Shown here one piece after another: positions 1-32,000 of a stretch of 32,000 nucleotides of DNA; within the stretch, counting starts at the first letter, position 1; each line of letters starts with the position of its first letter. The stretch covers positions 2,730,001 through 2,762,000 of the forward strand of contig NC_016803.1 in assembly GCF_000189295.2 (NCBI RefSeq). The letters are read 5' to 3'. The notes beneath the pieces are model-generated. The model did not search any database. It was not told where the DNA came from and worked only from the letters and a program-made list of their open reading frames with translations. Position numbers and translations under genes: made by a program. This DNA comes from Pseudodesulfovibrio mercurii. GTDB taxonomy: Bacteria > Desulfobacterota > Desulfovibrionia > Desulfovibrionales > Desulfovibrionaceae.

Positions 1-744
1 GGTCTCTTCGTTGACCATGGCCCGCTCCTCGGCCCGGACGATCAGCTCCACCACCTTCCTTTCCGAAAAGTCGCGCATGAACCGGGCGAGCTCGGCGAAC
101 AGTTTCGTCTCATCCTTGTCCAGCTTCCACAGGGGGGAGTCGAAAAGGGCGGTGTCGAACGGACCCGCGTATTCCGGAAGCAGGGCGAGGTTGAGAACGG
201 CGTTGGCGTAGTCTATGGATTGGTCTTCGGACGCGCCGCCGTCGGGAGGGGGGCCTCCGGCGTTGCGCATCGCCTCCAACCGCCGGAGGGAAAGCCGCAC
301 CGCGTCCTCCGGCGCTCTTCTCCTGAGCAGGTGCAGGGCCATGGAGGGGGTTCGTTCGATCTCCCGGCGCACGTCGGCCGAGATGCGGGGATTGGCCGCG
401 CCGAACTCCCAGGCCGCGCCGAGAAACTCGACGAGTTCCTCCTGGTCCAGTTCGTCGTCGACCGCTTCGCCGGTGCGGGGCAATCCCTCATTCCAGCGGG
501 CCATGGCCCGCAGCATGCCGCCCGCCGCTCCGGGGTCGTCCTTTGCCGCCCGCATGGCCAGCTCGAAGGAGACCTGGCCGCGTTCCGCAAGGTGTTCGAT
601 CATCTCCCCGCCGACCGCGGGCGACCAGTCGAAGACCGTCCGCACCCGTTCCCAGTCCGAGGCGGGACACAGCGTCCCGCCCAGGCTCTCGACCAGTTCC
701 TCCGCCTTGCGGCGGGCCATCCGTTCGGGGTTCACCGTGGCCAT
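1..744 (-). CDS. hypothetical protein, N-terminal 248 codons (C-terminus lies beyond the window start)
   Basis: Minus-strand frame is open from ATG 744..742 to position 1; it has no stop in the window, so it is absent from the ORF track. GGAGGG lies 6 nt upstream. The start is 2 nt after the stop of the upstream AAA+ gene. It translates as MATVNPERMARRKAEELVESLGG... with ordinary protein-like composition. No domain was recognised, and there is no DxSxS MIDAS motif in the visible part. Confidence 0.6.
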   Translation of the reverse strand, partial: MATVNPERMARRKAEELVESLGGTLCPASDWERVRTVFDWSPAVGGEMIEHLAERGQVSFELAMRAAKDDPGAAGGMLRAMARWNEGLPRTGEAVDDELDQEELVEFLGAAWEFGAANPRISADVRREIERTPSMALHLLRRRAPEDAVRLSLRRLEAMRNAGGPPPDGGASEDQSIDYANAVLNLALLPEYAGPFDTALFDSPLWKLDKDETKLFAELARFMRDFSERKVVELIVRAEERAMVNEET

Positions 745-746
745 GG

Positions 747-1835
747 TCAACCCTCCAGCGTCCTGTTGGCCCTGAGCCAGACCATGCCGGCATCGCTGCC
801 CGGGTCGTCCCAGCGCCCCTGATACCGCGCGCAGAACGAATCCTTCAGTATCTCGGGGAGCGGGTCCCCCGGAAACTCGTGCCGGTAGATCGGGTGGGAC
901 AGGAGCAGGCACGCCTCCTGGGTGGCGCGCATGCTCAGGTCCAGGTCGAGGTCCCGGTCGGTGCGGATGGCCTCGGCGACCTTGACGACCCGGCGGATTT
1001 CCCGGAGCGGGACATCGGGATAGGTCCGGGAGAGGAGCCGGGCCTCGGCTTCGGGCGGCGGGTAGTCCACCTTGAGGGGCGCAAAACGGTCGAGTTGGGC
1101 CGGATCGACCGCCGTGGTCCCCGTGAACTGGGCGCCGTTGTTGATGGCCGCTATCCACTGCACGTTCTCGGGAATGGGGATGAACTCGCCGTTGACCGGG
1201 TTGAACATCTTGCGGGTTGCGTCCAGTGCGGACATGACCCCGTTGCGGGCCATTTCCCGGCAGCGGTTGAACTCGTCCAGGAAGATCAGGAAGCGTTCGT
1301 TGCTTTCCGCCGCCTCGGTGAGCGCCCTGAGAATGTCCGTCTCCACCCAGGTGAAGGTCCGCTTGCTTTGGTCCTCGGCCGGTTGCAGGCTGGCCAGGAA
1401 ATCCGTGGGGTCGTAGACCGCGCTGCAGTTGAAGAAGATGAAGCGGACGCCCAGGCTTTCCGCGACCTTGCGGGCGAGGACCGTCTTGCCCGATCCCTGG
1501 GGGCCGTCCAGCAGGATGCTCATGCGGTTTTCGAGCAGGACCTCCAGCTTGCGCAGGAGTGCTTCCGGGAAGAAGAAGTCGTCGCCGCCGAAGCGGGCCT
1601 CGCTGAAGTGGCGGACCTCGATGTAGCCCCGGCTGGAACGGGGCCTGCCCTTGATCCGGGTGACCCGGACCCGGCACGGACTGCCCGGAACGATCGCCTG
1701 GTCGTTGCTGAGTATCACCTTCGGCGCGCGCCTGTTGCCGATGTTTTTCGCCCTGAAGCGCCACGGGCCCTGTTTCGGGTTGAGGTGGAAGACCGTGGTG
1801 AATATGCCGGGCAGCCCGGCGTTGTCGTTTGTCAT
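747..1835 (-). CDS. AAA+ ATPase, AAA_5/MoxR-like, with a ~95-aa N-terminal extension
   Basis: 362-aa ORF. Walker A is LLDGPQGSGKT (nt 1482..1505) and Walker B is LIFLDEFNR. The C-terminal region is helical. GGAGA lies 5 nt upstream of the ATG. The N-terminal region (GSPCRVRVTRIKG...GYIEV) is beta-rich and unassigned. Confidence 0.85.
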   Translation of the reverse strand: MTNDNAGLPGIFTTVFHLNPKQGPWRFRAKNIGNRRAPKVILSNDQAIVPGSPCRVRVTRIKGRPRSSRGYIEVRHFSEARFGGDDFFFPEALLRKLEVLLENRMSILLDGPQGSGKTVLARKVAESLGVRFIFFNCSAVYDPTDFLASLQPAEDQSKRTFTWVETDILRALTEAAESNERFLIFLDEFNRCREMARNGVMSALDATRKMFNPVNGEFIPIPENVQWIAAINNGAQFTGTTAVDPAQLDRFAPLKVDYPPPEAEARLLSRTYPDVPLREIRRVVKVAEAIRTDRDLDLDLSMRATQEACLLLSHPIYRHEFPGDPLPEILKDSFCARYQGRWDDPGSDAGMVWLRANRTLEG

Positions 1836-1875
1836 GCTCGTCTCCGATTGGTTGTGCGTGTTTTACGGCTCGCCG

Positions 1876-1891
1876 AGCAAAGTGCATTCCT
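1876..1891 (-). promoter_or_regulatory. weak sigma54-type promoter candidate (AGGAATGcactTTGCT)
   Basis: On the minus strand it has exact GG-N10-GC spacing and a perfect -12 TTGCT, but the -24 half keeps only GG. It lies about 40 nt upstream of the ATG at 1835 and next to an AT-rich tract. Confidence 0.3.
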
Positions 1892-2073
1892 TTTCCGCGA
1901 CGGCGAAACGATGATTCGCAACATACTGTATTTAATTGATCTATTCGCTTGCCGCCGGACGGTTTCCCGGAACGGACGCCGCCGGCTCCGAGGATGAAAG
2001 AATAACCTTGCATGCCCGGGGGCACCGTCACCGGAGGCCTGTGATGGTCCGGGATTTCAGCGGGTTGAAGAAA

Positions 2074-2089
2074 TGGCGCGCAATTTGAT
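2074..2089 (+). promoter_or_regulatory. sigma54-type promoter candidate, variant -12 (TGGCGCGcaatTTGAT)
   Basis: The -24 half (TGGCGCG) is good and the spacing is correct, but -12 reads TTGA instead of TTGC. It lies 36 nt upstream of ATG 2125, which has an AAAGGAG RBS. Confidence 0.4.
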
Positions 2090-2124
2090 TCAAGGGGAGG
2101 AAACAACAGGCAAAGGAGTTGCAC

Positions 2125-2349
2125 ATGGACAGGGATCGAGTGGATTTTTACTGCCCCAATTGCGGATACAGGCGGACCGAGCTGTTCTATGCCCCTGATT
2201 CGGACGATTTTCGGGCCGGGGATTGCCAGTCCGCCAACGGCGAACACGAGCGCAGCGTCCTGGCGGCGGTCTGTCCCGAATGCGGGCACGAGGGCTTTGT
2301 GCGCAGCCGGGAGTACCCGGGGGCGCGCGAGGCGGACCGCGATGGATAG
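2125..2349 (+). CDS. small zinc-ribbon protein (two CxxC pairs)
   Basis: 74 aa counted from ATG 2125; the track starts at TTG 2119. GGAG lies 6 nt upstream. It carries CPNC and CPEC pairs about 35 aa apart. Its stop is 9 nt before the next gene. Confidence 0.6.
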   Translation: MDRDRVDFYCPNCGYRRTELFYAPDSDDFRAGDCQSANGEHERSVLAAVCPECGHEGFVRSREYPGAREADRDG

Positions 2350-2358
2350 GCGCGAGGG

Positions 2359-3366
2359 ATGACCGCCATGCAGACCGGAAAGGGACTTGCTCCCCGCCTC
2401 GACACCTGCGTCATCGGTTGCGGGGGGTGCGGCTTCGCCCTGGCCCGGCAAACCTGGGAGCGGTCAGCGGGCCGCATCCCCGGACTCGGGATCGTCGGGA
2501 CGGCGGACGGGGAGGGGGTGCATGTCGAGGCCTGGCCGGATACGGCGTTTTCCCGGTCCCTGTCGGTCTCCCTGGCCTCGCCCGGCGGACGGCAGCCCGT
2601 GGATCTGGAGGGGCTCAAGCTCGTCCAGGTCGTCGGGAACATCGGCGATTCGGCCTTCGGTCATTGCTCAAGGCTGGTGGTGGATCGCATGACCTGGGCG
2701 GGGATACCCGTCCTGGCGAGCTGCGTCCTGCCCCGGCGGCGGGGAGAGCGGAAGCGCGCCATGCCCCGGTCGCTCAGGAGGATCGCCATGCGCGTCGGCT
2801 CGGTGTTCCTCTTCCCCGAGGGGCATGTGGAGGCGCAGCCGGGCGCGGCGGCCTGTTCCGTGCCGGAGACGGACGTCATCGTCGATCAGTTGCTCTTCTC
2901 GGCCTCGGCCGACGGCTTGTTCTTCCTGCGCGAATCCACGGCATCGCCCCGGAGGCTGTCCCATGGGCGGTACTGCGTGTATTGCCGCGTGGCGGCGGAT
3001 GACGGGTTCGAATTTTTCGGAACGCCGGGCAAGGCGCCGGGCCGGGCCGTGTTGTTGGGCGCGAGGCTGCTGGCGGTGCACCTGAACGCGTACGACCCGG
3101 ACCGGGCCGGACGCATGATCTGGGCGGCGTCGTGGGAGTCGGACGAGCCCCGCCCGGACACGATTTTCAGCACGCTGCCCGTCCCGTCCCTCGGGTACGC
3201 CCTTGCCGAGTCGGTCGTGGCCGTGGATATCGCGGACGAGGCGGCCGAGGCCTTTGTCCACGTGGAGGTGGGACGTCCGGGGCCGGTCCCCGGGGGCGGG
3301 ATACCCGACCACACCTGGACCGAGGAGGAGCTGGAGATTCCGGCGTTCCTCCGCCGTCTGGAATAG
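2359..3366 (+). CDS. divergent FtsZ/tubulin-like protein with degenerate GTP-binding loops and a retained FtsZ C-terminal peptide
   Basis: 335 aa; an alternative start at ATG 2368 has better RBS spacing. CVIGCGGCG (2407..2433) aligns with the FtsZ T1 loop VIGVGGGG. LVQVVGNIGDSAFGH...IPVLASCVLPRRRGERKR aligns by eye with FtsZ MVFIAAGMGGGTGTG...ILTVAVVTKPFNFEGKKR. The C-terminus EELEIPAFLRRLE (3334..3357) matches the FtsZ tail DIPAFLRK. Confidence 0.7.
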   Translation: MTAMQTGKGLAPRLDTCVIGCGGCGFALARQTWERSAGRIPGLGIVGTADGEGVHVEAWPDTAFSRSLSVSLASPGGRQPVDLEGLKLVQVVGNIGDSAFGHCSRLVVDRMTWAGIPVLASCVLPRRRGERKRAMPRSLRRIAMRVGSVFLFPEGHVEAQPGAAACSVPETDVIVDQLLFSASADGLFFLRESTASPRRLSHGRYCVYCRVAADDGFEFFGTPGKAPGRAVLLGARLLAVHLNAYDPDRAGRMIWAASWESDEPRPDTIFSTLPVPSLGYALAESVVAVDIADEAAEAFVHVEVGRPGPVPGGGIPDHTWTEEELEIPAFLRRLE

Positions 3367-3402
3367 CGGTGGCGGCGGGTTCGGCGTTCGTTCCGGCATT
3401 TC

Positions 3403-3432
3403 CCGGCCGCCTCGATGACGACGGGCGGCCGG
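3403..3432. terminator. GC-rich hairpin between convergent genes (possible bidirectional terminator)
   Basis: CCGGCCGCC (3403..3411) and GGCGGCCGG (3424..3432) form a 9-bp perfect stem with a 12-nt loop. No U-tract follows on either strand. Confidence 0.3.
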
Positions 3433-3487
3433 ATGACTGGGGGACGGAGTCCCGAGGGCCCATGGAGGCGGCCCGGAGGGGTCCGTC

Positions 3488-3835
3488 TCACCGGTTTCGC
3501 TCCCCCGGCGTCGCCGGAGGGCCGTCGTCCTGTCCGTTCGCCGGGATCGGCGGGGCGTCGGGATGATCGGTGAAGGGACGCCATCCGCCATCGAGCAGCA
3601 GGAGACAGGACCAGCACTCCTCGCGCAGGATGCCGATGGCCCGGCCCAGCATGGTCGCGAAGTCGAGTTCGCTCATGCCCAGGCCCTTGATGAGGCCGGA
3701 ACGGCCGTACCGGTCGTCGCTGGCGACGACCGTGAGCATGGCGATGTCCGTGATGCCCCATTCATCGGCGAGATAGCTTCTCCGTGGCTCGCTCAGGTCG
3801 GGCAGGCGGTCCAGGCGCAGTTCGGGGGCGGTCAC
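3488..3835 (-). CDS. hypothetical protein (115 aa)
   Basis: GTG 3835..3833 overlaps the TGA of the upstream gene (GTGA), which suggests translational coupling. The core looks protein-like (SYLADEWGITDIAMLTVVASDDRYGRSGLIKGLGMSELDF...WSCLLLLDGGW). The longer 169-aa form in the track has an Arg/Gly/Pro-rich N-terminus that overlaps the upstream gene. Confidence 0.5.
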   Translation of the reverse strand: MTAPELRLDRLPDLSEPRRSYLADEWGITDIAMLTVVASDDRYGRSGLIKGLGMSELDFATMLGRAIGILREECWSCLLLLDGGWRPFTDHPDAPPIPANGQDDGPPATPGERNR

Positions 3836-4320
3836 AGCTTCGCTTCCTCCCCGGCGCCGGTCGAGGAATCGAGTCCCCTGAGGGCGGCTTCGATCTCCTC
3901 CTTGAGGCGCTCCCTGGCCCGGATGTCGTGGAGCGCCGTGGCCAGGTCCTCCACGACCCGCTCCCGCTTGGCGCCGTCCAGCCAGAACGGGAGCCACTTG
4001 CCGTCAAGCCGTTCCGCGTTGTCCGGGCTGTCCAGGACAACGCACATGTGCCGCATTTCGTCGGTGAGCCGGGCCTTGAGGGCCTGGATTTCCTCGAGTT
4101 GCGTCCTGAGCCTGGACAACTGTTCGATGCGCCGGCGTATCTCCCCTTTCAGGAGGACGATGCGTATGCCGGACCGGAGGACCTCCGACCGGATGGACTG
4201 TTGCCGGTCGAGCAGGGAGGACGATGCGGCCGCCGTGGCGGCCTCAACCCGCCATTCCCGCGCCAGGACGGCCCCGGCCACGAGAAGGCAGACGGCCAGA
4301 GTGAACAGGACGGTCCTCAT
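3832..4320 (-). CDS. secreted or membrane-anchored coiled-coil protein, paralogue of 16053..16559
   Basis: 162 aa with an N-terminal hydrophobic signal/anchor (MRTVLFTLAVCLLVAGAVLA) and a heptad-like charged helical body. It carries the motif KWLPFWLDGAKRER at nt 3958..3999. Confidence 0.8.
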   Translation of the reverse strand: MRTVLFTLAVCLLVAGAVLAREWRVEAATAAASSSLLDRQQSIRSEVLRSGIRIVLLKGEIRRRIEQLSRLRTQLEEIQALKARLTDEMRHMCVVLDSPDNAERLDGKWLPFWLDGAKRERVVEDLATALHDIRARERLKEEIEAALRGLDSSTGAGEEAKL

Positions 4321-4478
4321 CTCGATCCCTCCCGTCGCCGCAATCCGCTGCCTCCGCGAACGGACGTTGCGGTGCGCCTGCGGGGGGCCGGAGCGTCCCG
4401 GTCCCTCCGGGGGATGCCGCCGGGATCACGGCCCGGCGGACACTCGATGTTCCCTTGAACCACGGTGCAACGGTGCAT
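4317..4478 (-). CDS. possible 53-aa leader ORF translationally coupled to 3832..4320
   Basis: ATG 4478 is preceded by AAAGGAGGAG. Its TGA overlaps the ATG of the next gene (ATGA). The product (MHRCTVVQGNIECPPGRDPGG...RRREGSR) is Arg/Pro/Gly-rich, so it may be only a 5' UTR that happens to be open. Confidence 0.25.
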   Translation of the reverse strand: MHRCTVVQGNIECPPGRDPGGIPRRDRDAPAPRRRTATSVRGGSGLRRREGSR

Positions 4479-4515
4479 GGCTCCTCCTTTTGCGTCGTCG
4501 TCTTTCGTCGGGAGC

Positions 4516-4531
4516 AGCAATAGCCATGCCA
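4516..4531 (-). promoter_or_regulatory. sigma54 promoter (TGGCATGgctaTTGCT)
   Basis: Near-perfect match on the minus strand to TGGCACG-N4-TTGCW. It lies 38 nt upstream of the RBS/ATG at 4478 and directly downstream of a ~70-bp AT-rich tract (4537..4605). Confidence 0.75.
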
Positions 4532-4686
4532 GGGGAGTTGATTGATTTATGTCGAGTATATCATATTGAATTTATGAGCTATTCATTGTCTGCACAAAAA
4601 AATGGAGCCTGGCGGGTGTGAGGCGGCGCGTGATGCCGGAGCAACGCGTGTGACGCCGGATCAGCGGCGCGGGCGACCCGGTGGGG

Positions 4687-5169
4687 TCATTCGTCCGCCG
4701 GGCCGAGCAGCTCCAGGACGACCTCGTCGATGAGCAGGCCGAAGTCGTCCGCGCCCTGGTTGAGCATGGCGAGGGTGTACGGGTCGATGGGTGTTTCGGC
4801 CGTCACCTGCGCGATGACGTCCTTGAGGGATTCGCCGCCGAGCTTGAGGTCCATGAACATGACCCGCCATTCCTTGAGAAAGGCGGGGTCCTTGGGCGTG
4901 GTGTTGCGGAAGATCGTGCGCAGCATGTGGAGCGTGTCCATCAACCGGACGAACTCCTTGGCGGAGGTGGCCACGACGCACAGCCGCATTTGGTCCATGT
5001 TGGAGAACCGCACCGTGGACTTGGCGTTTTCATAGAGCTCGAACCCGATGCTCGACATCTTTTCGTCCATGGACATCCGGTTGAGGGCTTCATCCGAATA
5101 TCCCTGCCCGAAGGCCGGGAGGACCGACATGAAACACGTGATGAGCAGTGTGAGGATGGTTGTCTTCAT
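4687..5169 (-). CDS. secreted hypothetical protein (160 aa)
   Basis: ATG 5169 is preceded by AAGGAA. The signal peptide is MKTTILTLLITCFMSVLPAFGQG and the mature part is helical. The extra 30 codons in the track lie upstream of the RBS. Confidence 0.75.
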   Translation of the reverse strand: MKTTILTLLITCFMSVLPAFGQGYSDEALNRMSMDEKMSSIGFELYENAKSTVRFSNMDQMRLCVVATSAKEFVRLMDTLHMLRTIFRNTTPKDPAFLKEWRVMFMDLKLGGESLKDVIAQVTAETPIDPYTLAMLNQGADDFGLLIDEVVLELLGPADE

Positions 5170-5504
5170 TTGCGTTTCCTTGGGCGATGCGCCCGCTTGC
5201 GGCTCGTGAGGGATCGGACCGCCGCCCACCCGGAGAGAACGCATGCCGGAGCGGCCCAACGGTATCGCCTTGTTTCTTCATCCTGTTTCGCAATGAACGG
5301 CCACTCCGGCCCGTCTCTCCGTTGCGCGGGCCGGGTCGTCCCCTGCGGCGGCCGGGTCGGGCAAGGCCTTGGAGGCCGCCCTTGTGAGCATGGACCCGAT
5401 GCACGGCGGGCCGTGTGATGTTTTTACTCACGCCCGAACGATGCTCGAATAAAATTAAACAATAAAACCATAAAGTTAATCTTGCAAGCCCCTGTCGTCT
5501 CGCC

Positions 5505-5520
5505 TGGCATGGCCCTTGAA
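5505..5520 (+). promoter_or_regulatory. sigma54-type promoter candidate, variant -12 (TGGCATGgcccTTGAA)
   Basis: Perfect -24 half and correct spacing, with TTGA at -12. It lies 81 nt upstream of ATG 5601 and is preceded by an AT-rich tract (5446..5483). Confidence 0.45.
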
Positions 5521-5600
5521 AGAACAGGGTCGTTTCCCGGTCTCCTTATGCATCGGGAGTGCCAATTCACGGGTATCGAAGCACTGTGGGAGCTGCGTTC

Positions 5601-7799
5601 ATGTCATTCATGCTTTCCAACTCGACCTTCTCGCTGAAGGAGTACGGCCTGGTTTCCGAAGACGATCGGTTCGCCATGGGAATGGCCTGCGGCTGGTTGA
5701 AGAACCTTCTGCGCTCGGGGGTCAATCTCGATTCGTCCATGCTGAGGCTGCTCGGCTGGATACACAACGGCGCGGAAGAGGCCATCTGCCGGGTCGCCTG
5801 CGAGCGGTGCGCCGTCCGGCCCGCCTTGCGGAAGAACGGCGAAGAGTTGGCCGAGGCCGAGGACCGCGACGCCAGACTGTTCGTCTTCGACAGGATCATG
5901 GCCCTCGCCCATGGCGAGCTGCGTCTGGCCGTGCGCAAGGCCGCATTGGAGATGCTGTCCCGGGTCGATTTCCATCCTGATCCGGACATGCACCTGGTGC
6001 GCGCCATAACCAATTTCCAGAAGGTCTTCGATCTGAGCGAGCTGGAGACGCGGCTCTGCCTCTTTCTCTACGTCCTCGCCACCTGGAGCGAATGCGAACA
6101 GTATTTCGAGGACACGTTGAAGTGCAACGGCAGGACCAACCATACCGTCCTGGCCATCCTGCTCGACACCAGCCTCTTCAAGCTGCGCCGGGTCATGAAT
6201 GGGAAACTGGACCGGCTGGCGATCCTGGAAAGGAACATCAGCGGCCGGGTCGTCTTCAACTCCCTCTACAGCCGGTTCTTCGAGGACTGCGAACCCGAGC
6301 GCGTGGCAGAATCCCTTTTCGAGACCCTCGCCGGCAATCCCGTGCCCCTCGACGAGTACATCCTGGATGCCGGGGACCGGGAGTGCATACTGGAATTGTT
6401 GCGGAACGCCGGCGACGTCCCGACCCACATCCTGCTCCATGGCGTGCCCGGCGCGGGCAAGACGAGTTTCGCCCACTCGCTGGCGCACGCCCTGGGCGTT
6501 CCGGCCTACAACGTGCCCATCTCCCGGGGCAAGGACGACATGCCCCGCGCCACCGGAATCGAGGCCTGCCTGAACATGACCAACGGCGGCAGGAACGCCC
6601 TTGTCATCGCGGACGAGGCCGACGTCCTGCTGAACACCCTGCGCGGGTATCTCCTGTCCGGAGAGCGCCAGGACAAGGGGTGGCTCAATGAGTTGCTCGA
6701 GCGGCCGGGGGTGCGCATCGTCTGGATAACCAATTCCATCGAGGACGTGGAGGATTCGGTCCTGCGGCGCTTCTCGTACAACATGAAATTCACCCCGCTG
6801 ACGGCGGCGCAGCGGGAGGTGCTCTTCGACCGGATTTTGCGGAAGCACAAGGTGAAGAGCCTGGTGCCGTCGCGGGAGATCCGGGGCCTGGTGAGGGAAT
6901 ACCCCGTGTCGGCCGGGGTGGTGGACCTGTCGGTCCGTCAGGCCCGGGCCATGTGCGGTCGGGACGCGGGGCGTTTCGTCCGGACGCTGCGCCGACTGCT
7001 GGCCGCCGCGCAGAGTCTTGCGGAGGACCGCGCACCCGGCGGAAAACGGTTCGAGATGGAAGAGGGCTACTCCCTCGACGGACTCAACTTCGACACCGAC
7101 ATCAAGGCGCTCATGCGCGATCTCGAACGGTACGACGCGTACCTGAAGTCCGGGCGCAACGACCTGATCCTCAATCGCAACGTCCTGCTGTACGGTCCCC
7201 CCGGAACGGGCAAGACCGCGTTCGCCAAGTACGTCGCCTCCCGTCTGGGACGGCGGCTTCTCGTCCGGCGCGCCAGCGACCTGCTCTCCAAGTGGGTGGG
7301 CGGGACCGAGGAGAATCTCGCCCGGGCCTTTGCAGAGGCCGAACGGGAAGGGCACGTGCTGCTCGTGGATGAGGCCGACAGCTTCATCTCTTCGCGAGAC
7401 CAGGCCATGCATCGTTGGGAGATCAGCCACGTCAACGAATTCCTGACCCAGATGGAAACCTTCCGGGGCATCCTCATCTGTTCGACCAACCGGGCCGACG
7501 AGCTTGACGCCGCTTCCCGGCGACGCTTCACCCACAAGATACGGGTCGATTACCTGACCCGCCATGGGAACCTGGTGTTCTTCGACAAGATACTCGGTCC
7601 GTATTTCCGGGGAAAGCTGAATGGCGCAGCCAGGTCCCGCCTGGCCGGACTGGCCGACGCCGCGCCGGGCGATTTCAAGGTGGTTCGCGACAAGATCGTC
7701 CTGGAGCCCCGAGGGACGTACAGCGGCGAACGGTTGTTGCAAATGCTCGAAGAGGAGGTCGCCGCCAAGCGGCGGAGACGGCCCTGTATCGGATTCTAG
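5601..7799 (+). CDS. tandem AAA+ ATPase (two P-loop modules) with an unknown ~270-aa N-terminal domain
   Basis: 732 aa from ATG 5601, with GGGAG 8 nt upstream. D1 has Walker A GVPGAGKT (6441..6464) and Walker B LVIADEADVL. D2 is a classical AAA module: GPPGTGKT (7194..7217), Walker B LLVDEADSF, and ILICSTNRADELDAASRRRF. Confidence 0.9.
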   Translation: MSFMLSNSTFSLKEYGLVSEDDRFAMGMACGWLKNLLRSGVNLDSSMLRLLGWIHNGAEEAICRVACERCAVRPALRKNGEELAEAEDRDARLFVFDRIMALAHGELRLAVRKAALEMLSRVDFHPDPDMHLVRAITNFQKVFDLSELETRLCLFLYVLATWSECEQYFEDTLKCNGRTNHTVLAILLDTSLFKLRRVMNGKLDRLAILERNISGRVVFNSLYSRFFEDCEPERVAESLFETLAGNPVPLDEYILDAGDRECILELLRNAGDVPTHILLHGVPGAGKTSFAHSLAHALGVPAYNVPISRGKDDMPRATGIEACLNMTNGGRNALVIADEADVLLNTLRGYLLSGERQDKGWLNELLERPGVRIVWITNSIEDVEDSVLRRFSYNMKFTPLTAAQREVLFDRILRKHKVKSLVPSREIRGLVREYPVSAGVVDLSVRQARAMCGRDAGRFVRTLRRLLAAAQSLAEDRAPGGKRFEMEEGYSLDGLNFDTDIKALMRDLERYDAYLKSGRNDLILNRNVLLYGPPGTGKTAFAKYVASRLGRRLLVRRASDLLSKWVGGTEENLARAFAEAEREGHVLLVDEADSFISSRDQAMHRWEISHVNEFLTQMETFRGILICSTNRADELDAASRRRFTHKIRVDYLTRHGNLVFFDKILGPYFRGKLNGAARSRLAGLADAAPGDFKVVRDKIVLEPRGTYSGERLLQMLEEEVAAKRRRRPCIGF

Positions 7800-7921
7800 G
7801 CGGCGGGTCCCGGAACGGCTCGGCGGTCTTTGCGTCGCCGCGGGATAGAAAATTCTTGATTATCAGGAGCTGGATTGTCTAGTTTGTTTCTAGAGAACGC
7901 TCAAACCGGTCTGGTGGAATT

Positions 7922-8188
7922 ATGAAAGTAGATGAAATACTTGAGAAAATAAGCACAGATGTCGACCTTGAGAAGGATGTCAACATCCTGGGCAAACCGA
8001 TCAAACGGTTCCTGAAGGCCGCCCAGGAGGAAACGGGCCTGGGTGCCCTGGAGATTCTTGAGAGTGCGCGCGGGCATCTGGTGACCGGTGATTTCCTTGT
8101 GCTGACCATTTCCGGCAAGGATTTCGTCTATTTCCTCTCCGAGGACGAATACCTGGTGGACGGGATGGTCTTCGAAAAGGGCAAGTAG
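7922..8188 (+). CDS. small acidic hypothetical protein (88 aa)
   Basis: ATG follows GGTGGA. Composition is protein-like (MKVDEILEKISTDVDLEKDVNILGKPIKRF...). It has lower GC than its neighbours and lies 122 nt downstream of the AAA+ gene. Confidence 0.6.
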   Translation: MKVDEILEKISTDVDLEKDVNILGKPIKRFLKAAQEETGLGALEILESARGHLVTGDFLVLTISGKDFVYFLSEDEYLVDGMVFEKGK

Positions 8189-8333
8189 CGTTCTCCCTGC
8201 CGCTCGGCGGGGCCGGGGCCGGTCGTTCGACCGCCGTCCGTCCCGCAAGCGGCCCACAGGCCGCGCCGCCGCGGCGTCCCGTTGCCGGGCGGTTGTCTCC
8301 GGCATTCCCCTCGCCATACGGACGGATCGCCTT

Positions 8334-8356
8334 CCCCCGGCACGTCATGCCGGGGG
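8334..8356. terminator. hairpin between convergent genes (possible bidirectional terminator)
   Basis: CCCCCGGCA cgtca TGCCGGGGG forms a 9-bp perfect stem with a 5-nt loop. It sits between the stops at 8188 (+) and 8408 (-). There is no clear U-tract. Confidence 0.35.
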
Positions 8357-8407
8357 TGCAACGCCCTCACAGCCGCAGGAAGCGGGTCCTCCCCCCTCCC
8401 TTCGGGC

Positions 8408-11400
8408 TCAGTCCCGAGGCCCGAAGTATGCGGACAGGCAGCCGTTGAGGTGATTTTTCACGGTTCGCGACAATCGTTTGATCCCCAATATGTTCGCCAC
8501 GTCTCGGACCCTGTCGTCACTGGCGGCGAGTCCCGGATGGGCGGCGATGAGCCCGAATATCTCGTGCCGGGAGATCTCGGTGGCGCTTCGGCCCTCTATG
8601 GAGCGGAACGGCACGGTTTCCCGGCAGCTCCCCGGAGCCCAGATGAAGGTCGTCCCGGCCTCCGGGCGGCGTTCTTTTCCGTCCAGGCAGGCATCGATCC
8701 GCTCCCTGATCCTGGCCCCGGTCCGTTTCCATCCATGGGCCTTGCAGATGGTCCGGGCCAATCGGTTGGCCTCGATGGGCCCTTCGGCTGCGACGAGAAC
8801 GTCGATCATCCGGGCCAGGATCGGGGTGTAGTCGGGGTCGAAAAACCGGTTCGCGTCCGGCTGGACCGGCCGGTTGACGGCGGCCTCTTCCTCCGGGGCG
8901 TCCGCTGAAGGCGTTTGCTCCGGTTCCGCAGGGGCGACCGTTTCCGGGCCCACCGGATTCGGGGACAGGTCCTCCGTCCGCCCGATTCCGGCATGGAGCC
9001 GCCGTTGCGGGGCGGGCGGGGCGACCGTCGGGCCGGCCATGCCGGCGGCGAGCCCACGGGGAAGGTCTGGCCATTCCCGCCGCGCCTCCGAACGGCTCTC
9101 GGCCCGGGCCGCTTCCTCCTCCTCCCGCCGCCGGGACGCCTTGAGCAGTCCCTCCAGTTCCTCATGCACCCGTTGCAGCGCTTCGGACGGATTCATGAAC
9201 CAATCCGCGGACCAGATGCGGAGGATGTTCCATCCGAGATTGCGCAGCACGGCCTCGCGGATTTCGTCGCGGTCCCGGGCTGTTGCGGAATGATGGTAGG
9301 TCGCGCCGTCGCACTCGACGCCCGCGAGATAGGCCCCGGCATGGTCGGGGTGGACCACTCCGAGATCGATCCGATACCTGGAGACCCCGATCCGGGGCCG
9401 CACTTGCCACCCCCTGGCCTCCAGGGCCGCCATCACCGCCTCTTCGAACGGGCTCTCGGCATCCTCCGTCGAATCGGCGTTCATGGCGGGCAGGGCGATC
9501 GGGCCGTTCTCGGCGTACTCCAGGAAGTTCTTGAGATGGGCCACGCCGAGGGCGTTGGTCCTGGAAGTATCCATGTCGTCGGCGTCGATGGAAGAGAAAA
9601 CGTGCATCTCGCGGCGGGCCCGGGTCACGGCGACATTCAGGCGTTTTTCGCCGCCGTCGCGGTTCAATGCGCCGAAGCTCATCGACATCTTCCCGGCTCC
9701 GTCGCGGCCGAAGGTGACGGAGAAGCACATGATGTCGCGCTCGTCTCCCTGGATGTTCTCCAGGTTCTTGACGATGACCGGCTCTTCCCGCTCGTCGCTG
9801 AAATACCATTCCAGGTCCGGGTTGGACCGCCTGGCCTCGTCGAAGAGATTGAGGATCAGTTCCTGTTGCTGGATGTTGAAGGTGATGACCCCGAGCGTGG
9901 GACGGTCCCCCTCGGGCCGTTGGAGCCAGCTTTCCAGGCGCGATTGGGCGAAGCGCACGATCTCCCGCGCCTCCTCAAGGTTGGTGCGGCCCGTTCCCCG
10001 CGCATAGGTCCCTTCGTTCCTGTGGAGGACCAGGGCCTTCGATTCGGTCGCGGGCGATGGAAAGGTGATGAGTTCGCCGTGGTAATAATGGTGGTTGGAA
10101 AAGGCGATCAGCGACTCGTCGCGGCTGCGATAGTGCCAGTTCAACCGGATCGGCGGCAGGCCCGCCGCATCGGCCTCCTCGAGAATGCTCGGCAGGTCCT
10201 TTTCGTATTCGGCCAGGTCCTCCGCATCCTCGTCGTCGGTGCGGCCGAAAAAGTTGGTGGGGGGCAGCTGTTTCGGGTCGCCCACGATGATGGATTGCCG
10301 CGCCCTGGCGATGGCCCCGACCGCATCCCAGGTCGTGATCTGCGAGGCCTCGTCGAAGATGACCACGTCGAACTGCGTTTGATCGGCAGGGAGATATTGC
10401 GCCACGGACAGCGGCGACATCAACATGCACGGCGTCAGCTTGGTGAACGTGGTCGGCATGCCTTCGATGAGTTTGCGGATGGAGAGGCTCGGCCGTTGCA
10501 GGCCGAGCTGGTGGCGCAGCAATCCCAGCTCGGACCGGCGGGGCACGGCGTTCCTGGTGGGCAGGTCATGGGAGACATTCCTCAGGACCTGGTCGGCGGC
10601 CAGCGCCCGCACCGTTCTGTCGCGCCGCCTGAATTCCTTGATCAGGTCCTCGTGGGACCAGTGGCGGAAACCCCGGAGTTCGGAGCTGGCGTCCAGGGCC
10701 AGGGGCAGCCACCATGTGAAGTAGGCCGCGCGGAAATCGGCGCGGGCATCCTCTATCTCTCCGTCCCGGAGGGCGTCCAGGAAGGCGCCGAGCCCCAGCG
10801 TCCTGGCCTCTTCCCTGACGGCCGCCCATCGGGTCCAGTCCGCCAGTTGCGCCCTGTGGTCGACGAGGAGGCGGAGGTCCCCGGCCAGGGCCTCCAGGGA
10901 GGTCGCGTGCGGTTCGCCCCCGGCGTGGGCCGAGTAGGCGTCGCGGGCGTCCTGGAATCTCGCCAGCGCGGAGTGGAACTTCTCGGCCAGGAGCGCCGCC
11001 TCGGGTTTGTCTCTCCGGAGCAGGGCCTCCAGCGTGTCCGCGAAACGATTTGCATCCGAGGCGTGCCGCCGCACATCGTCGAGCGCCCGCTGCAGTTTTT
11101 CCGTCTCTCTCAGATAGGCGGCGACCTGGGTTCCGTCGGTGTCCTCGTGCCGGAAGACCGGGAGGTTGGCCAACTCGCTCCGATCGACGGTTTCGAGATT
11201 GTCGCGGAGCCGCCTCAGGGGCTCTATCTCACCGGCCACGTCGACCCTGCCGTCCGTTGCGTAGCCCTGGAGCAGACGGGTGACCCGGCGGCGCGCCCAG
11301 GCGGAGAATGGCCACATCCGGGCGTTGGCCTCCCGCCATTGCCGGTCGATGTCCTCTATGGGGAGGCGCCGCAATGCGGAGTTTTCGTAATCGGCCGACA

Positions 11401-14281
11401 AGCCGGAGCGCGCCTGGCGGATGGCGGCGATGGCCGTGTCCAGGGACGCGGCGGCCTCTTCCAGGCGGCCCAGTTCCGCGTCAACGACGTTGCCGTAGTC
11501 CTGCTCGGAGGAGATTCGGCAGACTTCGTGGAAGCGGCGCAGGCTGTCGATGCGTTCGGGATCGTTTTCCCCGGCATCGGGCAGGCCGATGCAGTCGGCC
11601 AGGGCGTCCGCCGCCTCCTTGAGCGGGGGGATCGCGGAAAGGACGCCCTCGGCGCGCTCCATCAGGTCGTTCTCCCATCGGTACGACCATTCCCTAGCCC
11701 CGACGCTGTCGAATCCCCGGCAGTCGCGGACGATGGGGTAGACCCTGGCGGCCCGGACGGCCGTGTCCTCCAGCCTGGCGAACATGGCCGGATCGTGCGC
11801 TCCGGGGTTGTCGAATGTAACCGTGAATTCTCGGCGACGGCCCACCGCCATCCCGATGGCCTGGAAGATGCTGAAGCCGTGGCTGCCCGGGGCGTGCAGC
11901 TGCTCGACGTATTCGTTGAGGCGGTCGCGCGTTTCCCGGAGCCGCTCCGTCTCGCTATGCCAGGCGTTCGCGGAATGGGCTTCGCTCCGTTCCCAGGCGG
12001 CCCCCAGCTGCGCCAATACCCGTTTGCGGTTCGCCTTGTTGGAGTGGAGTTCGAGGCAGACGCTGCCCAGTCCGTAGGCCTTCAGCCTGCGGTAGACGAC
12101 GTCGAGGGCCGCGGCTTTCTCCGCGACGAAGAGGACGCGTTTCCCGATGGAAAGGCATTGGGCGATCACGTTCGCGATGGTCTGGCTCTTCCCGGTTCCC
12201 GGAGGGCCGATGACGATGAAGTCGTATCCCTTCATGGCGGCCACGACCGCGGCCAGCTGCGAACTGTCCGCGGGCAGGGGCGTCAGGAGTTCCCGGGGGG
12301 AGACGTTCTTGTCGATCTCGTCCGGGATGGGGAGGCAGGCCCCGCCGCACGCCTGCTCGAAGGGCGTTTCGGGCGAATCGATGAGGTGCTTGACCAGGCG
12401 GTTGTTTTTCAGGTCGTCGGTCCGGTCCACCAGGTCCTTCCACATCAGGTACTTGGCGAAGGAGAAGGTGGAGAGGGCCGCATCCTCCACGACTTCGAAG
12501 CCGGGGACGTCCCGCACGGCCCGGCGCATGCGGTCGAAGATCGCCGGAACGTCTATGCCCGCGTCATCGACGGGGAGTTCCCCCTCGAGCGACTGGACCT
12601 TGAGCCCGAAGTCCCGTTGCAGGAATTGCAGGAGCGTGGCGTTGATGCGCACGTCGTCCTCGTGGTGCGTCAGCGAGAAATGGGATCGGGCCGAGCTGCG
12701 TTTGAGCGTGACCGGGAGCAGCAGGATCGGGGCCCGGCAGCTCGTCGGATCGGTTTCCGTCTTTTTCCACCTGAGGAAGCCGACCGCGAGATAGAGGGTG
12801 TTGGCGCCGCCCTCGATCATTTCGCTGTTGGCCTTGCGGTACAGGGTGACCAGGCGGTTGCGCATGTCGTTCCCGGTGAGCGGGATGCAGAGCTGTCTGC
12901 GCTCCAGGGCGTTTTGGGCGAACTCCTCGTGTATGTCCTTCCCGTGCTGTCGGCGGTAGAGCTCCGGGTCCCGCGCGCCGATGGGATTTTCATCCTTCAG
13001 GGAAATGATCCGCAGGGCCTTTCCTTCCGCCAGCATGTCCTCGAGTTCGGGCAGATTCGGACAGAGCACCGGCACGGTCTGCCTGGTGTCCCTGAAATTG
13101 AGCAGCCGGTTGCGCAGGGTCAGGTCGAGCAGTTTCCGCTGCCAGCGGTCGATCCTGCCCTGAGGCGTCCGCGGGGCCTCGTCCACGATTTCGCCCGGCA
13201 GCAGCCCGAAGTCCGGCTCGGGGGGCAGCGCCGCCGGAGCCGTTTCCTCGATGGTTCCGGCTTGCGCCCGTTCCGTCTGGTGCGAGGCCAGGGGCGTGAT
13301 GCCCGCGAAGCGGGCCCGCCGGATGTCAACGGCCCGTTCGAAGTCGGTCTCGTTTCCCTCGCCGAGCTGGGCCTGGGCGTTCCGGACCGCCTGGGCGAAG
13401 TCCGCGACTGGGCGCGTCGTGACGAGGGTCGTCTCGAAGGCGATGAATTCCCGCGCGGCAATGGCCTTCCGGAGTTCGACCACGTCGGGCTCCTCGATGG
13501 AAGGCAGGGTCTTGTCCGTGAGCCATACCCCGGCGAAGGCGTGTCCCTTGGTGAAGATGACGACCGGGTTGAGCCCCGCCGCCTCCAATGCGCCGGCGAA
13601 AAGCAGCGATCCGTCCAGGCAGGTGACGAGCCCTTGGTCCAGAATCCGTTTCGGGCCGCGAATCTTCTGCCCGGTTCGCTCGAACGAGGCCGGAGGCTCC
13701 GCATAGCTCAGGGTCATCCCCGTGACGGCCGACCAGATCGCCGCCGCGAGCATGTAGGCGCGTTTGGGGTCCCTGCTCTGATAGCCGTCCAACGCCCCCT
13801 TCCGGCCGCTTGCCTCCAGCAGCATGCTCGCCCGCTTGCAGATCCCCGCCACGGCCGGATCGTTGGGCGAGACGAAGGCCGCGAGGATGCCCGCCATTTC
13901 CCCGACGCCGCCCCATTCGTCGCGGGCGAGCAGCCGCAGGGGCAGCGTCCGTTCCGCCAGGACCGCGTCCCCCCGCCTCAGCCGGAAGTCGAGCTGCCCC
14001 TGTTCCGCCTCGTCGAGGCCGTCGAAAAAGGCGAAGTCGCTCTCCAGCCGCAGATCGGCAAGGGAGACCTCGTCATAGGCGCCGATCCTGTCGATGACCC
14101 AGGTCTTGTCTCGGCAGAATCGGGGATGGGGATCGAGTTCCAGGGTCAGGTCGTCAAGGGGCTCGTCCGAGGTGTTGCGGATCGTGATGCTGCGCAGGAT
14201 GGGCACCATGTTTTGCGCGGAGGCGTGGTTGACGCATTCAGCGTAGGCGATGTGCAGATCCGGGGTGGTCGGTCTATCCAT
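8408..14281 (-). CDS. 1957-aa multidomain protein: transglutaminase-like N-domain, DUF4011-like region, Upf1-type SF1 helicase, Vsr/DUF559-like endonuclease fold, DUF3320-like C-terminus
   Basis: GAGGGGG RBS. A Cys/His pair sits in LVTCLDGS...TKGHAFAGVW (Cys codon about 13619..13621). Helicase motifs are IGPPGTGKSQT (12185..12208), VVIFDEASQ, IIVGDPKQLPP and RLNVAVTRARREMHVF. The nuclease-like block is RGWQVRPRIGVSRYRIDLGVV...GVECDGATYH...LRNLGWNILRIW (about 9182..9415). An acidic/Pro linker is followed by YTPILARMIDVLVAAEGPI... Confidence 0.95.
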   Translation of the reverse strand: MDRPTTPDLHIAYAECVNHASAQNMVPILRSITIRNTSDEPLDDLTLELDPHPRFCRDKTWVIDRIGAYDEVSLADLRLESDFAFFDGLDEAEQGQLDFRLRRGDAVLAERTLPLRLLARDEWGGVGEMAGILAAFVSPNDPAVAGICKRASMLLEASGRKGALDGYQSRDPKRAYMLAAAIWSAVTGMTLSYAEPPASFERTGQKIRGPKRILDQGLVTCLDGSLLFAGALEAAGLNPVVIFTKGHAFAGVWLTDKTLPSIEEPDVVELRKAIAAREFIAFETTLVTTRPVADFAQAVRNAQAQLGEGNETDFERAVDIRRARFAGITPLASHQTERAQAGTIEETAPAALPPEPDFGLLPGEIVDEAPRTPQGRIDRWQRKLLDLTLRNRLLNFRDTRQTVPVLCPNLPELEDMLAEGKALRIISLKDENPIGARDPELYRRQHGKDIHEEFAQNALERRQLCIPLTGNDMRNRLVTLYRKANSEMIEGGANTLYLAVGFLRWKKTETDPTSCRAPILLLPVTLKRSSARSHFSLTHHEDDVRINATLLQFLQRDFGLKVQSLEGELPVDDAGIDVPAIFDRMRRAVRDVPGFEVVEDAALSTFSFAKYLMWKDLVDRTDDLKNNRLVKHLIDSPETPFEQACGGACLPIPDEIDKNVSPRELLTPLPADSSQLAAVVAAMKGYDFIVIGPPGTGKSQTIANVIAQCLSIGKRVLFVAEKAAALDVVYRRLKAYGLGSVCLELHSNKANRKRVLAQLGAAWERSEAHSANAWHSETERLRETRDRLNEYVEQLHAPGSHGFSIFQAIGMAVGRRREFTVTFDNPGAHDPAMFARLEDTAVRAARVYPIVRDCRGFDSVGAREWSYRWENDLMERAEGVLSAIPPLKEAADALADCIGLPDAGENDPERIDSLRRFHEVCRISSEQDYGNVVDAELGRLEEAAASLDTAIAAIRQARSGLSADYENSALRRLPIEDIDRQWREANARMWPFSAWARRRVTRLLQGYATDGRVDVAGEIEPLRRLRDNLETVDRSELANLPVFRHEDTDGTQVAAYLRETEKLQRALDDVRRHASDANRFADTLEALLRRDKPEAALLAEKFHSALARFQDARDAYSAHAGGEPHATSLEALAGDLRLLVDHRAQLADWTRWAAVREEARTLGLGAFLDALRDGEIEDARADFRAAYFTWWLPLALDASSELRGFRHWSHEDLIKEFRRRDRTVRALAADQVLRNVSHDLPTRNAVPRRSELGLLRHQLGLQRPSLSIRKLIEGMPTTFTKLTPCMLMSPLSVAQYLPADQTQFDVVIFDEASQITTWDAVGAIARARQSIIVGDPKQLPPTNFFGRTDDEDAEDLAEYEKDLPSILEEADAAGLPPIRLNWHYRSRDESLIAFSNHHYYHGELITFPSPATESKALVLHRNEGTYARGTGRTNLEEAREIVRFAQSRLESWLQRPEGDRPTLGVITFNIQQQELILNLFDEARRSNPDLEWYFSDEREEPVIVKNLENIQGDERDIMCFSVTFGRDGAGKMSMSFGALNRDGGEKRLNVAVTRARREMHVFSSIDADDMDTSRTNALGVAHLKNFLEYAENGPIALPAMNADSTEDAESPFEEAVMAALEARGWQVRPRIGVSRYRIDLGVVHPDHAGAYLAGVECDGATYHHSATARDRDEIREAVLRNLGWNILRIWSADWFMNPSEALQRVHEELEGLLKASRRREEEEAARAESRSEARREWPDLPRGLAAGMAGPTVAPPAPQRRLHAGIGRTEDLSPNPVGPETVAPAEPEQTPSADAPEEEAAVNRPVQPDANRFFDPDYTPILARMIDVLVAAEGPIEANRLARTICKAHGWKRTGARIRERIDACLDGKERRPEAGTTFIWAPGSCRETVPFRSIEGRSATEISRHEIFGLIAAHPGLAASDDRVRDVANILGIKRLSRTVKNHLNGCLSAYFGPRD

Positions 14282-14439
14282 TTTTCCCCCTCGTGATACG
14301 GGATGTTACGTGCCGAAAATCTGGTCGGTTATCCGAAAAATCAAGATACACGATATAGACTCTACTGAAAAGGCGGGGCGTCGGGAAAAGGGACCGTCGA
14401 ACGGATTCCCTTTCGTCCCGGCCCCGGCGCGCCTTGCGC

Positions 14440-16011
14440 TCAGCCCGCCGGGGGACGGGCGGGTGGTTTCGCCGCTCTCGCCCGCCGGTTCTGTTCGTCC
14501 AGCCAGTTGAGGACATACGCCCAGCAGCGGGGGCTGGGTTCGCCGTTGTGGCGCAGGAAGAGCTGGCCGACGTGGGCGTTGCCCCTGCCTCCCCGCAGCT
14601 CCAGGGTGGCCCGTTGCGGGTAGAGGACGCGATAGATGGTGCACAGTCCCGCCTCCACCAGGTCCGCGTAGTTCCAGACGCAGTGATCCTGCCACCGGCC
14701 CTCCTCCAGGAGCTCCTCCGGCGTCCGTATGGGGATGATGACGCCGTCGCTCATGTAGGGCGGCCGGGGAAAGACGGTTCCCCACCGGCCCCGGTTCTCC
14801 CGGAACCAGGCCATCCGCCGGACCGCGTTCGCCCAGCGGGCGTGCAGGTGTTGCAGGGCCTGCACGGTCGGGCAGGCCCGGACGACCTGTCCGGCGTCCT
14901 GGATGCCCAGGCTTTTGCCCAGGCCGACCGTGTCCATGTATTCCCCTCGGACCAGGCTGAGGGGCCGGGGAGAGGGTTCCGGAGCCAGGAAGCGCCGCTT
15001 GAGGAATTTTGCGGCCAGGATGTCGTAGCGCCCGTCCAACTCGCCGAGCCGGTCCAGGTCGATGACCGGATAGTGGCGCAGCTGCCCCACCGCCTCGGCA
15101 TTGCACAGGAGCCGTTCCGCGTCCCGGAACGTGGCGCTGTCGTAGCTGTGGCTGCGGGTTTTCCTGAGCAGGGCGGGCGTGACCCCGGTCCCGTCGCCGA
15201 AGAGCAGGCGGATGAGCGCGGTCTGCTTCATCTTCAGCAGATCGGGTATGTCCCCGGTCAAGCGGCGATTGCGGACCAGCCGGGCGGCGACGAGCCAGAG
15301 CAGGGTGGGATTGCTTGTCGCCAGCTGCACCGCGTAGTCGGTCCGGCGCATCATCCGGAGGATGGTGAACTGCCGCCATGTGAATTGCCCGGCCGCCTCC
15401 CTGACGTGGGCCGGAATGGGGCGCAGGAAGTCCTCCAGCCATTGCGCCTGTGGGACCGGCAGCCCGTGCAGGCCGAGCAGCGGCAGGTCCGGGTCCCGCT
15501 CGTCGCGCCACCAGCCCCAGAACGGGGCCGTCGCCTGTCGCCGGGGCGCGGGGGCGTCGGAATTCGGCCGCCGGGACCAGCCGTGCAGGCGCCCCCAGCG
15601 TTCGAACATCAGCCCGTCGGCCCAGGAGGTGATCCGGGCGACGCCGTCCGTTTCGGAGCGGAGATGCAGATATTCCGGTTGGTGCCTGTGGCGGAAGAGA
15701 CGGATGATTCCTTTGTGCATGGCGCCTTGTGCGGGGTTGTTCCGGCTCGGGCGGAAGGGCGCGGCAAACCGGGTGTGTGATGGAGACGGGCAGGAGGGGA
15801 TGGGCGCGGCGTCGGCGGGCGCATCCGCCGCTCCGCATCGGATGGCGAGGCGTTCGCGCCCCCCGAAGCCGTGGCCGGGGAAGCCGTCGCCGTTTTCGGT
15901 CAGAGGGAGCCGGGCGGTCCCCGGCGGGGTTGCCGTGGGTTCGGCCTCCCGCTCCGGTTCCACGGGCGAGTCGAGGGCCTTTTGCCGGGAGCAGAGGGTA
16001 ATGAACAGCAT
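14440..16011 (-). CDS. PcfJ-like domain protein
   Basis: ATG 16011 has GGAG 8 nt upstream; an alternative start is ATG 15720. The C-terminal block PEELLEEGRWQDHCVWNYADLVEAGLCTIYRVL...ATLEL resembles the PcfJ-like EGxxMxHCV core. The 774-aa form in the track runs through the upstream genes. Confidence 0.7.
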   Translation of the reverse strand: MLFITLCSRQKALDSPVEPEREAEPTATPPGTARLPLTENGDGFPGHGFGGRERLAIRCGAADAPADAAPIPSCPSPSHTRFAAPFRPSRNNPAQGAMHKGIIRLFRHRHQPEYLHLRSETDGVARITSWADGLMFERWGRLHGWSRRPNSDAPAPRRQATAPFWGWWRDERDPDLPLLGLHGLPVPQAQWLEDFLRPIPAHVREAAGQFTWRQFTILRMMRRTDYAVQLATSNPTLLWLVAARLVRNRRLTGDIPDLLKMKQTALIRLLFGDGTGVTPALLRKTRSHSYDSATFRDAERLLCNAEAVGQLRHYPVIDLDRLGELDGRYDILAAKFLKRRFLAPEPSPRPLSLVRGEYMDTVGLGKSLGIQDAGQVVRACPTVQALQHLHARWANAVRRMAWFRENRGRWGTVFPRPPYMSDGVIIPIRTPEELLEEGRWQDHCVWNYADLVEAGLCTIYRVLYPQRATLELRGGRGNAHVGQLFLRHNGEPSPRCWAYVLNWLDEQNRRARAAKPPARPPAG

Positions 16012-16052
16012 GGCATGATCTCCAGGTACGCCGGGGTCGGAGTCCCGGCGGT

Positions 16053-16559
16053 TCAAGGTTGTCGTCCCCGGCGGGCCGCAACGCGGTCCTCCCGTCCTTC
16101 GCGCGCGGCCAGCCGGTCGAGCAGGCCCGAGAGGTGCTCCCGCAATTCGGCGTTGATCCGCAGCCGCCGCCGGGCCGCGGCCGCATACTTCGCCGTCCGC
16201 TCCCGTTTGGCCGCATCCATCCAGAAGGGCAGCCATTTCGCGCCCGGGGACCCTTCCGGCCGGGGCGGGTCCAGGGCCGCGATGAGGTGTCGGACCTCGC
16301 CGACGAGTTGGCAGCGGAGTTCGCCGACGTCCGAAACGGCCTTCCGGCCTTGCTTCAGGTCCGTCATGCGGCCGTCCAGTTCCCTGCGCAGGAGGTCGAG
16401 GCGTTCGATGCCTTCGGCCACCTCGTCCGAGGTCCGGGCCTGCGCGTCCAGGAGACGGGCCGAGCGGAGCACGCCCGCGTCCTCTTCCCGTCCCTCGTGA
16501 ACGACCACGAGGCCGAGGAGGAGGGAGAGGGAAACGGCCAGGATGGTCAGGGCCTTCAT
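16053..16559 (-). CDS. secreted or membrane-anchored coiled-coil protein, paralogue of 3832..4320
   Basis: 168 aa with an AGGAGG RBS and the signal/anchor MKALTILAVSLSLLLGLVVV. It carries KWLPFWMDAAKRER (16197..16238) at the same residue position (108-121) as its paralogue. Its ATG overlaps the stop of the transglycosylase gene. Confidence 0.8.
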   Translation of the reverse strand: MKALTILAVSLSLLLGLVVVHEGREEDAGVLRSARLLDAQARTSDEVAEGIERLDLLRRELDGRMTDLKQGRKAVSDVGELRCQLVGEVRHLIAALDPPRPEGSPGAKWLPFWMDAAKRERTAKYAAAARRRLRINAELREHLSGLLDRLAAREGREDRVAARRGRQP

Positions 16560-17164
16560 GGCCTGTCCTCCTGCCGCAGCAGGCGGTGGAACTCCCGGAA
16601 CACCCGCCGGATATGCCGCCGGGTCTCAAGCGGGTAGTCGCGTTCGCCCCTGCGGACGTGGGTGGGTCCCCAGTTGTAGCCCGCCAGGGCGAGGGCCGGG
16701 TCCTTGAATTCCACGAGCAGTTCCTTAAGGTAGCGGGTTCCGCCGAAGATGTTCTGGCTCGCATCCCACGGGTTCTCGACGCCCAGGTATTCGGCCGTCG
16801 CGGGCGTGAGCTGCATCAGCCCCATGGCGTTGGCCGGGGCCGGGGACTTGGCCCGCGGGTTGAAGTCGGACTCCACCTTGATCACGGCCTCGATGAATCG
16901 GGGATGGACGCGATATTTCCGGGCGGCCGCGCGGATGATCGGGCGATACCGGGCCGCTGCGTCCCGTTCGGGTTTCGCGGCGACGGGCCTGATGGCGCGC
17001 GGCTTGCGGGCCTCCTTGCCCACGGTCATGTTCCGGATGAAGGCCGTGCAGTCCCGGATCTCCAGCAACCAGTCCGCCCGGGCCGACGTCGGGAAGACGA
17101 TCAGCAGCGCGACGAGCAGCGCGAAGGCCGTCCAGCCTGTCCTGTGGTGCGTGTTGTCTGTCAT
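16556..17164 (-). CDS. lytic transglycosylase (SLT domain) with an N-terminal signal/anchor
   Basis: 202 aa with a CAGGAG RBS. It shows the SLT signature IKVESDFNPRAKSPAPANAMGLMQLTPATAEYLG ... AGYNWG and the N-terminal hydrophobic segment WTAFALLVALLIVFPTSARA. Confidence 0.9.
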   Translation of the reverse strand: MTDNTHHRTGWTAFALLVALLIVFPTSARADWLLEIRDCTAFIRNMTVGKEARKPRAIRPVAAKPERDAAARYRPIIRAAARKYRVHPRFIEAVIKVESDFNPRAKSPAPANAMGLMQLTPATAEYLGVENPWDASQNIFGGTRYLKELLVEFKDPALALAGYNWGPTHVRRGERDYPLETRRHIRRVFREFHRLLRQEDRP

Positions 17165-17216
17165 TGGAAGCTCCTGTTGTTTTCGACGCCGTCTCGCATC
17201 CCGTCGGTTCCGGTTG

Positions 17217-17672
17217 TCAGCGGGCGGTTCCCGGCCGCTCCTCCTGGAGCGCCTCGACGATGTTCGTCAGCTTTTCGGCCAGGCTCTCCACGGCTTCGGC
17301 GTCCCCGCCGGTTTCGGCATCCCCGGTCCCGCCGACAAATCCGCTGCCGGTTGCGCCGTCGGGGGCCGTCTCCACGGAGGGCCGGGAGGCCATGTCCCGC
17401 GACTCGCCCTTCGGCGGCGCGGCTTGGCCGCCTTCGTCGGCGACCGCCGGGGCCGGGCCGGCCGCAACGGCCTTTTCGGTCCGCTGCGGGGTCAGATGCC
17501 GCTCCAGCGCCTCCAGTCCGCGCTCCAGCCCTTCCTTGTATGCCGCGTCCACCCGCTGCGCGAATTCGCGGGCGAAGCGCAGGGTGTTCGGGTAGCGGTC
17601 GGCGTTGGTCCGGAGGAAGCCGAACAGGTGGATGCCCAGGGCCAGGATGATGACGAAGTGGATGAGGCGCAT
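17217..17672 (-). CDS. small membrane-anchored protein with an acidic, low-complexity C-terminal half
   Basis: ATG 17672 is preceded by GGGAGGG at 8 nt. The N-terminal TM segment is MRLIHFVIILALGIHLFGF. The 582-aa ORF in the track is an upstream artefact. Confidence 0.65.
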   Translation of the reverse strand: MRLIHFVIILALGIHLFGFLRTNADRYPNTLRFAREFAQRVDAAYKEGLERGLEALERHLTPQRTEKAVAAGPAPAVADEGGQAAPPKGESRDMASRPSVETAPDGATGSGFVGGTGDAETGGDAEAVESLAEKLTNIVEALQEERPGTAR

Positions 17673-17686
17673 GTCGGTTGCCCTCC

Positions 17687-18598
17687 CTATCCGAGTTGAA
17701 TGGTGATGTTCACCCGCCTGCGGGACCCGTTCCGGAACCGGAGGTCGCGGAGCTCCATGGCCAGGGAGGCGCCGGACCGCCGGTACCAGCCGGAGATCGA
17801 GTCCACGTCGCGGGTGGCGATGCCGTCCCGGCCGAGGGCGTCCTCCACGGCGCCGGCGATGTAGTGGTCCACGTTCATGGGCAGCAGCAGGGCGACCCTG
17901 TAGCGGCCGGGACCGTGCTCCCGCCGGGCCTGTTCGAGGTAGGGCTCGACCCATGCCTCGCCCTCCAGGAAGCGGGACTTCGGGCTCATGCCCGAGAGAC
18001 TCCGCAGGGGCTCGAGACGTCCGGCCCGGATGTCGAGCAGGGCCACCAGGCTGTCCGTGTTCAGGTTGACCACGCCGAAGCGCCCGCCGATCCTCCGCAT
18101 GGCGGCGATGTATTCGCCGGAGGCGAGGTGCATGGAGGTGTCGATGGCGATGTTCGGGAAGGTGCCGATGCGCTCGCCGTGGCTGCCCAGCGCCCGTTTG
18201 CCCTTTTCGGCCAGCTGTTGCCGGAAGGCGTAGGTGTGCGCTCCGGACTTGGCCGCGTCCTCGTGCCGCTCGCGCTCCGTGCGCCGCGTCGTCTTCGGCG
18301 GGGGCGGCGTCTTCGGCGTCCGGGCGGTGGCCACGGCGGGGGCCGTCGCCTTGGCCGGGGCCTTGGCTTCGGACTTGGTCGCGGTCCGGGGCTTGTCCGC
18401 CTTGACCGTGACGAAACGGACCTTTATCCGGGTCTCGGACGGCTCGGTGCGCGGCTCCTCCCTTTTGACCGGGGCGTCTTCGGGAAGGGGCCCCCCGGCC
18501 GGATGAGGCGGAGCGAACGGCAGGGCGACGATGCCGAAGACCACCGCCCCGGTGAGCATGAAGCCGAACCCCTTCAGCCATTTCCTGAGGTTTTTCAT
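17687..18598 (-). CDS. TonB-topology protein: N-terminal TM anchor, Pro/Lys/Ala/Thr-rich spacer, ~180-aa C-terminal domain of unknown family
   Basis: 303 aa with an AAGGAGAGG RBS. The anchor is GFGFMLTGAVVFGIVALPF and the spacer is PPHPAGGPLPEDAPVKREEPRTEP...KAPAKATAPAVATARTPKTPPPPKTT. The C-terminal domain lacks the short TonB C-terminal pattern. The gene lies immediately downstream of the ExbB/ExbD-like genes. Confidence 0.8.
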   Translation of the reverse strand: MKNLRKWLKGFGFMLTGAVVFGIVALPFAPPHPAGGPLPEDAPVKREEPRTEPSETRIKVRFVTVKADKPRTATKSEAKAPAKATAPAVATARTPKTPPPPKTTRRTERERHEDAAKSGAHTYAFRQQLAEKGKRALGSHGERIGTFPNIAIDTSMHLASGEYIAAMRRIGGRFGVVNLNTDSLVALLDIRAGRLEPLRSLSGMSPKSRFLEGEAWVEPYLEQARREHGPGRYRVALLLPMNVDHYIAGAVEDALGRDGIATRDVDSISGWYRRSGASLAMELRDLRFRNGSRRRVNITIQLG

Positions 18599-18622
18599 AG
18601 CGCCTCTCCTTGTCCCTCGGGG

Positions 18623-19081
18623 TTATTGCGTTTCTTCGTAAACGAAGGTGAAGGACTGGACCTCGCCCTGGCGGCAGGCCCGGATGACCTTCATGATGGT
18701 TCCGTTGGTGACCAGGTTGTCGGCGCGGATGGCGACCTCCCGGACCTTTTCCTCGCGCAGCGCGTCCGGAAGCCGGTCCATGGGCACCTTGCGTTCGCCG
18801 AGGAAACAGTCGGCGGCGCCGTCCGTCATGGTGATGGATATCCTGGTTTCCGGAGGCTGCGCGGCCTCGCTTTCTCCCTGCCGCCGCATCTGGGTCAGAT
18901 CCACCTGGGGCAGCGTTTTTTCCTGCATCATGGCCCCGTTGGCCAGGATCATGATGAAGCTGCACATGAAGATCAGCGAAAGGACGAATCCTATCTCCGA
19001 AAGGGATACGGGCATGGCCGGGATGTCGTCGGGCAGGCTCTGCCGTATCCTGGCCGTTGCCGTTCTCGCGCTGGCGGTCAT
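18623..19081 (-). CDS. ExbD/TolR-family biopolymer transport protein
   Basis: 152 aa. Its ATG overlaps the stop of the upstream gene (ATGA). It has a single TM (LSEIGFVLSLIFMCSFIMILA) and a periplasmic domain ISITMTDGAADCFLGERKVPMDRL...VAIRADNLVTNGTIMKVIRACRQGEVQSFTF, which is typical of ExbD. Confidence 0.8.
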   Translation of the reverse strand: MTASARTATARIRQSLPDDIPAMPVSLSEIGFVLSLIFMCSFIMILANGAMMQEKTLPQVDLTQMRRQGESEAAQPPETRISITMTDGAADCFLGERKVPMDRLPDALREEKVREVAIRADNLVTNGTIMKVIRACRQGEVQSFTFVYEETQ

Positions 19082-19686
19082 GACTGGCGCTCCTTGGGGT
19101 TGCAGGCGGAGTTGAGCAGCAGCTTGGCGATGGTGGCGACGATGAAGAGTATGATGCCGAAGATCGTGGAGCCCAGCGCCACGCCGATCTGCAGCGCCAT
19201 GCCGGAGAATGCCTTGACCAGCCCGGCGCTGAAGTCGATGGAGGTGAAGGTGTCCTGCATGGCGATGAAGGTCCCGAGCAGCCCCGCGTTGGGGGCCGTG
19301 CACAGGATCACCGTGTACAGGGCGGGCCACGCCGGGGTGTCGCAGGCCCCCCGCAGGTGCCGGATGTCCCGGATGACGAGGTATGCCAGCAGGAGGGCCA
19401 GGGGGTAGAGCAGGATCCCGACCACGCCGACCCTGCGGAACATGGTCTCCAGGATGTCCACGTGTCTGGCGGCCTCCATGATCCGGGGACCGGCCAGGAT
19501 GTAGCCCGCGGTGAGCAGGGCCCCGACGAGCATGGCCGCGGAGTAGTATCTCCAGTGGGAGACGAGGTCGGTCTTCCAGCTCGTCCTCGCCTGGGCCGCG
19601 ATCCGCGCTTTCCTCGGTTCCGGGACGCGCTCCCGGTACACCCCGGCGGGTGCTGCTTCCTTTCGGATATCGTTTGCGTTGTTCAT
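19078..19686 (-). CDS. MotA/TolQ/ExbB-family proton-channel protein
   Basis: 202 aa with an AGGAGG RBS and three hydrophobic segments. It shows the family signature APNAGLLGTFIAMQDTF ... ALGSTIFGIILFIVATI. Confidence 0.8.
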   Translation of the reverse strand: MNNANDIRKEAAPAGVYRERVPEPRKARIAAQARTSWKTDLVSHWRYYSAAMLVGALLTAGYILAGPRIMEAARHVDILETMFRRVGVVGILLYPLALLLAYLVIRDIRHLRGACDTPAWPALYTVILCTAPNAGLLGTFIAMQDTFTSIDFSAGLVKAFSGMALQIGVALGSTIFGIILFIVATIAKLLLNSACNPKERQS

Positions 19687-19695
19687 GTCGTCCTC

Positions 19696-20070
19696 CTAGT
19701 CGTCCATGTGGAAGGTTCTGCCCACGAAGAAGGCCTCGGGCGATATCTCGACCCCCTTGGTCTTCAGAAATCCCATGAGGATTTCGGATGCGAACAGGTC
19801 CGGGTCGCCGCTGGTGGAGGCGTCGCCGTAGAACGTGTCGCCCACCTCGCCCACTGCGGAGAGCTGCATTTCCAGGCGGATCATCTCCAGCGTGTGACGG
19901 TTCCGGGTTGCCGCCGGGGTGTCGCGCAGGCCGTCCACGATGACCGTGACGGTGGCCTGGTGGTATTCCCGCCGCCACTTGTCCTTCCACCAGCCTTCGT
20001 CTGCCAGGGCCGAGGTTGCGATCAGGGCGGCGAACAGGGCCAGGATGATGGTGATGCAAGTCTTTTTCAT
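19696..20070 (-). CDS. small secreted protein (124 aa)
   Basis: AAGGAGG RBS and signal peptide MKKTCITIILALFAALIATSALA. No domain was recognised. Confidence 0.75.
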   Translation of the reverse strand: MKKTCITIILALFAALIATSALADEGWWKDKWRREYHQATVTVIVDGLRDTPAATRNRHTLEMIRLEMQLSAVGEVGDTFYGDASTSGDPDLFASEILMGFLKTKGVEISPEAFFVGRTFHMDD

Positions 20071-20082
20071 GGCGTCCTCCTT

Positions 20083-21021
20083 CTAGTACCGGTGTTCATT
20101 CTTCAGAATCTTGTCGAACGTGGCGTCGTATGCGCCCGCGTCGGCGTCGCCGTCATCCTGGGCGGTCCTGTCCTGGGTGACGAGTTCCAGGGTGTTCCGG
20201 CGTTCCTCGACGCCGTCGTAGAAGGCCAGGGGCGCCTTGCGGATTCCGGCGCTCTTCTTGGCGAGCACGGAATTCTTGAGGCCCAGGACGTTGAGCAGTT
20301 CCTCGATGGTGACCATCTTCAGGTAGACCTTCTCGAGCCCGAGCAGCCGCTTGATGCTGAACATCTGGGCGCAGATAAGCTCATAGTTCTTGCGGGTGGA
20401 CTCGATCTCGTCGGCGTTCATGTGGCCCGCGCTCTTGGAGTAGGTCCGATTGGCGCGGTAGATCAGGGCGATGGTCTTCTTGATGGCCCCCAGCTGCGCC
20501 TGGTCGATGCCCTTCACGTTTTCGTACTTTTCCAGGCGGCTCAGGACCATCGCCGAGGAGTGGATGCGGTCCAGGAACCGGTTGCGGTACGCATCCAGGG
20601 CCCGGCTGTCCTGATTGTTCCCCTGGTGCTGCCGGATCTCCCGGGCCAGCTGGTCGAAGATGGGAACAAAGGTCTGGAGGCTGCCGATGTAGGCGTCCAC
20701 CTCGCGGATGGACACGTTGTTCACGTGGGCGCTCTGGGCGATGATGTCCGCGCCGATGGCCTTGGCCCTCAGCGGGTCGTTCTCGTTCTTGTATTCCTCG
20801 GCCAGCCGCTTGAGATCCTCCTCGGCCGCGTGGCGTTCCTGGACGATGGCGCTGATCTTTTCGTCCAGGGCGTCGAATCCCTGGTCCAGGCGCTGCATGA
20901 GGTTCTTGATGACGTGGCCGCTGACTTCGGAGGCAACGGCGATCTGTCCGAACAGGAGCAGCGCGCCGAGGCTCAGAACCATCGTCAAGACCAGCGTTTT
21001 CGGTTGGGTGCGAATTTCCAT
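20083..21021 (-). CDS. secreted or anchored helical protein (312 aa)
   Basis: AAGGAG RBS and N-terminal hydrophobic segment LVLTMVLSLGALLLFGQIAVA. The protein is long and helical and has lower GC than its neighbours. Its position upstream of ExbB resembles the periplasmic coiled-coil partners seen in some TonB-type clusters (inference). Confidence 0.85.
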   Translation of the reverse strand: MEIRTQPKTLVLTMVLSLGALLLFGQIAVASEVSGHVIKNLMQRLDQGFDALDEKISAIVQERHAAEEDLKRLAEEYKNENDPLRAKAIGADIIAQSAHVNNVSIREVDAYIGSLQTFVPIFDQLAREIRQHQGNNQDSRALDAYRNRFLDRIHSSAMVLSRLEKYENVKGIDQAQLGAIKKTIALIYRANRTYSKSAGHMNADEIESTRKNYELICAQMFSIKRLLGLEKVYLKMVTIEELLNVLGLKNSVLAKKSAGIRKAPLAFYDGVEERRNTLELVTQDRTAQDDGDADAGAYDATFDKILKNEHRY

Positions 21022-21042
21022 GGTGTACTCCTTCTGGCCGGC

Positions 21043-21618
21043 CTAGCGGTCGAACAGTTCTCGGGTTTCCGCCGGATGAGCATTGGGTTGGTAGGGACGG
21101 CCCGCCGCCAGGTCGCCGATGGCCAGCAACACGCGCTCCTCACGGTTCAACTCGGACCGGGCGATGGGATCCAGGGAGCGGTCGATCTCCTCCAGGAGCT
21201 TGGCCGCCTCGGGACCCCGGCCGAGCCTGAGCAGCATGTCCGCCCTTGCGAAGAGGCAGCTGCGGCCGAACCGGCTGCCGGGCTTGGCCAGCCGCTGCGC
21301 CATGTCGAACAGGCGTTCGGCGTTGTCGTAGCGGCCTTCCCTCGAGACCTTCAGGGCGCGGGCGATGATCTGTTCCGGCCTGGCCGGATCGACGCCCAGC
21401 TCCGCCGAGGTGAGGAGGACCTCGTCGATCTCGACGTCCTTGCTTACCTCGATGGGTTCGGACTGGTCCTTGACCACCACGGGCGCCATGGGCGCGACCG
21501 GGGGCTGGGCGCGTTGTCCGAGGGAGTTGTTGAAGGCGGTGCAGCCGCTGAGCATGATGCCCGCAGCCAGGATGACGCCGGTCAGGGCCATCATTCGAAC
21601 GATGCGTTTACTTCTCAT
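21043..21618 (-). CDS. lipoprotein with a TPR-like helical C-terminal half
   Basis: AGGAGG RBS and a signal peptide with the lipobox LSGC (MRSKRIVRMMALTGVILAAGIMLSGC). It is the first gene after the sigma54 promoter. Confidence 0.85.
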   Translation of the reverse strand: MRSKRIVRMMALTGVILAAGIMLSGCTAFNNSLGQRAQPPVAPMAPVVVKDQSEPIEVSKDVEIDEVLLTSAELGVDPARPEQIIARALKVSREGRYDNAERLFDMAQRLAKPGSRFGRSCLFARADMLLRLGRGPEAAKLLEEIDRSLDPIARSELNREERVLLAIGDLAAGRPYQPNAHPAETRELFDR

Positions 21619-21644
21619 GGAATCCTCCTGTTTTCCCCTCGTTG

Positions 21645-21660
21645 AGCAGGAGGCGTGCCA
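21645..21660 (-). promoter_or_regulatory. sigma54 promoter (TGGCACGcctcCTGCT)
   Basis: On the minus strand the -24 half (TGGCACG) is perfect, the spacing is exact and -12 reads CTGCT. It lies 27 nt upstream of ATG 21618, with AGGAGG in between. An AT-rich tract (21664..21713) lies immediately upstream. Confidence 0.8.
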
Positions 21661-21828
21661 AGGTTTTGGCTACATTGTACATACTGATTTTATTGCCTTA
21701 TTTTTTTAAATTGGCCGAACGGCGAGGCGTCCCGTGACGATGCAGGGCCCGGGACTCTCACACGCCCGGCGACGGCCTCACACATGTCCGCCCGGCTGCG
21801 ATTGGCGTGCTTTCGCCTCCGCTTACCC

Positions 21829-21856
21829 GGCGCGGTTCGAGTGGCGCGGTTTGAGT
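21829..21856. repeat. tandem 14-nt direct repeat GGCGCGGTT(C/T)GAGT x2, plus a partial third copy
   Basis: Read directly: ggcgcggttcgagt (21829..21842) and ggcgcggtttgagt (21843..21856), followed by ggggcgg. It lies about 170-210 bp upstream of the sigma54 promoter at 21660. Confidence 0.8.
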
Positions 21857-21955
21857 GGGGCGGAGCTGCGGATGGGGCATCGGGAGGCGGCGGGGCCGCC
21901 CGGCGCATGCGGCCGTCCAGTGCGCTGCCCGTGTCGGGGATCGCGCCGCCAAAGG

Positions 21956-21991
21956 GGATGTGGCGTCGTGCATCGGCACGGCGCCACATCC
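21956..21991 (-). terminator. strong hairpin downstream of the 22035 gene (terminator candidate)
   Basis: GGATGTGGCG (21956..21965) pairs with CGCCACATCC (21982..21991) as a 10-bp perfect stem, and an inner GTGC/GCAC pair extends it. On the minus strand only CCUUUGG follows, so the U-tract is weak. It lies 44 nt after the stop at 22035. Confidence 0.45.
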
Positions 21992-22034
21992 TGAGGAGAG
22001 GGGGAGGGGAAAGACCGCCTAGGGGCCGGTGAGG

Positions 22035-22514
22035 CTATTCGAGGTAGCCGAGGGCCTCGAGATTCTTTTGCAGGATGCCGCGCAGTTCCCTGGGGGCGTC
22101 CTTTCTGGCCAGCGCTTCGGCCATGGGCCGCTTTTGCGGGCGGGGGGCGGCCTCGGCGGAAACGGCGACGGGTTCCCGGATCGCCGCGTCGGCGGGGCTC
22201 GTGCCCGCTTCGGCCGTTTCGCCGCCGTCCGGGGAGGTTTCCCCCTTGCCGTCCTGTTCCTTCAGGGCGAAGGCGGACGGGCTTTCCAGGGCGTCCCGCT
22301 CGGCAAGCCGCCGGTTCATTTCCCTGACCTGCCGCCAGGTGTCGGGCATGGGGGCCATGGCGGCGGATGCGGCCTCCCGTTCCGGGTTCGGGGCGCTCCC
22401 CCGCCATCCCGAAAGGAAGCCGGGCAGGTTCATGTTGCCCAGGATGTTCACGGCGCTGATCAGGATCACGAAGGTCAGCGCGACGCCGGTGATGAAACCA
22501 ATGAGTCTTTTCAT
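22035..22514 (-). CDS. membrane-anchored hypothetical protein (159 aa)
   Basis: GGAGG RBS. The ATG overlaps the upstream stop (ATGA). The N-terminal TM is LIGFITGVALTFVILISAV and the middle region is acidic/Pro-rich. Confidence 0.75.
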   Translation of the reverse strand: MKRLIGFITGVALTFVILISAVNILGNMNLPGFLSGWRGSAPNPEREAASAAMAPMPDTWRQVREMNRRLAERDALESPSAFALKEQDGKGETSPDGGETAEAGTSPADAAIREPVAVSAEAAPRPQKRPMAEALARKDAPRELRGILQKNLEALGYLE

Positions 22515-23248
22515 GGAATGCCTCCGGATGAGGTGTTGTGGCCCATGGGCGGGCCGGGTTGCCGGGTGTCGTCGCCAGCCGCCGGGGCGGATTCGCGGAG
22601 CGAGGCGCGGGCCAGGAACACGGCCCTGCTGGCGGTGAGGTGCATGTTCTCCAGTTGCAGCAACACGCGCAGGCGCAGGAGGCCGTCGCGGAGAGCCGCT
22701 CCGTCGAAGGGGATGCGTCGTCGCGCGCCTGCGGGAAGGGGGGTCGGCCGGGGGCCGTATTCGCGCCGCATCTCCTCGGCTTGCCCCATCACCTTCCGGT
22801 TCGTCCGGTCGAGGAGCCGGTAACGTCCGGCGTGCTTGAGAGCACGGTTCGACCCCGTCCGAAGATCGTCCATGAGCCGGAGAAATTCCCTCCGGTTGTC
22901 CTCACGGGCCGCTTCGGTCCGGGCGAGCCTGGACTCGTTGTCGCGGATGGCCTTTCCGAGCCGCTCCGTTTCGGTGATCAGGCCGTCGATGCGTCCGAGC
23001 GCCGATTCGTTGCCGGAAAGCAGCCCTTCGATCACGGAGTCGATCCGCGCGTGGGCAGCATCAAGGAGAGCGGCCCCGTCCGCCGGTCCCACCAGCGCGG
23101 GCCGACGCGCCGCCTGGGTGGGCGAGGTGAACAGCCCGAGGCAGAAGACGGCGTTTACGGCCAGCAGCAGGCCCAGCGCGGCATACGCCGCCGCCAGCCG
23201 TATGGTTTCCGTCCGGTCGGGCGAAGCCCTGGAAAACGTGTCGCGCAT
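22511..23248 (-). CDS. membrane-anchored coiled-coil protein (245 aa)
   Basis: ATG 23248 is preceded by AAGGAG at 5 nt. The TM segment is LAAAYAALGLLLAVNAVFCLGLF and is followed by a helical charged region. The start at 23305 in the track lies upstream of the RBS. Confidence 0.75.
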   Translation of the reverse strand: MRDTFSRASPDRTETIRLAAAYAALGLLLAVNAVFCLGLFTSPTQAARRPALVGPADGAALLDAAHARIDSVIEGLLSGNESALGRIDGLITETERLGKAIRDNESRLARTEAAREDNRREFLRLMDDLRTGSNRALKHAGRYRLLDRTNRKVMGQAEEMRREYGPRPTPLPAGARRRIPFDGAALRDGLLRLRVLLQLENMHLTASRAVFLARASLRESAPAAGDDTRQPGPPMGHNTSSGGIP

Positions 23249-23293
23249 CTCGGCTCCTTGTTGCGTGCTTGTGTTGGGTTCCACCCCGCCATA

Positions 23294-23309
23294 ATCAAGG
23301 AGCATGCCA
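23294..23309 (-). promoter_or_regulatory. sigma54-type promoter candidate, variant -12 (TGGCATGctccTTGAT)
   Basis: On the minus strand the -24 half is perfect and the spacing exact, with TTGA at -12. It lies 46 nt upstream of ATG 23248, with an AT-rich tract (23331..23368) upstream. Confidence 0.45.
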
Positions 23310-23706
23310 GGTTGCTGTGGAAAGGGGAGGTTCCATTTAATTGCCTGGAATTATGAGTAGTGTTGCATGAGGCGAGCGCGCTGGAGCCCCGGGGGAAGCC
23401 CGGAATCCGGCGCAATGGGAGCGGACGGGCTCACACGGTTCCGGGGCGTGAGGATGGACGGGTGGGCCGCGTGCCCGTTTCCGGGGGGGCGTTCGGTGCG
23501 GAGGGAGCGGGCCGCCTCAGGCCGCGGCGGCCGGGGCCATGGCCTTGCGGGGATGAAGCCTTGTCCGGATGCTCCGGTTCATCGCATGGGGTTGTCGGCC
23601 TTGGCTTTCTTGACTATGTTCGACCAACCTGCTTGCGCGAATCGATAATGTTGCACATGGTTTTCGCTATCGCGGCCCGGTGCGCAGGCGGCATGGAGAG
23701 GGGGGT

Positions 23707-26700
23707 ATGGAAAGAGACGAGTTCCTGGCCCTGGTCGGCCAGTTGGTGAAGAGCGACGATCCAACGGTGCGCGGCCTGGGCCAATGCATGCGGAACGTGT
23801 TCGGCAAACGGGAGGTGTTGCCCTGCCGCCTGCTCGACGAGGTGGACGTCCTCAGCCGGGCGGTGGATCTGTACTTTCCCCGGCCGTTCGTGGCCCGGTA
23901 CAATGCCTACAAGGAAGCCGAGGAGATGCTGGCCGCCCTGGCGGACTCGGACGACCTCAGCTATGCGGCCGCGCTGAAGGACGCGGCCGACAAGTTGATC
24001 CTGCTGTGGAAGCTGGTCTTGAACTTCCTGCCGTTTCTTTTCGTCGGGGCCATCCAGCGCATGGGCGGCAAGGCGCTGGCGGAGGCCGCCGAGGCCGAGT
24101 TGCAGGAGGTGTTGCAGACCTACCGGACGTTGTTCCACGAGAACGCCACGCTCAACGAGGGGGAGCAGGTCGCCTTCGTTCTGCTCCTTCTGAAGCTTTT
24201 CCGGAAACTCGACCGGCACGGCGCGCTCGGGGACAGCTTCATCCTGCATCCGCTGCTCCAGGCGCGGGGCGGGTTCGACGAGGTCTTTCCCCAGCCCTTC
24301 GGTCCGATGCTGCAATTGATCCACCAGTTCCGGAACAAGAGTTTTCACGCCTTCATCAGCGAGCGGCGACGGGACGAGGTCGCCCCGGTCAATACCATCA
24401 TGGCCTGCGTCTGTTTATACGTGGTGAAGTGCCTGCTGGGCGTTTTCGAACGATACGGGCTGTACTGGGTGACCGGGATCAACGCCCCGTCCTCGGACCC
24501 GGTCGTGACGGCCCTTTCCTTTGCCGGGGCCGCGCCCAAGGAAAAGCGGTTCAAGCTGACGAGGACCCCGTGCGCGGATTCGGAGCGCCTGGCCCTCAAC
24601 GATCTGTATCTCATCGACAACTCGAAGGTCATCACCATGGGCGGGGCCCAGCCGGTCGAGCCCATCGGGCCGACGGATTACCTCTGTCTTTCGCCGTTCG
24701 TCATCTACACCATGGAATCCCTGGACAAGGAGGTCCTCGACGGCGGAGCGTCCGCCGACCGCCCCCTGGATATCTGCGTTCTCCAGCGGTACAACGAGGT
24801 CAAGCAGTTCTTACGTTACCTGGCCCTGACGGGCCAGGTGGAGTTCTGCCTGTCCCGCGACGACCGTTTCCGGCATTTCTTTGAGAAGTACAGCCTGTTC
24901 TTCAAGAACATAGAGGGGTTGTTCGACGACGTGGGCCATGCCCCGGCGCAAGAGGCGGCCACGCCCGGCGTCGACTCAGCGGCCGCCGCCATGGCGCAGC
25001 TGCGCAAGCGGACCTGGCAGGTGTCGTGCAACCACCTGGCGGCGCTGCTCCAGGTTCAGGACTACGACGAAGACGGCAACCGCATCGTCGAGAATCCCGG
25101 TTTCGGGTTCCAGTACAAATACAATCCCGACCTGTTCGTCTTCCCGGAGGAGGGCCGTTTCTACGACGGGTTCTATGAGAGCGGGAAGCGGGCCATCGCC
25201 TTTGTCGGGGGCTCGGGCATCGGTAAATCCAGCCTGCTGTGCCACCTTTTCCTGGATGAGCGCAGGGCGGGCCGACCGGCGGTCTTTCTCGACGCCAGGC
25301 GTTTCCGTTCGGCCAGGCTGGACGAGTTCCTGGAGGAAAGCATCATCGTCCGCGCCCGAAGGGACTGGCGGATGGAGAACGCGGACCGGTTGCTCGGCGA
25401 GGCCGGGGTCCGGCTGGTGGTCTTCATCGACGCCGTCAACGAGTTCGGCGGCCCCGGCGGCCCGCTGAAGCTCATTCAGGAGATCATGGACGCAGCCCGC
25501 GACCAGTCGGCGCTCGCCAACGTCAAGTTCGTCTTTTCCTGCCGCGTGGAAACCTGGGAGCAGTACCGGAAATCCGTCAACAACCCCAAGGTGCTTCTGG
25601 AGGACAGCGTCTTCGTGGGCCAGGGGGGCGAGGCCGTCCGGGTCAACGGGTTCGAGTCGGAAACCCTGCGCGCCACCCTCTTCGATCGCTATGCGAGTTG
25701 TTTCAACCTGGTTCCCGCCACCTACGAGGAGCAGGGAGAGCCGCTGAAGGAACTGATCTGTTCCCCGTTCATGATGCGGATGATCGCGGAGGTGTACGCC
25801 AACACCTCGGAGGATGGCGCCTCGCATCGCAGGAGAAAACGCCGCAAGATACCGAAGAAGATAAATTATTTTAAACTGTTTTCCCTCCTGACGCCCCGCA
25901 AGATGGCGGATGCCGAACGGTTGTTCCCCGAGAGGGAGGTCTCGCACGACCTGCTGGAGCGGCGGTTCGACGAGTGCCTGTACGTCTTCGCCGAACTGAT
26001 CTATCGCCAGCTCATCGCCGGCGGCGACAGCTCTCCCCTGGCCATTTCCGGGGAGCGCCGGGACTCCGTGCGGATCGACGAGCTGAGCCGGAACCCCGCG
26101 TTCGGCGAGTTCATGAAGGGCCCGGTCGAAGGCGCGTCCGTCAGCATCTTCGAGGCGTTGATCCAGGTCGGCCTCATCGAGTCCGTGTACCTGCCCGAAC
26201 TCAACCGCCACGGCGAGGTCAAGTTCGGCAGGGCCTACAAGTTTTTCCACGACCAGTACACGCAGTACTGGCTGAGCGCCGTCTACAACCGGTCCGACAT
26301 CCTGGGCCGCCCCAGTCCTCGGAAGCTGCGCCGCGATCCGGAACTGCGCCGGACCACGGTGGCCAACATCCAGGACCTGATCGCCCGCTCCCAGGACGCC
26401 ATGGTCCTGGGCGGCGCGCTGGGCCACTGGCTCTATTCGATCATGTCCGACGGGCGGCCGCGCATTCAGGACGACCTGTGCCACCTGTTCAACGCCATAG
26501 CCGACACCAAATCCTCGCATGTCCGGTACATGACCGGCATGTTCCTGCACGGACTGCCCGAAAAGGGGGTGGTCTCATCGCGCGAATGGTACTCCCGGCT
26601 TTGCCGGAAGGGGAGCTTCGCCCTGCGCAGGCTGCTGACCGAGCACGTGGTCTACCTGTGGCCCAACATTGCGCCGGACGATTTCCGTGCGCTGATAGAG

Positions 26701-28206
26701 TCCCTGGGCAGGGAGGAGGACGACGTCCTGCTGCGGGAACTCGGGGACTTCCTGGCCACCCGTTTCGGCTCGGAGCCGGAGATGGTCCTGGAGTTTCTGG
26801 ACGGCATCCTGCCGAGCCTCGAAAAGCTGGACGTCGCCACTTCGACCCGGCTGTATGCGCTCAAGTCGAAGATGCACATCTATTTCAAGGTGATCACGAA
26901 ATTCGCGGTCAAGGCCGCCTTGGACTGCTGTGTGGACTGGGAAAAGATGCGGATGCTCAAGGAGTTGCTGACGCGGAAATACAGCTACGTGTTCAGGGCC
27001 TGCCTCGACGAGTCTCCCACGATGATCATGCGGGGAGTCAGGAGTTGGGTCTTTTCCCTGCTGGATGGGGTCGGGCTCAACCAGTGGGACCAGGCCATCG
27101 GCCCGCACGGGAACAATTGCTTTTTCGTGGAATTCGACGGGCTGCGGCAGCGCGACGTGCTCCACGACTTCTATCCCTACTGCGTGCAGCTGTGCAACGG
27201 CGAGTTCGACGAGCTCTCCCTGGAGCCCGATTCGGAGTTCCGGCAGGCGTGTCTGTCCCTGATCGACTACCGGCCGCGCAGCGTCATCGGCTACGTGGCC
27301 ACGGTGGTGCTCGCCGCGGTCCTGCATCGGGATGACCGCCAGATGGAGAGCGTGGTCAACGAACTGCTCGCCAGGAAGTCCGAGGCGGCCTTTTTCTTCT
27401 GCAACTACCTGCTGACGGCCCTGGGTCAGCTCAAGGTGGAGCGGTGCGCCCTCCTGTTGCCGATCATGAAGAAGGACTTCATCCCCGCGCTGGTCAGCGA
27501 GGACCAGGACGGCGAGAGCTACCTGGGCTTCCTGTTCATGGCCGCGGCGGACATGAAGGAGTTGTGGCCGGACGCGAAGGTCATCCTGGACGAACTGACC
27601 GAGCGGCTGGAGGAGATGAAGCCGGAGGCCCTGTTCTCCTTCGCCAAGGCGTTGCGCAGCCTGTGTTTCTATTCCGAGCCGCAAATGGGGCGGACCATCG
27701 CCACCCATCTGGCGCGGACGTATCTTTCGGACGCCTCCGACAACCGTCGCGAGTTCGCCAAACGGGTGCTGGCGGCCATGCTGGTGCGCGATCCGCAGAT
27801 GCTCTCGGCCATCCTGGAGTGCACGGGCAAGGGCCGCGCCCTGGAGGCCGAGGTGCTGACCTTCGTGGACGGTGAAGTGCTTCGGCTCAAGGACCAGGTC
27901 AGCTATCAGAGCGCCTGGAACAAGGTCTTCCTCACCGCGGTGACCGACAATCCCAAGGTGATGCACTATGCCTGCCGCGTGTTGCTGGGCGGTCTGGTCC
28001 AGTCGAACAGCGTCACGGAGTTCTCGCGGGAATTTCGACGGTTCGTCGTGGAGTTGGTCCGCGGCTACCTTACGGATGAGGGGCTTGACCGCCGGAAGAC
28101 GTTCACCGTACAGGAAGCGTTGTCGGAAAGTCTGGCGAGCGCCTGCTACGGGATGGACGGCGAGCCATGGACCGACGTCGAGGACAGGGTTGAAAAACAG
28201 CAGTGA
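23707..28206 (+). CDS. NACHT-type STAND NTPase (1499 aa) with a ~480-aa N-terminal region carrying an RNxxxH motif and a ~900-aa helical-repeat C-terminus
   Basis: ATG 23707 is preceded by GGAGAGG. Walker A is GGSGIGKS (25207..25230), Walker B is LVVFIDAVNEF (about 25414..25446), and a TSR-like FVFSCR lies downstream. The N-terminal region contains LIHQFRNKSFHAF (RNKSFH at 24331..24348). The C-terminal half is rich in Leu/Ala/Glu/Arg and looks like helical repeats. Confidence 0.9.
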   Translation: MERDEFLALVGQLVKSDDPTVRGLGQCMRNVFGKREVLPCRLLDEVDVLSRAVDLYFPRPFVARYNAYKEAEEMLAALADSDDLSYAAALKDAADKLILLWKLVLNFLPFLFVGAIQRMGGKALAEAAEAELQEVLQTYRTLFHENATLNEGEQVAFVLLLLKLFRKLDRHGALGDSFILHPLLQARGGFDEVFPQPFGPMLQLIHQFRNKSFHAFISERRRDEVAPVNTIMACVCLYVVKCLLGVFERYGLYWVTGINAPSSDPVVTALSFAGAAPKEKRFKLTRTPCADSERLALNDLYLIDNSKVITMGGAQPVEPIGPTDYLCLSPFVIYTMESLDKEVLDGGASADRPLDICVLQRYNEVKQFLRYLALTGQVEFCLSRDDRFRHFFEKYSLFFKNIEGLFDDVGHAPAQEAATPGVDSAAAAMAQLRKRTWQVSCNHLAALLQVQDYDEDGNRIVENPGFGFQYKYNPDLFVFPEEGRFYDGFYESGKRAIAFVGGSGIGKSSLLCHLFLDERRAGRPAVFLDARRFRSARLDEFLEESIIVRARRDWRMENADRLLGEAGVRLVVFIDAVNEFGGPGGPLKLIQEIMDAARDQSALANVKFVFSCRVETWEQYRKSVNNPKVLLEDSVFVGQGGEAVRVNGFESETLRATLFDRYASCFNLVPATYEEQGEPLKELICSPFMMRMIAEVYANTSEDGASHRRRKRRKIPKKINYFKLFSLLTPRKMADAERLFPEREVSHDLLERRFDECLYVFAELIYRQLIAGGDSSPLAISGERRDSVRIDELSRNPAFGEFMKGPVEGASVSIFEALIQVGLIESVYLPELNRHGEVKFGRAYKFFHDQYTQYWLSAVYNRSDILGRPSPRKLRRDPELRRTTVANIQDLIARSQDAMVLGGALGHWLYSIMSDGRPRIQDDLCHLFNAIADTKSSHVRYMTGMFLHGLPEKGVVSSREWYSRLCRKGSFALRRLLTEHVVYLWPNIAPDDFRALIESLGREEDDVLLRELGDFLATRFGSEPEMVLEFLDGILPSLEKLDVATSTRLYALKSKMHIYFKVITKFAVKAALDCCVDWEKMRMLKELLTRKYSYVFRACLDESPTMIMRGVRSWVFSLLDGVGLNQWDQAIGPHGNNCFFVEFDGLRQRDVLHDFYPYCVQLCNGEFDELSLEPDSEFRQACLSLIDYRPRSVIGYVATVVLAAVLHRDDRQMESVVNELLARKSEAAFFFCNYLLTALGQLKVERCALLLPIMKKDFIPALVSEDQDGESYLGFLFMAAADMKELWPDAKVILDELTERLEEMKPEALFSFAKALRSLCFYSEPQMGRTIATHLARTYLSDASDNRREFAKRVLAAMLVRDPQMLSAILECTGKGRALEAEVLTFVDGEVLRLKDQVSYQSAWNKVFLTAVTDNPKVMHYACRVLLGGLVQSNSVTEFSREFRRFVVELVRGYLTDEGLDRRKTFTVQEALSESLASACYGMDGEPWTDVEDRVEKQQ

Positions 28207-28219
28207 GTCAGGAACCAAT

Positions 28220-29284
28220 ATGAGTTTTCTATGCAAAAAATTCATGCAGGGTTTTGATAGGACGTATCTTTCCATCAAGAATAAGCACAAGACATGCAGC
28301 CTGCATCTGAACCCCGACCCCTTCGACGGGCGGGTATACACCATCGACGAATTCTACGAGGGATATAAGAAGTATTTCGACGATCCGTTGGGTTTCTACA
28401 ACGATTACGCCCCCGAGGACGGCATATGCCTCCGGGACGGTCGGCACCACCGGGACACGTCCGAAGCCCAGGCCCCTTTCCGCTACATGGTGTTCGATTC
28501 GCCGGTCCCTTCGCCGTGGGAGGAGAACAACCTGGTGCCGTTCAAGTGGTTCACCAACCCGGAAAAACCATCCCGGACGCTGTTGCTTTTCGCGCCGGGA
28601 TGGGGACGGACCAGCCAGTCCTTCGAGGAGGTCTGGTGCCGCAAATTGCAGGAGATGGGGGTCGATTGCGGCCTGACCACCGTGCCGTACCATCAGGCGC
28701 GCACGCCACAGGGCTCGTTCTCCGGGGAGTACTGGATCAGCGCGAACCTCTTTTTCACCATCGCCAACTTCCGGCTCTACACCGCGGAGTTGCGGCTGCT
28801 GTTCCAATACATGAAGCGGCGGTATGACTACGTCGGGTTCATCGGCATGAGTTCCGGCGGGTTCCAGACCGCCCTGGCGGCCAATTGCGAACCGGCGGAC
28901 TTCCTGTTCCCGATGATCACCGGCGGGAACCTGGCGGACATCACCTGGGACGGACTGATAACGACCTACGTCCGGCAGGACCTGGAGGCCAAGGGCGTGA
29001 CCCGTGAGCAGCTCGCCCGGGTCTGGAGCGTCACCGACGAGTGCGTTCTGGGCAGGCACTGCAAGGCCCGGTACATCAAGCAGTACATCTCCATGTACGA
29101 CGAGGTGGTGGGGACCGAGAATCAGCTGGCCATGTGGGAGGCCATCGGCAGGCCGGACAGGATGATGGTCCCGTCCGCCCACTACTCCGTGTATTTCTTC
29201 GGCAACCGGATCCTCAGGGACATCGCCCGCATGGTGGCCGAGAACGTGGCCGGGTGGAGCCGCTCCCCAGGGTCGGCGGCCTAG
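28220..29284 (+). CDS. alpha/beta-fold hydrolase (354 aa)
   Basis: ATG 28220 is preceded by AGGAA at 5 nt and lies 13 nt after the NTPase stop. The nucleophile elbow is GMSSGG (28844..28861). The upstream 84 codons in the track overlap the NTPase gene. Confidence 0.85.
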   Translation: MSFLCKKFMQGFDRTYLSIKNKHKTCSLHLNPDPFDGRVYTIDEFYEGYKKYFDDPLGFYNDYAPEDGICLRDGRHHRDTSEAQAPFRYMVFDSPVPSPWEENNLVPFKWFTNPEKPSRTLLLFAPGWGRTSQSFEEVWCRKLQEMGVDCGLTTVPYHQARTPQGSFSGEYWISANLFFTIANFRLYTAELRLLFQYMKRRYDYVGFIGMSSGGFQTALAANCEPADFLFPMITGGNLADITWDGLITTYVRQDLEAKGVTREQLARVWSVTDECVLGRHCKARYIKQYISMYDEVVGTENQLAMWEAIGRPDRMMVPSAHYSVYFFGNRILRDIARMVAENVAGWSRSPGSAA

Positions 29285-30456
29285 CGTCCGATCTTGCGCT
29301 TGCCGCTGGCCCAGCAGCGGCGCAGGGCCTGGGCGTTGTTGCCCAGGATCAGCCCCACGTGCCTCCAGCTGAGGTTCCCCTGATGGGCGAGGTGGCTGCG
29401 CGCCGAGGCGATGAGCCGGAGGCGGTCCTCGCCCCGGAGCCCCTCCTCGGTGATCTTGCGCAGGGACAGGTACCGCTTCCACAGGGCGTTCGAATCGGCG
29501 TCGGCCCTGCTGGGCTCGATGCCCTGGATCATGGTTTCCACCTCCGCCGGGGTCGCCTGCTCCCGCAGGACGGCCAGGGCGCGCTCGGTGTCGCGCAGCA
29601 GGGCGTCGATGAGCTTGGTCGCGGTGGCGGAGGGGCGGCCGAGGAAATCGGGGCAGATCTTGAGATACCGCGTCCCGATGCGATCGTCCCCCTCGTGCAG
29701 GGCCCAGTCGAAGGCCGCGGCCATGACGTTCTCGAGTTCCCGGATGTTGCCGGGCCAGTCGTGGCCGGCCAGCGCCTCCAAGGCATCCTCGGAGATGGCC
29801 ATCCCGTCGATGTCCATTTTTTCGCACTGGAACTTCAGGAAATGCCGGGCCAGGGCGCGGATGTCCCCCTCGCCGCGTTCGCGCAACGGCGGCAGGCACA
29901 TCTCGTGAACGGAGATCCGGTAGAACAGGTCCTCGCGGAACCGTCCTTCCTCGACGAGCGCCCGGAGATCCCTGTTGGTCGCCAGGATGACTTTCAGATC
30001 CGCCTGAAAGGTCTGGGTCCCTCCGACGCGGCGGTAGCTGCCGTCCTGGAGGAACCGCAGCAGCCGGGGTTGCTGTGAAAGCGGCATTTCGCCGATTTCG
30101 TCCAGGAAGAGGCAGCCGCCGTCCGCCGCCTTGACCAGGCCGTCCGTGGCCCTGTCGGCGCCGGTGTACGCCCCCTTGTCGTGCCCGAACAATTCGGAGG
30201 AGAACAGGGCGTCGGTGAAGTCGGCGCAGTTGAGGCGGACGATGCGGCCGCCGTATCGGGACAGGCTCCGGATGTGGTCGGCCAGGAGCTCCTTGCCCGT
30301 GCCCGACTCCCCGTGGATCAGGACGGGACGGTCGGACAGGGCCGCGACCTTGGCGAAGTCGCGGACCCGCTCCATGGCGGCGCATTCGCCGATCATCGCC
30401 TTGACCGGGGACGGATTGCGGAAGAGCCTCGCCTCGTTGGTGCCGGTCCTGATCAT
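29281..30456 (-). CDS. sigma54-dependent transcriptional activator (bacterial enhancer-binding protein) lacking an N-terminal sensory domain
   Basis: 391 aa from ATG 30456, with an AAGGAGG RBS. Walker A is GESGTGKE, followed by SSELFGHDKGAYTGA (the GAFTGA loop), Walker B CLFLDEIGEM, and WPGNIRELEN. The C-terminus has a Fis-type HTH (GNLSWRHVGLILGNNAQALRR). Only about 20 aa precede the AAA+ core. Confidence 0.95.
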   Translation of the reverse strand: MIRTGTNEARLFRNPSPVKAMIGECAAMERVRDFAKVAALSDRPVLIHGESGTGKELLADHIRSLSRYGGRIVRLNCADFTDALFSSELFGHDKGAYTGADRATDGLVKAADGGCLFLDEIGEMPLSQQPRLLRFLQDGSYRRVGGTQTFQADLKVILATNRDLRALVEEGRFREDLFYRISVHEMCLPPLRERGEGDIRALARHFLKFQCEKMDIDGMAISEDALEALAGHDWPGNIRELENVMAAAFDWALHEGDDRIGTRYLKICPDFLGRPSATATKLIDALLRDTERALAVLREQATPAEVETMIQGIEPSRADADSNALWKRYLSLRKITEEGLRGEDRLRLIASARSHLAHQGNLSWRHVGLILGNNAQALRRCWASGKRKIGR

Positions 30457-30714
30457 GATGTCCCCCTCCTTGTCTGTTTCCGATCCATCGCGTGAGGGAC
30501 CTCCCCTCACACCAGGGCCTTTTGGCGGCCAACGGAAACTCGCGTCGGTTTTGTCGGGAAAACAGGCGGGAGATATCAGGTGATTTACATAAATGGCTTG
30601 ATATGTTCGCTGGTTGGGAGTTAACACAAGACAGTGTATTTTCGGGGACGGCAGCGTGTTCCGTTCCGGCCCGCCTGTCAGGCGCCATCGGACGGGGGTG
30701 CGGGGACGGCCCGG

Positions 30715-30730
30715 TGGCGAGGTTGTTGCA
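30715..30730 (+). promoter_or_regulatory. sigma54 promoter (TGGCGAGgttgTTGCA)
   Basis: Exact GG-N10-GC spacing with a perfect -12 TTGCA. It lies 61 nt upstream of ATG 30791 and is divergent from the enhancer-binding protein gene. Confidence 0.7.
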
Positions 30731-30790
30731 AAGGATCATATCGGGGGCGTTGCGTTTTTGCCCGGCGTCCCCTGTTGGAGAGGAAGTGGC

Positions 30791-32000
30791 ATGCCGTCTG
30801 AGGAATGGATCAACTGGCTGCGTTCGCCGGAGGCCAAGAAGCCGATCAAGCAGTGCGTGCTCGATGTGTGCTGCGAGATGCGCCAGGGGAGCTACAATCG
30901 GGAAATCTGGCCCTACGGGGGCGTCGCCCTGGGCCGGGGAGAGCTGGACTGGTTCCGCAATCATGACAACCTGCCCCGTCCGGACGCCCCGGACGTCTCC
31001 CGCCGCAAGGTCGAGCTTCTCCACGACATATGGAACGAACTCGTCTACTACCTGATGCACGGCAGCTACCGGTTGCTCGATGAGTGGCACGAACGGCAGC
31101 AGGAAACGGGAGAGGGCGGAAAGGCCGGGTCCGAGCCGCGCCGGAGCGTGCCCTGGTCCGCGCAGAATCTGCATCTGGCCCGAAGCGGGAACAGCATCAT
31201 GCTGGCCCGGAACATCAAGCGCGGATTCCTCTACAGCGTGAAGTCGTTGCGGCGCATGGACCAGACCAGGCACGCCCTGTACCGGAAATGGGGCGACGCC
31301 ATGAACAACGACGCGGAGCGCTTCACGTATATGGCGCGAAAGGGCGTCGTGGGCGGACGCTGGTACGCCCCGGCGGGGCGGGGGGCCGAGAAGGCGCTCG
31401 CCGAGGAGGCCTACCTGGGGCTCCATTACGGCGAGTGGCCGGCGGATCGGGACGTCTCGCTCTCGATGTTCAGTCCCGAGACCCCCAAGCTGGCGATCCA
31501 GGCCATGAAGCGATGCAGCCTCTTCTTCTGGGAGGAGGCGCGGGAGCGGCTGTGGGCCGACGGGCCGACGGCCGAAGAGTACCTCGTCTCCCTGTGGCAT
31601 TTCGTTGACTACATGTTTGCCCAGTACGGGTTGCAGGCCATGGACGGCCTGACCGCGACCATCGACAGCGGGAGCCCCCGAGACGAGGAGGGCGGCTCGC
31701 GGGACATCGCCGCGTTGCTCCCGGACCGGCCCGGTGGCGAAGGCCTGGAAGCGGAAATGGACGGCCTGGAGCTCGGTGCCCTGGCGGAGCGGTTGTGCAG
31801 GATGCTGGACCCGGACGAGGCCAGGCTGCTGCTGCTTTTTTCGCGGGGCGCGCAGCGCAGGGACATCATGGCGGACATGGGCCTGAACGGCACGCGGTAT
31901 CTGGATTTGCGCAAGAGCGTGCGTCAGGGGGTCCGGGAGTTCCTTGTCAGGAACGACTTGAGCGAAGACAGGGACGGGACCTGCGAATTCGCCCGGCAAC
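30791..32000 (+). CDS. hypothetical protein with a C-terminal sigma70 region-4 / LuxR-like HTH (partial; continues beyond the window end)
   Basis: The frame is open from ATG 30791 (GGAGAGGAAG upstream) to the window end, 403 codons; it has no stop, so it is not in the track. It translates as MPSEEWINWLRSPEAKKPIKQCVLDV.... The block LDPDEARLLLLFSRGAQRRDIMADMGLNGTRYLDLRKSVRQGVREFL (31805..31945) follows the region-4.2 pattern. Confidence 0.75.
   Translation, partial: MPSEEWINWLRSPEAKKPIKQCVLDVCCEMRQGSYNREIWPYGGVALGRGELDWFRNHDNLPRPDAPDVSRRKVELLHDIWNELVYYLMHGSYRLLDEWHERQQETGEGGKAGSEPRRSVPWSAQNLHLARSGNSIMLARNIKRGFLYSVKSLRRMDQTRHALYRKWGDAMNNDAERFTYMARKGVVGGRWYAPAGRGAEKALAEEAYLGLHYGEWPADRDVSLSMFSPETPKLAIQAMKRCSLFFWEEARERLWADGPTAEEYLVSLWHFVDYMFAQYGLQAMDGLTATIDSGSPRDEEGGSRDIAALLPDRPGGEGLEAEMDGLELGALAERLCRMLDPDEARLLLLFSRGAQRRDIMADMGLNGTRYLDLRKSVRQGVREFLVRNDLSEDRDGTCEFARQ

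Follow-up and report, generated by a model that had tools for sequence, protein, structure and literature searches.

Could a single activator protein that lacks a sensor domain switch on, as one group, a set of very different transcription units encoded around it? This question is raised by a 32 kb stretch of DNA (hereafter the window; 66% GC, with mostly orphan genes), for which an initial annotation had noted seven -24/-12 elements and one enhancer-binding protein and proposed that the units are co-induced. The source organism is the sulfate reducer Pseudodesulfovibrio mercurii, once named Desulfovibrio sp. ND132. On the basis of the promoters, an upstream motif and protein domains observed here, we consider it fairly probable that the window holds a local regulon of the PspF/HrpS style, comprising at least five, probably seven, transcription units that chiefly encode envelope proteins.

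Predicted sigma-54 promoters and their transcription units

Both strands of the window (about 64,000 positions) were scanned with a 19-nt weight matrix derived from 87 sigma-54 promoters of D. vulgaris (Kazakov et al. 2015, PMC4641369, Additional file 6). All seven 16-mers were verified in coordinates, strand and sequence, and occupied ranks 1-6 and 8 in the window, rank 7 being a coding match of 12.0 bits. Their scores (11.0-18.9 bits) fell inside the range of real D. vulgaris promoters, whose leave-one-out scores had a 10% quantile of 11.4, a 25% quantile of 14.4 and a median of 16.7; judged by this distribution, five sites were within the normal range and two (P4 and P7) near the bottom decile. 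The full GG-N10-GC spacing of the sigma-54 consensus was found in P1, P3, P5 and P7, and the rare variant GG-N10-GA, with TTGA at -12, in P2, P4 and P6. P1 reads AGGAATG-N4-TTGCT, and a similar -24 element (TGGAATG) is present upstream of DVUA0089 of D. vulgaris in the Kazakov set.

P1 (AGGAATGcactTTGCT; 1876..1891, minus strand; 15.5 bits, rank 4, matrix match 1875..1893) ends 40 nt before the ATG of a MoxR-type AAA_5 ATPase gene (747..1835), which together with the start of a gene for a 1012-aa HEAT-repeat protein forms unit 1 (1..1835, minus strand, continuing past the window edge). P2 (TGGCGCGcaatTTGAT, TTGA at -12; 2074..2089, plus strand; 14.7 bits, rank 5, 2072..2090) ends 35 nt before the ATG at 2125 of unit 2 (2125..3366, plus strand), in which a gene for a 74-aa double zinc-ribbon protein is followed by that of a 335-aa orphan (2359..3366). 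P3 (TGGCATGgctaTTGCT; 4516..4531, minus strand; 18.2 bits, rank 2, 4515..4533) precedes unit 3 (3488..4478, minus strand), composed of a small ORF (4317..4478), a secreted coiled-coil protein (3832..4320, a paralog of 16053..16559) and a secreted protein of 115 aa (3488..3835). P4 (TGGCATGgcccTTGAA, TTGA at -12; 5505..5520, plus strand; 12.0 bits, rank 6, 5503..5521) ends 80 nt before the ATG at 5601 of unit 4 (5601..7799, plus strand), a single gene for a 732-aa protein with two AAA+ modules, the second of which is IetA-like.

The best match, P5 (TGGCACGcctcCTGCT; 21645..21660, minus strand; 18.9 bits, rank 1, 21644..21662), ends 26 nt before the ATG at 21618, where the ten-gene envelope operon of unit 5 begins (14440..21618, minus strand, gaps of at most 52 nt). 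Its genes encode, in order, a TPR lipoprotein, a coiled-coil protein, a small secreted protein, ExbB-like, ExbD-like and TonB-like proteins (the last so labelled by us from its architecture), a membrane protein, an SLT transglycosylase, a paralog of 3832..4320 and a PcfJ-like protein, and the operon ends at a hairpin with a U-tract (14374..14426). P6 (TGGCATGctccTTGAT, TTGA at -12; 23294..23309, minus strand; 17.3 bits, rank 3, 23293..23311) lies 45 nt before the ATG at 23248, a start codon picked by its ribosome-binding site; unit 6 (22035..23248, minus strand) consists of genes for two membrane-anchored proteins, overlapping by 4 nt, and is followed by a strong hairpin (21956..21991, z-score -3.8). 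P7 (TGGCGAGgttgTTGCA; 30715..30730, plus strand; 11.0 bits, rank 8, 30713..30731), the weakest of the seven, ends 60 nt before the ATG at 30791 of unit 7 (30791..32000, plus strand), which is divergent from the activator gene and encodes a protein of more than 403 aa that continues past the window edge.

Each site is intergenic and, as initially described, faces the adjacent gene, whose start codon follows after 26-80 nt and is preceded by a ribosome-binding site; none lies in a convergent or terminator-type spacer. Two of the product names given earlier were not supported by domain analysis. The supposed FtsZ-like pair consists of the 74-aa zinc-ribbon protein and an orphan without sequence match in Pfam, NCBIfam or PDB, for which a protein database search returned no ortholog; sequence searches thus gave no FtsZ/tubulin GTPase domain in the latter, although, with an AlphaFold model that is unusable (pLDDT 32), a very remote likeness in fold is conceivable. 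The proposed sigma-like factor, the product of 30791.., had no Pfam match at E<5, Sigma70_r2 and Sigma70_r4 included, in the part of the gene within the window. Close relatives were missing for most of the window proteins tested: among three searched in protein databases, the activator and the 335-aa orphan gave no ortholog, and pattern scans with the ExbB-like, PcfJ-like and double-AAA proteins revealed no close relatives either. Neither an integrase nor a tRNA gene was detected within the 32 kb, and the status of the region as a horizontally acquired island is unproven.

The density of promoter matches was compared with two null models. In 500 dinucleotide shuffles of the whole window, 1.19, 0.40 and 0.06 matches were expected at thresholds of 12, 14 and 17 bits, compared with 7, 5 and 3 observed, and none of the shuffles attained the observed count at any of these thresholds. 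When only intergenic DNA was shuffled (2000 shuffles), 0.19 matches were expected at 12 bits or more and 0.06 at 14 bits or more; the observed numbers were 6 and 5, and the shuffle maximum was 2 in both cases. A single match of at least 12 bits was present in coding DNA of the window (57,160 positions on both strands), in line with the null expectation. The enrichment was 30- to 80-fold over both shuffled intergenic DNA and coding DNA of the window. The earlier rough estimate that the elements lie far above chance is thus borne out by matrix scan and shuffles, and coding DNA, checked within the window, lacks a comparable match density.

The local activator

The gene at 29281..30456 (minus strand) encodes a 391-aa enhancer-binding protein with an AAA+ domain (residues 21-249) and a helical C-terminal region of 140 aa. 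It is a genuine sigma-54 activator, as first annotated: Sigma54_activat (PF00158) was matched with an E-value of 1.3e-58 (197.9 bits vs a 20.2-bit cut-off), and Walker A (GESGTGKE, residue 49), the GAYTGA loop (residue 95) and Walker B (LFLDEI, residue 116) are all present. Because both Pfam and every PDB alignment place the beginning of the AAA+ domain at residue 21, there is no sensor domain, also in agreement with the initial annotation; the start codon (ATG at 30456) is backed by a ribosome-binding site and coding signal. A database name for this protein, 'with PAS/PAC sensor', was not borne out by domain search. Domain searches revealed no other recognisable regulator of transcription in the window. 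No HTH_8 match was detected in its C-terminus by Pfam even at E<5; the last 147 residues form an all-helical AlphaFold model of low confidence (pLDDT 54), in which GNLSWRHVGLILGNNAQALRR resembles a Fis-type HTH by eye only. No ortholog of the activator was found among 5.8 billion proteins.

Candidate activator sites upstream of the promoters

Paired TCACRC half-sites, which are candidate activator sites, precede five of the seven promoters (P3-P7) at distances of 72-225 nt. Such distances are usual between sigma-54 upstream activator sites and the -24 element. When all 1920 strand-collapsed hexamers were ranked without bias by their intergenic enrichment, CTCACA/TGTGAG came first (p 7.7e-7), TCACAC fourth, CCTCAC fifth and CACACG ninth. 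Of 21 TCACRC copies in total, 11 fall within the intergenic 10% of the window (binomial p 1.5e-6). Pairs or triplets occur within the window only in the five spacers holding P3-P7, and all 10 coding copies are single; paired sites are thus present in five of six promoter-bearing spacers and in none of the four others (Fisher p 0.024).

Upstream of P3, three half-sites share one orientation (4616..4653, 85-122 nt from -24). The candidate site for P4 is GTGTGA-N9-TCACGC (5413..5433, 72-92 nt), with a weaker TGTGAG nearby at 5383, and that for P5 consists of two CTCACAC copies 20 nt apart (21758..21783, 98-123 nt). TCACAC-N9-GCGTGA, the candidate for P6 (23431..23451, 122-142 nt), is located in the divergent spacer common to the P6 unit and a STAND gene. 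The inverted pair of P7, GCGTGA-N11-TCACAC (30490..30512, 203-225 nt upstream), is part of a perfect inverted repeat, GTGAGGG-N5-CCCTCAC; it also lies 34-56 nt ahead of the start codon of the activator gene, a position that hints at autoregulation. P1 and P2 have no clear TCACRC pair upstream; a degenerate pair, TCACCG..CTGTGA, lies between these back-to-back promoters (2025..2044, one half-site of 9.8 bits), and it is weak and may be non-functional. Half-site spacings are heterogeneous (12, 15, 15, 17, 20 and 20 nt) with direct, inverted and everted orientations, a mixture unusual for a single dimeric binding mode.

In addition, AT-rich 40-mers (GC 0.17-0.35) are located 4-21 nt upstream of -24 at P1, P3, P4, P5 and P6, and 40-mers this AT-rich make up only 0.7% of the window. 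No long repeats common to the spacers were found, so the short elements do not represent duplicates of a single cassette. TCACAC/GTGTGA is missing from the published list of Desulfovibrionales activator binding sites, which fits an activator with a specificity of its own. Pfam does not recognise a DNA-binding domain in the activator, whose C-terminal model has low confidence, and we therefore infer its binding to TCACRC from co-location only.

A possible mode of co-induction

A sigma-54 promoter is expected to start transcription about 12 nt downstream of -12 and needs rpoN and an ATP-hydrolysing activator. In the mechanism that we propose, RNA polymerase with sigma-54 would read at least five, probably all seven, units, each from its own -24/-12 promoter. 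The local activator would bind the TCACRC sites, form a ring and contact the closed promoter complex through DNA looping across the AT-rich tract, and its use of ATP would open the promoters, so that the units are switched on together. Lacking a sensor domain, the protein is probably controlled through its own expression level or through a trans-acting partner protein, such as PspA for PspF and HrpV for HrpS in known systems; it may also regulate its own gene via the TCACRC pair next to its start codon. Envelope proteins prevail among the products: besides an ExbB/ExbD motor and a TonB-like protein, they comprise a lytic transglycosylase, lipoproteins and coiled-coil proteins that are secreted or anchored in the membrane. 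Two cytoplasmic AAA+ ATPases are encoded as well. The likely output is an inducible apparatus that spans or remodels the envelope. The original proposal of co-induction as one unit is favored by the paired sites, which had not been noted initially and which lie before P3-P7 and beside the activator gene; P1 and P2 are without a clear pair. Desulfovibrionales typically have many sigma-54 activators, and it is unproven that all seven promoters are fired by the local one rather than by others.

Several other explanations should be considered. Lone matches of 12-14 bits do turn up in coding DNA, both in the window and in control loci, and the seven sites might in principle be chance or compositional artefacts of GC-rich DNA; given that the observed counts were unreached in either set of shuffles, that each of the seven lies between genes in the right orientation, and that coding DNA of the window stays at the null level, such an explanation is effectively refuted. 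It is also conceivable that only the four promoters with GC at -12 (P1, P3, P5 and P7) work and that P2, P4 and P6 are decayed or non-functional, since C at this position is among the most conserved and TTGA occurs in just one of the 87 D. vulgaris promoters. However, that one case (DVU0805 in the Kazakov set) provides a precedent, the TTGA sites still rank third, fifth and sixth in the window, each is placed 35-80 nt ahead of the start codon that opens a unit, P4 and P6 have both paired TCACRC sites and AT-rich tracts, and no sigma-70 consensus match was found upstream of any of the seven units as an alternative. We therefore regard a loss of these three promoters as improbable.

A different question is which protein acts at these promoters. 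Some or all of them may be served by activators encoded elsewhere, with the local one controlling only its neighbour, unit 7, or a subset. In D. vulgaris there are 37 such activators (PMC4641369), so a relative probably has many as well; P1 and P2 score well without a clear TCACRC pair and the local activator has no recognised DNA-binding domain. On the other hand, the same rare paired motif precedes five promoters over 26 kb and adjoins the activator gene, and the published Desulfovibrionales activator sites include no match to it, which makes remote control unlikely, though with a chance that should not be neglected. It is very improbable that the TCACRC pairs are bound by another regulator, either of the CRP/FNR type or the unit 7 product, and that the activator works from solution. 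FlgR of Helicobacter and CtcC of Chlamydia are activators that do so without DNA binding, HTH_8 was not detected here, and the half-site resembles that of CRP/FNR (TGTGA/TCACA). Nevertheless, CRP/FNR dimers require a 6-nt spacer (TGTGA-N6-TCACA), whereas here the half-sites either have spacers of 9 and 11 nt or are repeated directly at distances of 12 and 20 nt, and no CRP/FNR gene is present within the window. Furthermore, the activator retains its 140-residue helical C-terminal extension, part of which is Fis-type HTH-like by eye, and such an extension is not known from DNA-binding-free activators. Direct action of the local activator on its neighbouring units remains our preferred reading.

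Comparison with known systems

One of the closest known systems is PspF with the psp (phage-shock) regulon of enterobacteria. As in PspF, an AAA+ domain is joined to a C-terminal DNA-binding region (here a candidate for that role) without sensor, and the activator gene is divergent from a sigma-54 target with sites in the joint spacer near the activator gene. The two also agree in an output related to the envelope and in the expectation of control in trans. In contrast, the PspF equivalog model TIGR02974 scores only 235 bits vs a 443-bit cut-off, no PspA/IM30 homolog was found among the window proteins scanned against Pfam, seven promoters are present instead of two, the loop is GAYTGA, and the C-terminal domain is not recognisable as a Fis-type HTH. 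The hrp islands of Pseudomonas syringae and Erwinia likewise encode a sensor-less activator restrained by a trans-acting partner; HrpS naturally carries GAYTGA, and HrpR/HrpS, like PspF, are without regulatory domains (PMC3105312). However, HrpRS fire only hrpL, whose ECF sigma factor then runs the island, whereas here promoters lie directly on each unit, the product of the gene beside the activator shows no sigma-70 domains in the part within the window, and type III secretion genes are absent. VasH in type VI clusters and FleQ/FlrA in flagellar regulons also combine one cluster-encoded activator with several sigma-54 promoters and a multi-operon envelope machine, although their targets are well-known machines and no type VI or flagellar genes were found here. 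These activators carry N-terminal regulatory domains.

The genome of D. vulgaris, of roughly 3.8 Mb, has about one sigma-54 promoter per 43 kb. Its regulome shares with the window the promoter consensus tGGcacg-N4-tTGCt and activator sites 100-200 nt upstream, and four of its 37 activators are also without N-terminal domains (PMC4641369); it differs in that about 87 promoters are distributed genome-wide (PMC4641369) vs seven in 32 kb here, in that TCACRC is not among the described sites, and in that no ortholog was found for the activator studied here. The type of circuit is already known, and here it would be applied to envelope proteins and ATPases that are so far uncharacterised.

Sigma-54 promoters in the window

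All seven 16-mers that the initial annotation had listed as sigma-54 promoters were found in the window sequence with the positions and sequences claimed: P1 (1876..1891, minus strand), P2 (2074..2089, plus), P3 (4516..4531, minus), P4 (5505..5520, plus), P5 (21645..21660, minus), P6 (23294..23309, minus) and P7 (30715..30730, plus). Because a pattern fitted to these sites would judge them by themselves, we used a 19-nt weight matrix derived from the D. vulgaris Hildenborough sigma-54 promoter list of Kazakov et al. 2015 (87 promoters; PMC4641369, Additional file 6) and scanned both strands of the window with it. The six top matches were six of the seven sites (18.9, 18.2, 17.3, 15.5, 14.7 and 12.0 bits), and P7 ranked eighth in the window with 11.0 bits. 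When scored by leave-one-out, half of the real D. vulgaris promoters reached 16.7 bits, three quarters 14.4 bits and nine tenths 11.4 bits. Thus, P5, P3 and P6 appeared typical, P1 and P2 lower-middle, and P4 and P7 weak and still within range.

Such matches were much more frequent than expected by chance. In whole-window shuffles (n=500), the expected numbers of matches were 1.19, 0.40 and 0.06 at thresholds of ≥12, ≥14 and ≥17 bits, compared with 7, 5 and 3 observed, and none of the 500 shuffles equalled or exceeded the observed counts at 12, 14 or 17 bits. When only intergenic sequence was shuffled (n=2000), six matches of ≥12 bits and five of ≥14 bits were observed against 0.19 and 0.06 expected, and the maximum was two at each threshold, below the observed values. 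The initial annotation had also raised the possibility of an equal density of hits in coding DNA; within this one window, only one match of ≥12 bits was present in 57,160 coding positions, which is what the null predicts. In addition, all seven sites were oriented toward the neighbouring gene, whose start codon, preceded by a ribosome-binding site, lies 26-80 nt beyond the end of the site, and none of them was located in the convergent spacer or in the DNA flanking the helicase gene on either side. No match to the sigma-70 consensus was observed before any of the seven predicted transcription units read from P1-P7 (units 1-7). The sigma-54 promoters are real sequence features, and it is highly probable that at least five of the seven are functional.

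The D. vulgaris genome has a size of ~3.8 Mb, which corresponds to ~1 sigma-54 promoter per 43 kb, compared with seven per 32 kb in the window. In total, ~87 such promoters have been reported for that genome (PMC4641369). TTGA at the -12 position was present in three of the seven sites and in only 1 of the 87 D. vulgaris promoters (DVU0805). These TTGA promoters (2074..2089, 5505..5520 and 23294..23309) stand among canonical ones, and the variant may define a subclass that differs in basal activity.

The matrix scan revealed no sigma-54 match for the STAND NTPase-hydrolase gene pair, the activator gene or the secreted-protein gene 4687..5169. An eighth candidate facing the latter (5548..5566, minus strand, 10.4 bits) was judged to be probably a chance match, since 379 nt separate it from the start codon, no activator site is present upstream of it and 0.5 intergenic matches of ≥10 bits would be expected.

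Candidate activator-binding sites and AT-rich tracts

A search for words shared by the 220 nt upstream of each of the seven -24 elements yielded TCACRC, a half-site of candidate activator-binding sites. As a selection-free control, 1920 strand-collapsed hexamers were ranked by enrichment in the intergenic 10% of the window. CTCACA/TGTGAG ranked first (seven of eight copies intergenic, p 7.7e-7, ~1.5e-3 corrected), and TCACAC, CCTCAC and CACACG ranked fourth, fifth and ninth, respectively. Eleven of the 21 TCACRC copies were intergenic (p 1.5e-6) and formed five clusters of two or three copies each, whereas all 10 coding copies were single. The clusters were located at 4616..4653 (85-122 nt upstream of the -24 element of P3), 5413..5433 (72-92 nt, P4), 21758..21783 (98-123 nt, P5), 23431..23451 (122-142 nt, P6) and 30490..30512 (203-225 nt, P7), the last being also 34-56 nt upstream of the activator start codon. 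Of the six spacers that carry a promoter, five contained TCACRC pairs, compared with none of the four other spacers (Fisher p 0.024). P1 and P2 stand back to back, 183 nt apart, and only a degenerate TCACCG..CTGTGA could be observed between them. The published catalogue of activator sites in Desulfovibrionales does not contain this motif. Half-site layouts varied between direct repeats (12 and 20 nt apart), inverted copies (9- and 11-nt spacers) and everted copies (9-nt spacer), and we could not account for them with one dimer geometry.

AT-rich tracts stand between the TCACRC clusters and the promoters in this window of 66% GC. The most AT-rich 40-mers upstream of P1, P3, P4, P5 and P6 had a GC content of 0.17-0.35 and were 4-21 nt from the -24 element; 40-mers of such AT-richness make up 0.7% of the window. 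The IHF consensus WATCAANNNNTTR was not enriched (4 matches versus 4.35 expected), and we therefore call these regions bendable or architectural-protein tracts rather than IHF sites. The only IHF site with one mismatch between an activator site and a promoter was 30591..30603. No long repeats were found among the spacers.

The sensor-less activator

The initial annotation had described 29281..30456 (minus strand, 391 aa) as a sensor-less sigma-54 activator, and this description was borne out by a Pfam match to the sigma-54 interaction domain (E 1.3e-58) and by Walker A, GAYTGA and Walker B motifs at residues 49, 95 and 116. The domain started at residue 21 in Pfam and in all PDB alignments, the coding signal ends at the ATG at 30456, and a strong ribosome-binding site precedes this ATG; the protein therefore has no sensor domain. 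The public name of this protein, 'with PAS/PAC sensor', is wrong, as no PAS domain could be detected and the AAA+ domain extends from residue 21. GAYTGA is the natural loop of HrpS, and HrpR/HrpS and PspF, which HrpV and PspA control in trans, are the standard examples of activators without a sensor (PMC3105312). The C-terminal 140 residues of the activator were predicted to be helical (pLDDT 54, too poor for structure search) and gave no match to HTH_8; a DNA-binding domain in the C-terminus is at most plausible. No ortholog of the activator was detected among 5.8 billion sequences, the next best matches showing ~50% identity in the AAA+ domain only.

Gene content and transcription units

On the basis of third-position GC and ribosome-binding sites, ~26 genes could be identified in the window, and this map was matched by independent gene calls on two public contigs. 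No tRNA or Rfam families were found in the window, and a literature search returned no mention of the locus tags of its genes. Besides the reference genome, the exact genes occurred in public assemblies only on contigs of 8.0 and 5.4 kb from run SRR3926153; if this run is RNA-seq, expression of the region would follow.

Unit 1 comprises a MoxR-type AAA_5 ATPase (747..1835, minus strand) and, downstream, a 1012-aa HEAT-repeat protein extending past the left window edge on the same strand. Unit 2 encodes a 74-aa zinc-ribbon protein and a 335-aa orphan (2359..3366, plus strand), the latter identical to DND132_2459 of Pseudodesulfovibrio mercurii (formerly Desulfovibrio sp. ND132). The 'FtsZ-like' label proposed for this orphan found no sequence support in Pfam, NCBIfam or PDB, and its structure model (pLDDT 32) was too poor to search with. 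Similarly, Pfam gave no support for the 'sigma-like' label of the unit 7 product (30791.., plus strand), a gene without family assignment that runs past the right window edge.

Two small envelope proteins (3832..4320 and 3488..3835, minus strand) belong to unit 3. P3 is followed after 37 nt by a 53-aa ORF (4317..4478, minus strand) that has a strong ribosome-binding site and whose end overlaps the beginning of 3832..4320; this ORF could encode a small protein or a leader peptide. Next to this unit is a gene for a 160-aa secreted protein (4687..5169, minus strand). Unit 4 encodes a 732-aa protein with two AAA+ modules (5601..7799, plus strand), the second of which is IetA-like (PADLOC E 5e-35; NCBIfam IteA E 4e-32); no IetS-type protease partner was found nearby. 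The 608-nt spacer behind this gene contains an 88-aa ORF (7922..8188, plus strand) whose GC content is clearly below that of its surroundings and which has no family match.

Unit 5 is a ten-gene envelope operon (21618 down to 14440, minus strand) encoding, in order, a TPR lipoprotein, a coiled-coil protein, a small secreted protein, ExbB-like and ExbD-like proteins, a protein of TonB-like architecture, a membrane protein, an SLT lytic transglycosylase, a paralog of 3832..4320 and a PcfJ-like protein. The paralogs, 3832..4320 and 16053..16559 (both minus strand), are secreted coiled-coil proteins with 35% identity (E 3e-19) that share KWLPFW.D.AKRER and belong to two different sigma-54 units. 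None of the operon proteins matched PADLOC or PHROGs. Unit 6 encodes two membrane-anchored proteins (23248 down to 22035, minus strand). Judging from N-terminal signals and membrane anchors, most products of units 3, 5 and 6 appear to be envelope proteins, and units 1 and 4 encode cytoplasmic AAA+ ATPases.

Genes within units were separated by ≤52 nt or overlapped. A strong hairpin (21956..21991, z-score -3.8) lies 3' of unit 6, and a long GC-rich hairpin with a short U-tract (14374..14426) lies 3' of the PcfJ-like gene. On the basis of the latter, the 1957-aa helicase-nuclease (8408..14281, minus strand) is probably outside the sigma-54 set; its gene has its own AT-rich upstream region and is set apart from the envelope operon by this terminator-like hairpin. 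The protein has a DUF4011/AAA_11/AAA_12/MTES_1575 nuclease/DUF3320 architecture and matched the PADLOC candidate defence family PDC-S37 (E = 0, 1204 bits) and also Hhe. The plus-strand pair at 23707..29284 encodes a 1499-aa STAND-type NTPase with a weak Avs2-like/NACHT P-loop match (PADLOC for Avs2) and an alpha/beta hydrolase; the latter is RcgR-like, and the end of its gene overlaps the activator stop codon by 4 nt. The sole sigma-70 consensus match ahead of a gene start in a spacer (23620..23649) precedes the STAND gene.

Relatives of the window genes

Only the AAA_5 ATPase had relatives, with 55-62% identity, in Planctomycetota, Myxococcota and other phyla. A large HEAT/VWA protein (1000-1300 aa) always came next after it (in the window and in loci L002-L006 and L008); in three independent loci, the protein was 1165-1312 aa long and the neighbourhoods were otherwise unrelated. 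This two-gene module is widespread, and its surroundings are variable and partly defence-like. No sigma-54 matrix match was found upstream of these relatives, and P1 therefore looks like a local acquisition. The 335-aa orphan had no homolog among 5.8 billion proteins. Searches with the ExbB-like and PcfJ-like proteins against species-representative genomes, and with the double-AAA protein against viral contigs, found nothing. Against plasmids, tblastn returned nothing for ExbB and only two remote PcfJ-domain matches for PcfJ, and megablast of 10 kb returned nothing.

A candidate sigma-54 regulon

Coordination of the promoters by the local sensor-less activator through the TCACRC clusters is the best explanation at hand, and we consider it more likely than not. 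A broader reading, which we regard as unlikely, is that sigma-54 keeps a mosaic of acquired modules tightly switched off and that one sensor-less master activator frees the whole set at once. Gene sets of differing origin, such as the widely distributed MoxR-HEAT/VWA pair, the IetA-like ATPase and the orphan ExbBD-TonB-like-transglycosylase machine, would then each have been equipped in situ with a -24/-12 promoter and with the TCACRC enhancer common to all. Considering that three defence-type genes are present in the region (the PDC-S37/Hhe helicase-nuclease, the Avs2-like STAND protein and the IetA-like ATPase), the set could be inducible and act at the envelope level in response to phage or to damage of the envelope.

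If confirmed, coordination by the local activator would define a compact and testable regulon in which a single activator serves seven promoters through one candidate enhancer motif, spanning ~20 proteins without an assigned function in a mercury-methylating sulfate reducer. Overexpression of the 391-residue activator should then turn on the whole set and expose the roles of both AAA+ ATPases and of the ExbBD-centred envelope apparatus. Such a regulon would also clearly exemplify the placing of genes that differ in origin under one sigma-54 switch, and the three TTGA promoters beside canonical ones offer a natural series for tuning of sigma-54 promoters by the -12 element. What is new here is the cargo, motif and promoter number, whereas the regulatory principle is already known: the proposed circuit has the same design as those of PspF and HrpS, and a looser likeness to the VasH and FleQ clusters.

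Follow-up and report, generated by a model that had tools for sequence, protein, structure and literature searches.

FtsZ, the bacterial homologue of tubulin, joins a PF00091 GTPase domain and a PF12327 domain to a disordered linker and a conserved C-terminal peptide. The phage and prophage division inhibitors lambda Kil, DicB and CbtA have the FtsZ polymer, MinC/ZipA or MreB as their targets, and none of the three is known to bear an FtsZ tail. The FtsZ tail is important for the interactions of FtsZ with FtsA, MinC and ZipA, and pieces taken from the very end of E. coli FtsZ's C-terminus (residues 354–383) inhibit growth in vivo (PMC10769210). Divergent proteins of the tubulin superfamily also occur outside of division clusters: FtsZl1 and FtsZl2, for which a role in membrane remodelling alongside island-like genes has been proposed (Makarova and Koonin 2010, PMC2875224), were recognised by their significant HHpred matches with FtsZ and have retained the GGGTG(S/T)G loop (PMC2875224).

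The locus considered here lies in a 32,000-nucleotide stretch of the Pseudodesulfovibrio mercurii genome (NC_016803.1; hereafter the window, to which all coordinates refer, with all features on the forward strand) and consists of a zinc-ribbon gene followed by a gene for an orphan protein, which the initial annotation took to be an FtsZ paralogue. The orphan protein resembles FtsZ in a globular part of about 300 residues and in its tail, LEIPAFLRR (LDIPAFLRK in E. coli), which follows a linker and stops two residues short of the end, and it has an N-terminal strand and glycine-rich loop; it differs in having neither profile similarity to FtsZ nor the GGGTG[ST]G, NxDxxD or NTD motifs, and in being encoded outside of the dcw cluster and known from two near-identical genomes only. 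It is set apart from FtsZl1 and FtsZl2 by the absence of both a significant FtsZ match and the signature loop, and although these two families would have been reachable by our exhaustive phmmer search, the orphan query found neither. The mode of action proposed for it is that of the FtsZ 354–383 fragments, i.e., a free tail filling the FtsA, MinC or ZipA sites, but those fragments are artificial pieces of FtsZ, whereas here the tail naturally terminates an unrelated protein of some 300 residues whose binding is putative. Lambda Kil, DicB and CbtA offer a parallel as accessory proteins of mobile elements that interfere with Z-ring function, but they have no sequence relation to the orphan protein.

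The zinc-ribbon gene (2125–2349) runs from an ATG at 2125 to a TAG stop codon at 2347–2349 and encodes 74 amino acids with two CxxC knuckles, CPNC and CPEC; a Shine-Dalgarno sequence, AAGGAG (2113–2118), lies 6 nt 5′ of the ATG and is conserved in L142, a 96.4%-identical contig. This gene is real, as initially annotated. Its orthologue on L142 (P0122) is 97% identical with a dN/dS of 0.29, and the protein gives sub-threshold matches to many zinc-ribbon models. Its stop codon is separated by 9 nt from the open reading frame of the orphan protein (2359–3366; 335 aa from the ATG at 2359, stop codon at 3364–3366); the tight linkage of the two genes also holds. Because the likely ribosome-binding site, GAGGG (2354–2358), is 9 nt upstream of a second ATG at 2368 and 0 nt from that at 2359, and because two gene callers picked the ATG at 2368, the start yielding a 332-aa product is the more likely of the two; residue numbers below are nonetheless those of the 335-aa version. 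All of the strings quoted in the initial annotation were found where it had placed them. Its sigma54-type element upstream of the pair, TGGCGCGCAATTTGAT (2074–2089), survives in part: It has the −24 GG and the correct spacing, but GA in place of the GC dinucleotide at −12, and the exact pattern TGGC-N8-TGC does not occur upstream of the pair. The block is conserved in L142, a relative too close for this conservation to be informative.

The surroundings are, as had been noted, not dcw-like, the neighbours of the pair being a MoxR-like ATPase, an IetA-like ATPase, a PDC-S37/Hhe helicase and similar genes. The MoxR-like ATPase is a divergent one with relatives of about 60% identity in many phyla, and these relatives have a conserved partner downstream, a HEAT/vWA protein of about 1200 aa; the genes upstream of them differ among the three neighbourhoods that were examined, indicating that the MoxR-like ATPase is not linked to the zinc-ribbon/orphan pair. 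A gene is cut off by the left edge of the window, and its N-terminus showed no similarity to the HEAT/vWA partner. Scanning the window with Rfam and for tRNAs gave no hits, the RNA fold 3′ of the orphan stop codon was not significant (z = −1.4), and a megablast search of the window against plasmids recovered a helicase fragment only.

Spurious long open reading frames are common in DNA of 65–70% GC, and several of them overlap this region, as would be expected if the orphan frame were no gene but merely a long open stretch in GC-rich DNA. This possibility is effectively refuted already. The GC contents of the three codon positions (0.70/0.54/0.875) are similar to those of the neighbouring genes and unlike those of the overlapping frames, and both frames of the pair are intact in L142. 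Compared with L142, the orphan frame has 19 synonymous and 16 non-synonymous changes (dN/dS 0.30), i.e., 19 synonymous changes where about 9 would be expected under neutrality, and it is better conserved than the flanking intergenic DNA, which is just 91–94% identical. The orphan frame is a real gene that evolves under purifying selection. All 16 amino acid differences fall between the first 75 and the last 31 residues, which are unchanged, although an unchanged stretch of the last 31 residues has a chance probability of 0.21. The gene pair is known from two closely related genomes only, and since these are very close, the conservation of the tail, which is identical in L142, is weak evidence.

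Searches for relatives of the 335-aa protein returned the self-match alone, both in an exhaustive phmmer search of 1.84 billion representative proteins and in a k-mer and HMMER homologue search; neither a scan of genome contigs nor a tblastn search of plasmids found a homologue, and a phmmer search of the PDB gave only noise. No profile in Pfam, NCBIfam, PADLOC or PHROG matched, and no DNA-binding domain was detectable by profile search. AlphaFold2, run without homologues, gave no usable model (pLDDT 32 both for the full length and for residues 1–160). A lipoprotein signal at VIGC was rejected on account of the charged segment that precedes it, and reading the GxGxxG stretch as part of a SAM-methylase or an NAD-binding Rossmann domain found no profile support. 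On our reading, the product is a soluble protein of about 332 aa without detectable relatives.

The notable feature of this protein is its C-terminus. A Pro/Gly-rich stretch, GRPGPVPGGGIP (3271–3306; residues 305–316, composition read from the sequence), over which AlphaFold places no structure, is presumably a flexible linker. It is followed by the tail EEELEIPAFLRRLE, in which an acidic run leads into the FtsZ-type peptide, EEE-LEIPAFLRR-LE (3322–3363; residues 322–335), with the core LEIPAFLRR at 3331–3357 (residues 325–333 of 335, two residues from the C-terminus; EIPAFLRRLE is 326–335). This fits the pattern [DE]-[IV]-P-x-[FY]-[LM]-[RK] with acidic residues before it and a terminal position. 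In sequence, LEIPAFLRR is identical to the FtsZ consensus, in the proteobacterial form of the conserved C-terminal peptide. The match proposed at the outset is borne out by BLASTP against E. coli FtsZ (LEIPAFLRR with LDIPAFLRK, 7/9), by alignment of the tail to the tail columns of an FtsZ HMM, and by a loose FtsZ-tail regular expression, whose sole match in the 59,089 six-frame residues of the window is the orphan tail. We judge the tail match to exceed chance.

The same peptide is found on viral proteins. In a DNA-pattern scan, L[DE]IPAFLRR occurred at 43 loci on viral contigs, none of them encoding FtsZ, as opposed to 4 and 10 for scrambled controls; the six residues before the motif contain 2.1 acidic residues in the viral matches and 0.4–0.5 in the controls, and in 17 of the 43 loci the motif lies within 25 residues of the C-terminus. 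The carriers include MT-A70 and N6_N4 DNA methylases, a Cys-rich protein of 103 aa and a CsrA-like protein of 67 aa that ends in PLDIPAFLRKQAD; most of those that could be assigned to a family are DNA methylases, and some others have tails that, by eye, are AT-hook-like or histone-H1-like. That many phage carriers act on DNA leaves room for a binding partner other than FtsA. The RK variant of the motif was discarded in viral contigs as mostly an artefact, caused by a conserved DNA element whose translation in tiny ORFs is FDIPAFLSKA. The viral carriers resemble the orphan protein in having L[DE]IPAFLRR/K, in most cases preceded by an acidic run and a Pro/Ala/Gly-rich stretch and in many cases placed at the extreme C-terminus, and differ from it in fold and size. 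Outside of the peptide they bear no credible likeness to it: The longer BLASTP alignments are weak (best E about 0.01, in a comparison confined to the carriers), and all of them end at the motif. The same tail is borne by many unrelated phage proteins and so does not imply descent from FtsZ; it looks like a portable docking peptide instead. Our literature searches for the FtsZ-tail motif on non-FtsZ proteins found no report.

How the orphan protein came by this tail and what it does with it can be read in several ways. The initial annotation saw a GTPase-impaired FtsZ paralogue; as a highly diverged, GTPase-dead one, the protein would have retained just the fold and the tail, and there are some likenesses to recommend this reading: The globular part (about 300 aa) matches the FtsZ core in length; VIGCGGCG (2410–2433; residues 18–25), a strand running into a GxGxxG glycine-rich loop, resembles the T1 loop of FtsZ and lies at T1's distance from the N-terminus; the order of core, linker and tail is FtsZ-like; and a global profile alignment of the core to FtsZ gave a score reached by only 1 of 300 shuffles and by none of 46 windows of real proteins. 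But GxGxxG is equally a generic Rossmann fingerprint, and when this 8-residue segment was taken out, the score became an ordinary one (now reached by 40 of the 300 shuffles and by 5 of the 46 windows), so that the GxGxxG stretch carries the whole signal and the apparent collinearity with FtsZ disappears along with it. It is also the sole segment of the core that hmmsearch and hhalign aligned; it is unchanged in L142. The alignment formerly drawn from T4 to S5, in which IPVLASCVLPRRRGERKR (residues 116–133) had been compared with the FtsZ sequence after T4, is not above chance once the generic motif is removed. The string GDSAFGH, said to replace the tubulin signature, is indeed present (2644–2664; residues 96–102), but no profile method aligns the region in which it was equated with the T4 loop, and C103F and L106R, in the supposed T4/H4 stretch beside it, are among the differences between two near-identical strains.

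The family-level searches are no more favourable to a paralogue. The exhaustive phmmer search found nothing beyond the query, although its library should abound in FtsZ, and neither PF00091 nor PF12327 (Pfam) hit the orphan protein at E≤1, the region of the FtsZ C-terminal domain yielding a single BLASTP piece with E=0.42. Against an FtsZ HMM that we built from 12 sequences and ran with --max, the protein scored −0.7 bits, which was equalled by 15 of 1000 shuffles and surpassed by five other six-frame fragments of the window, with no more than a 10-mer and the tail aligned; the hhalign probability was 5.6%, over 8 columns. The HMM search that the initial annotation had named as a test of its claim detected no FtsZ signal. 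The tubulin signature [SAG]GGTG[SAT]G and the NTD motif are absent from the whole protein, as is the T7 motif with its catalytic Asp, whether searched for as N.D..D or as the looser [NG].D..[DE], and the six frames of the window contain no frameshifted remnants of FtsZ. Linker and tail occur on unrelated folds as well. We regard common descent with FtsZ as highly unlikely; the orphan protein has no FtsZ-family sequence signal and is not demonstrably a homologue of tubulin or FtsZ. That the tail matches by coincidence, on a protein with some unrelated function in the island, is unlikely too. The match is short, and nine residues may still agree by coincidence; the rest of the protein gives no hint of cell division; and scrambled motifs still yield 4–10 viral matches. 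But from residue frequencies we estimate that the loose motif is expected at about 7e-8 per residue, or about 1e-3 per genome at C-termini, the flanks are the right ones (acidic run before, linker, terminal position), and the real motif is 4–10 times commoner in viral DNA than the scrambled ones. A functional tail could also serve another purpose, either as a degradation tag for ClpXP, which in one study reportedly has a recognition site at the FtsZ C-terminus, or as a point of attachment for a partner that is DNA-associated or belongs to the replisome, as the methylases and the AT-hook-like or histone-H1-like tails among the viral carriers might suggest. This we consider distinctly unlikely. 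The receptors documented for the FtsZ tail in PMC10769210 are the divisome proteins FtsA, MinC and ZipA, and the orphan protein has no detectable DNA-binding domain.

The reading that we tentatively prefer, at a confidence just short of even, is that an orphan island protein docks on receptors of the FtsZ tail such as FtsA, and would thereby be localised there or compete with FtsZ. Its architecture is modular, with the Pro/Gly linker and the acidic run leading to LEIPAFLRR near the C-terminus. As a docking peptide, LEIPAFLRR may occupy the pockets for the FtsZ tail, beginning with that of FtsA and extending, according to the host, to those of MinC, ZapD, ZipA, SepF or ClpX. Either the orphan protein would be recruited to the membrane or the divisome, or it would compete with FtsZ for its tethers, such that division would be delayed upon expression; given the tail, such competition is plausible. 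Docking on FtsA or another receptor, an influence on division and a part for the zinc-ribbon protein as partner are what we infer. On a wider and more doubtful view, though still a possible one, mobile elements may repeatedly have grafted the FtsZ C-terminal peptide onto unrelated proteins to reach the host's FtsZ-tail receptors, which would localise these proteins at the membrane or the divisome or stall division. Proposed examples are the orphan protein, the DNA methylases of phages, and small proteins that bind zinc or are CsrA-like; we found no description in the literature of natural FtsZ-tail mimicry of this kind.

If the tail is inert, the locus is simply a further pair of orphan genes within an island. 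If it docks on FtsA or other receptors, the orphan protein would be a naturally occurring competitor of Z-ring anchoring, or a hitch-hiker on it, without being an FtsZ. Taken with the phage carriers, this would point to a general strategy by which mobile elements address the divisome through a peptide of nine residues; it would supply cell-division research with new probes, natural in origin, for the sites that bind the FtsZ tail, and phage biology with a simple sequence signature of candidate division modulators.

The 335-codon orphan open reading frame at 2359-3366 (+) is a genuine gene. It begins nine bases past the stop codon (TAG, 2347-2349) of a 74-aa zinc-ribbon gene (2125-2349, +), whose ATG at 2125 lies six bases after AAGGAG; an alternative start, ATG 2368, is better spaced from GAGGG (2354-2358) than ATG 2359, yields 332 aa and was picked by two independent gene callers. 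In a window of about 65% GC, its GC content by codon position (0.70/0.54/0.875) is the same as that of neighbouring well-supported genes, and the overlapping frames lack this coding-type pattern. The zinc-ribbon gene of the initial annotation likewise stands: its product has two CxxC knuckles (CPNC and CPEC), matches many zinc-ribbon models, all sub-threshold, and has a single non-self match, at 97% identity, on L142, a Logan contig of 5.7 kb from a close relative; this contig is collinear with 134-5827 at 96.4% identity. The orphan frame is intact in L142, without any indel, and the two copies differ by 19 synonymous versus 16 non-synonymous changes (dN/dS 0.30, compared with 0.29 in the zinc-ribbon gene and 0.07 in that of the adjacent MoxR-like ATPase), with intergenic stretches just 91-94% identical. 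All 16 amino-acid differences fall within residues 79-304; no change touches the first 75 or the last 31 positions of the 332-aa form, for which a post hoc calculation gives a chance of about 0.002.

The four peptide strings quoted in the initial annotation all occur at the expected residues of the 335-aa protein; its claim that this is an FtsZ paralogue with eroded GTP-binding loops met a negative result in every sequence-level test (family models, phmmer, our own FtsZ HMM and hhalign). Pfam, NCBIfam, PADLOC and PHROGs gave no match, a word-indexed search of 5.8 billion clusters and an exhaustive phmmer search of 1.84 billion representatives each returned only the protein itself, and PDB sequences gave only noise. 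Our FtsZ profile combined eight gammaproteobacterial sequences, extracted from genome loci, with four diverse ones that were checked against PDB entries (M. jannaschii, M. tuberculosis and T. maritima exact; two residues corrected in B. subtilis). With all filters off, this HMM scored the orphan protein at -0.7 bits, a value equalled by 15 of 1000 shuffles and exceeded by five other six-frame fragments of the window, and aligned just 10 residues around VIGCGGCG together with 12 at the tail; hhalign against the profile aligned 8 columns at a probability of 5.6%. A global profile alignment of core residues 14-307 with the FtsZ core scored -57 (shuffles, -98 +/- 15), which was reached by 1 of 300 shuffles and by none of 46 windows from other real proteins. 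Once the segment containing GxGxxG is removed, 40 of the 300 shuffles and 5 of the 46 real windows score as well, and therefore the proposed collinearity with FtsZ, including the stretch from loop T4 to strand S5, is not above chance. The tubulin signature, NxDxxD and NTD are each absent, C103 and L106 in the supposed T4/H4 stretch vary between two near-identical strains, and AlphaFold2 run without homologues gave a pLDDT of 32 both for the whole protein and for residues 1-160. The protein also differs from FtsZl1 and FtsZl2, divergent families that retain the signature loop and gave significant HHpred hits (PMC2875224). Because it lacks those defining features of the FtsZ/tubulin superfamily that could be tested, we do not place it there, and by these comparisons the paralogue interpretation is not supported.

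The tail of the protein is genuine and is what makes the locus interesting. BLASTP against E. coli FtsZ returned exactly one notable piece, LEIPAFLRR versus LDIPAFLRK (7/9 identical), and a loose FtsZ-tail regular expression found no second match in the window's six-frame translation (59,089 residues). The C-terminal FtsZ-type peptide originally reported is borne out. It occupies residues 325-333 of 335, preceded by EEE and GRPGPVPGGGIP; the gammaproteobacterial FtsZ tails gathered here read ...DYLDIPAFLRKQAD. Its DNA is identical in L142, which is weak evidence at such divergence. Functionally, the protein would resemble an FtsZ C-terminal fragment placed on a foreign body.

The same peptide recurs on viral proteins. 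A back-translated pattern of L[DE]IPAFLRR, scanned against IMG/VR viral contigs, matched 43 loci, versus 4 and 10 for two scrambled versions with the same codons; the six positions before the motif hold on average 2.1 acidic residues (controls, 0.4-0.5), and in 17 of the 43 loci the motif lies within 25 residues of the C-terminus. None of the viral frames carrying it is FtsZ (none reaches 9 bits against the FtsZ HMM). Among the carriers are MT-A70 methylases (264-638 aa, plus a 780-aa open frame that belongs to this family), a 560-aa N6_N4 methylase, a Cys-rich protein of 103 aa whose C-terminus reads EEPEYLEIPAFLRRNDD, proteins of 110-140 aa ending in LDIPAFLRRQ, and further proteins that bear the peptide N-terminally. 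Phages of Pseudomonas and Xanthomonas encode relatives of the N-terminal portion of the Cys-rich protein, and most of these match without the tail. Scanning for the RK variant yielded mostly artefact, from a conserved DNA element whose translation gives FDIPAFLSKA, and also a CsrA-like protein of 67 aa whose last residues, PLDIPAFLRKQAD, are exactly those of E. coli FtsZ. Since the carriers are diverse, and no credible similarity to the orphan protein was found in them outside the motif, the peptide behaves as a portable module.

The phage DNA methyltransferases (MT-A70 and N6_N4_Mtase; viral loci L085-L127) carry ...DDGLDIPAFLRR... in Pro/Ala-rich tails, either a few residues or about 105 residues before the C-terminus (e.g., L104, 600 aa; L090, 460 aa; L102, 560 aa; L088, 264 aa); their peptide and the FtsZ tail of proteobacteria are identical, and several look ParB-like by eye at the N-terminus. 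Small phage proteins of unrelated types also have an FtsZ-like tail end (L086 and L092, 103 aa; L114 and L085, 110-140 aa; L112, L111 and L193). The FDIPAFLSKA element that swamps the RK scan occupies tiny frames of about 27 codons at viral loci L143-L214; it probably represents a non-coding or RNA element, for example a tRNA-like sequence or an attachment site.

Upstream of the pair, and divergent from it, is the MoxR-like AAA_5 ATPase (747-1835, -), which has relatives about 60% identical in many phyla. Elsewhere such ATPases (loci L001-L004) are always followed by a conserved partner, a HEAT/vWA protein (about 1200 aa), and the genes upstream differ across the three neighbourhoods examined; hence the ATPase has no functional link to the pair. 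Within 1-1835 (-), the gene following it runs off the left edge, and the N-terminus of its product showed no similarity to one of these HEAT/vWA proteins. Three small minus-strand genes without a family match converge on the pair (115 aa, 3488-3835; 162 aa, 3832-4320; 190 aa, 4687-5259); the first two overlap by 4 nt, and all are kept in L142 (dN/dS 0.3-0.6), where the third is called from another start to give 160 aa. The sigma54-type element reported ahead of the pair is present (TGGCGCGCAATTTGAT, 2074-2089) but imperfect, with GA at -12. Cleaner TGGC-N8-TGC promoters occur at 4517-4531, 5550-5564 and 21646-21660 (all -), preceding the small converging genes and a TPR/MotA-ExbB/ExbD-like/SLT gene string; the window has more matches to this pattern than expected (12 versus 6) and also encodes a sigma54 activator (29281-30627, -).

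The surroundings are an island of defence-like and mobile-element-like genes and not a division cluster, in agreement with the original description of a context unlike dcw. A 746-aa double-AAA protein (5559-7799, +) matches the IetA/IteA anti-phage ATPase models, at twice their length and with no protease partner recognised, and adjoins a 1957-aa PDC-S37/Hhe-type helicase-nuclease (8408-14281, -; DUF4011/AAA_11/AAA_12/MTES_1575) that matches PADLOC PDC-S37 over its full length; between the two genes lies a low-GC patch (about 7800-8300). Farther downstream are a PcfJ-like protein, an SLT transglycosylase, MotA/ExbB and ExbD-like proteins, the sigma54 activator and a large STAND-like NTPase. 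A 1508-aa frame with clear coding signal and only a faint NACHT-like match (23680-28206, +) may be a STAND NTPase of uncharacterised type.

The best-supported reading of these sequence comparisons is that the orphan protein uses its tail to engage sites that normally receive the FtsZ tail. Such docking would bring it to the membrane or divisome or, alternatively, would titrate the tethers and slow division. The FtsZ tail is described as important for contacts with FtsA, MinC and ZipA, and extreme C-terminal fragments of FtsZ (residues 354-383) are reported to be inhibitory in vivo (PMC10769210). The comparisons show that the peptide is present, where it sits and that it is portable; binding and phenotype are inferences. 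An alternative is that the protein is a true but unrecognisable FtsZ paralogue, for which the global core score might speak; the linker-plus-tail architecture occurs on unrelated folds and is therefore no evidence of FtsZ descent. The tail match could also be a coincidence of nine residues. Or the peptide could serve another role, as a ClpXP tag or in binding a DNA-associated partner; DNA methylases are among its carriers. We found no description of the FtsZ tail on non-FtsZ proteins in the literature, and coverage was incomplete, so that this silence is absence of evidence only. By itself, the locus holding this candidate FtsZ-tail mimic is an orphan with a motif; the recurrence of the motif on phage proteins turns it into a case of FtsZ-tail mimicry that can be tested and may be general.

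Follow-up and report, generated by a model that had tools for sequence, protein, structure and literature searches.

Organization of the locus

Ten tightly packed genes of Pseudodesulfovibrio mercurii ND132, all on the minus strand, lie 3' of a sigma54-type site in the 32,000-nucleotide stretch of DNA analysed here (the window). All ten open reading frames (ORFs) listed in a preliminary description are present, and the spacings computed from their coordinates from the lipoprotein gene to the PcfJ-like gene (21, 12, 9, -4, 24, 14, 52, -4 and 41 nt), with a further 158 nt between the PcfJ-like gene and a helicase gene, agree with the gaps of 9-52 nt, 4-nt overlaps and 158 nt given there. No terminator-like site was found on the minus strand between 13800 and 23500. 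The features of the cluster and its surroundings are as follows:

23295-23309, weak sigma54-like site TGGCATgctccTTGA at up2 (sequence match)
22511..23305, minus strand, up2: bitopic protein with one transmembrane (TM) segment and a periplasmic coiled coil; first conserved gene of the cluster
22035..22514, minus strand, up1: N-terminal TM segment, acidic low-complexity tail, conserved C-terminal '..ALGYLE'
21646..21660, minus strand, putative sigma54-type site TGGCACgcctcCTGC ahead of the lipoprotein gene
21043..21618, minus strand, g1: lipoprotein with lipobox LSGC and a TPR-like helical domain
20083..21021, minus strand, g2: 312 aa, exported or anchored, all-helical, no Pfam family
19696..20070, minus strand, g3: 124 aa, secreted, no Pfam family
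19078..19686, minus strand, ExbB-like: miniature predicted pentamer subunit (Pfam MotA_ExbB 4.4e-8)
18623..19081, minus strand, ExbD-like: predicted ExbD/TolR-like dimer subunit (Pfam ExbD 2.3e-7)
17687..18598, minus strand, anchor DND132_2470: N-terminal TM segment, linker, conserved C-terminal domain
17217..17672, minus strand, g7: small bitopic protein with a low-complexity acidic/Gly-rich tail
16556..17164, minus strand, SLT transglycosylase: exported, family-1 lytic transglycosylase (Pfam SLT 6.8e-24)
16053..16559, minus strand, CC168: bitopic coiled-coil protein with a KWLPFW motif
14440..16011, minus strand, PcfJ-like protein (Pfam PcfJ 1.1e-6)
8408..14281, minus strand, helicase-nuclease: 1957 aa; DUF4011, SF1 helicase, MTES_1575 REase, DUF3320
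4517..4531, minus strand, second putative sigma54-type site TGGCATggctaTTGC, upstream of CC162 after an AT-rich tract
3832..4320, minus strand, CC162: coiled-coil gene with a KWLPFW motif, displaced tail of the system
3488..3835, minus strand, HhH-like protein: ~115 aa, cytoplasmic, GTG start

An N-terminal hydrophobic segment is present in all conserved products but the HhH protein. Among the plausible ORFs of the window, a list drawn up by GC3, Pfam detected no TonB_C, TonB-dependent receptor, TolB, Pal or OmpA domain, as the preliminary description had stated, and the 312-, 124-, 303-, 151- and 168-aa proteins match no Pfam family. PADLOC models, including ZorA and ZorB, match none of the operon proteins, which bears out the remark that these do not resemble ZorA-D.

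The predicted ExbB-like/ExbD-like motor and its putative anchor

The ExbB-like and ExbD-like genes are joined by an ATGA overlap, and the Pfam matches of both products exceed the gathering scores, whereas the scores with curated ExbB, ExbD and TolR equivalog models (16-20 bits) stay below the respective cut-offs (127-216 bits). The ExbB-like protein has four hydrophobic segments (48-66, 87-105, 125-143 and 169-187) and almost no cytoplasmic domain, and its family conserves an 'AP..G.LGT' motif together with G168, A170 and G177. An AF2 model built from 20 family sequences is all-helical (pLDDT 84); its top Foldseek matches are all PomA, ExbB, TolQ or MotA chains, which are stator pentamer subunits, at a weak level (E 0.24 or worse, TM score ~0.3) and covering mainly the last two helices. 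The ExbD-like protein contains no OmpA-like domain according to Pfam. In an alignment of nine homologues with E. coli ExbD and TolR, the acidic TM residue (Glu29 in ND132), whose presence had earlier been left conditional, is Glu in six family members and Asp in three, the truncated L008 product not covering this column. We take the column to be that of ExbD Asp25 and TolR Asp23. We infer that the two proteins assemble into an inner-membrane motor of 5:2 stoichiometry that is driven by protons.

The anchor resembles TonB and TolA in topology, with an N-terminal TM segment, a Pro/Lys/Glu-rich linker and a C-terminal domain of ~180 aa. Nine anchor homologues share the invariant motifs G..FP, LxGxSPxxR, LLxP… and G.Y; none of these members has a Pfam match at E<=1, no match was found in the PDB, and a single-sequence AF2 model made with no alignment (pLDDT 45) was too low in confidence to use. 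TonB and TolA bind their motors through a TM His or SxxxH motif (PMC12204202), whereas the anchor has no His in its TM segment, so that synteny and topology alone point to a coupling between the anchor and the ExbB/ExbD-like motor.

Conservation and rarity of the cluster

A colinear core recurs in L002, L003, L005, L006, L007, L008, L009 and L011, and L004 has a variant of it, giving nine independent related loci of 36-65% GC from phylogenetically spread genomes; to this extent the earlier view of a stator-type system lacking TonB, receptor and OmpA partners is supported. The core order is TPR-like lipoprotein, ~313-aa helical protein, ~125-aa secreted protein, ExbB-like, ExbD-like, anchor, small TM protein, SLT enzyme and coiled-coil protein. 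The two upstream genes are kept in the closest relatives: up2, which probably starts at the ATG at 23248 and has one hydrophobic segment and no Pfam or PADLOC match, has a homologue at the same position in L007 (BLAST cluster) and can be aligned with L006 6842-7516, while up1, which overlaps up2 by 4 nt and whose acidic tail is probably disordered, has homologues at the same position in L006 (7544-8050) and L007 (1464-2036). The core genes of the unit previously drawn as starting at the lipoprotein are therefore retained, but its start is not, since up1 and up2 in L007, and up1 in L006, are also conserved upstream.

The TPR matches of g1 are sub-threshold in Pfam; its lipobox Cys is invariant in eight homologues and is never followed by Asp, and by the E. 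coli +2 rule the lipoprotein is probably targeted to the outer membrane. Homologues of g1 occur in L002, L005, L006, L007, L008, L009 and L011, and those of g2 in L002, L006, L007, L008 and L009, with two split genes in L011; a PDB sequence search with the g2 family profile gave no match. The g3 product has a signal-peptide-like N-terminus and six residues (W32, L48, E67, L98, F115 and F120) invariant across seven homologues, and likewise no PDB match. The N-terminal 61 aa of g7 are 48% identical to L007 6075-6455; L002, L003, L008 and L009 carry a gene of like size and position with no detectable similarity. The SLT enzyme, with intact ES, GLMQL and AGYNxG motifs, is encoded at the same place in L002, L003, L006, L007, L008, L009 and L011, and its gene is joined to that of CC168 by an ATGA overlap. 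Three relatives carry further genes 3', for an HhH-like protein and for a papain-like protease that is tethered to the membrane and has intact Cys/His motifs, and this effector-like 3' end differs among genomes.

The motor family is very rare. Of 1.84 billion cluster representatives, 20 belong to the ExbB-like family at E<=1e-3. A word-indexed search of 5.8e9 returned only the query's own cluster, and a scan of 185,579 species genomes, limited by a sequence pattern, returned one locus. Such rarity speaks against a widespread housekeeping Ton/Tol cluster, one part of the outcome named beforehand as refuting the proposal. Phage, plasmid and viral collections gave no matches to the cluster, phage genes were found near none of the loci, and no earlier description of the cluster was found in the literature.

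Putative sigma54 control

The site reported earlier at 21660, TGGCACgcctcCTGC, is present as a sequence match with one mismatch to TGGCAC-N5-TTGC; it keeps GG-N10-GC and is preceded by an AT-rich tract, and the ATG of the lipoprotein gene, with AGGAGG before it, follows after 27 nt. Sigma54-like matches are not enriched across the window (28 observed versus 28.7 expected at <=2 mismatches), so the weight of this site comes from its position and its conservation in relatives: TGGCACatctcCTGC, near-identical to it, stands at the head of the L006 cluster, and sigma54-like sequences lie upstream in L002 (TGGCATgctgtTTGC) and upstream of the L009 lipoprotein gene (TGGCACgtatcTGGC). TGGCATggctaTTGC also has one mismatch to the consensus, with the CC162 ATG 196 nt downstream. 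A bEBP gene is found at 29281-30627 in the ND132 window, and one is close to the cluster in L006 as well. Putative sites of this type head the cluster in several genomes, and sigma54 control forms part of the most likely reading.

A displaced tail and lineage-specific cargo

CC162 matches the L007 coiled-coil gene (7089-7574) over 160 aa (9.5e-13) and that of L006 at 1.9e-4, while CC168, a paralogous second copy 37% identical to CC162, aligns less well with the L007 gene (2e-7 over 93 aa). By these alignments, CC162 is the orthologue of the coiled-coil gene 3' of SLT in L006 and L007. The HhH-like gene shares a GTGA overlap with CC162, and its product is 45% identical to L007 7571-7915 (2e-27) and 36% to L006 13141-13491; its orthologue is the gene 3' of the coiled-coil gene in L006, L007 and L009, and weak, sub-threshold HHH_5 and DUF4332 matches occur in relatives of the family. 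The tail of the system, CC162 plus the HhH gene, therefore lies at 3488-4320, ~12 kb from the main block and beyond the helicase, which places the helicase within a ~12 kb segment interrupting the cluster. This segment would split the ND132 cluster between two diverged coiled-coil copies, judging from gene order in relatives whose proteins are 25-63% identical; a search for insertion scars and flanking repeats found none.

The helicase corresponds to PADLOC PDC-S37 (E=0, 1204 bits, profile positions 8-1531/1550) and also matches Hhe (5e-169), making it a candidate stand-alone phage-defence gene, found within the cluster only in ND132. The PcfJ-like protein matches PcfJ at ~1e-6, above the Pfam gathering score, with the ATG at 16011 as the most likely start of its gene (523 aa; GC3 stays 0.8 upstream of 15720); its only plasmid relatives are annotated PcfJ domain proteins. 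Neither gene lies beside the cluster in any of the nine related loci. An IetA-like ATPase in the ND132 segment (PADLOC) and a STAND NTPase with weak Avs2 similarity around the cluster complete a defence-island setting that is confined to ND132, the flanking genes of relatives showing no defence enrichment. Since relatives lack the helicase and PcfJ-like genes and the tail lies ~12 kb away, the PcfJ-like gene, the PDC-S37 helicase-nuclease and the IetA-like ATPase are, on gene order, lineage-specific cargo unrelated to the system. Consequently, the PcfJ-like gene drops out of the unit, and neither the functional link between motor and helicase-nuclease nor the Zorya-like logic built on it is supported. 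The defence-island location that the preliminary description asked about is seen in ND132 and not in its relatives. The earlier interpretation as a whole is partly supported.

Interpretation of the system

The reading favoured here, a rare accessory force-transducing envelope machine of the Ton/Tol class carrying the helicase, PcfJ-like and IetA-like genes as cargo, is given a probability of about 0.55 as a whole statement. That a conserved motor-centred system exists to which the helicase is unlinked is highly probable, whereas the specific force-transduction mechanism is tentative and falls short of even odds.

A conventional TonB or Tol-Pal housekeeping system whose receptor or Pal/TolB partners are encoded elsewhere would account for the above-threshold ExbB and ExbD Pfam domains and for the TonB/TolA-like anchor with its Pro/Lys-rich linker, and the TPR-like lipoprotein is reminiscent of CpoB, a lipidated protein in many phyla (PMC12204202). 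This explanation is nevertheless very improbable and largely refuted by the equivalog scores, by the absence of TonB_C, TolA, TolB and Pal domains from the nine anchors and all loci, by an extreme rarity that is the opposite of housekeeping, and by an ExbB-like protein that spans the membrane four times and lacks a cytoplasmic domain; the missing TM His motif of the anchor also counts against it. A regulated envelope-breaching device, in which the motor would energize secretion, surface-structure assembly, vesicle release or controlled lysis, is unlikely. Dedicated SLT enzymes are a hallmark of trans-envelope machines (flagella, T3SS, T4SS) and of phage lysis cassettes, and the strictly conserved SLT enzyme, several bitopic coiled-coil proteins and the invariant lipoprotein could be likened to endolysin plus spanins or to the wall-piercing parts of secretion systems; tight sigma54 control would also fit a costly or dangerous function. 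However, the matches of the SLT domain to phage endolysin and tail-lysin PHROGs are generic to that domain, no secretin, beta-barrel, ATPase, pilin, cargo-like substrate or holin family was detected, no locus has phage genes nearby, and g1 (~165 aa mature, TPR-like) is unlike o-spanins.

Variable effector-like 3' ends are typical of defence systems, and such an end, together with the rare, patchy distribution, the cytoplasmic HhH protein and tethered protease of three relatives, and the ring of PDC-S37/Hhe helicase-nuclease, IetA-like ATPase and STAND NTPase in ND132, would suit a Zorya-like anti-phage or anti-plasmid defence. Here the envelope ion motor would sense envelope damage and activate cytoplasmic effectors; in relatives these would be the HhH protein and the papain-like protease, whereas ND132 would use the PcfJ-like protein and the helicase-nuclease. 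This is quite unlikely: PADLOC models including ZorA-D match no cluster product, the helicase, already known as a single-gene candidate, is linked to the cluster in none of the relatives, neither the relatives' flanks nor the phage, plasmid and viral collections offer support, the majority of the conserved components are periplasmic, and the ExbB-like protein lacks the long cytoplasmic tail of ZorA.

In the favoured force-transducing machine, the near absence of a cytoplasmic domain implies that the anchor would receive the work of the 5:2 motor within the membrane or in the periplasm; the extended linker of the anchor would take the C-terminal domain across the periplasm through a peptidoglycan gap opened locally by the dedicated SLT enzyme. 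There the C-terminal domain would contact the lipoprotein of the outer membrane as well as the helical and small proteins of the periplasm. The cluster encodes neither an outer-membrane beta-barrel nor any other evident output device; the output may be mechanical remodelling or gating at the outer envelope, and the HhH protein and membrane-tethered protease of some relatives suggest a link to a cytoplasmic event. A bEBP/sigma54 signal would turn the machine on, and the cluster most likely represents a previously undescribed, sigma54-controlled force-transducing envelope machine.

Organization of the ND132 cluster

All ten minus-strand ORFs of the cluster are present as the preliminary description had them, and the ExbB, ExbD, SLT and PcfJ assignments are borne out by Pfam, in which the gathering scores for MotA_ExbB, ExbD, SLT and PcfJ were exceeded. 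The remaining six of the ten proteins have no Pfam match, save for a sub-threshold TPR in the lipoprotein. The genes, in order from the promoter-like site, are:

21043-21618 (-), lipoprotein g1, 191 aa
20083-21021 (-), g2, 312 aa
19696-20070 (-), g3, 124 aa
19078-19686 (-), ExbB-like protein, 202 aa, PF01618
18623-19081 (-), ExbD-like protein, 152 aa, PF02472
17687-18598 (-), anchor, a bitopic protein of TonB/TolA topology, 303 aa
17217-17672 (-), small TM protein g7, 151 aa
16556-17164 (-), SLT, 202 aa, PF01464
16053-16559 (-), KWLPFW coiled-coil protein CC168, 168 aa
14440-16011 (-), PcfJ-like protein, 523 aa

By these coordinates the successive gaps are 21, 12, 9, -4, 24, 14, 52, -4 and 41 nt, and 158 nt separate the PcfJ-like gene from that of a 1957-aa helicase. 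No minus-strand terminator-like site was found within the array, and an AT-rich tract precedes the promoter-like site TGGCACgcctcCTGC (21646-21660), which lies 5' of AGGAGG-N7-ATG. The Pfam matches, the spacings, the promoter-like site and the uninterrupted array therefore confirm the observation of a ten-gene array. The window, from Pseudodesulfovibrio mercurii ND132, has a GC content of ~66%, and the 303-aa anchor is identical to DND132_2470. The claimed lack of a TonB, receptor, Pal/TolB or OmpA partner also holds, inasmuch as none of the window's plausible ORFs gave a Pfam match to a TonB_C, receptor, TolB, Pal or OmpA domain.

Conservation and rarity of the gene set

Scanned in full with HMMER, 1.84 billion cluster representatives yielded 20 proteins of the ExbB-like family at E<=1e-3, while word-indexed searches of 5.8 billion clusters matched the ExbB-like protein and the anchor each to its own cluster only. 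The 20-sequence profile brought in few further contigs, and these were short. A pattern-limited genome scan for related loci found one locus and a metagenome scan at least one, and neither the anchor nor the ExbB-like protein had relatives in the plasmid, phage and viral collections. Gene context for this small ExbB-like family was recovered at nine independent loci, with GC contents of 36 to 65%:

L002, Desulfobacterales MAG
L003, metagenome contig
L004 and L005, metagenome contigs
L006, Maridesulfovibrio sp.
L007, assembled sequencing-run contig (Logan)
L008, assembled sequencing-run contig (Logan)
L009, metagenome contig (L010, a shorter contig, carries the same genes)
L011, assembled sequencing-run contig (Logan)

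In all-against-all BLAST, and in tblastn with the window as target, most of the set had colinear homologues where the contig is long enough. The common order is lipoprotein, g2, g3, ExbB-like, ExbD-like, anchor, small TM protein, SLT and coiled-coil protein; in L002 the lipoprotein, g2 and g3 genes are placed downstream of all the others, and in L005 the lipoprotein gene lies immediately 5' of the ExbB-like gene. The SLT gene is found in all loci that reach that far. The set is thus conserved as a block, which, on the grounds of homology and gene order, provides strong evidence for a real multi-component system. Neither the window nor the related loci showed a TonB-dependent receptor, and Pfam detected no TolA domain III, TolB beta-propeller or Pal OmpA-like domain in the window or in the relatives' called genes.

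Two minus-strand genes upstream of the lipoprotein are also shared: up1 (22035-22514) is common to L006 and L007, and up2 (22511-23305) is common to L007 and alignable with L006 6842-7516. The unit therefore starts upstream of the boundary first proposed. A short 'LLxLE(K/R)xxL' motif near the C-termini is common to up2 and g2, but hhalign gave no support to a kinship (probability 3%). In L008, an uncalled ORF at 1354-1715 encodes a g3-like peptide (…RWRHEHRQQVIKLIRGY…), and g3 is therefore probably present there, though missing from the gene table.

A putative minimal ExbB/ExbD-type motor

The ExbB-like and ExbD-like genes are adjacent and translationally coupled. The ExbB-like protein matches PF01618 at 4.4e-8 (33.4 bits, cut-off 22.9) and the ExbD-like protein matches PF02472 at 2.3e-7, whereas scores against the NCBIfam equivalogs for true ExbB, ExbD and TolR fall far under their cut-offs (for ExbB, only 20 bits against 135). 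The ExbB-like protein contains four hydrophobic segments joined by very short loops, with a TM2-TM3 loop of ~19 residues or fewer. Its AF2 model, built from the 20 family sequences, is confident and all-helical (pLDDT 84), and its best PDB neighbours are all stator pentamer subunits (PomA, ExbB, TolQ and MotA), with weak E-values and with alignments mainly over the last two helices (for example TolQ, 76 columns, 2.6 Å). It is in these two helices that the family keeps the motifs 'AP..G.LGT' and 'G.A…(S)T..G'.

The ExbD-like family has an acidic TM column, occupied by Glu in six members and Asp in three, Glu marking the ND132 subfamily and Asp the distant members; we take this column to be that of Asp25 in E. 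coli ExbD and Asp23 in TolR. Pfam found only the ExbD domain in the ExbD-like protein and no OmpA-like domain. Given the conserved motifs, the acidic residue and the stator-type neighbours, a functional, ion-conducting complex of ExbB/ExbD type is therefore plausible, and it would be a minimal one that lacks the cytoplasmic domain of ExbB, TolQ or MotA. Its assembly as a pentamer:dimer (5:2) with ion-coupled rotation is putative, the structural modelling having covered the monomer.

The anchor and the periplasmic partners

Like TonB and TolA, the anchor begins with an N-terminal TM helix followed by a Pro/Lys/Glu-rich linker. The C-terminal domain of ~180 aa is well conserved, with several invariant motifs, yet none of nine homologues matched any Pfam model at E<=1, the TonB C-domain (PF03544/PF13103) included, and the family profile had no match among PDB sequences. 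The single-sequence AF2 model of the anchor (pLDDT 45) was left out of the analysis. None of the nine anchors has a His (SxxxH) in the TM segment, the motif by which TonB and TolA bind their motors (PMC12204202). A distant variant in L004 (2033-3523) encodes an anchor-like protein with the TM, a Lys-rich linker and the first conserved motif, in which TPR repeats replace the rest of the C-domain.

The lipobox Cys of the lipoprotein is invariant and Asp never occurs at +2. The N-termini of g2 and g3 are signal-like, and neither protein has relatives in Pfam or PDB, PDB profile searches giving chance-level matches only. The SLT protein matches PF01464 at 6.8e-24 and keeps the catalytic-Glu ES motif (...IKVESDFNP..GLMQL..AGYNWGP); a PHROGs search returned nothing beyond generic SLT matches. 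Every conserved product except the HhH protein of the cluster's tail has an N-terminal hydrophobic segment, which makes the machine in essence a periplasmic or membrane-bound one.

An apparent interruption of ~12 kb between the tail and the rest of the ND132 cluster

The helicase-nuclease adjoining the cluster (8408-14281, -, 1957 aa) comprises DUF4011, AAA_11/12 (SF1 helicase), an MTES_1575 REase and DUF3320. Its match to PADLOC PDC-S37 is full-length (E=0, 1204 bits, residues 375-1950 to profile positions 8-1531 of 1550), and it also matches Hhe (5e-169), but it differs from these single-gene defence candidates by an extra N-terminal region of ~375 aa beyond the profile. The proposed co-occurrence of helicase and cluster was not borne out, as neither a helicase/nuclease nor a PcfJ gene occurs at any of the nine related loci.

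After the coiled-coil gene, L006, L007 and L009 encode a ~115-aa HhH-like protein and then a ~470-aa protein, which combines an HhH/DUF4332-like N-terminus with a papain-family (Peptidase_C1) domain whose Cys and His motifs are intact. The papain-family genes are located as follows:

L006, 13507-14901
L007, 7918-9351
L009, 7367-8281

A C-terminal TM anchor is seen in the L006 and L007 proteins, and the L009 copy ends at the contig end. At L002 3643-4362 the protease core is deleted and the ends of the protein are retained. The papain-like protease gene is absent from the ND132 window.

The best ND132 match to the coiled-coil gene of L007 is a second KWLPFW coiled-coil paralogue, CC162 (3832-4320; 9.5e-13 over 160 aa), CC168 giving a weaker match (2e-7 over 93 aa). 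The HhH gene has its orthologue directly after CC162, which it overlaps by GTGA (3488-3835; 45% identity to L007, 2e-27). With these tail orthologues displaced, the ND132 cluster is interrupted, relative to its closest relatives, by ~12 kb containing CC168, the PcfJ-like gene, the helicase, an IetA-like double AAA ATPase and a secreted 190-aa protein. The ends of the segment showed neither direct or inverted repeats nor scars, so that 'insertion' is deduced from gene order, and the window has no tRNA genes. By comparison of loci, helicase and PcfJ are not part of the conserved system.

Sigma54-type sites and neighbouring genes

CC162 has its own sigma54-type site, TGGCATggctaTTGC (4517-4531), preceded by an AT-rich tract, and the L006 cluster is headed by a near-identical site, TGGCACatctcCTGC. 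Such sites head the cluster in four genomes (ND132, L006, L002 and L009). Sigma54-type matches show no window-wide enrichment. Genes for sigma54 activators (bEBPs) lie within about 8-10 kb of the cluster in ND132 and L006, the two bEBPs being alike in the generic AAA+ core only. These GG/GC (-24/-12) sites suggest that the cluster may be under sigma54/bEBP control, for which the ND132 bEBP at 29281-30627 (-), a 448-aa sigma54 activator in which Pfam recognises no sensor or HTH domain, is a candidate regulator. Between CC162 and the second sigma54 site lies an ORF of 53 codons that was rejected as a gene, being Arg/Pro-rich, without homologues and apparently non-coding.

Several neighbouring genes were also noted:

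747-1835 (-), MoxR/AAA_5-type ATPase, with a 1012-aa HEAT-repeat protein encoded next after it, beyond the window (locus L012); the locus has weak PADLOC PDC-M26A and IetA similarity
2089-2346 (+), zinc-ribbon ORF, 50% identity to the N-terminus of a pentapeptide/FGE-sulfatase protein that is the last of the cluster in L006
2359-3366 (+), 335-aa protein with no Pfam match, starting VIGCGGCG and ending EIPAFLRRLE
5559-7799 (+), 746-aa protein with two AAA+ modules, matching PADLOC IetA models at 5.5e-35
23680-28206 (+), 1508-aa STAND-type NTPase just upstream of the cluster
27968-29284 (+), alpha/beta-hydrolase-like ORF with a weak ABHD18 match, convergent with the bEBP gene (29281-30627, -)

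The EIPAFLRRLE end presumably recalls the FtsZ C-terminal peptide. The 5559-7799 ATPase has no visible IetS-like protease partner. Just 5' of it lies a sigma54-like site (TGGCATggcccTTGA, 5505-5519) that pairs with the one at 4517-4531 as an inverted repeat. The STAND NTPase, with a weak NACHT match (Pfam 0.0075) and weak Avs2 similarity (PADLOC 1.8e-9 over the NTPase core), is possibly an Avs-like defence gene.

Comparison with known ion-driven systems

The cluster resembles TonB-ExbB-ExbD in its ExbB/ExbD-type subunits, their adjacent coupled genes, the acidic ExbD TM residue and the next gene, whose bitopic product has a Pro/Lys-rich linker. It differs in that the ND132 ExbB-like protein has four TM segments and no cytoplasmic domain, the carboxylate is Glu in the close subfamily, the anchor has neither a TonB C-domain nor a TM His, no receptor lies near any locus, and an SLT enzyme and several exported proteins of unknown family are added. 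As in Tol-Pal (TolQRA-TolB-Pal-CpoB), a motor in the inner membrane is combined with an extended bitopic transducer, a lipoprotein of the outer membrane and a periplasmic element of TPR/coiled-coil type, and it is plausible that, like Tol-Pal, it is functionally tied to peptidoglycan cleavage. Unlike Tol-Pal, it lacks TolA, TolB and Pal/OmpA, has its own lytic transglycosylase and is preceded by sigma54-type sites; moreover, Tol-Pal is near-universal, whereas the ND132-type cluster is rare and accessory. An ordinary Ton/Tol system is essentially excluded. Flagellar MotAB/PomAB differs in its MotB OmpA-like peptidoglycan-binding domain and large FliG-contacting MotA loop, both missing from the cluster.

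GldLM/PorLM of type IX secretion and AglRQS-Glt of Myxococcus gliding are 5:2-type motors outside the flagellum; they power machinery of the periplasm or outer membrane, and their genes occur together with those for lipoproteins and TPR proteins. The cluster has a different partner set without secretion pore or adhesin, and no Gld, Por or Glt family was detected in it with Pfam and NCBIfam. The nearest precedent is the vWA 'force transducers' of a recent proposal (Mol Biol Evol 2025, PMC12204202), in which tolQ/tolR-like genes lie by a TPR gene and a gene for a bitopic protein of TonB/TolA topology with a non-TonB C-domain. These systems differ from the cluster in domain, TM motif and partner set: theirs have a vWA domain and a motor-binding TM His, while the ND132 anchor has a domain without detectable relatives and no His, and an SLT belongs to its set. 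Motor systems of 5:2 type are already known; the cluster would be one with several orphan protein families.

Proposed function and alternatives

The best-supported reading is that the cluster encodes a rare accessory machine of the Ton/Tol class. A PMF-driven ExbB/ExbD-like motor would act on the bitopic anchor as transducer, the dedicated SLT enzyme would make a gap in the peptidoglycan, and the transducer's extended linker would pass this gap to reach the outer-membrane lipoprotein and periplasmic partners. What the loci show directly is the synteny, the domain content, the topology and the conserved carboxylate; stoichiometry, motor-anchor coupling, SLT role and biological output are inferred. 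A literature search retrieved no description of the cluster or its locus tags.

One competing view is that of a defence system, to which the ND132 neighbourhood, the rarity of the cluster and the variable cytoplasmic tail with its protease would lend themselves. It had been put forward as an analogy with Zorya, which likewise uses a stator-like ion motor distinct from those of flagella and Ton/Tol; a helicase-nuclease adjoins the cluster in ND132, and cytoplasmic effector-like genes occur in some relatives. However, the cluster lacks the long tail of ZorA and the peptidoglycan-binding domain of ZorB, and the analogy is not supported, as the PADLOC Zor models gave no match and no nuclease or helicase link is conserved. 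More broadly, a defence role is opposed by the want of PADLOC matches (none at E<=0.01 for the ExbB-like and ExbD-like proteins), of defence neighbours in the relatives and of a conserved nuclease. A secretion, lysis or vesicle device would fit the SLT, the coiled-coil proteins and the lipoprotein, but the cluster contains no pore, ATPase or cargo. The accessory Ton/Tol-class machine could also be taken further, as a new proton-driven 5:2 class in which an ExbB-like wheel reduced to four TM segments, an ExbD axle bearing Glu, a transducer whose periplasmic domain has not been seen before and a dedicated peptidoglycan cutter couple outer-envelope events to a cytoplasmic, membrane-tethered module of papain-like protease and HhH protein. 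We consider this extension unlikely; if true, it would represent a mechanochemical trans-envelope signalling or defence device without a described counterpart.

The ND132 locus is a clear example of candidate defence genes (PDC-S37 and IetA-like) lodged in another operon, and it warns against assigning function from adjacency in one genome. To our knowledge, the uses of the 5:2 ion-driven motor are few, namely flagella, Ton, Tol, gliding/T9SS and Zorya, and new partner sets have each shown a new way to send energy across the envelope. Here the motor is unusually small, with no cytoplasmic domain and with Glu in place of Asp in the closest members, and its partners comprise four or five families without detectable relatives and a built-in lytic transglycosylase. 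ND132 is genetically tractable and a model Hg-methylating sulfate reducer, and its cluster offers a compact test case for the coupling of motors to non-TonB transducers.
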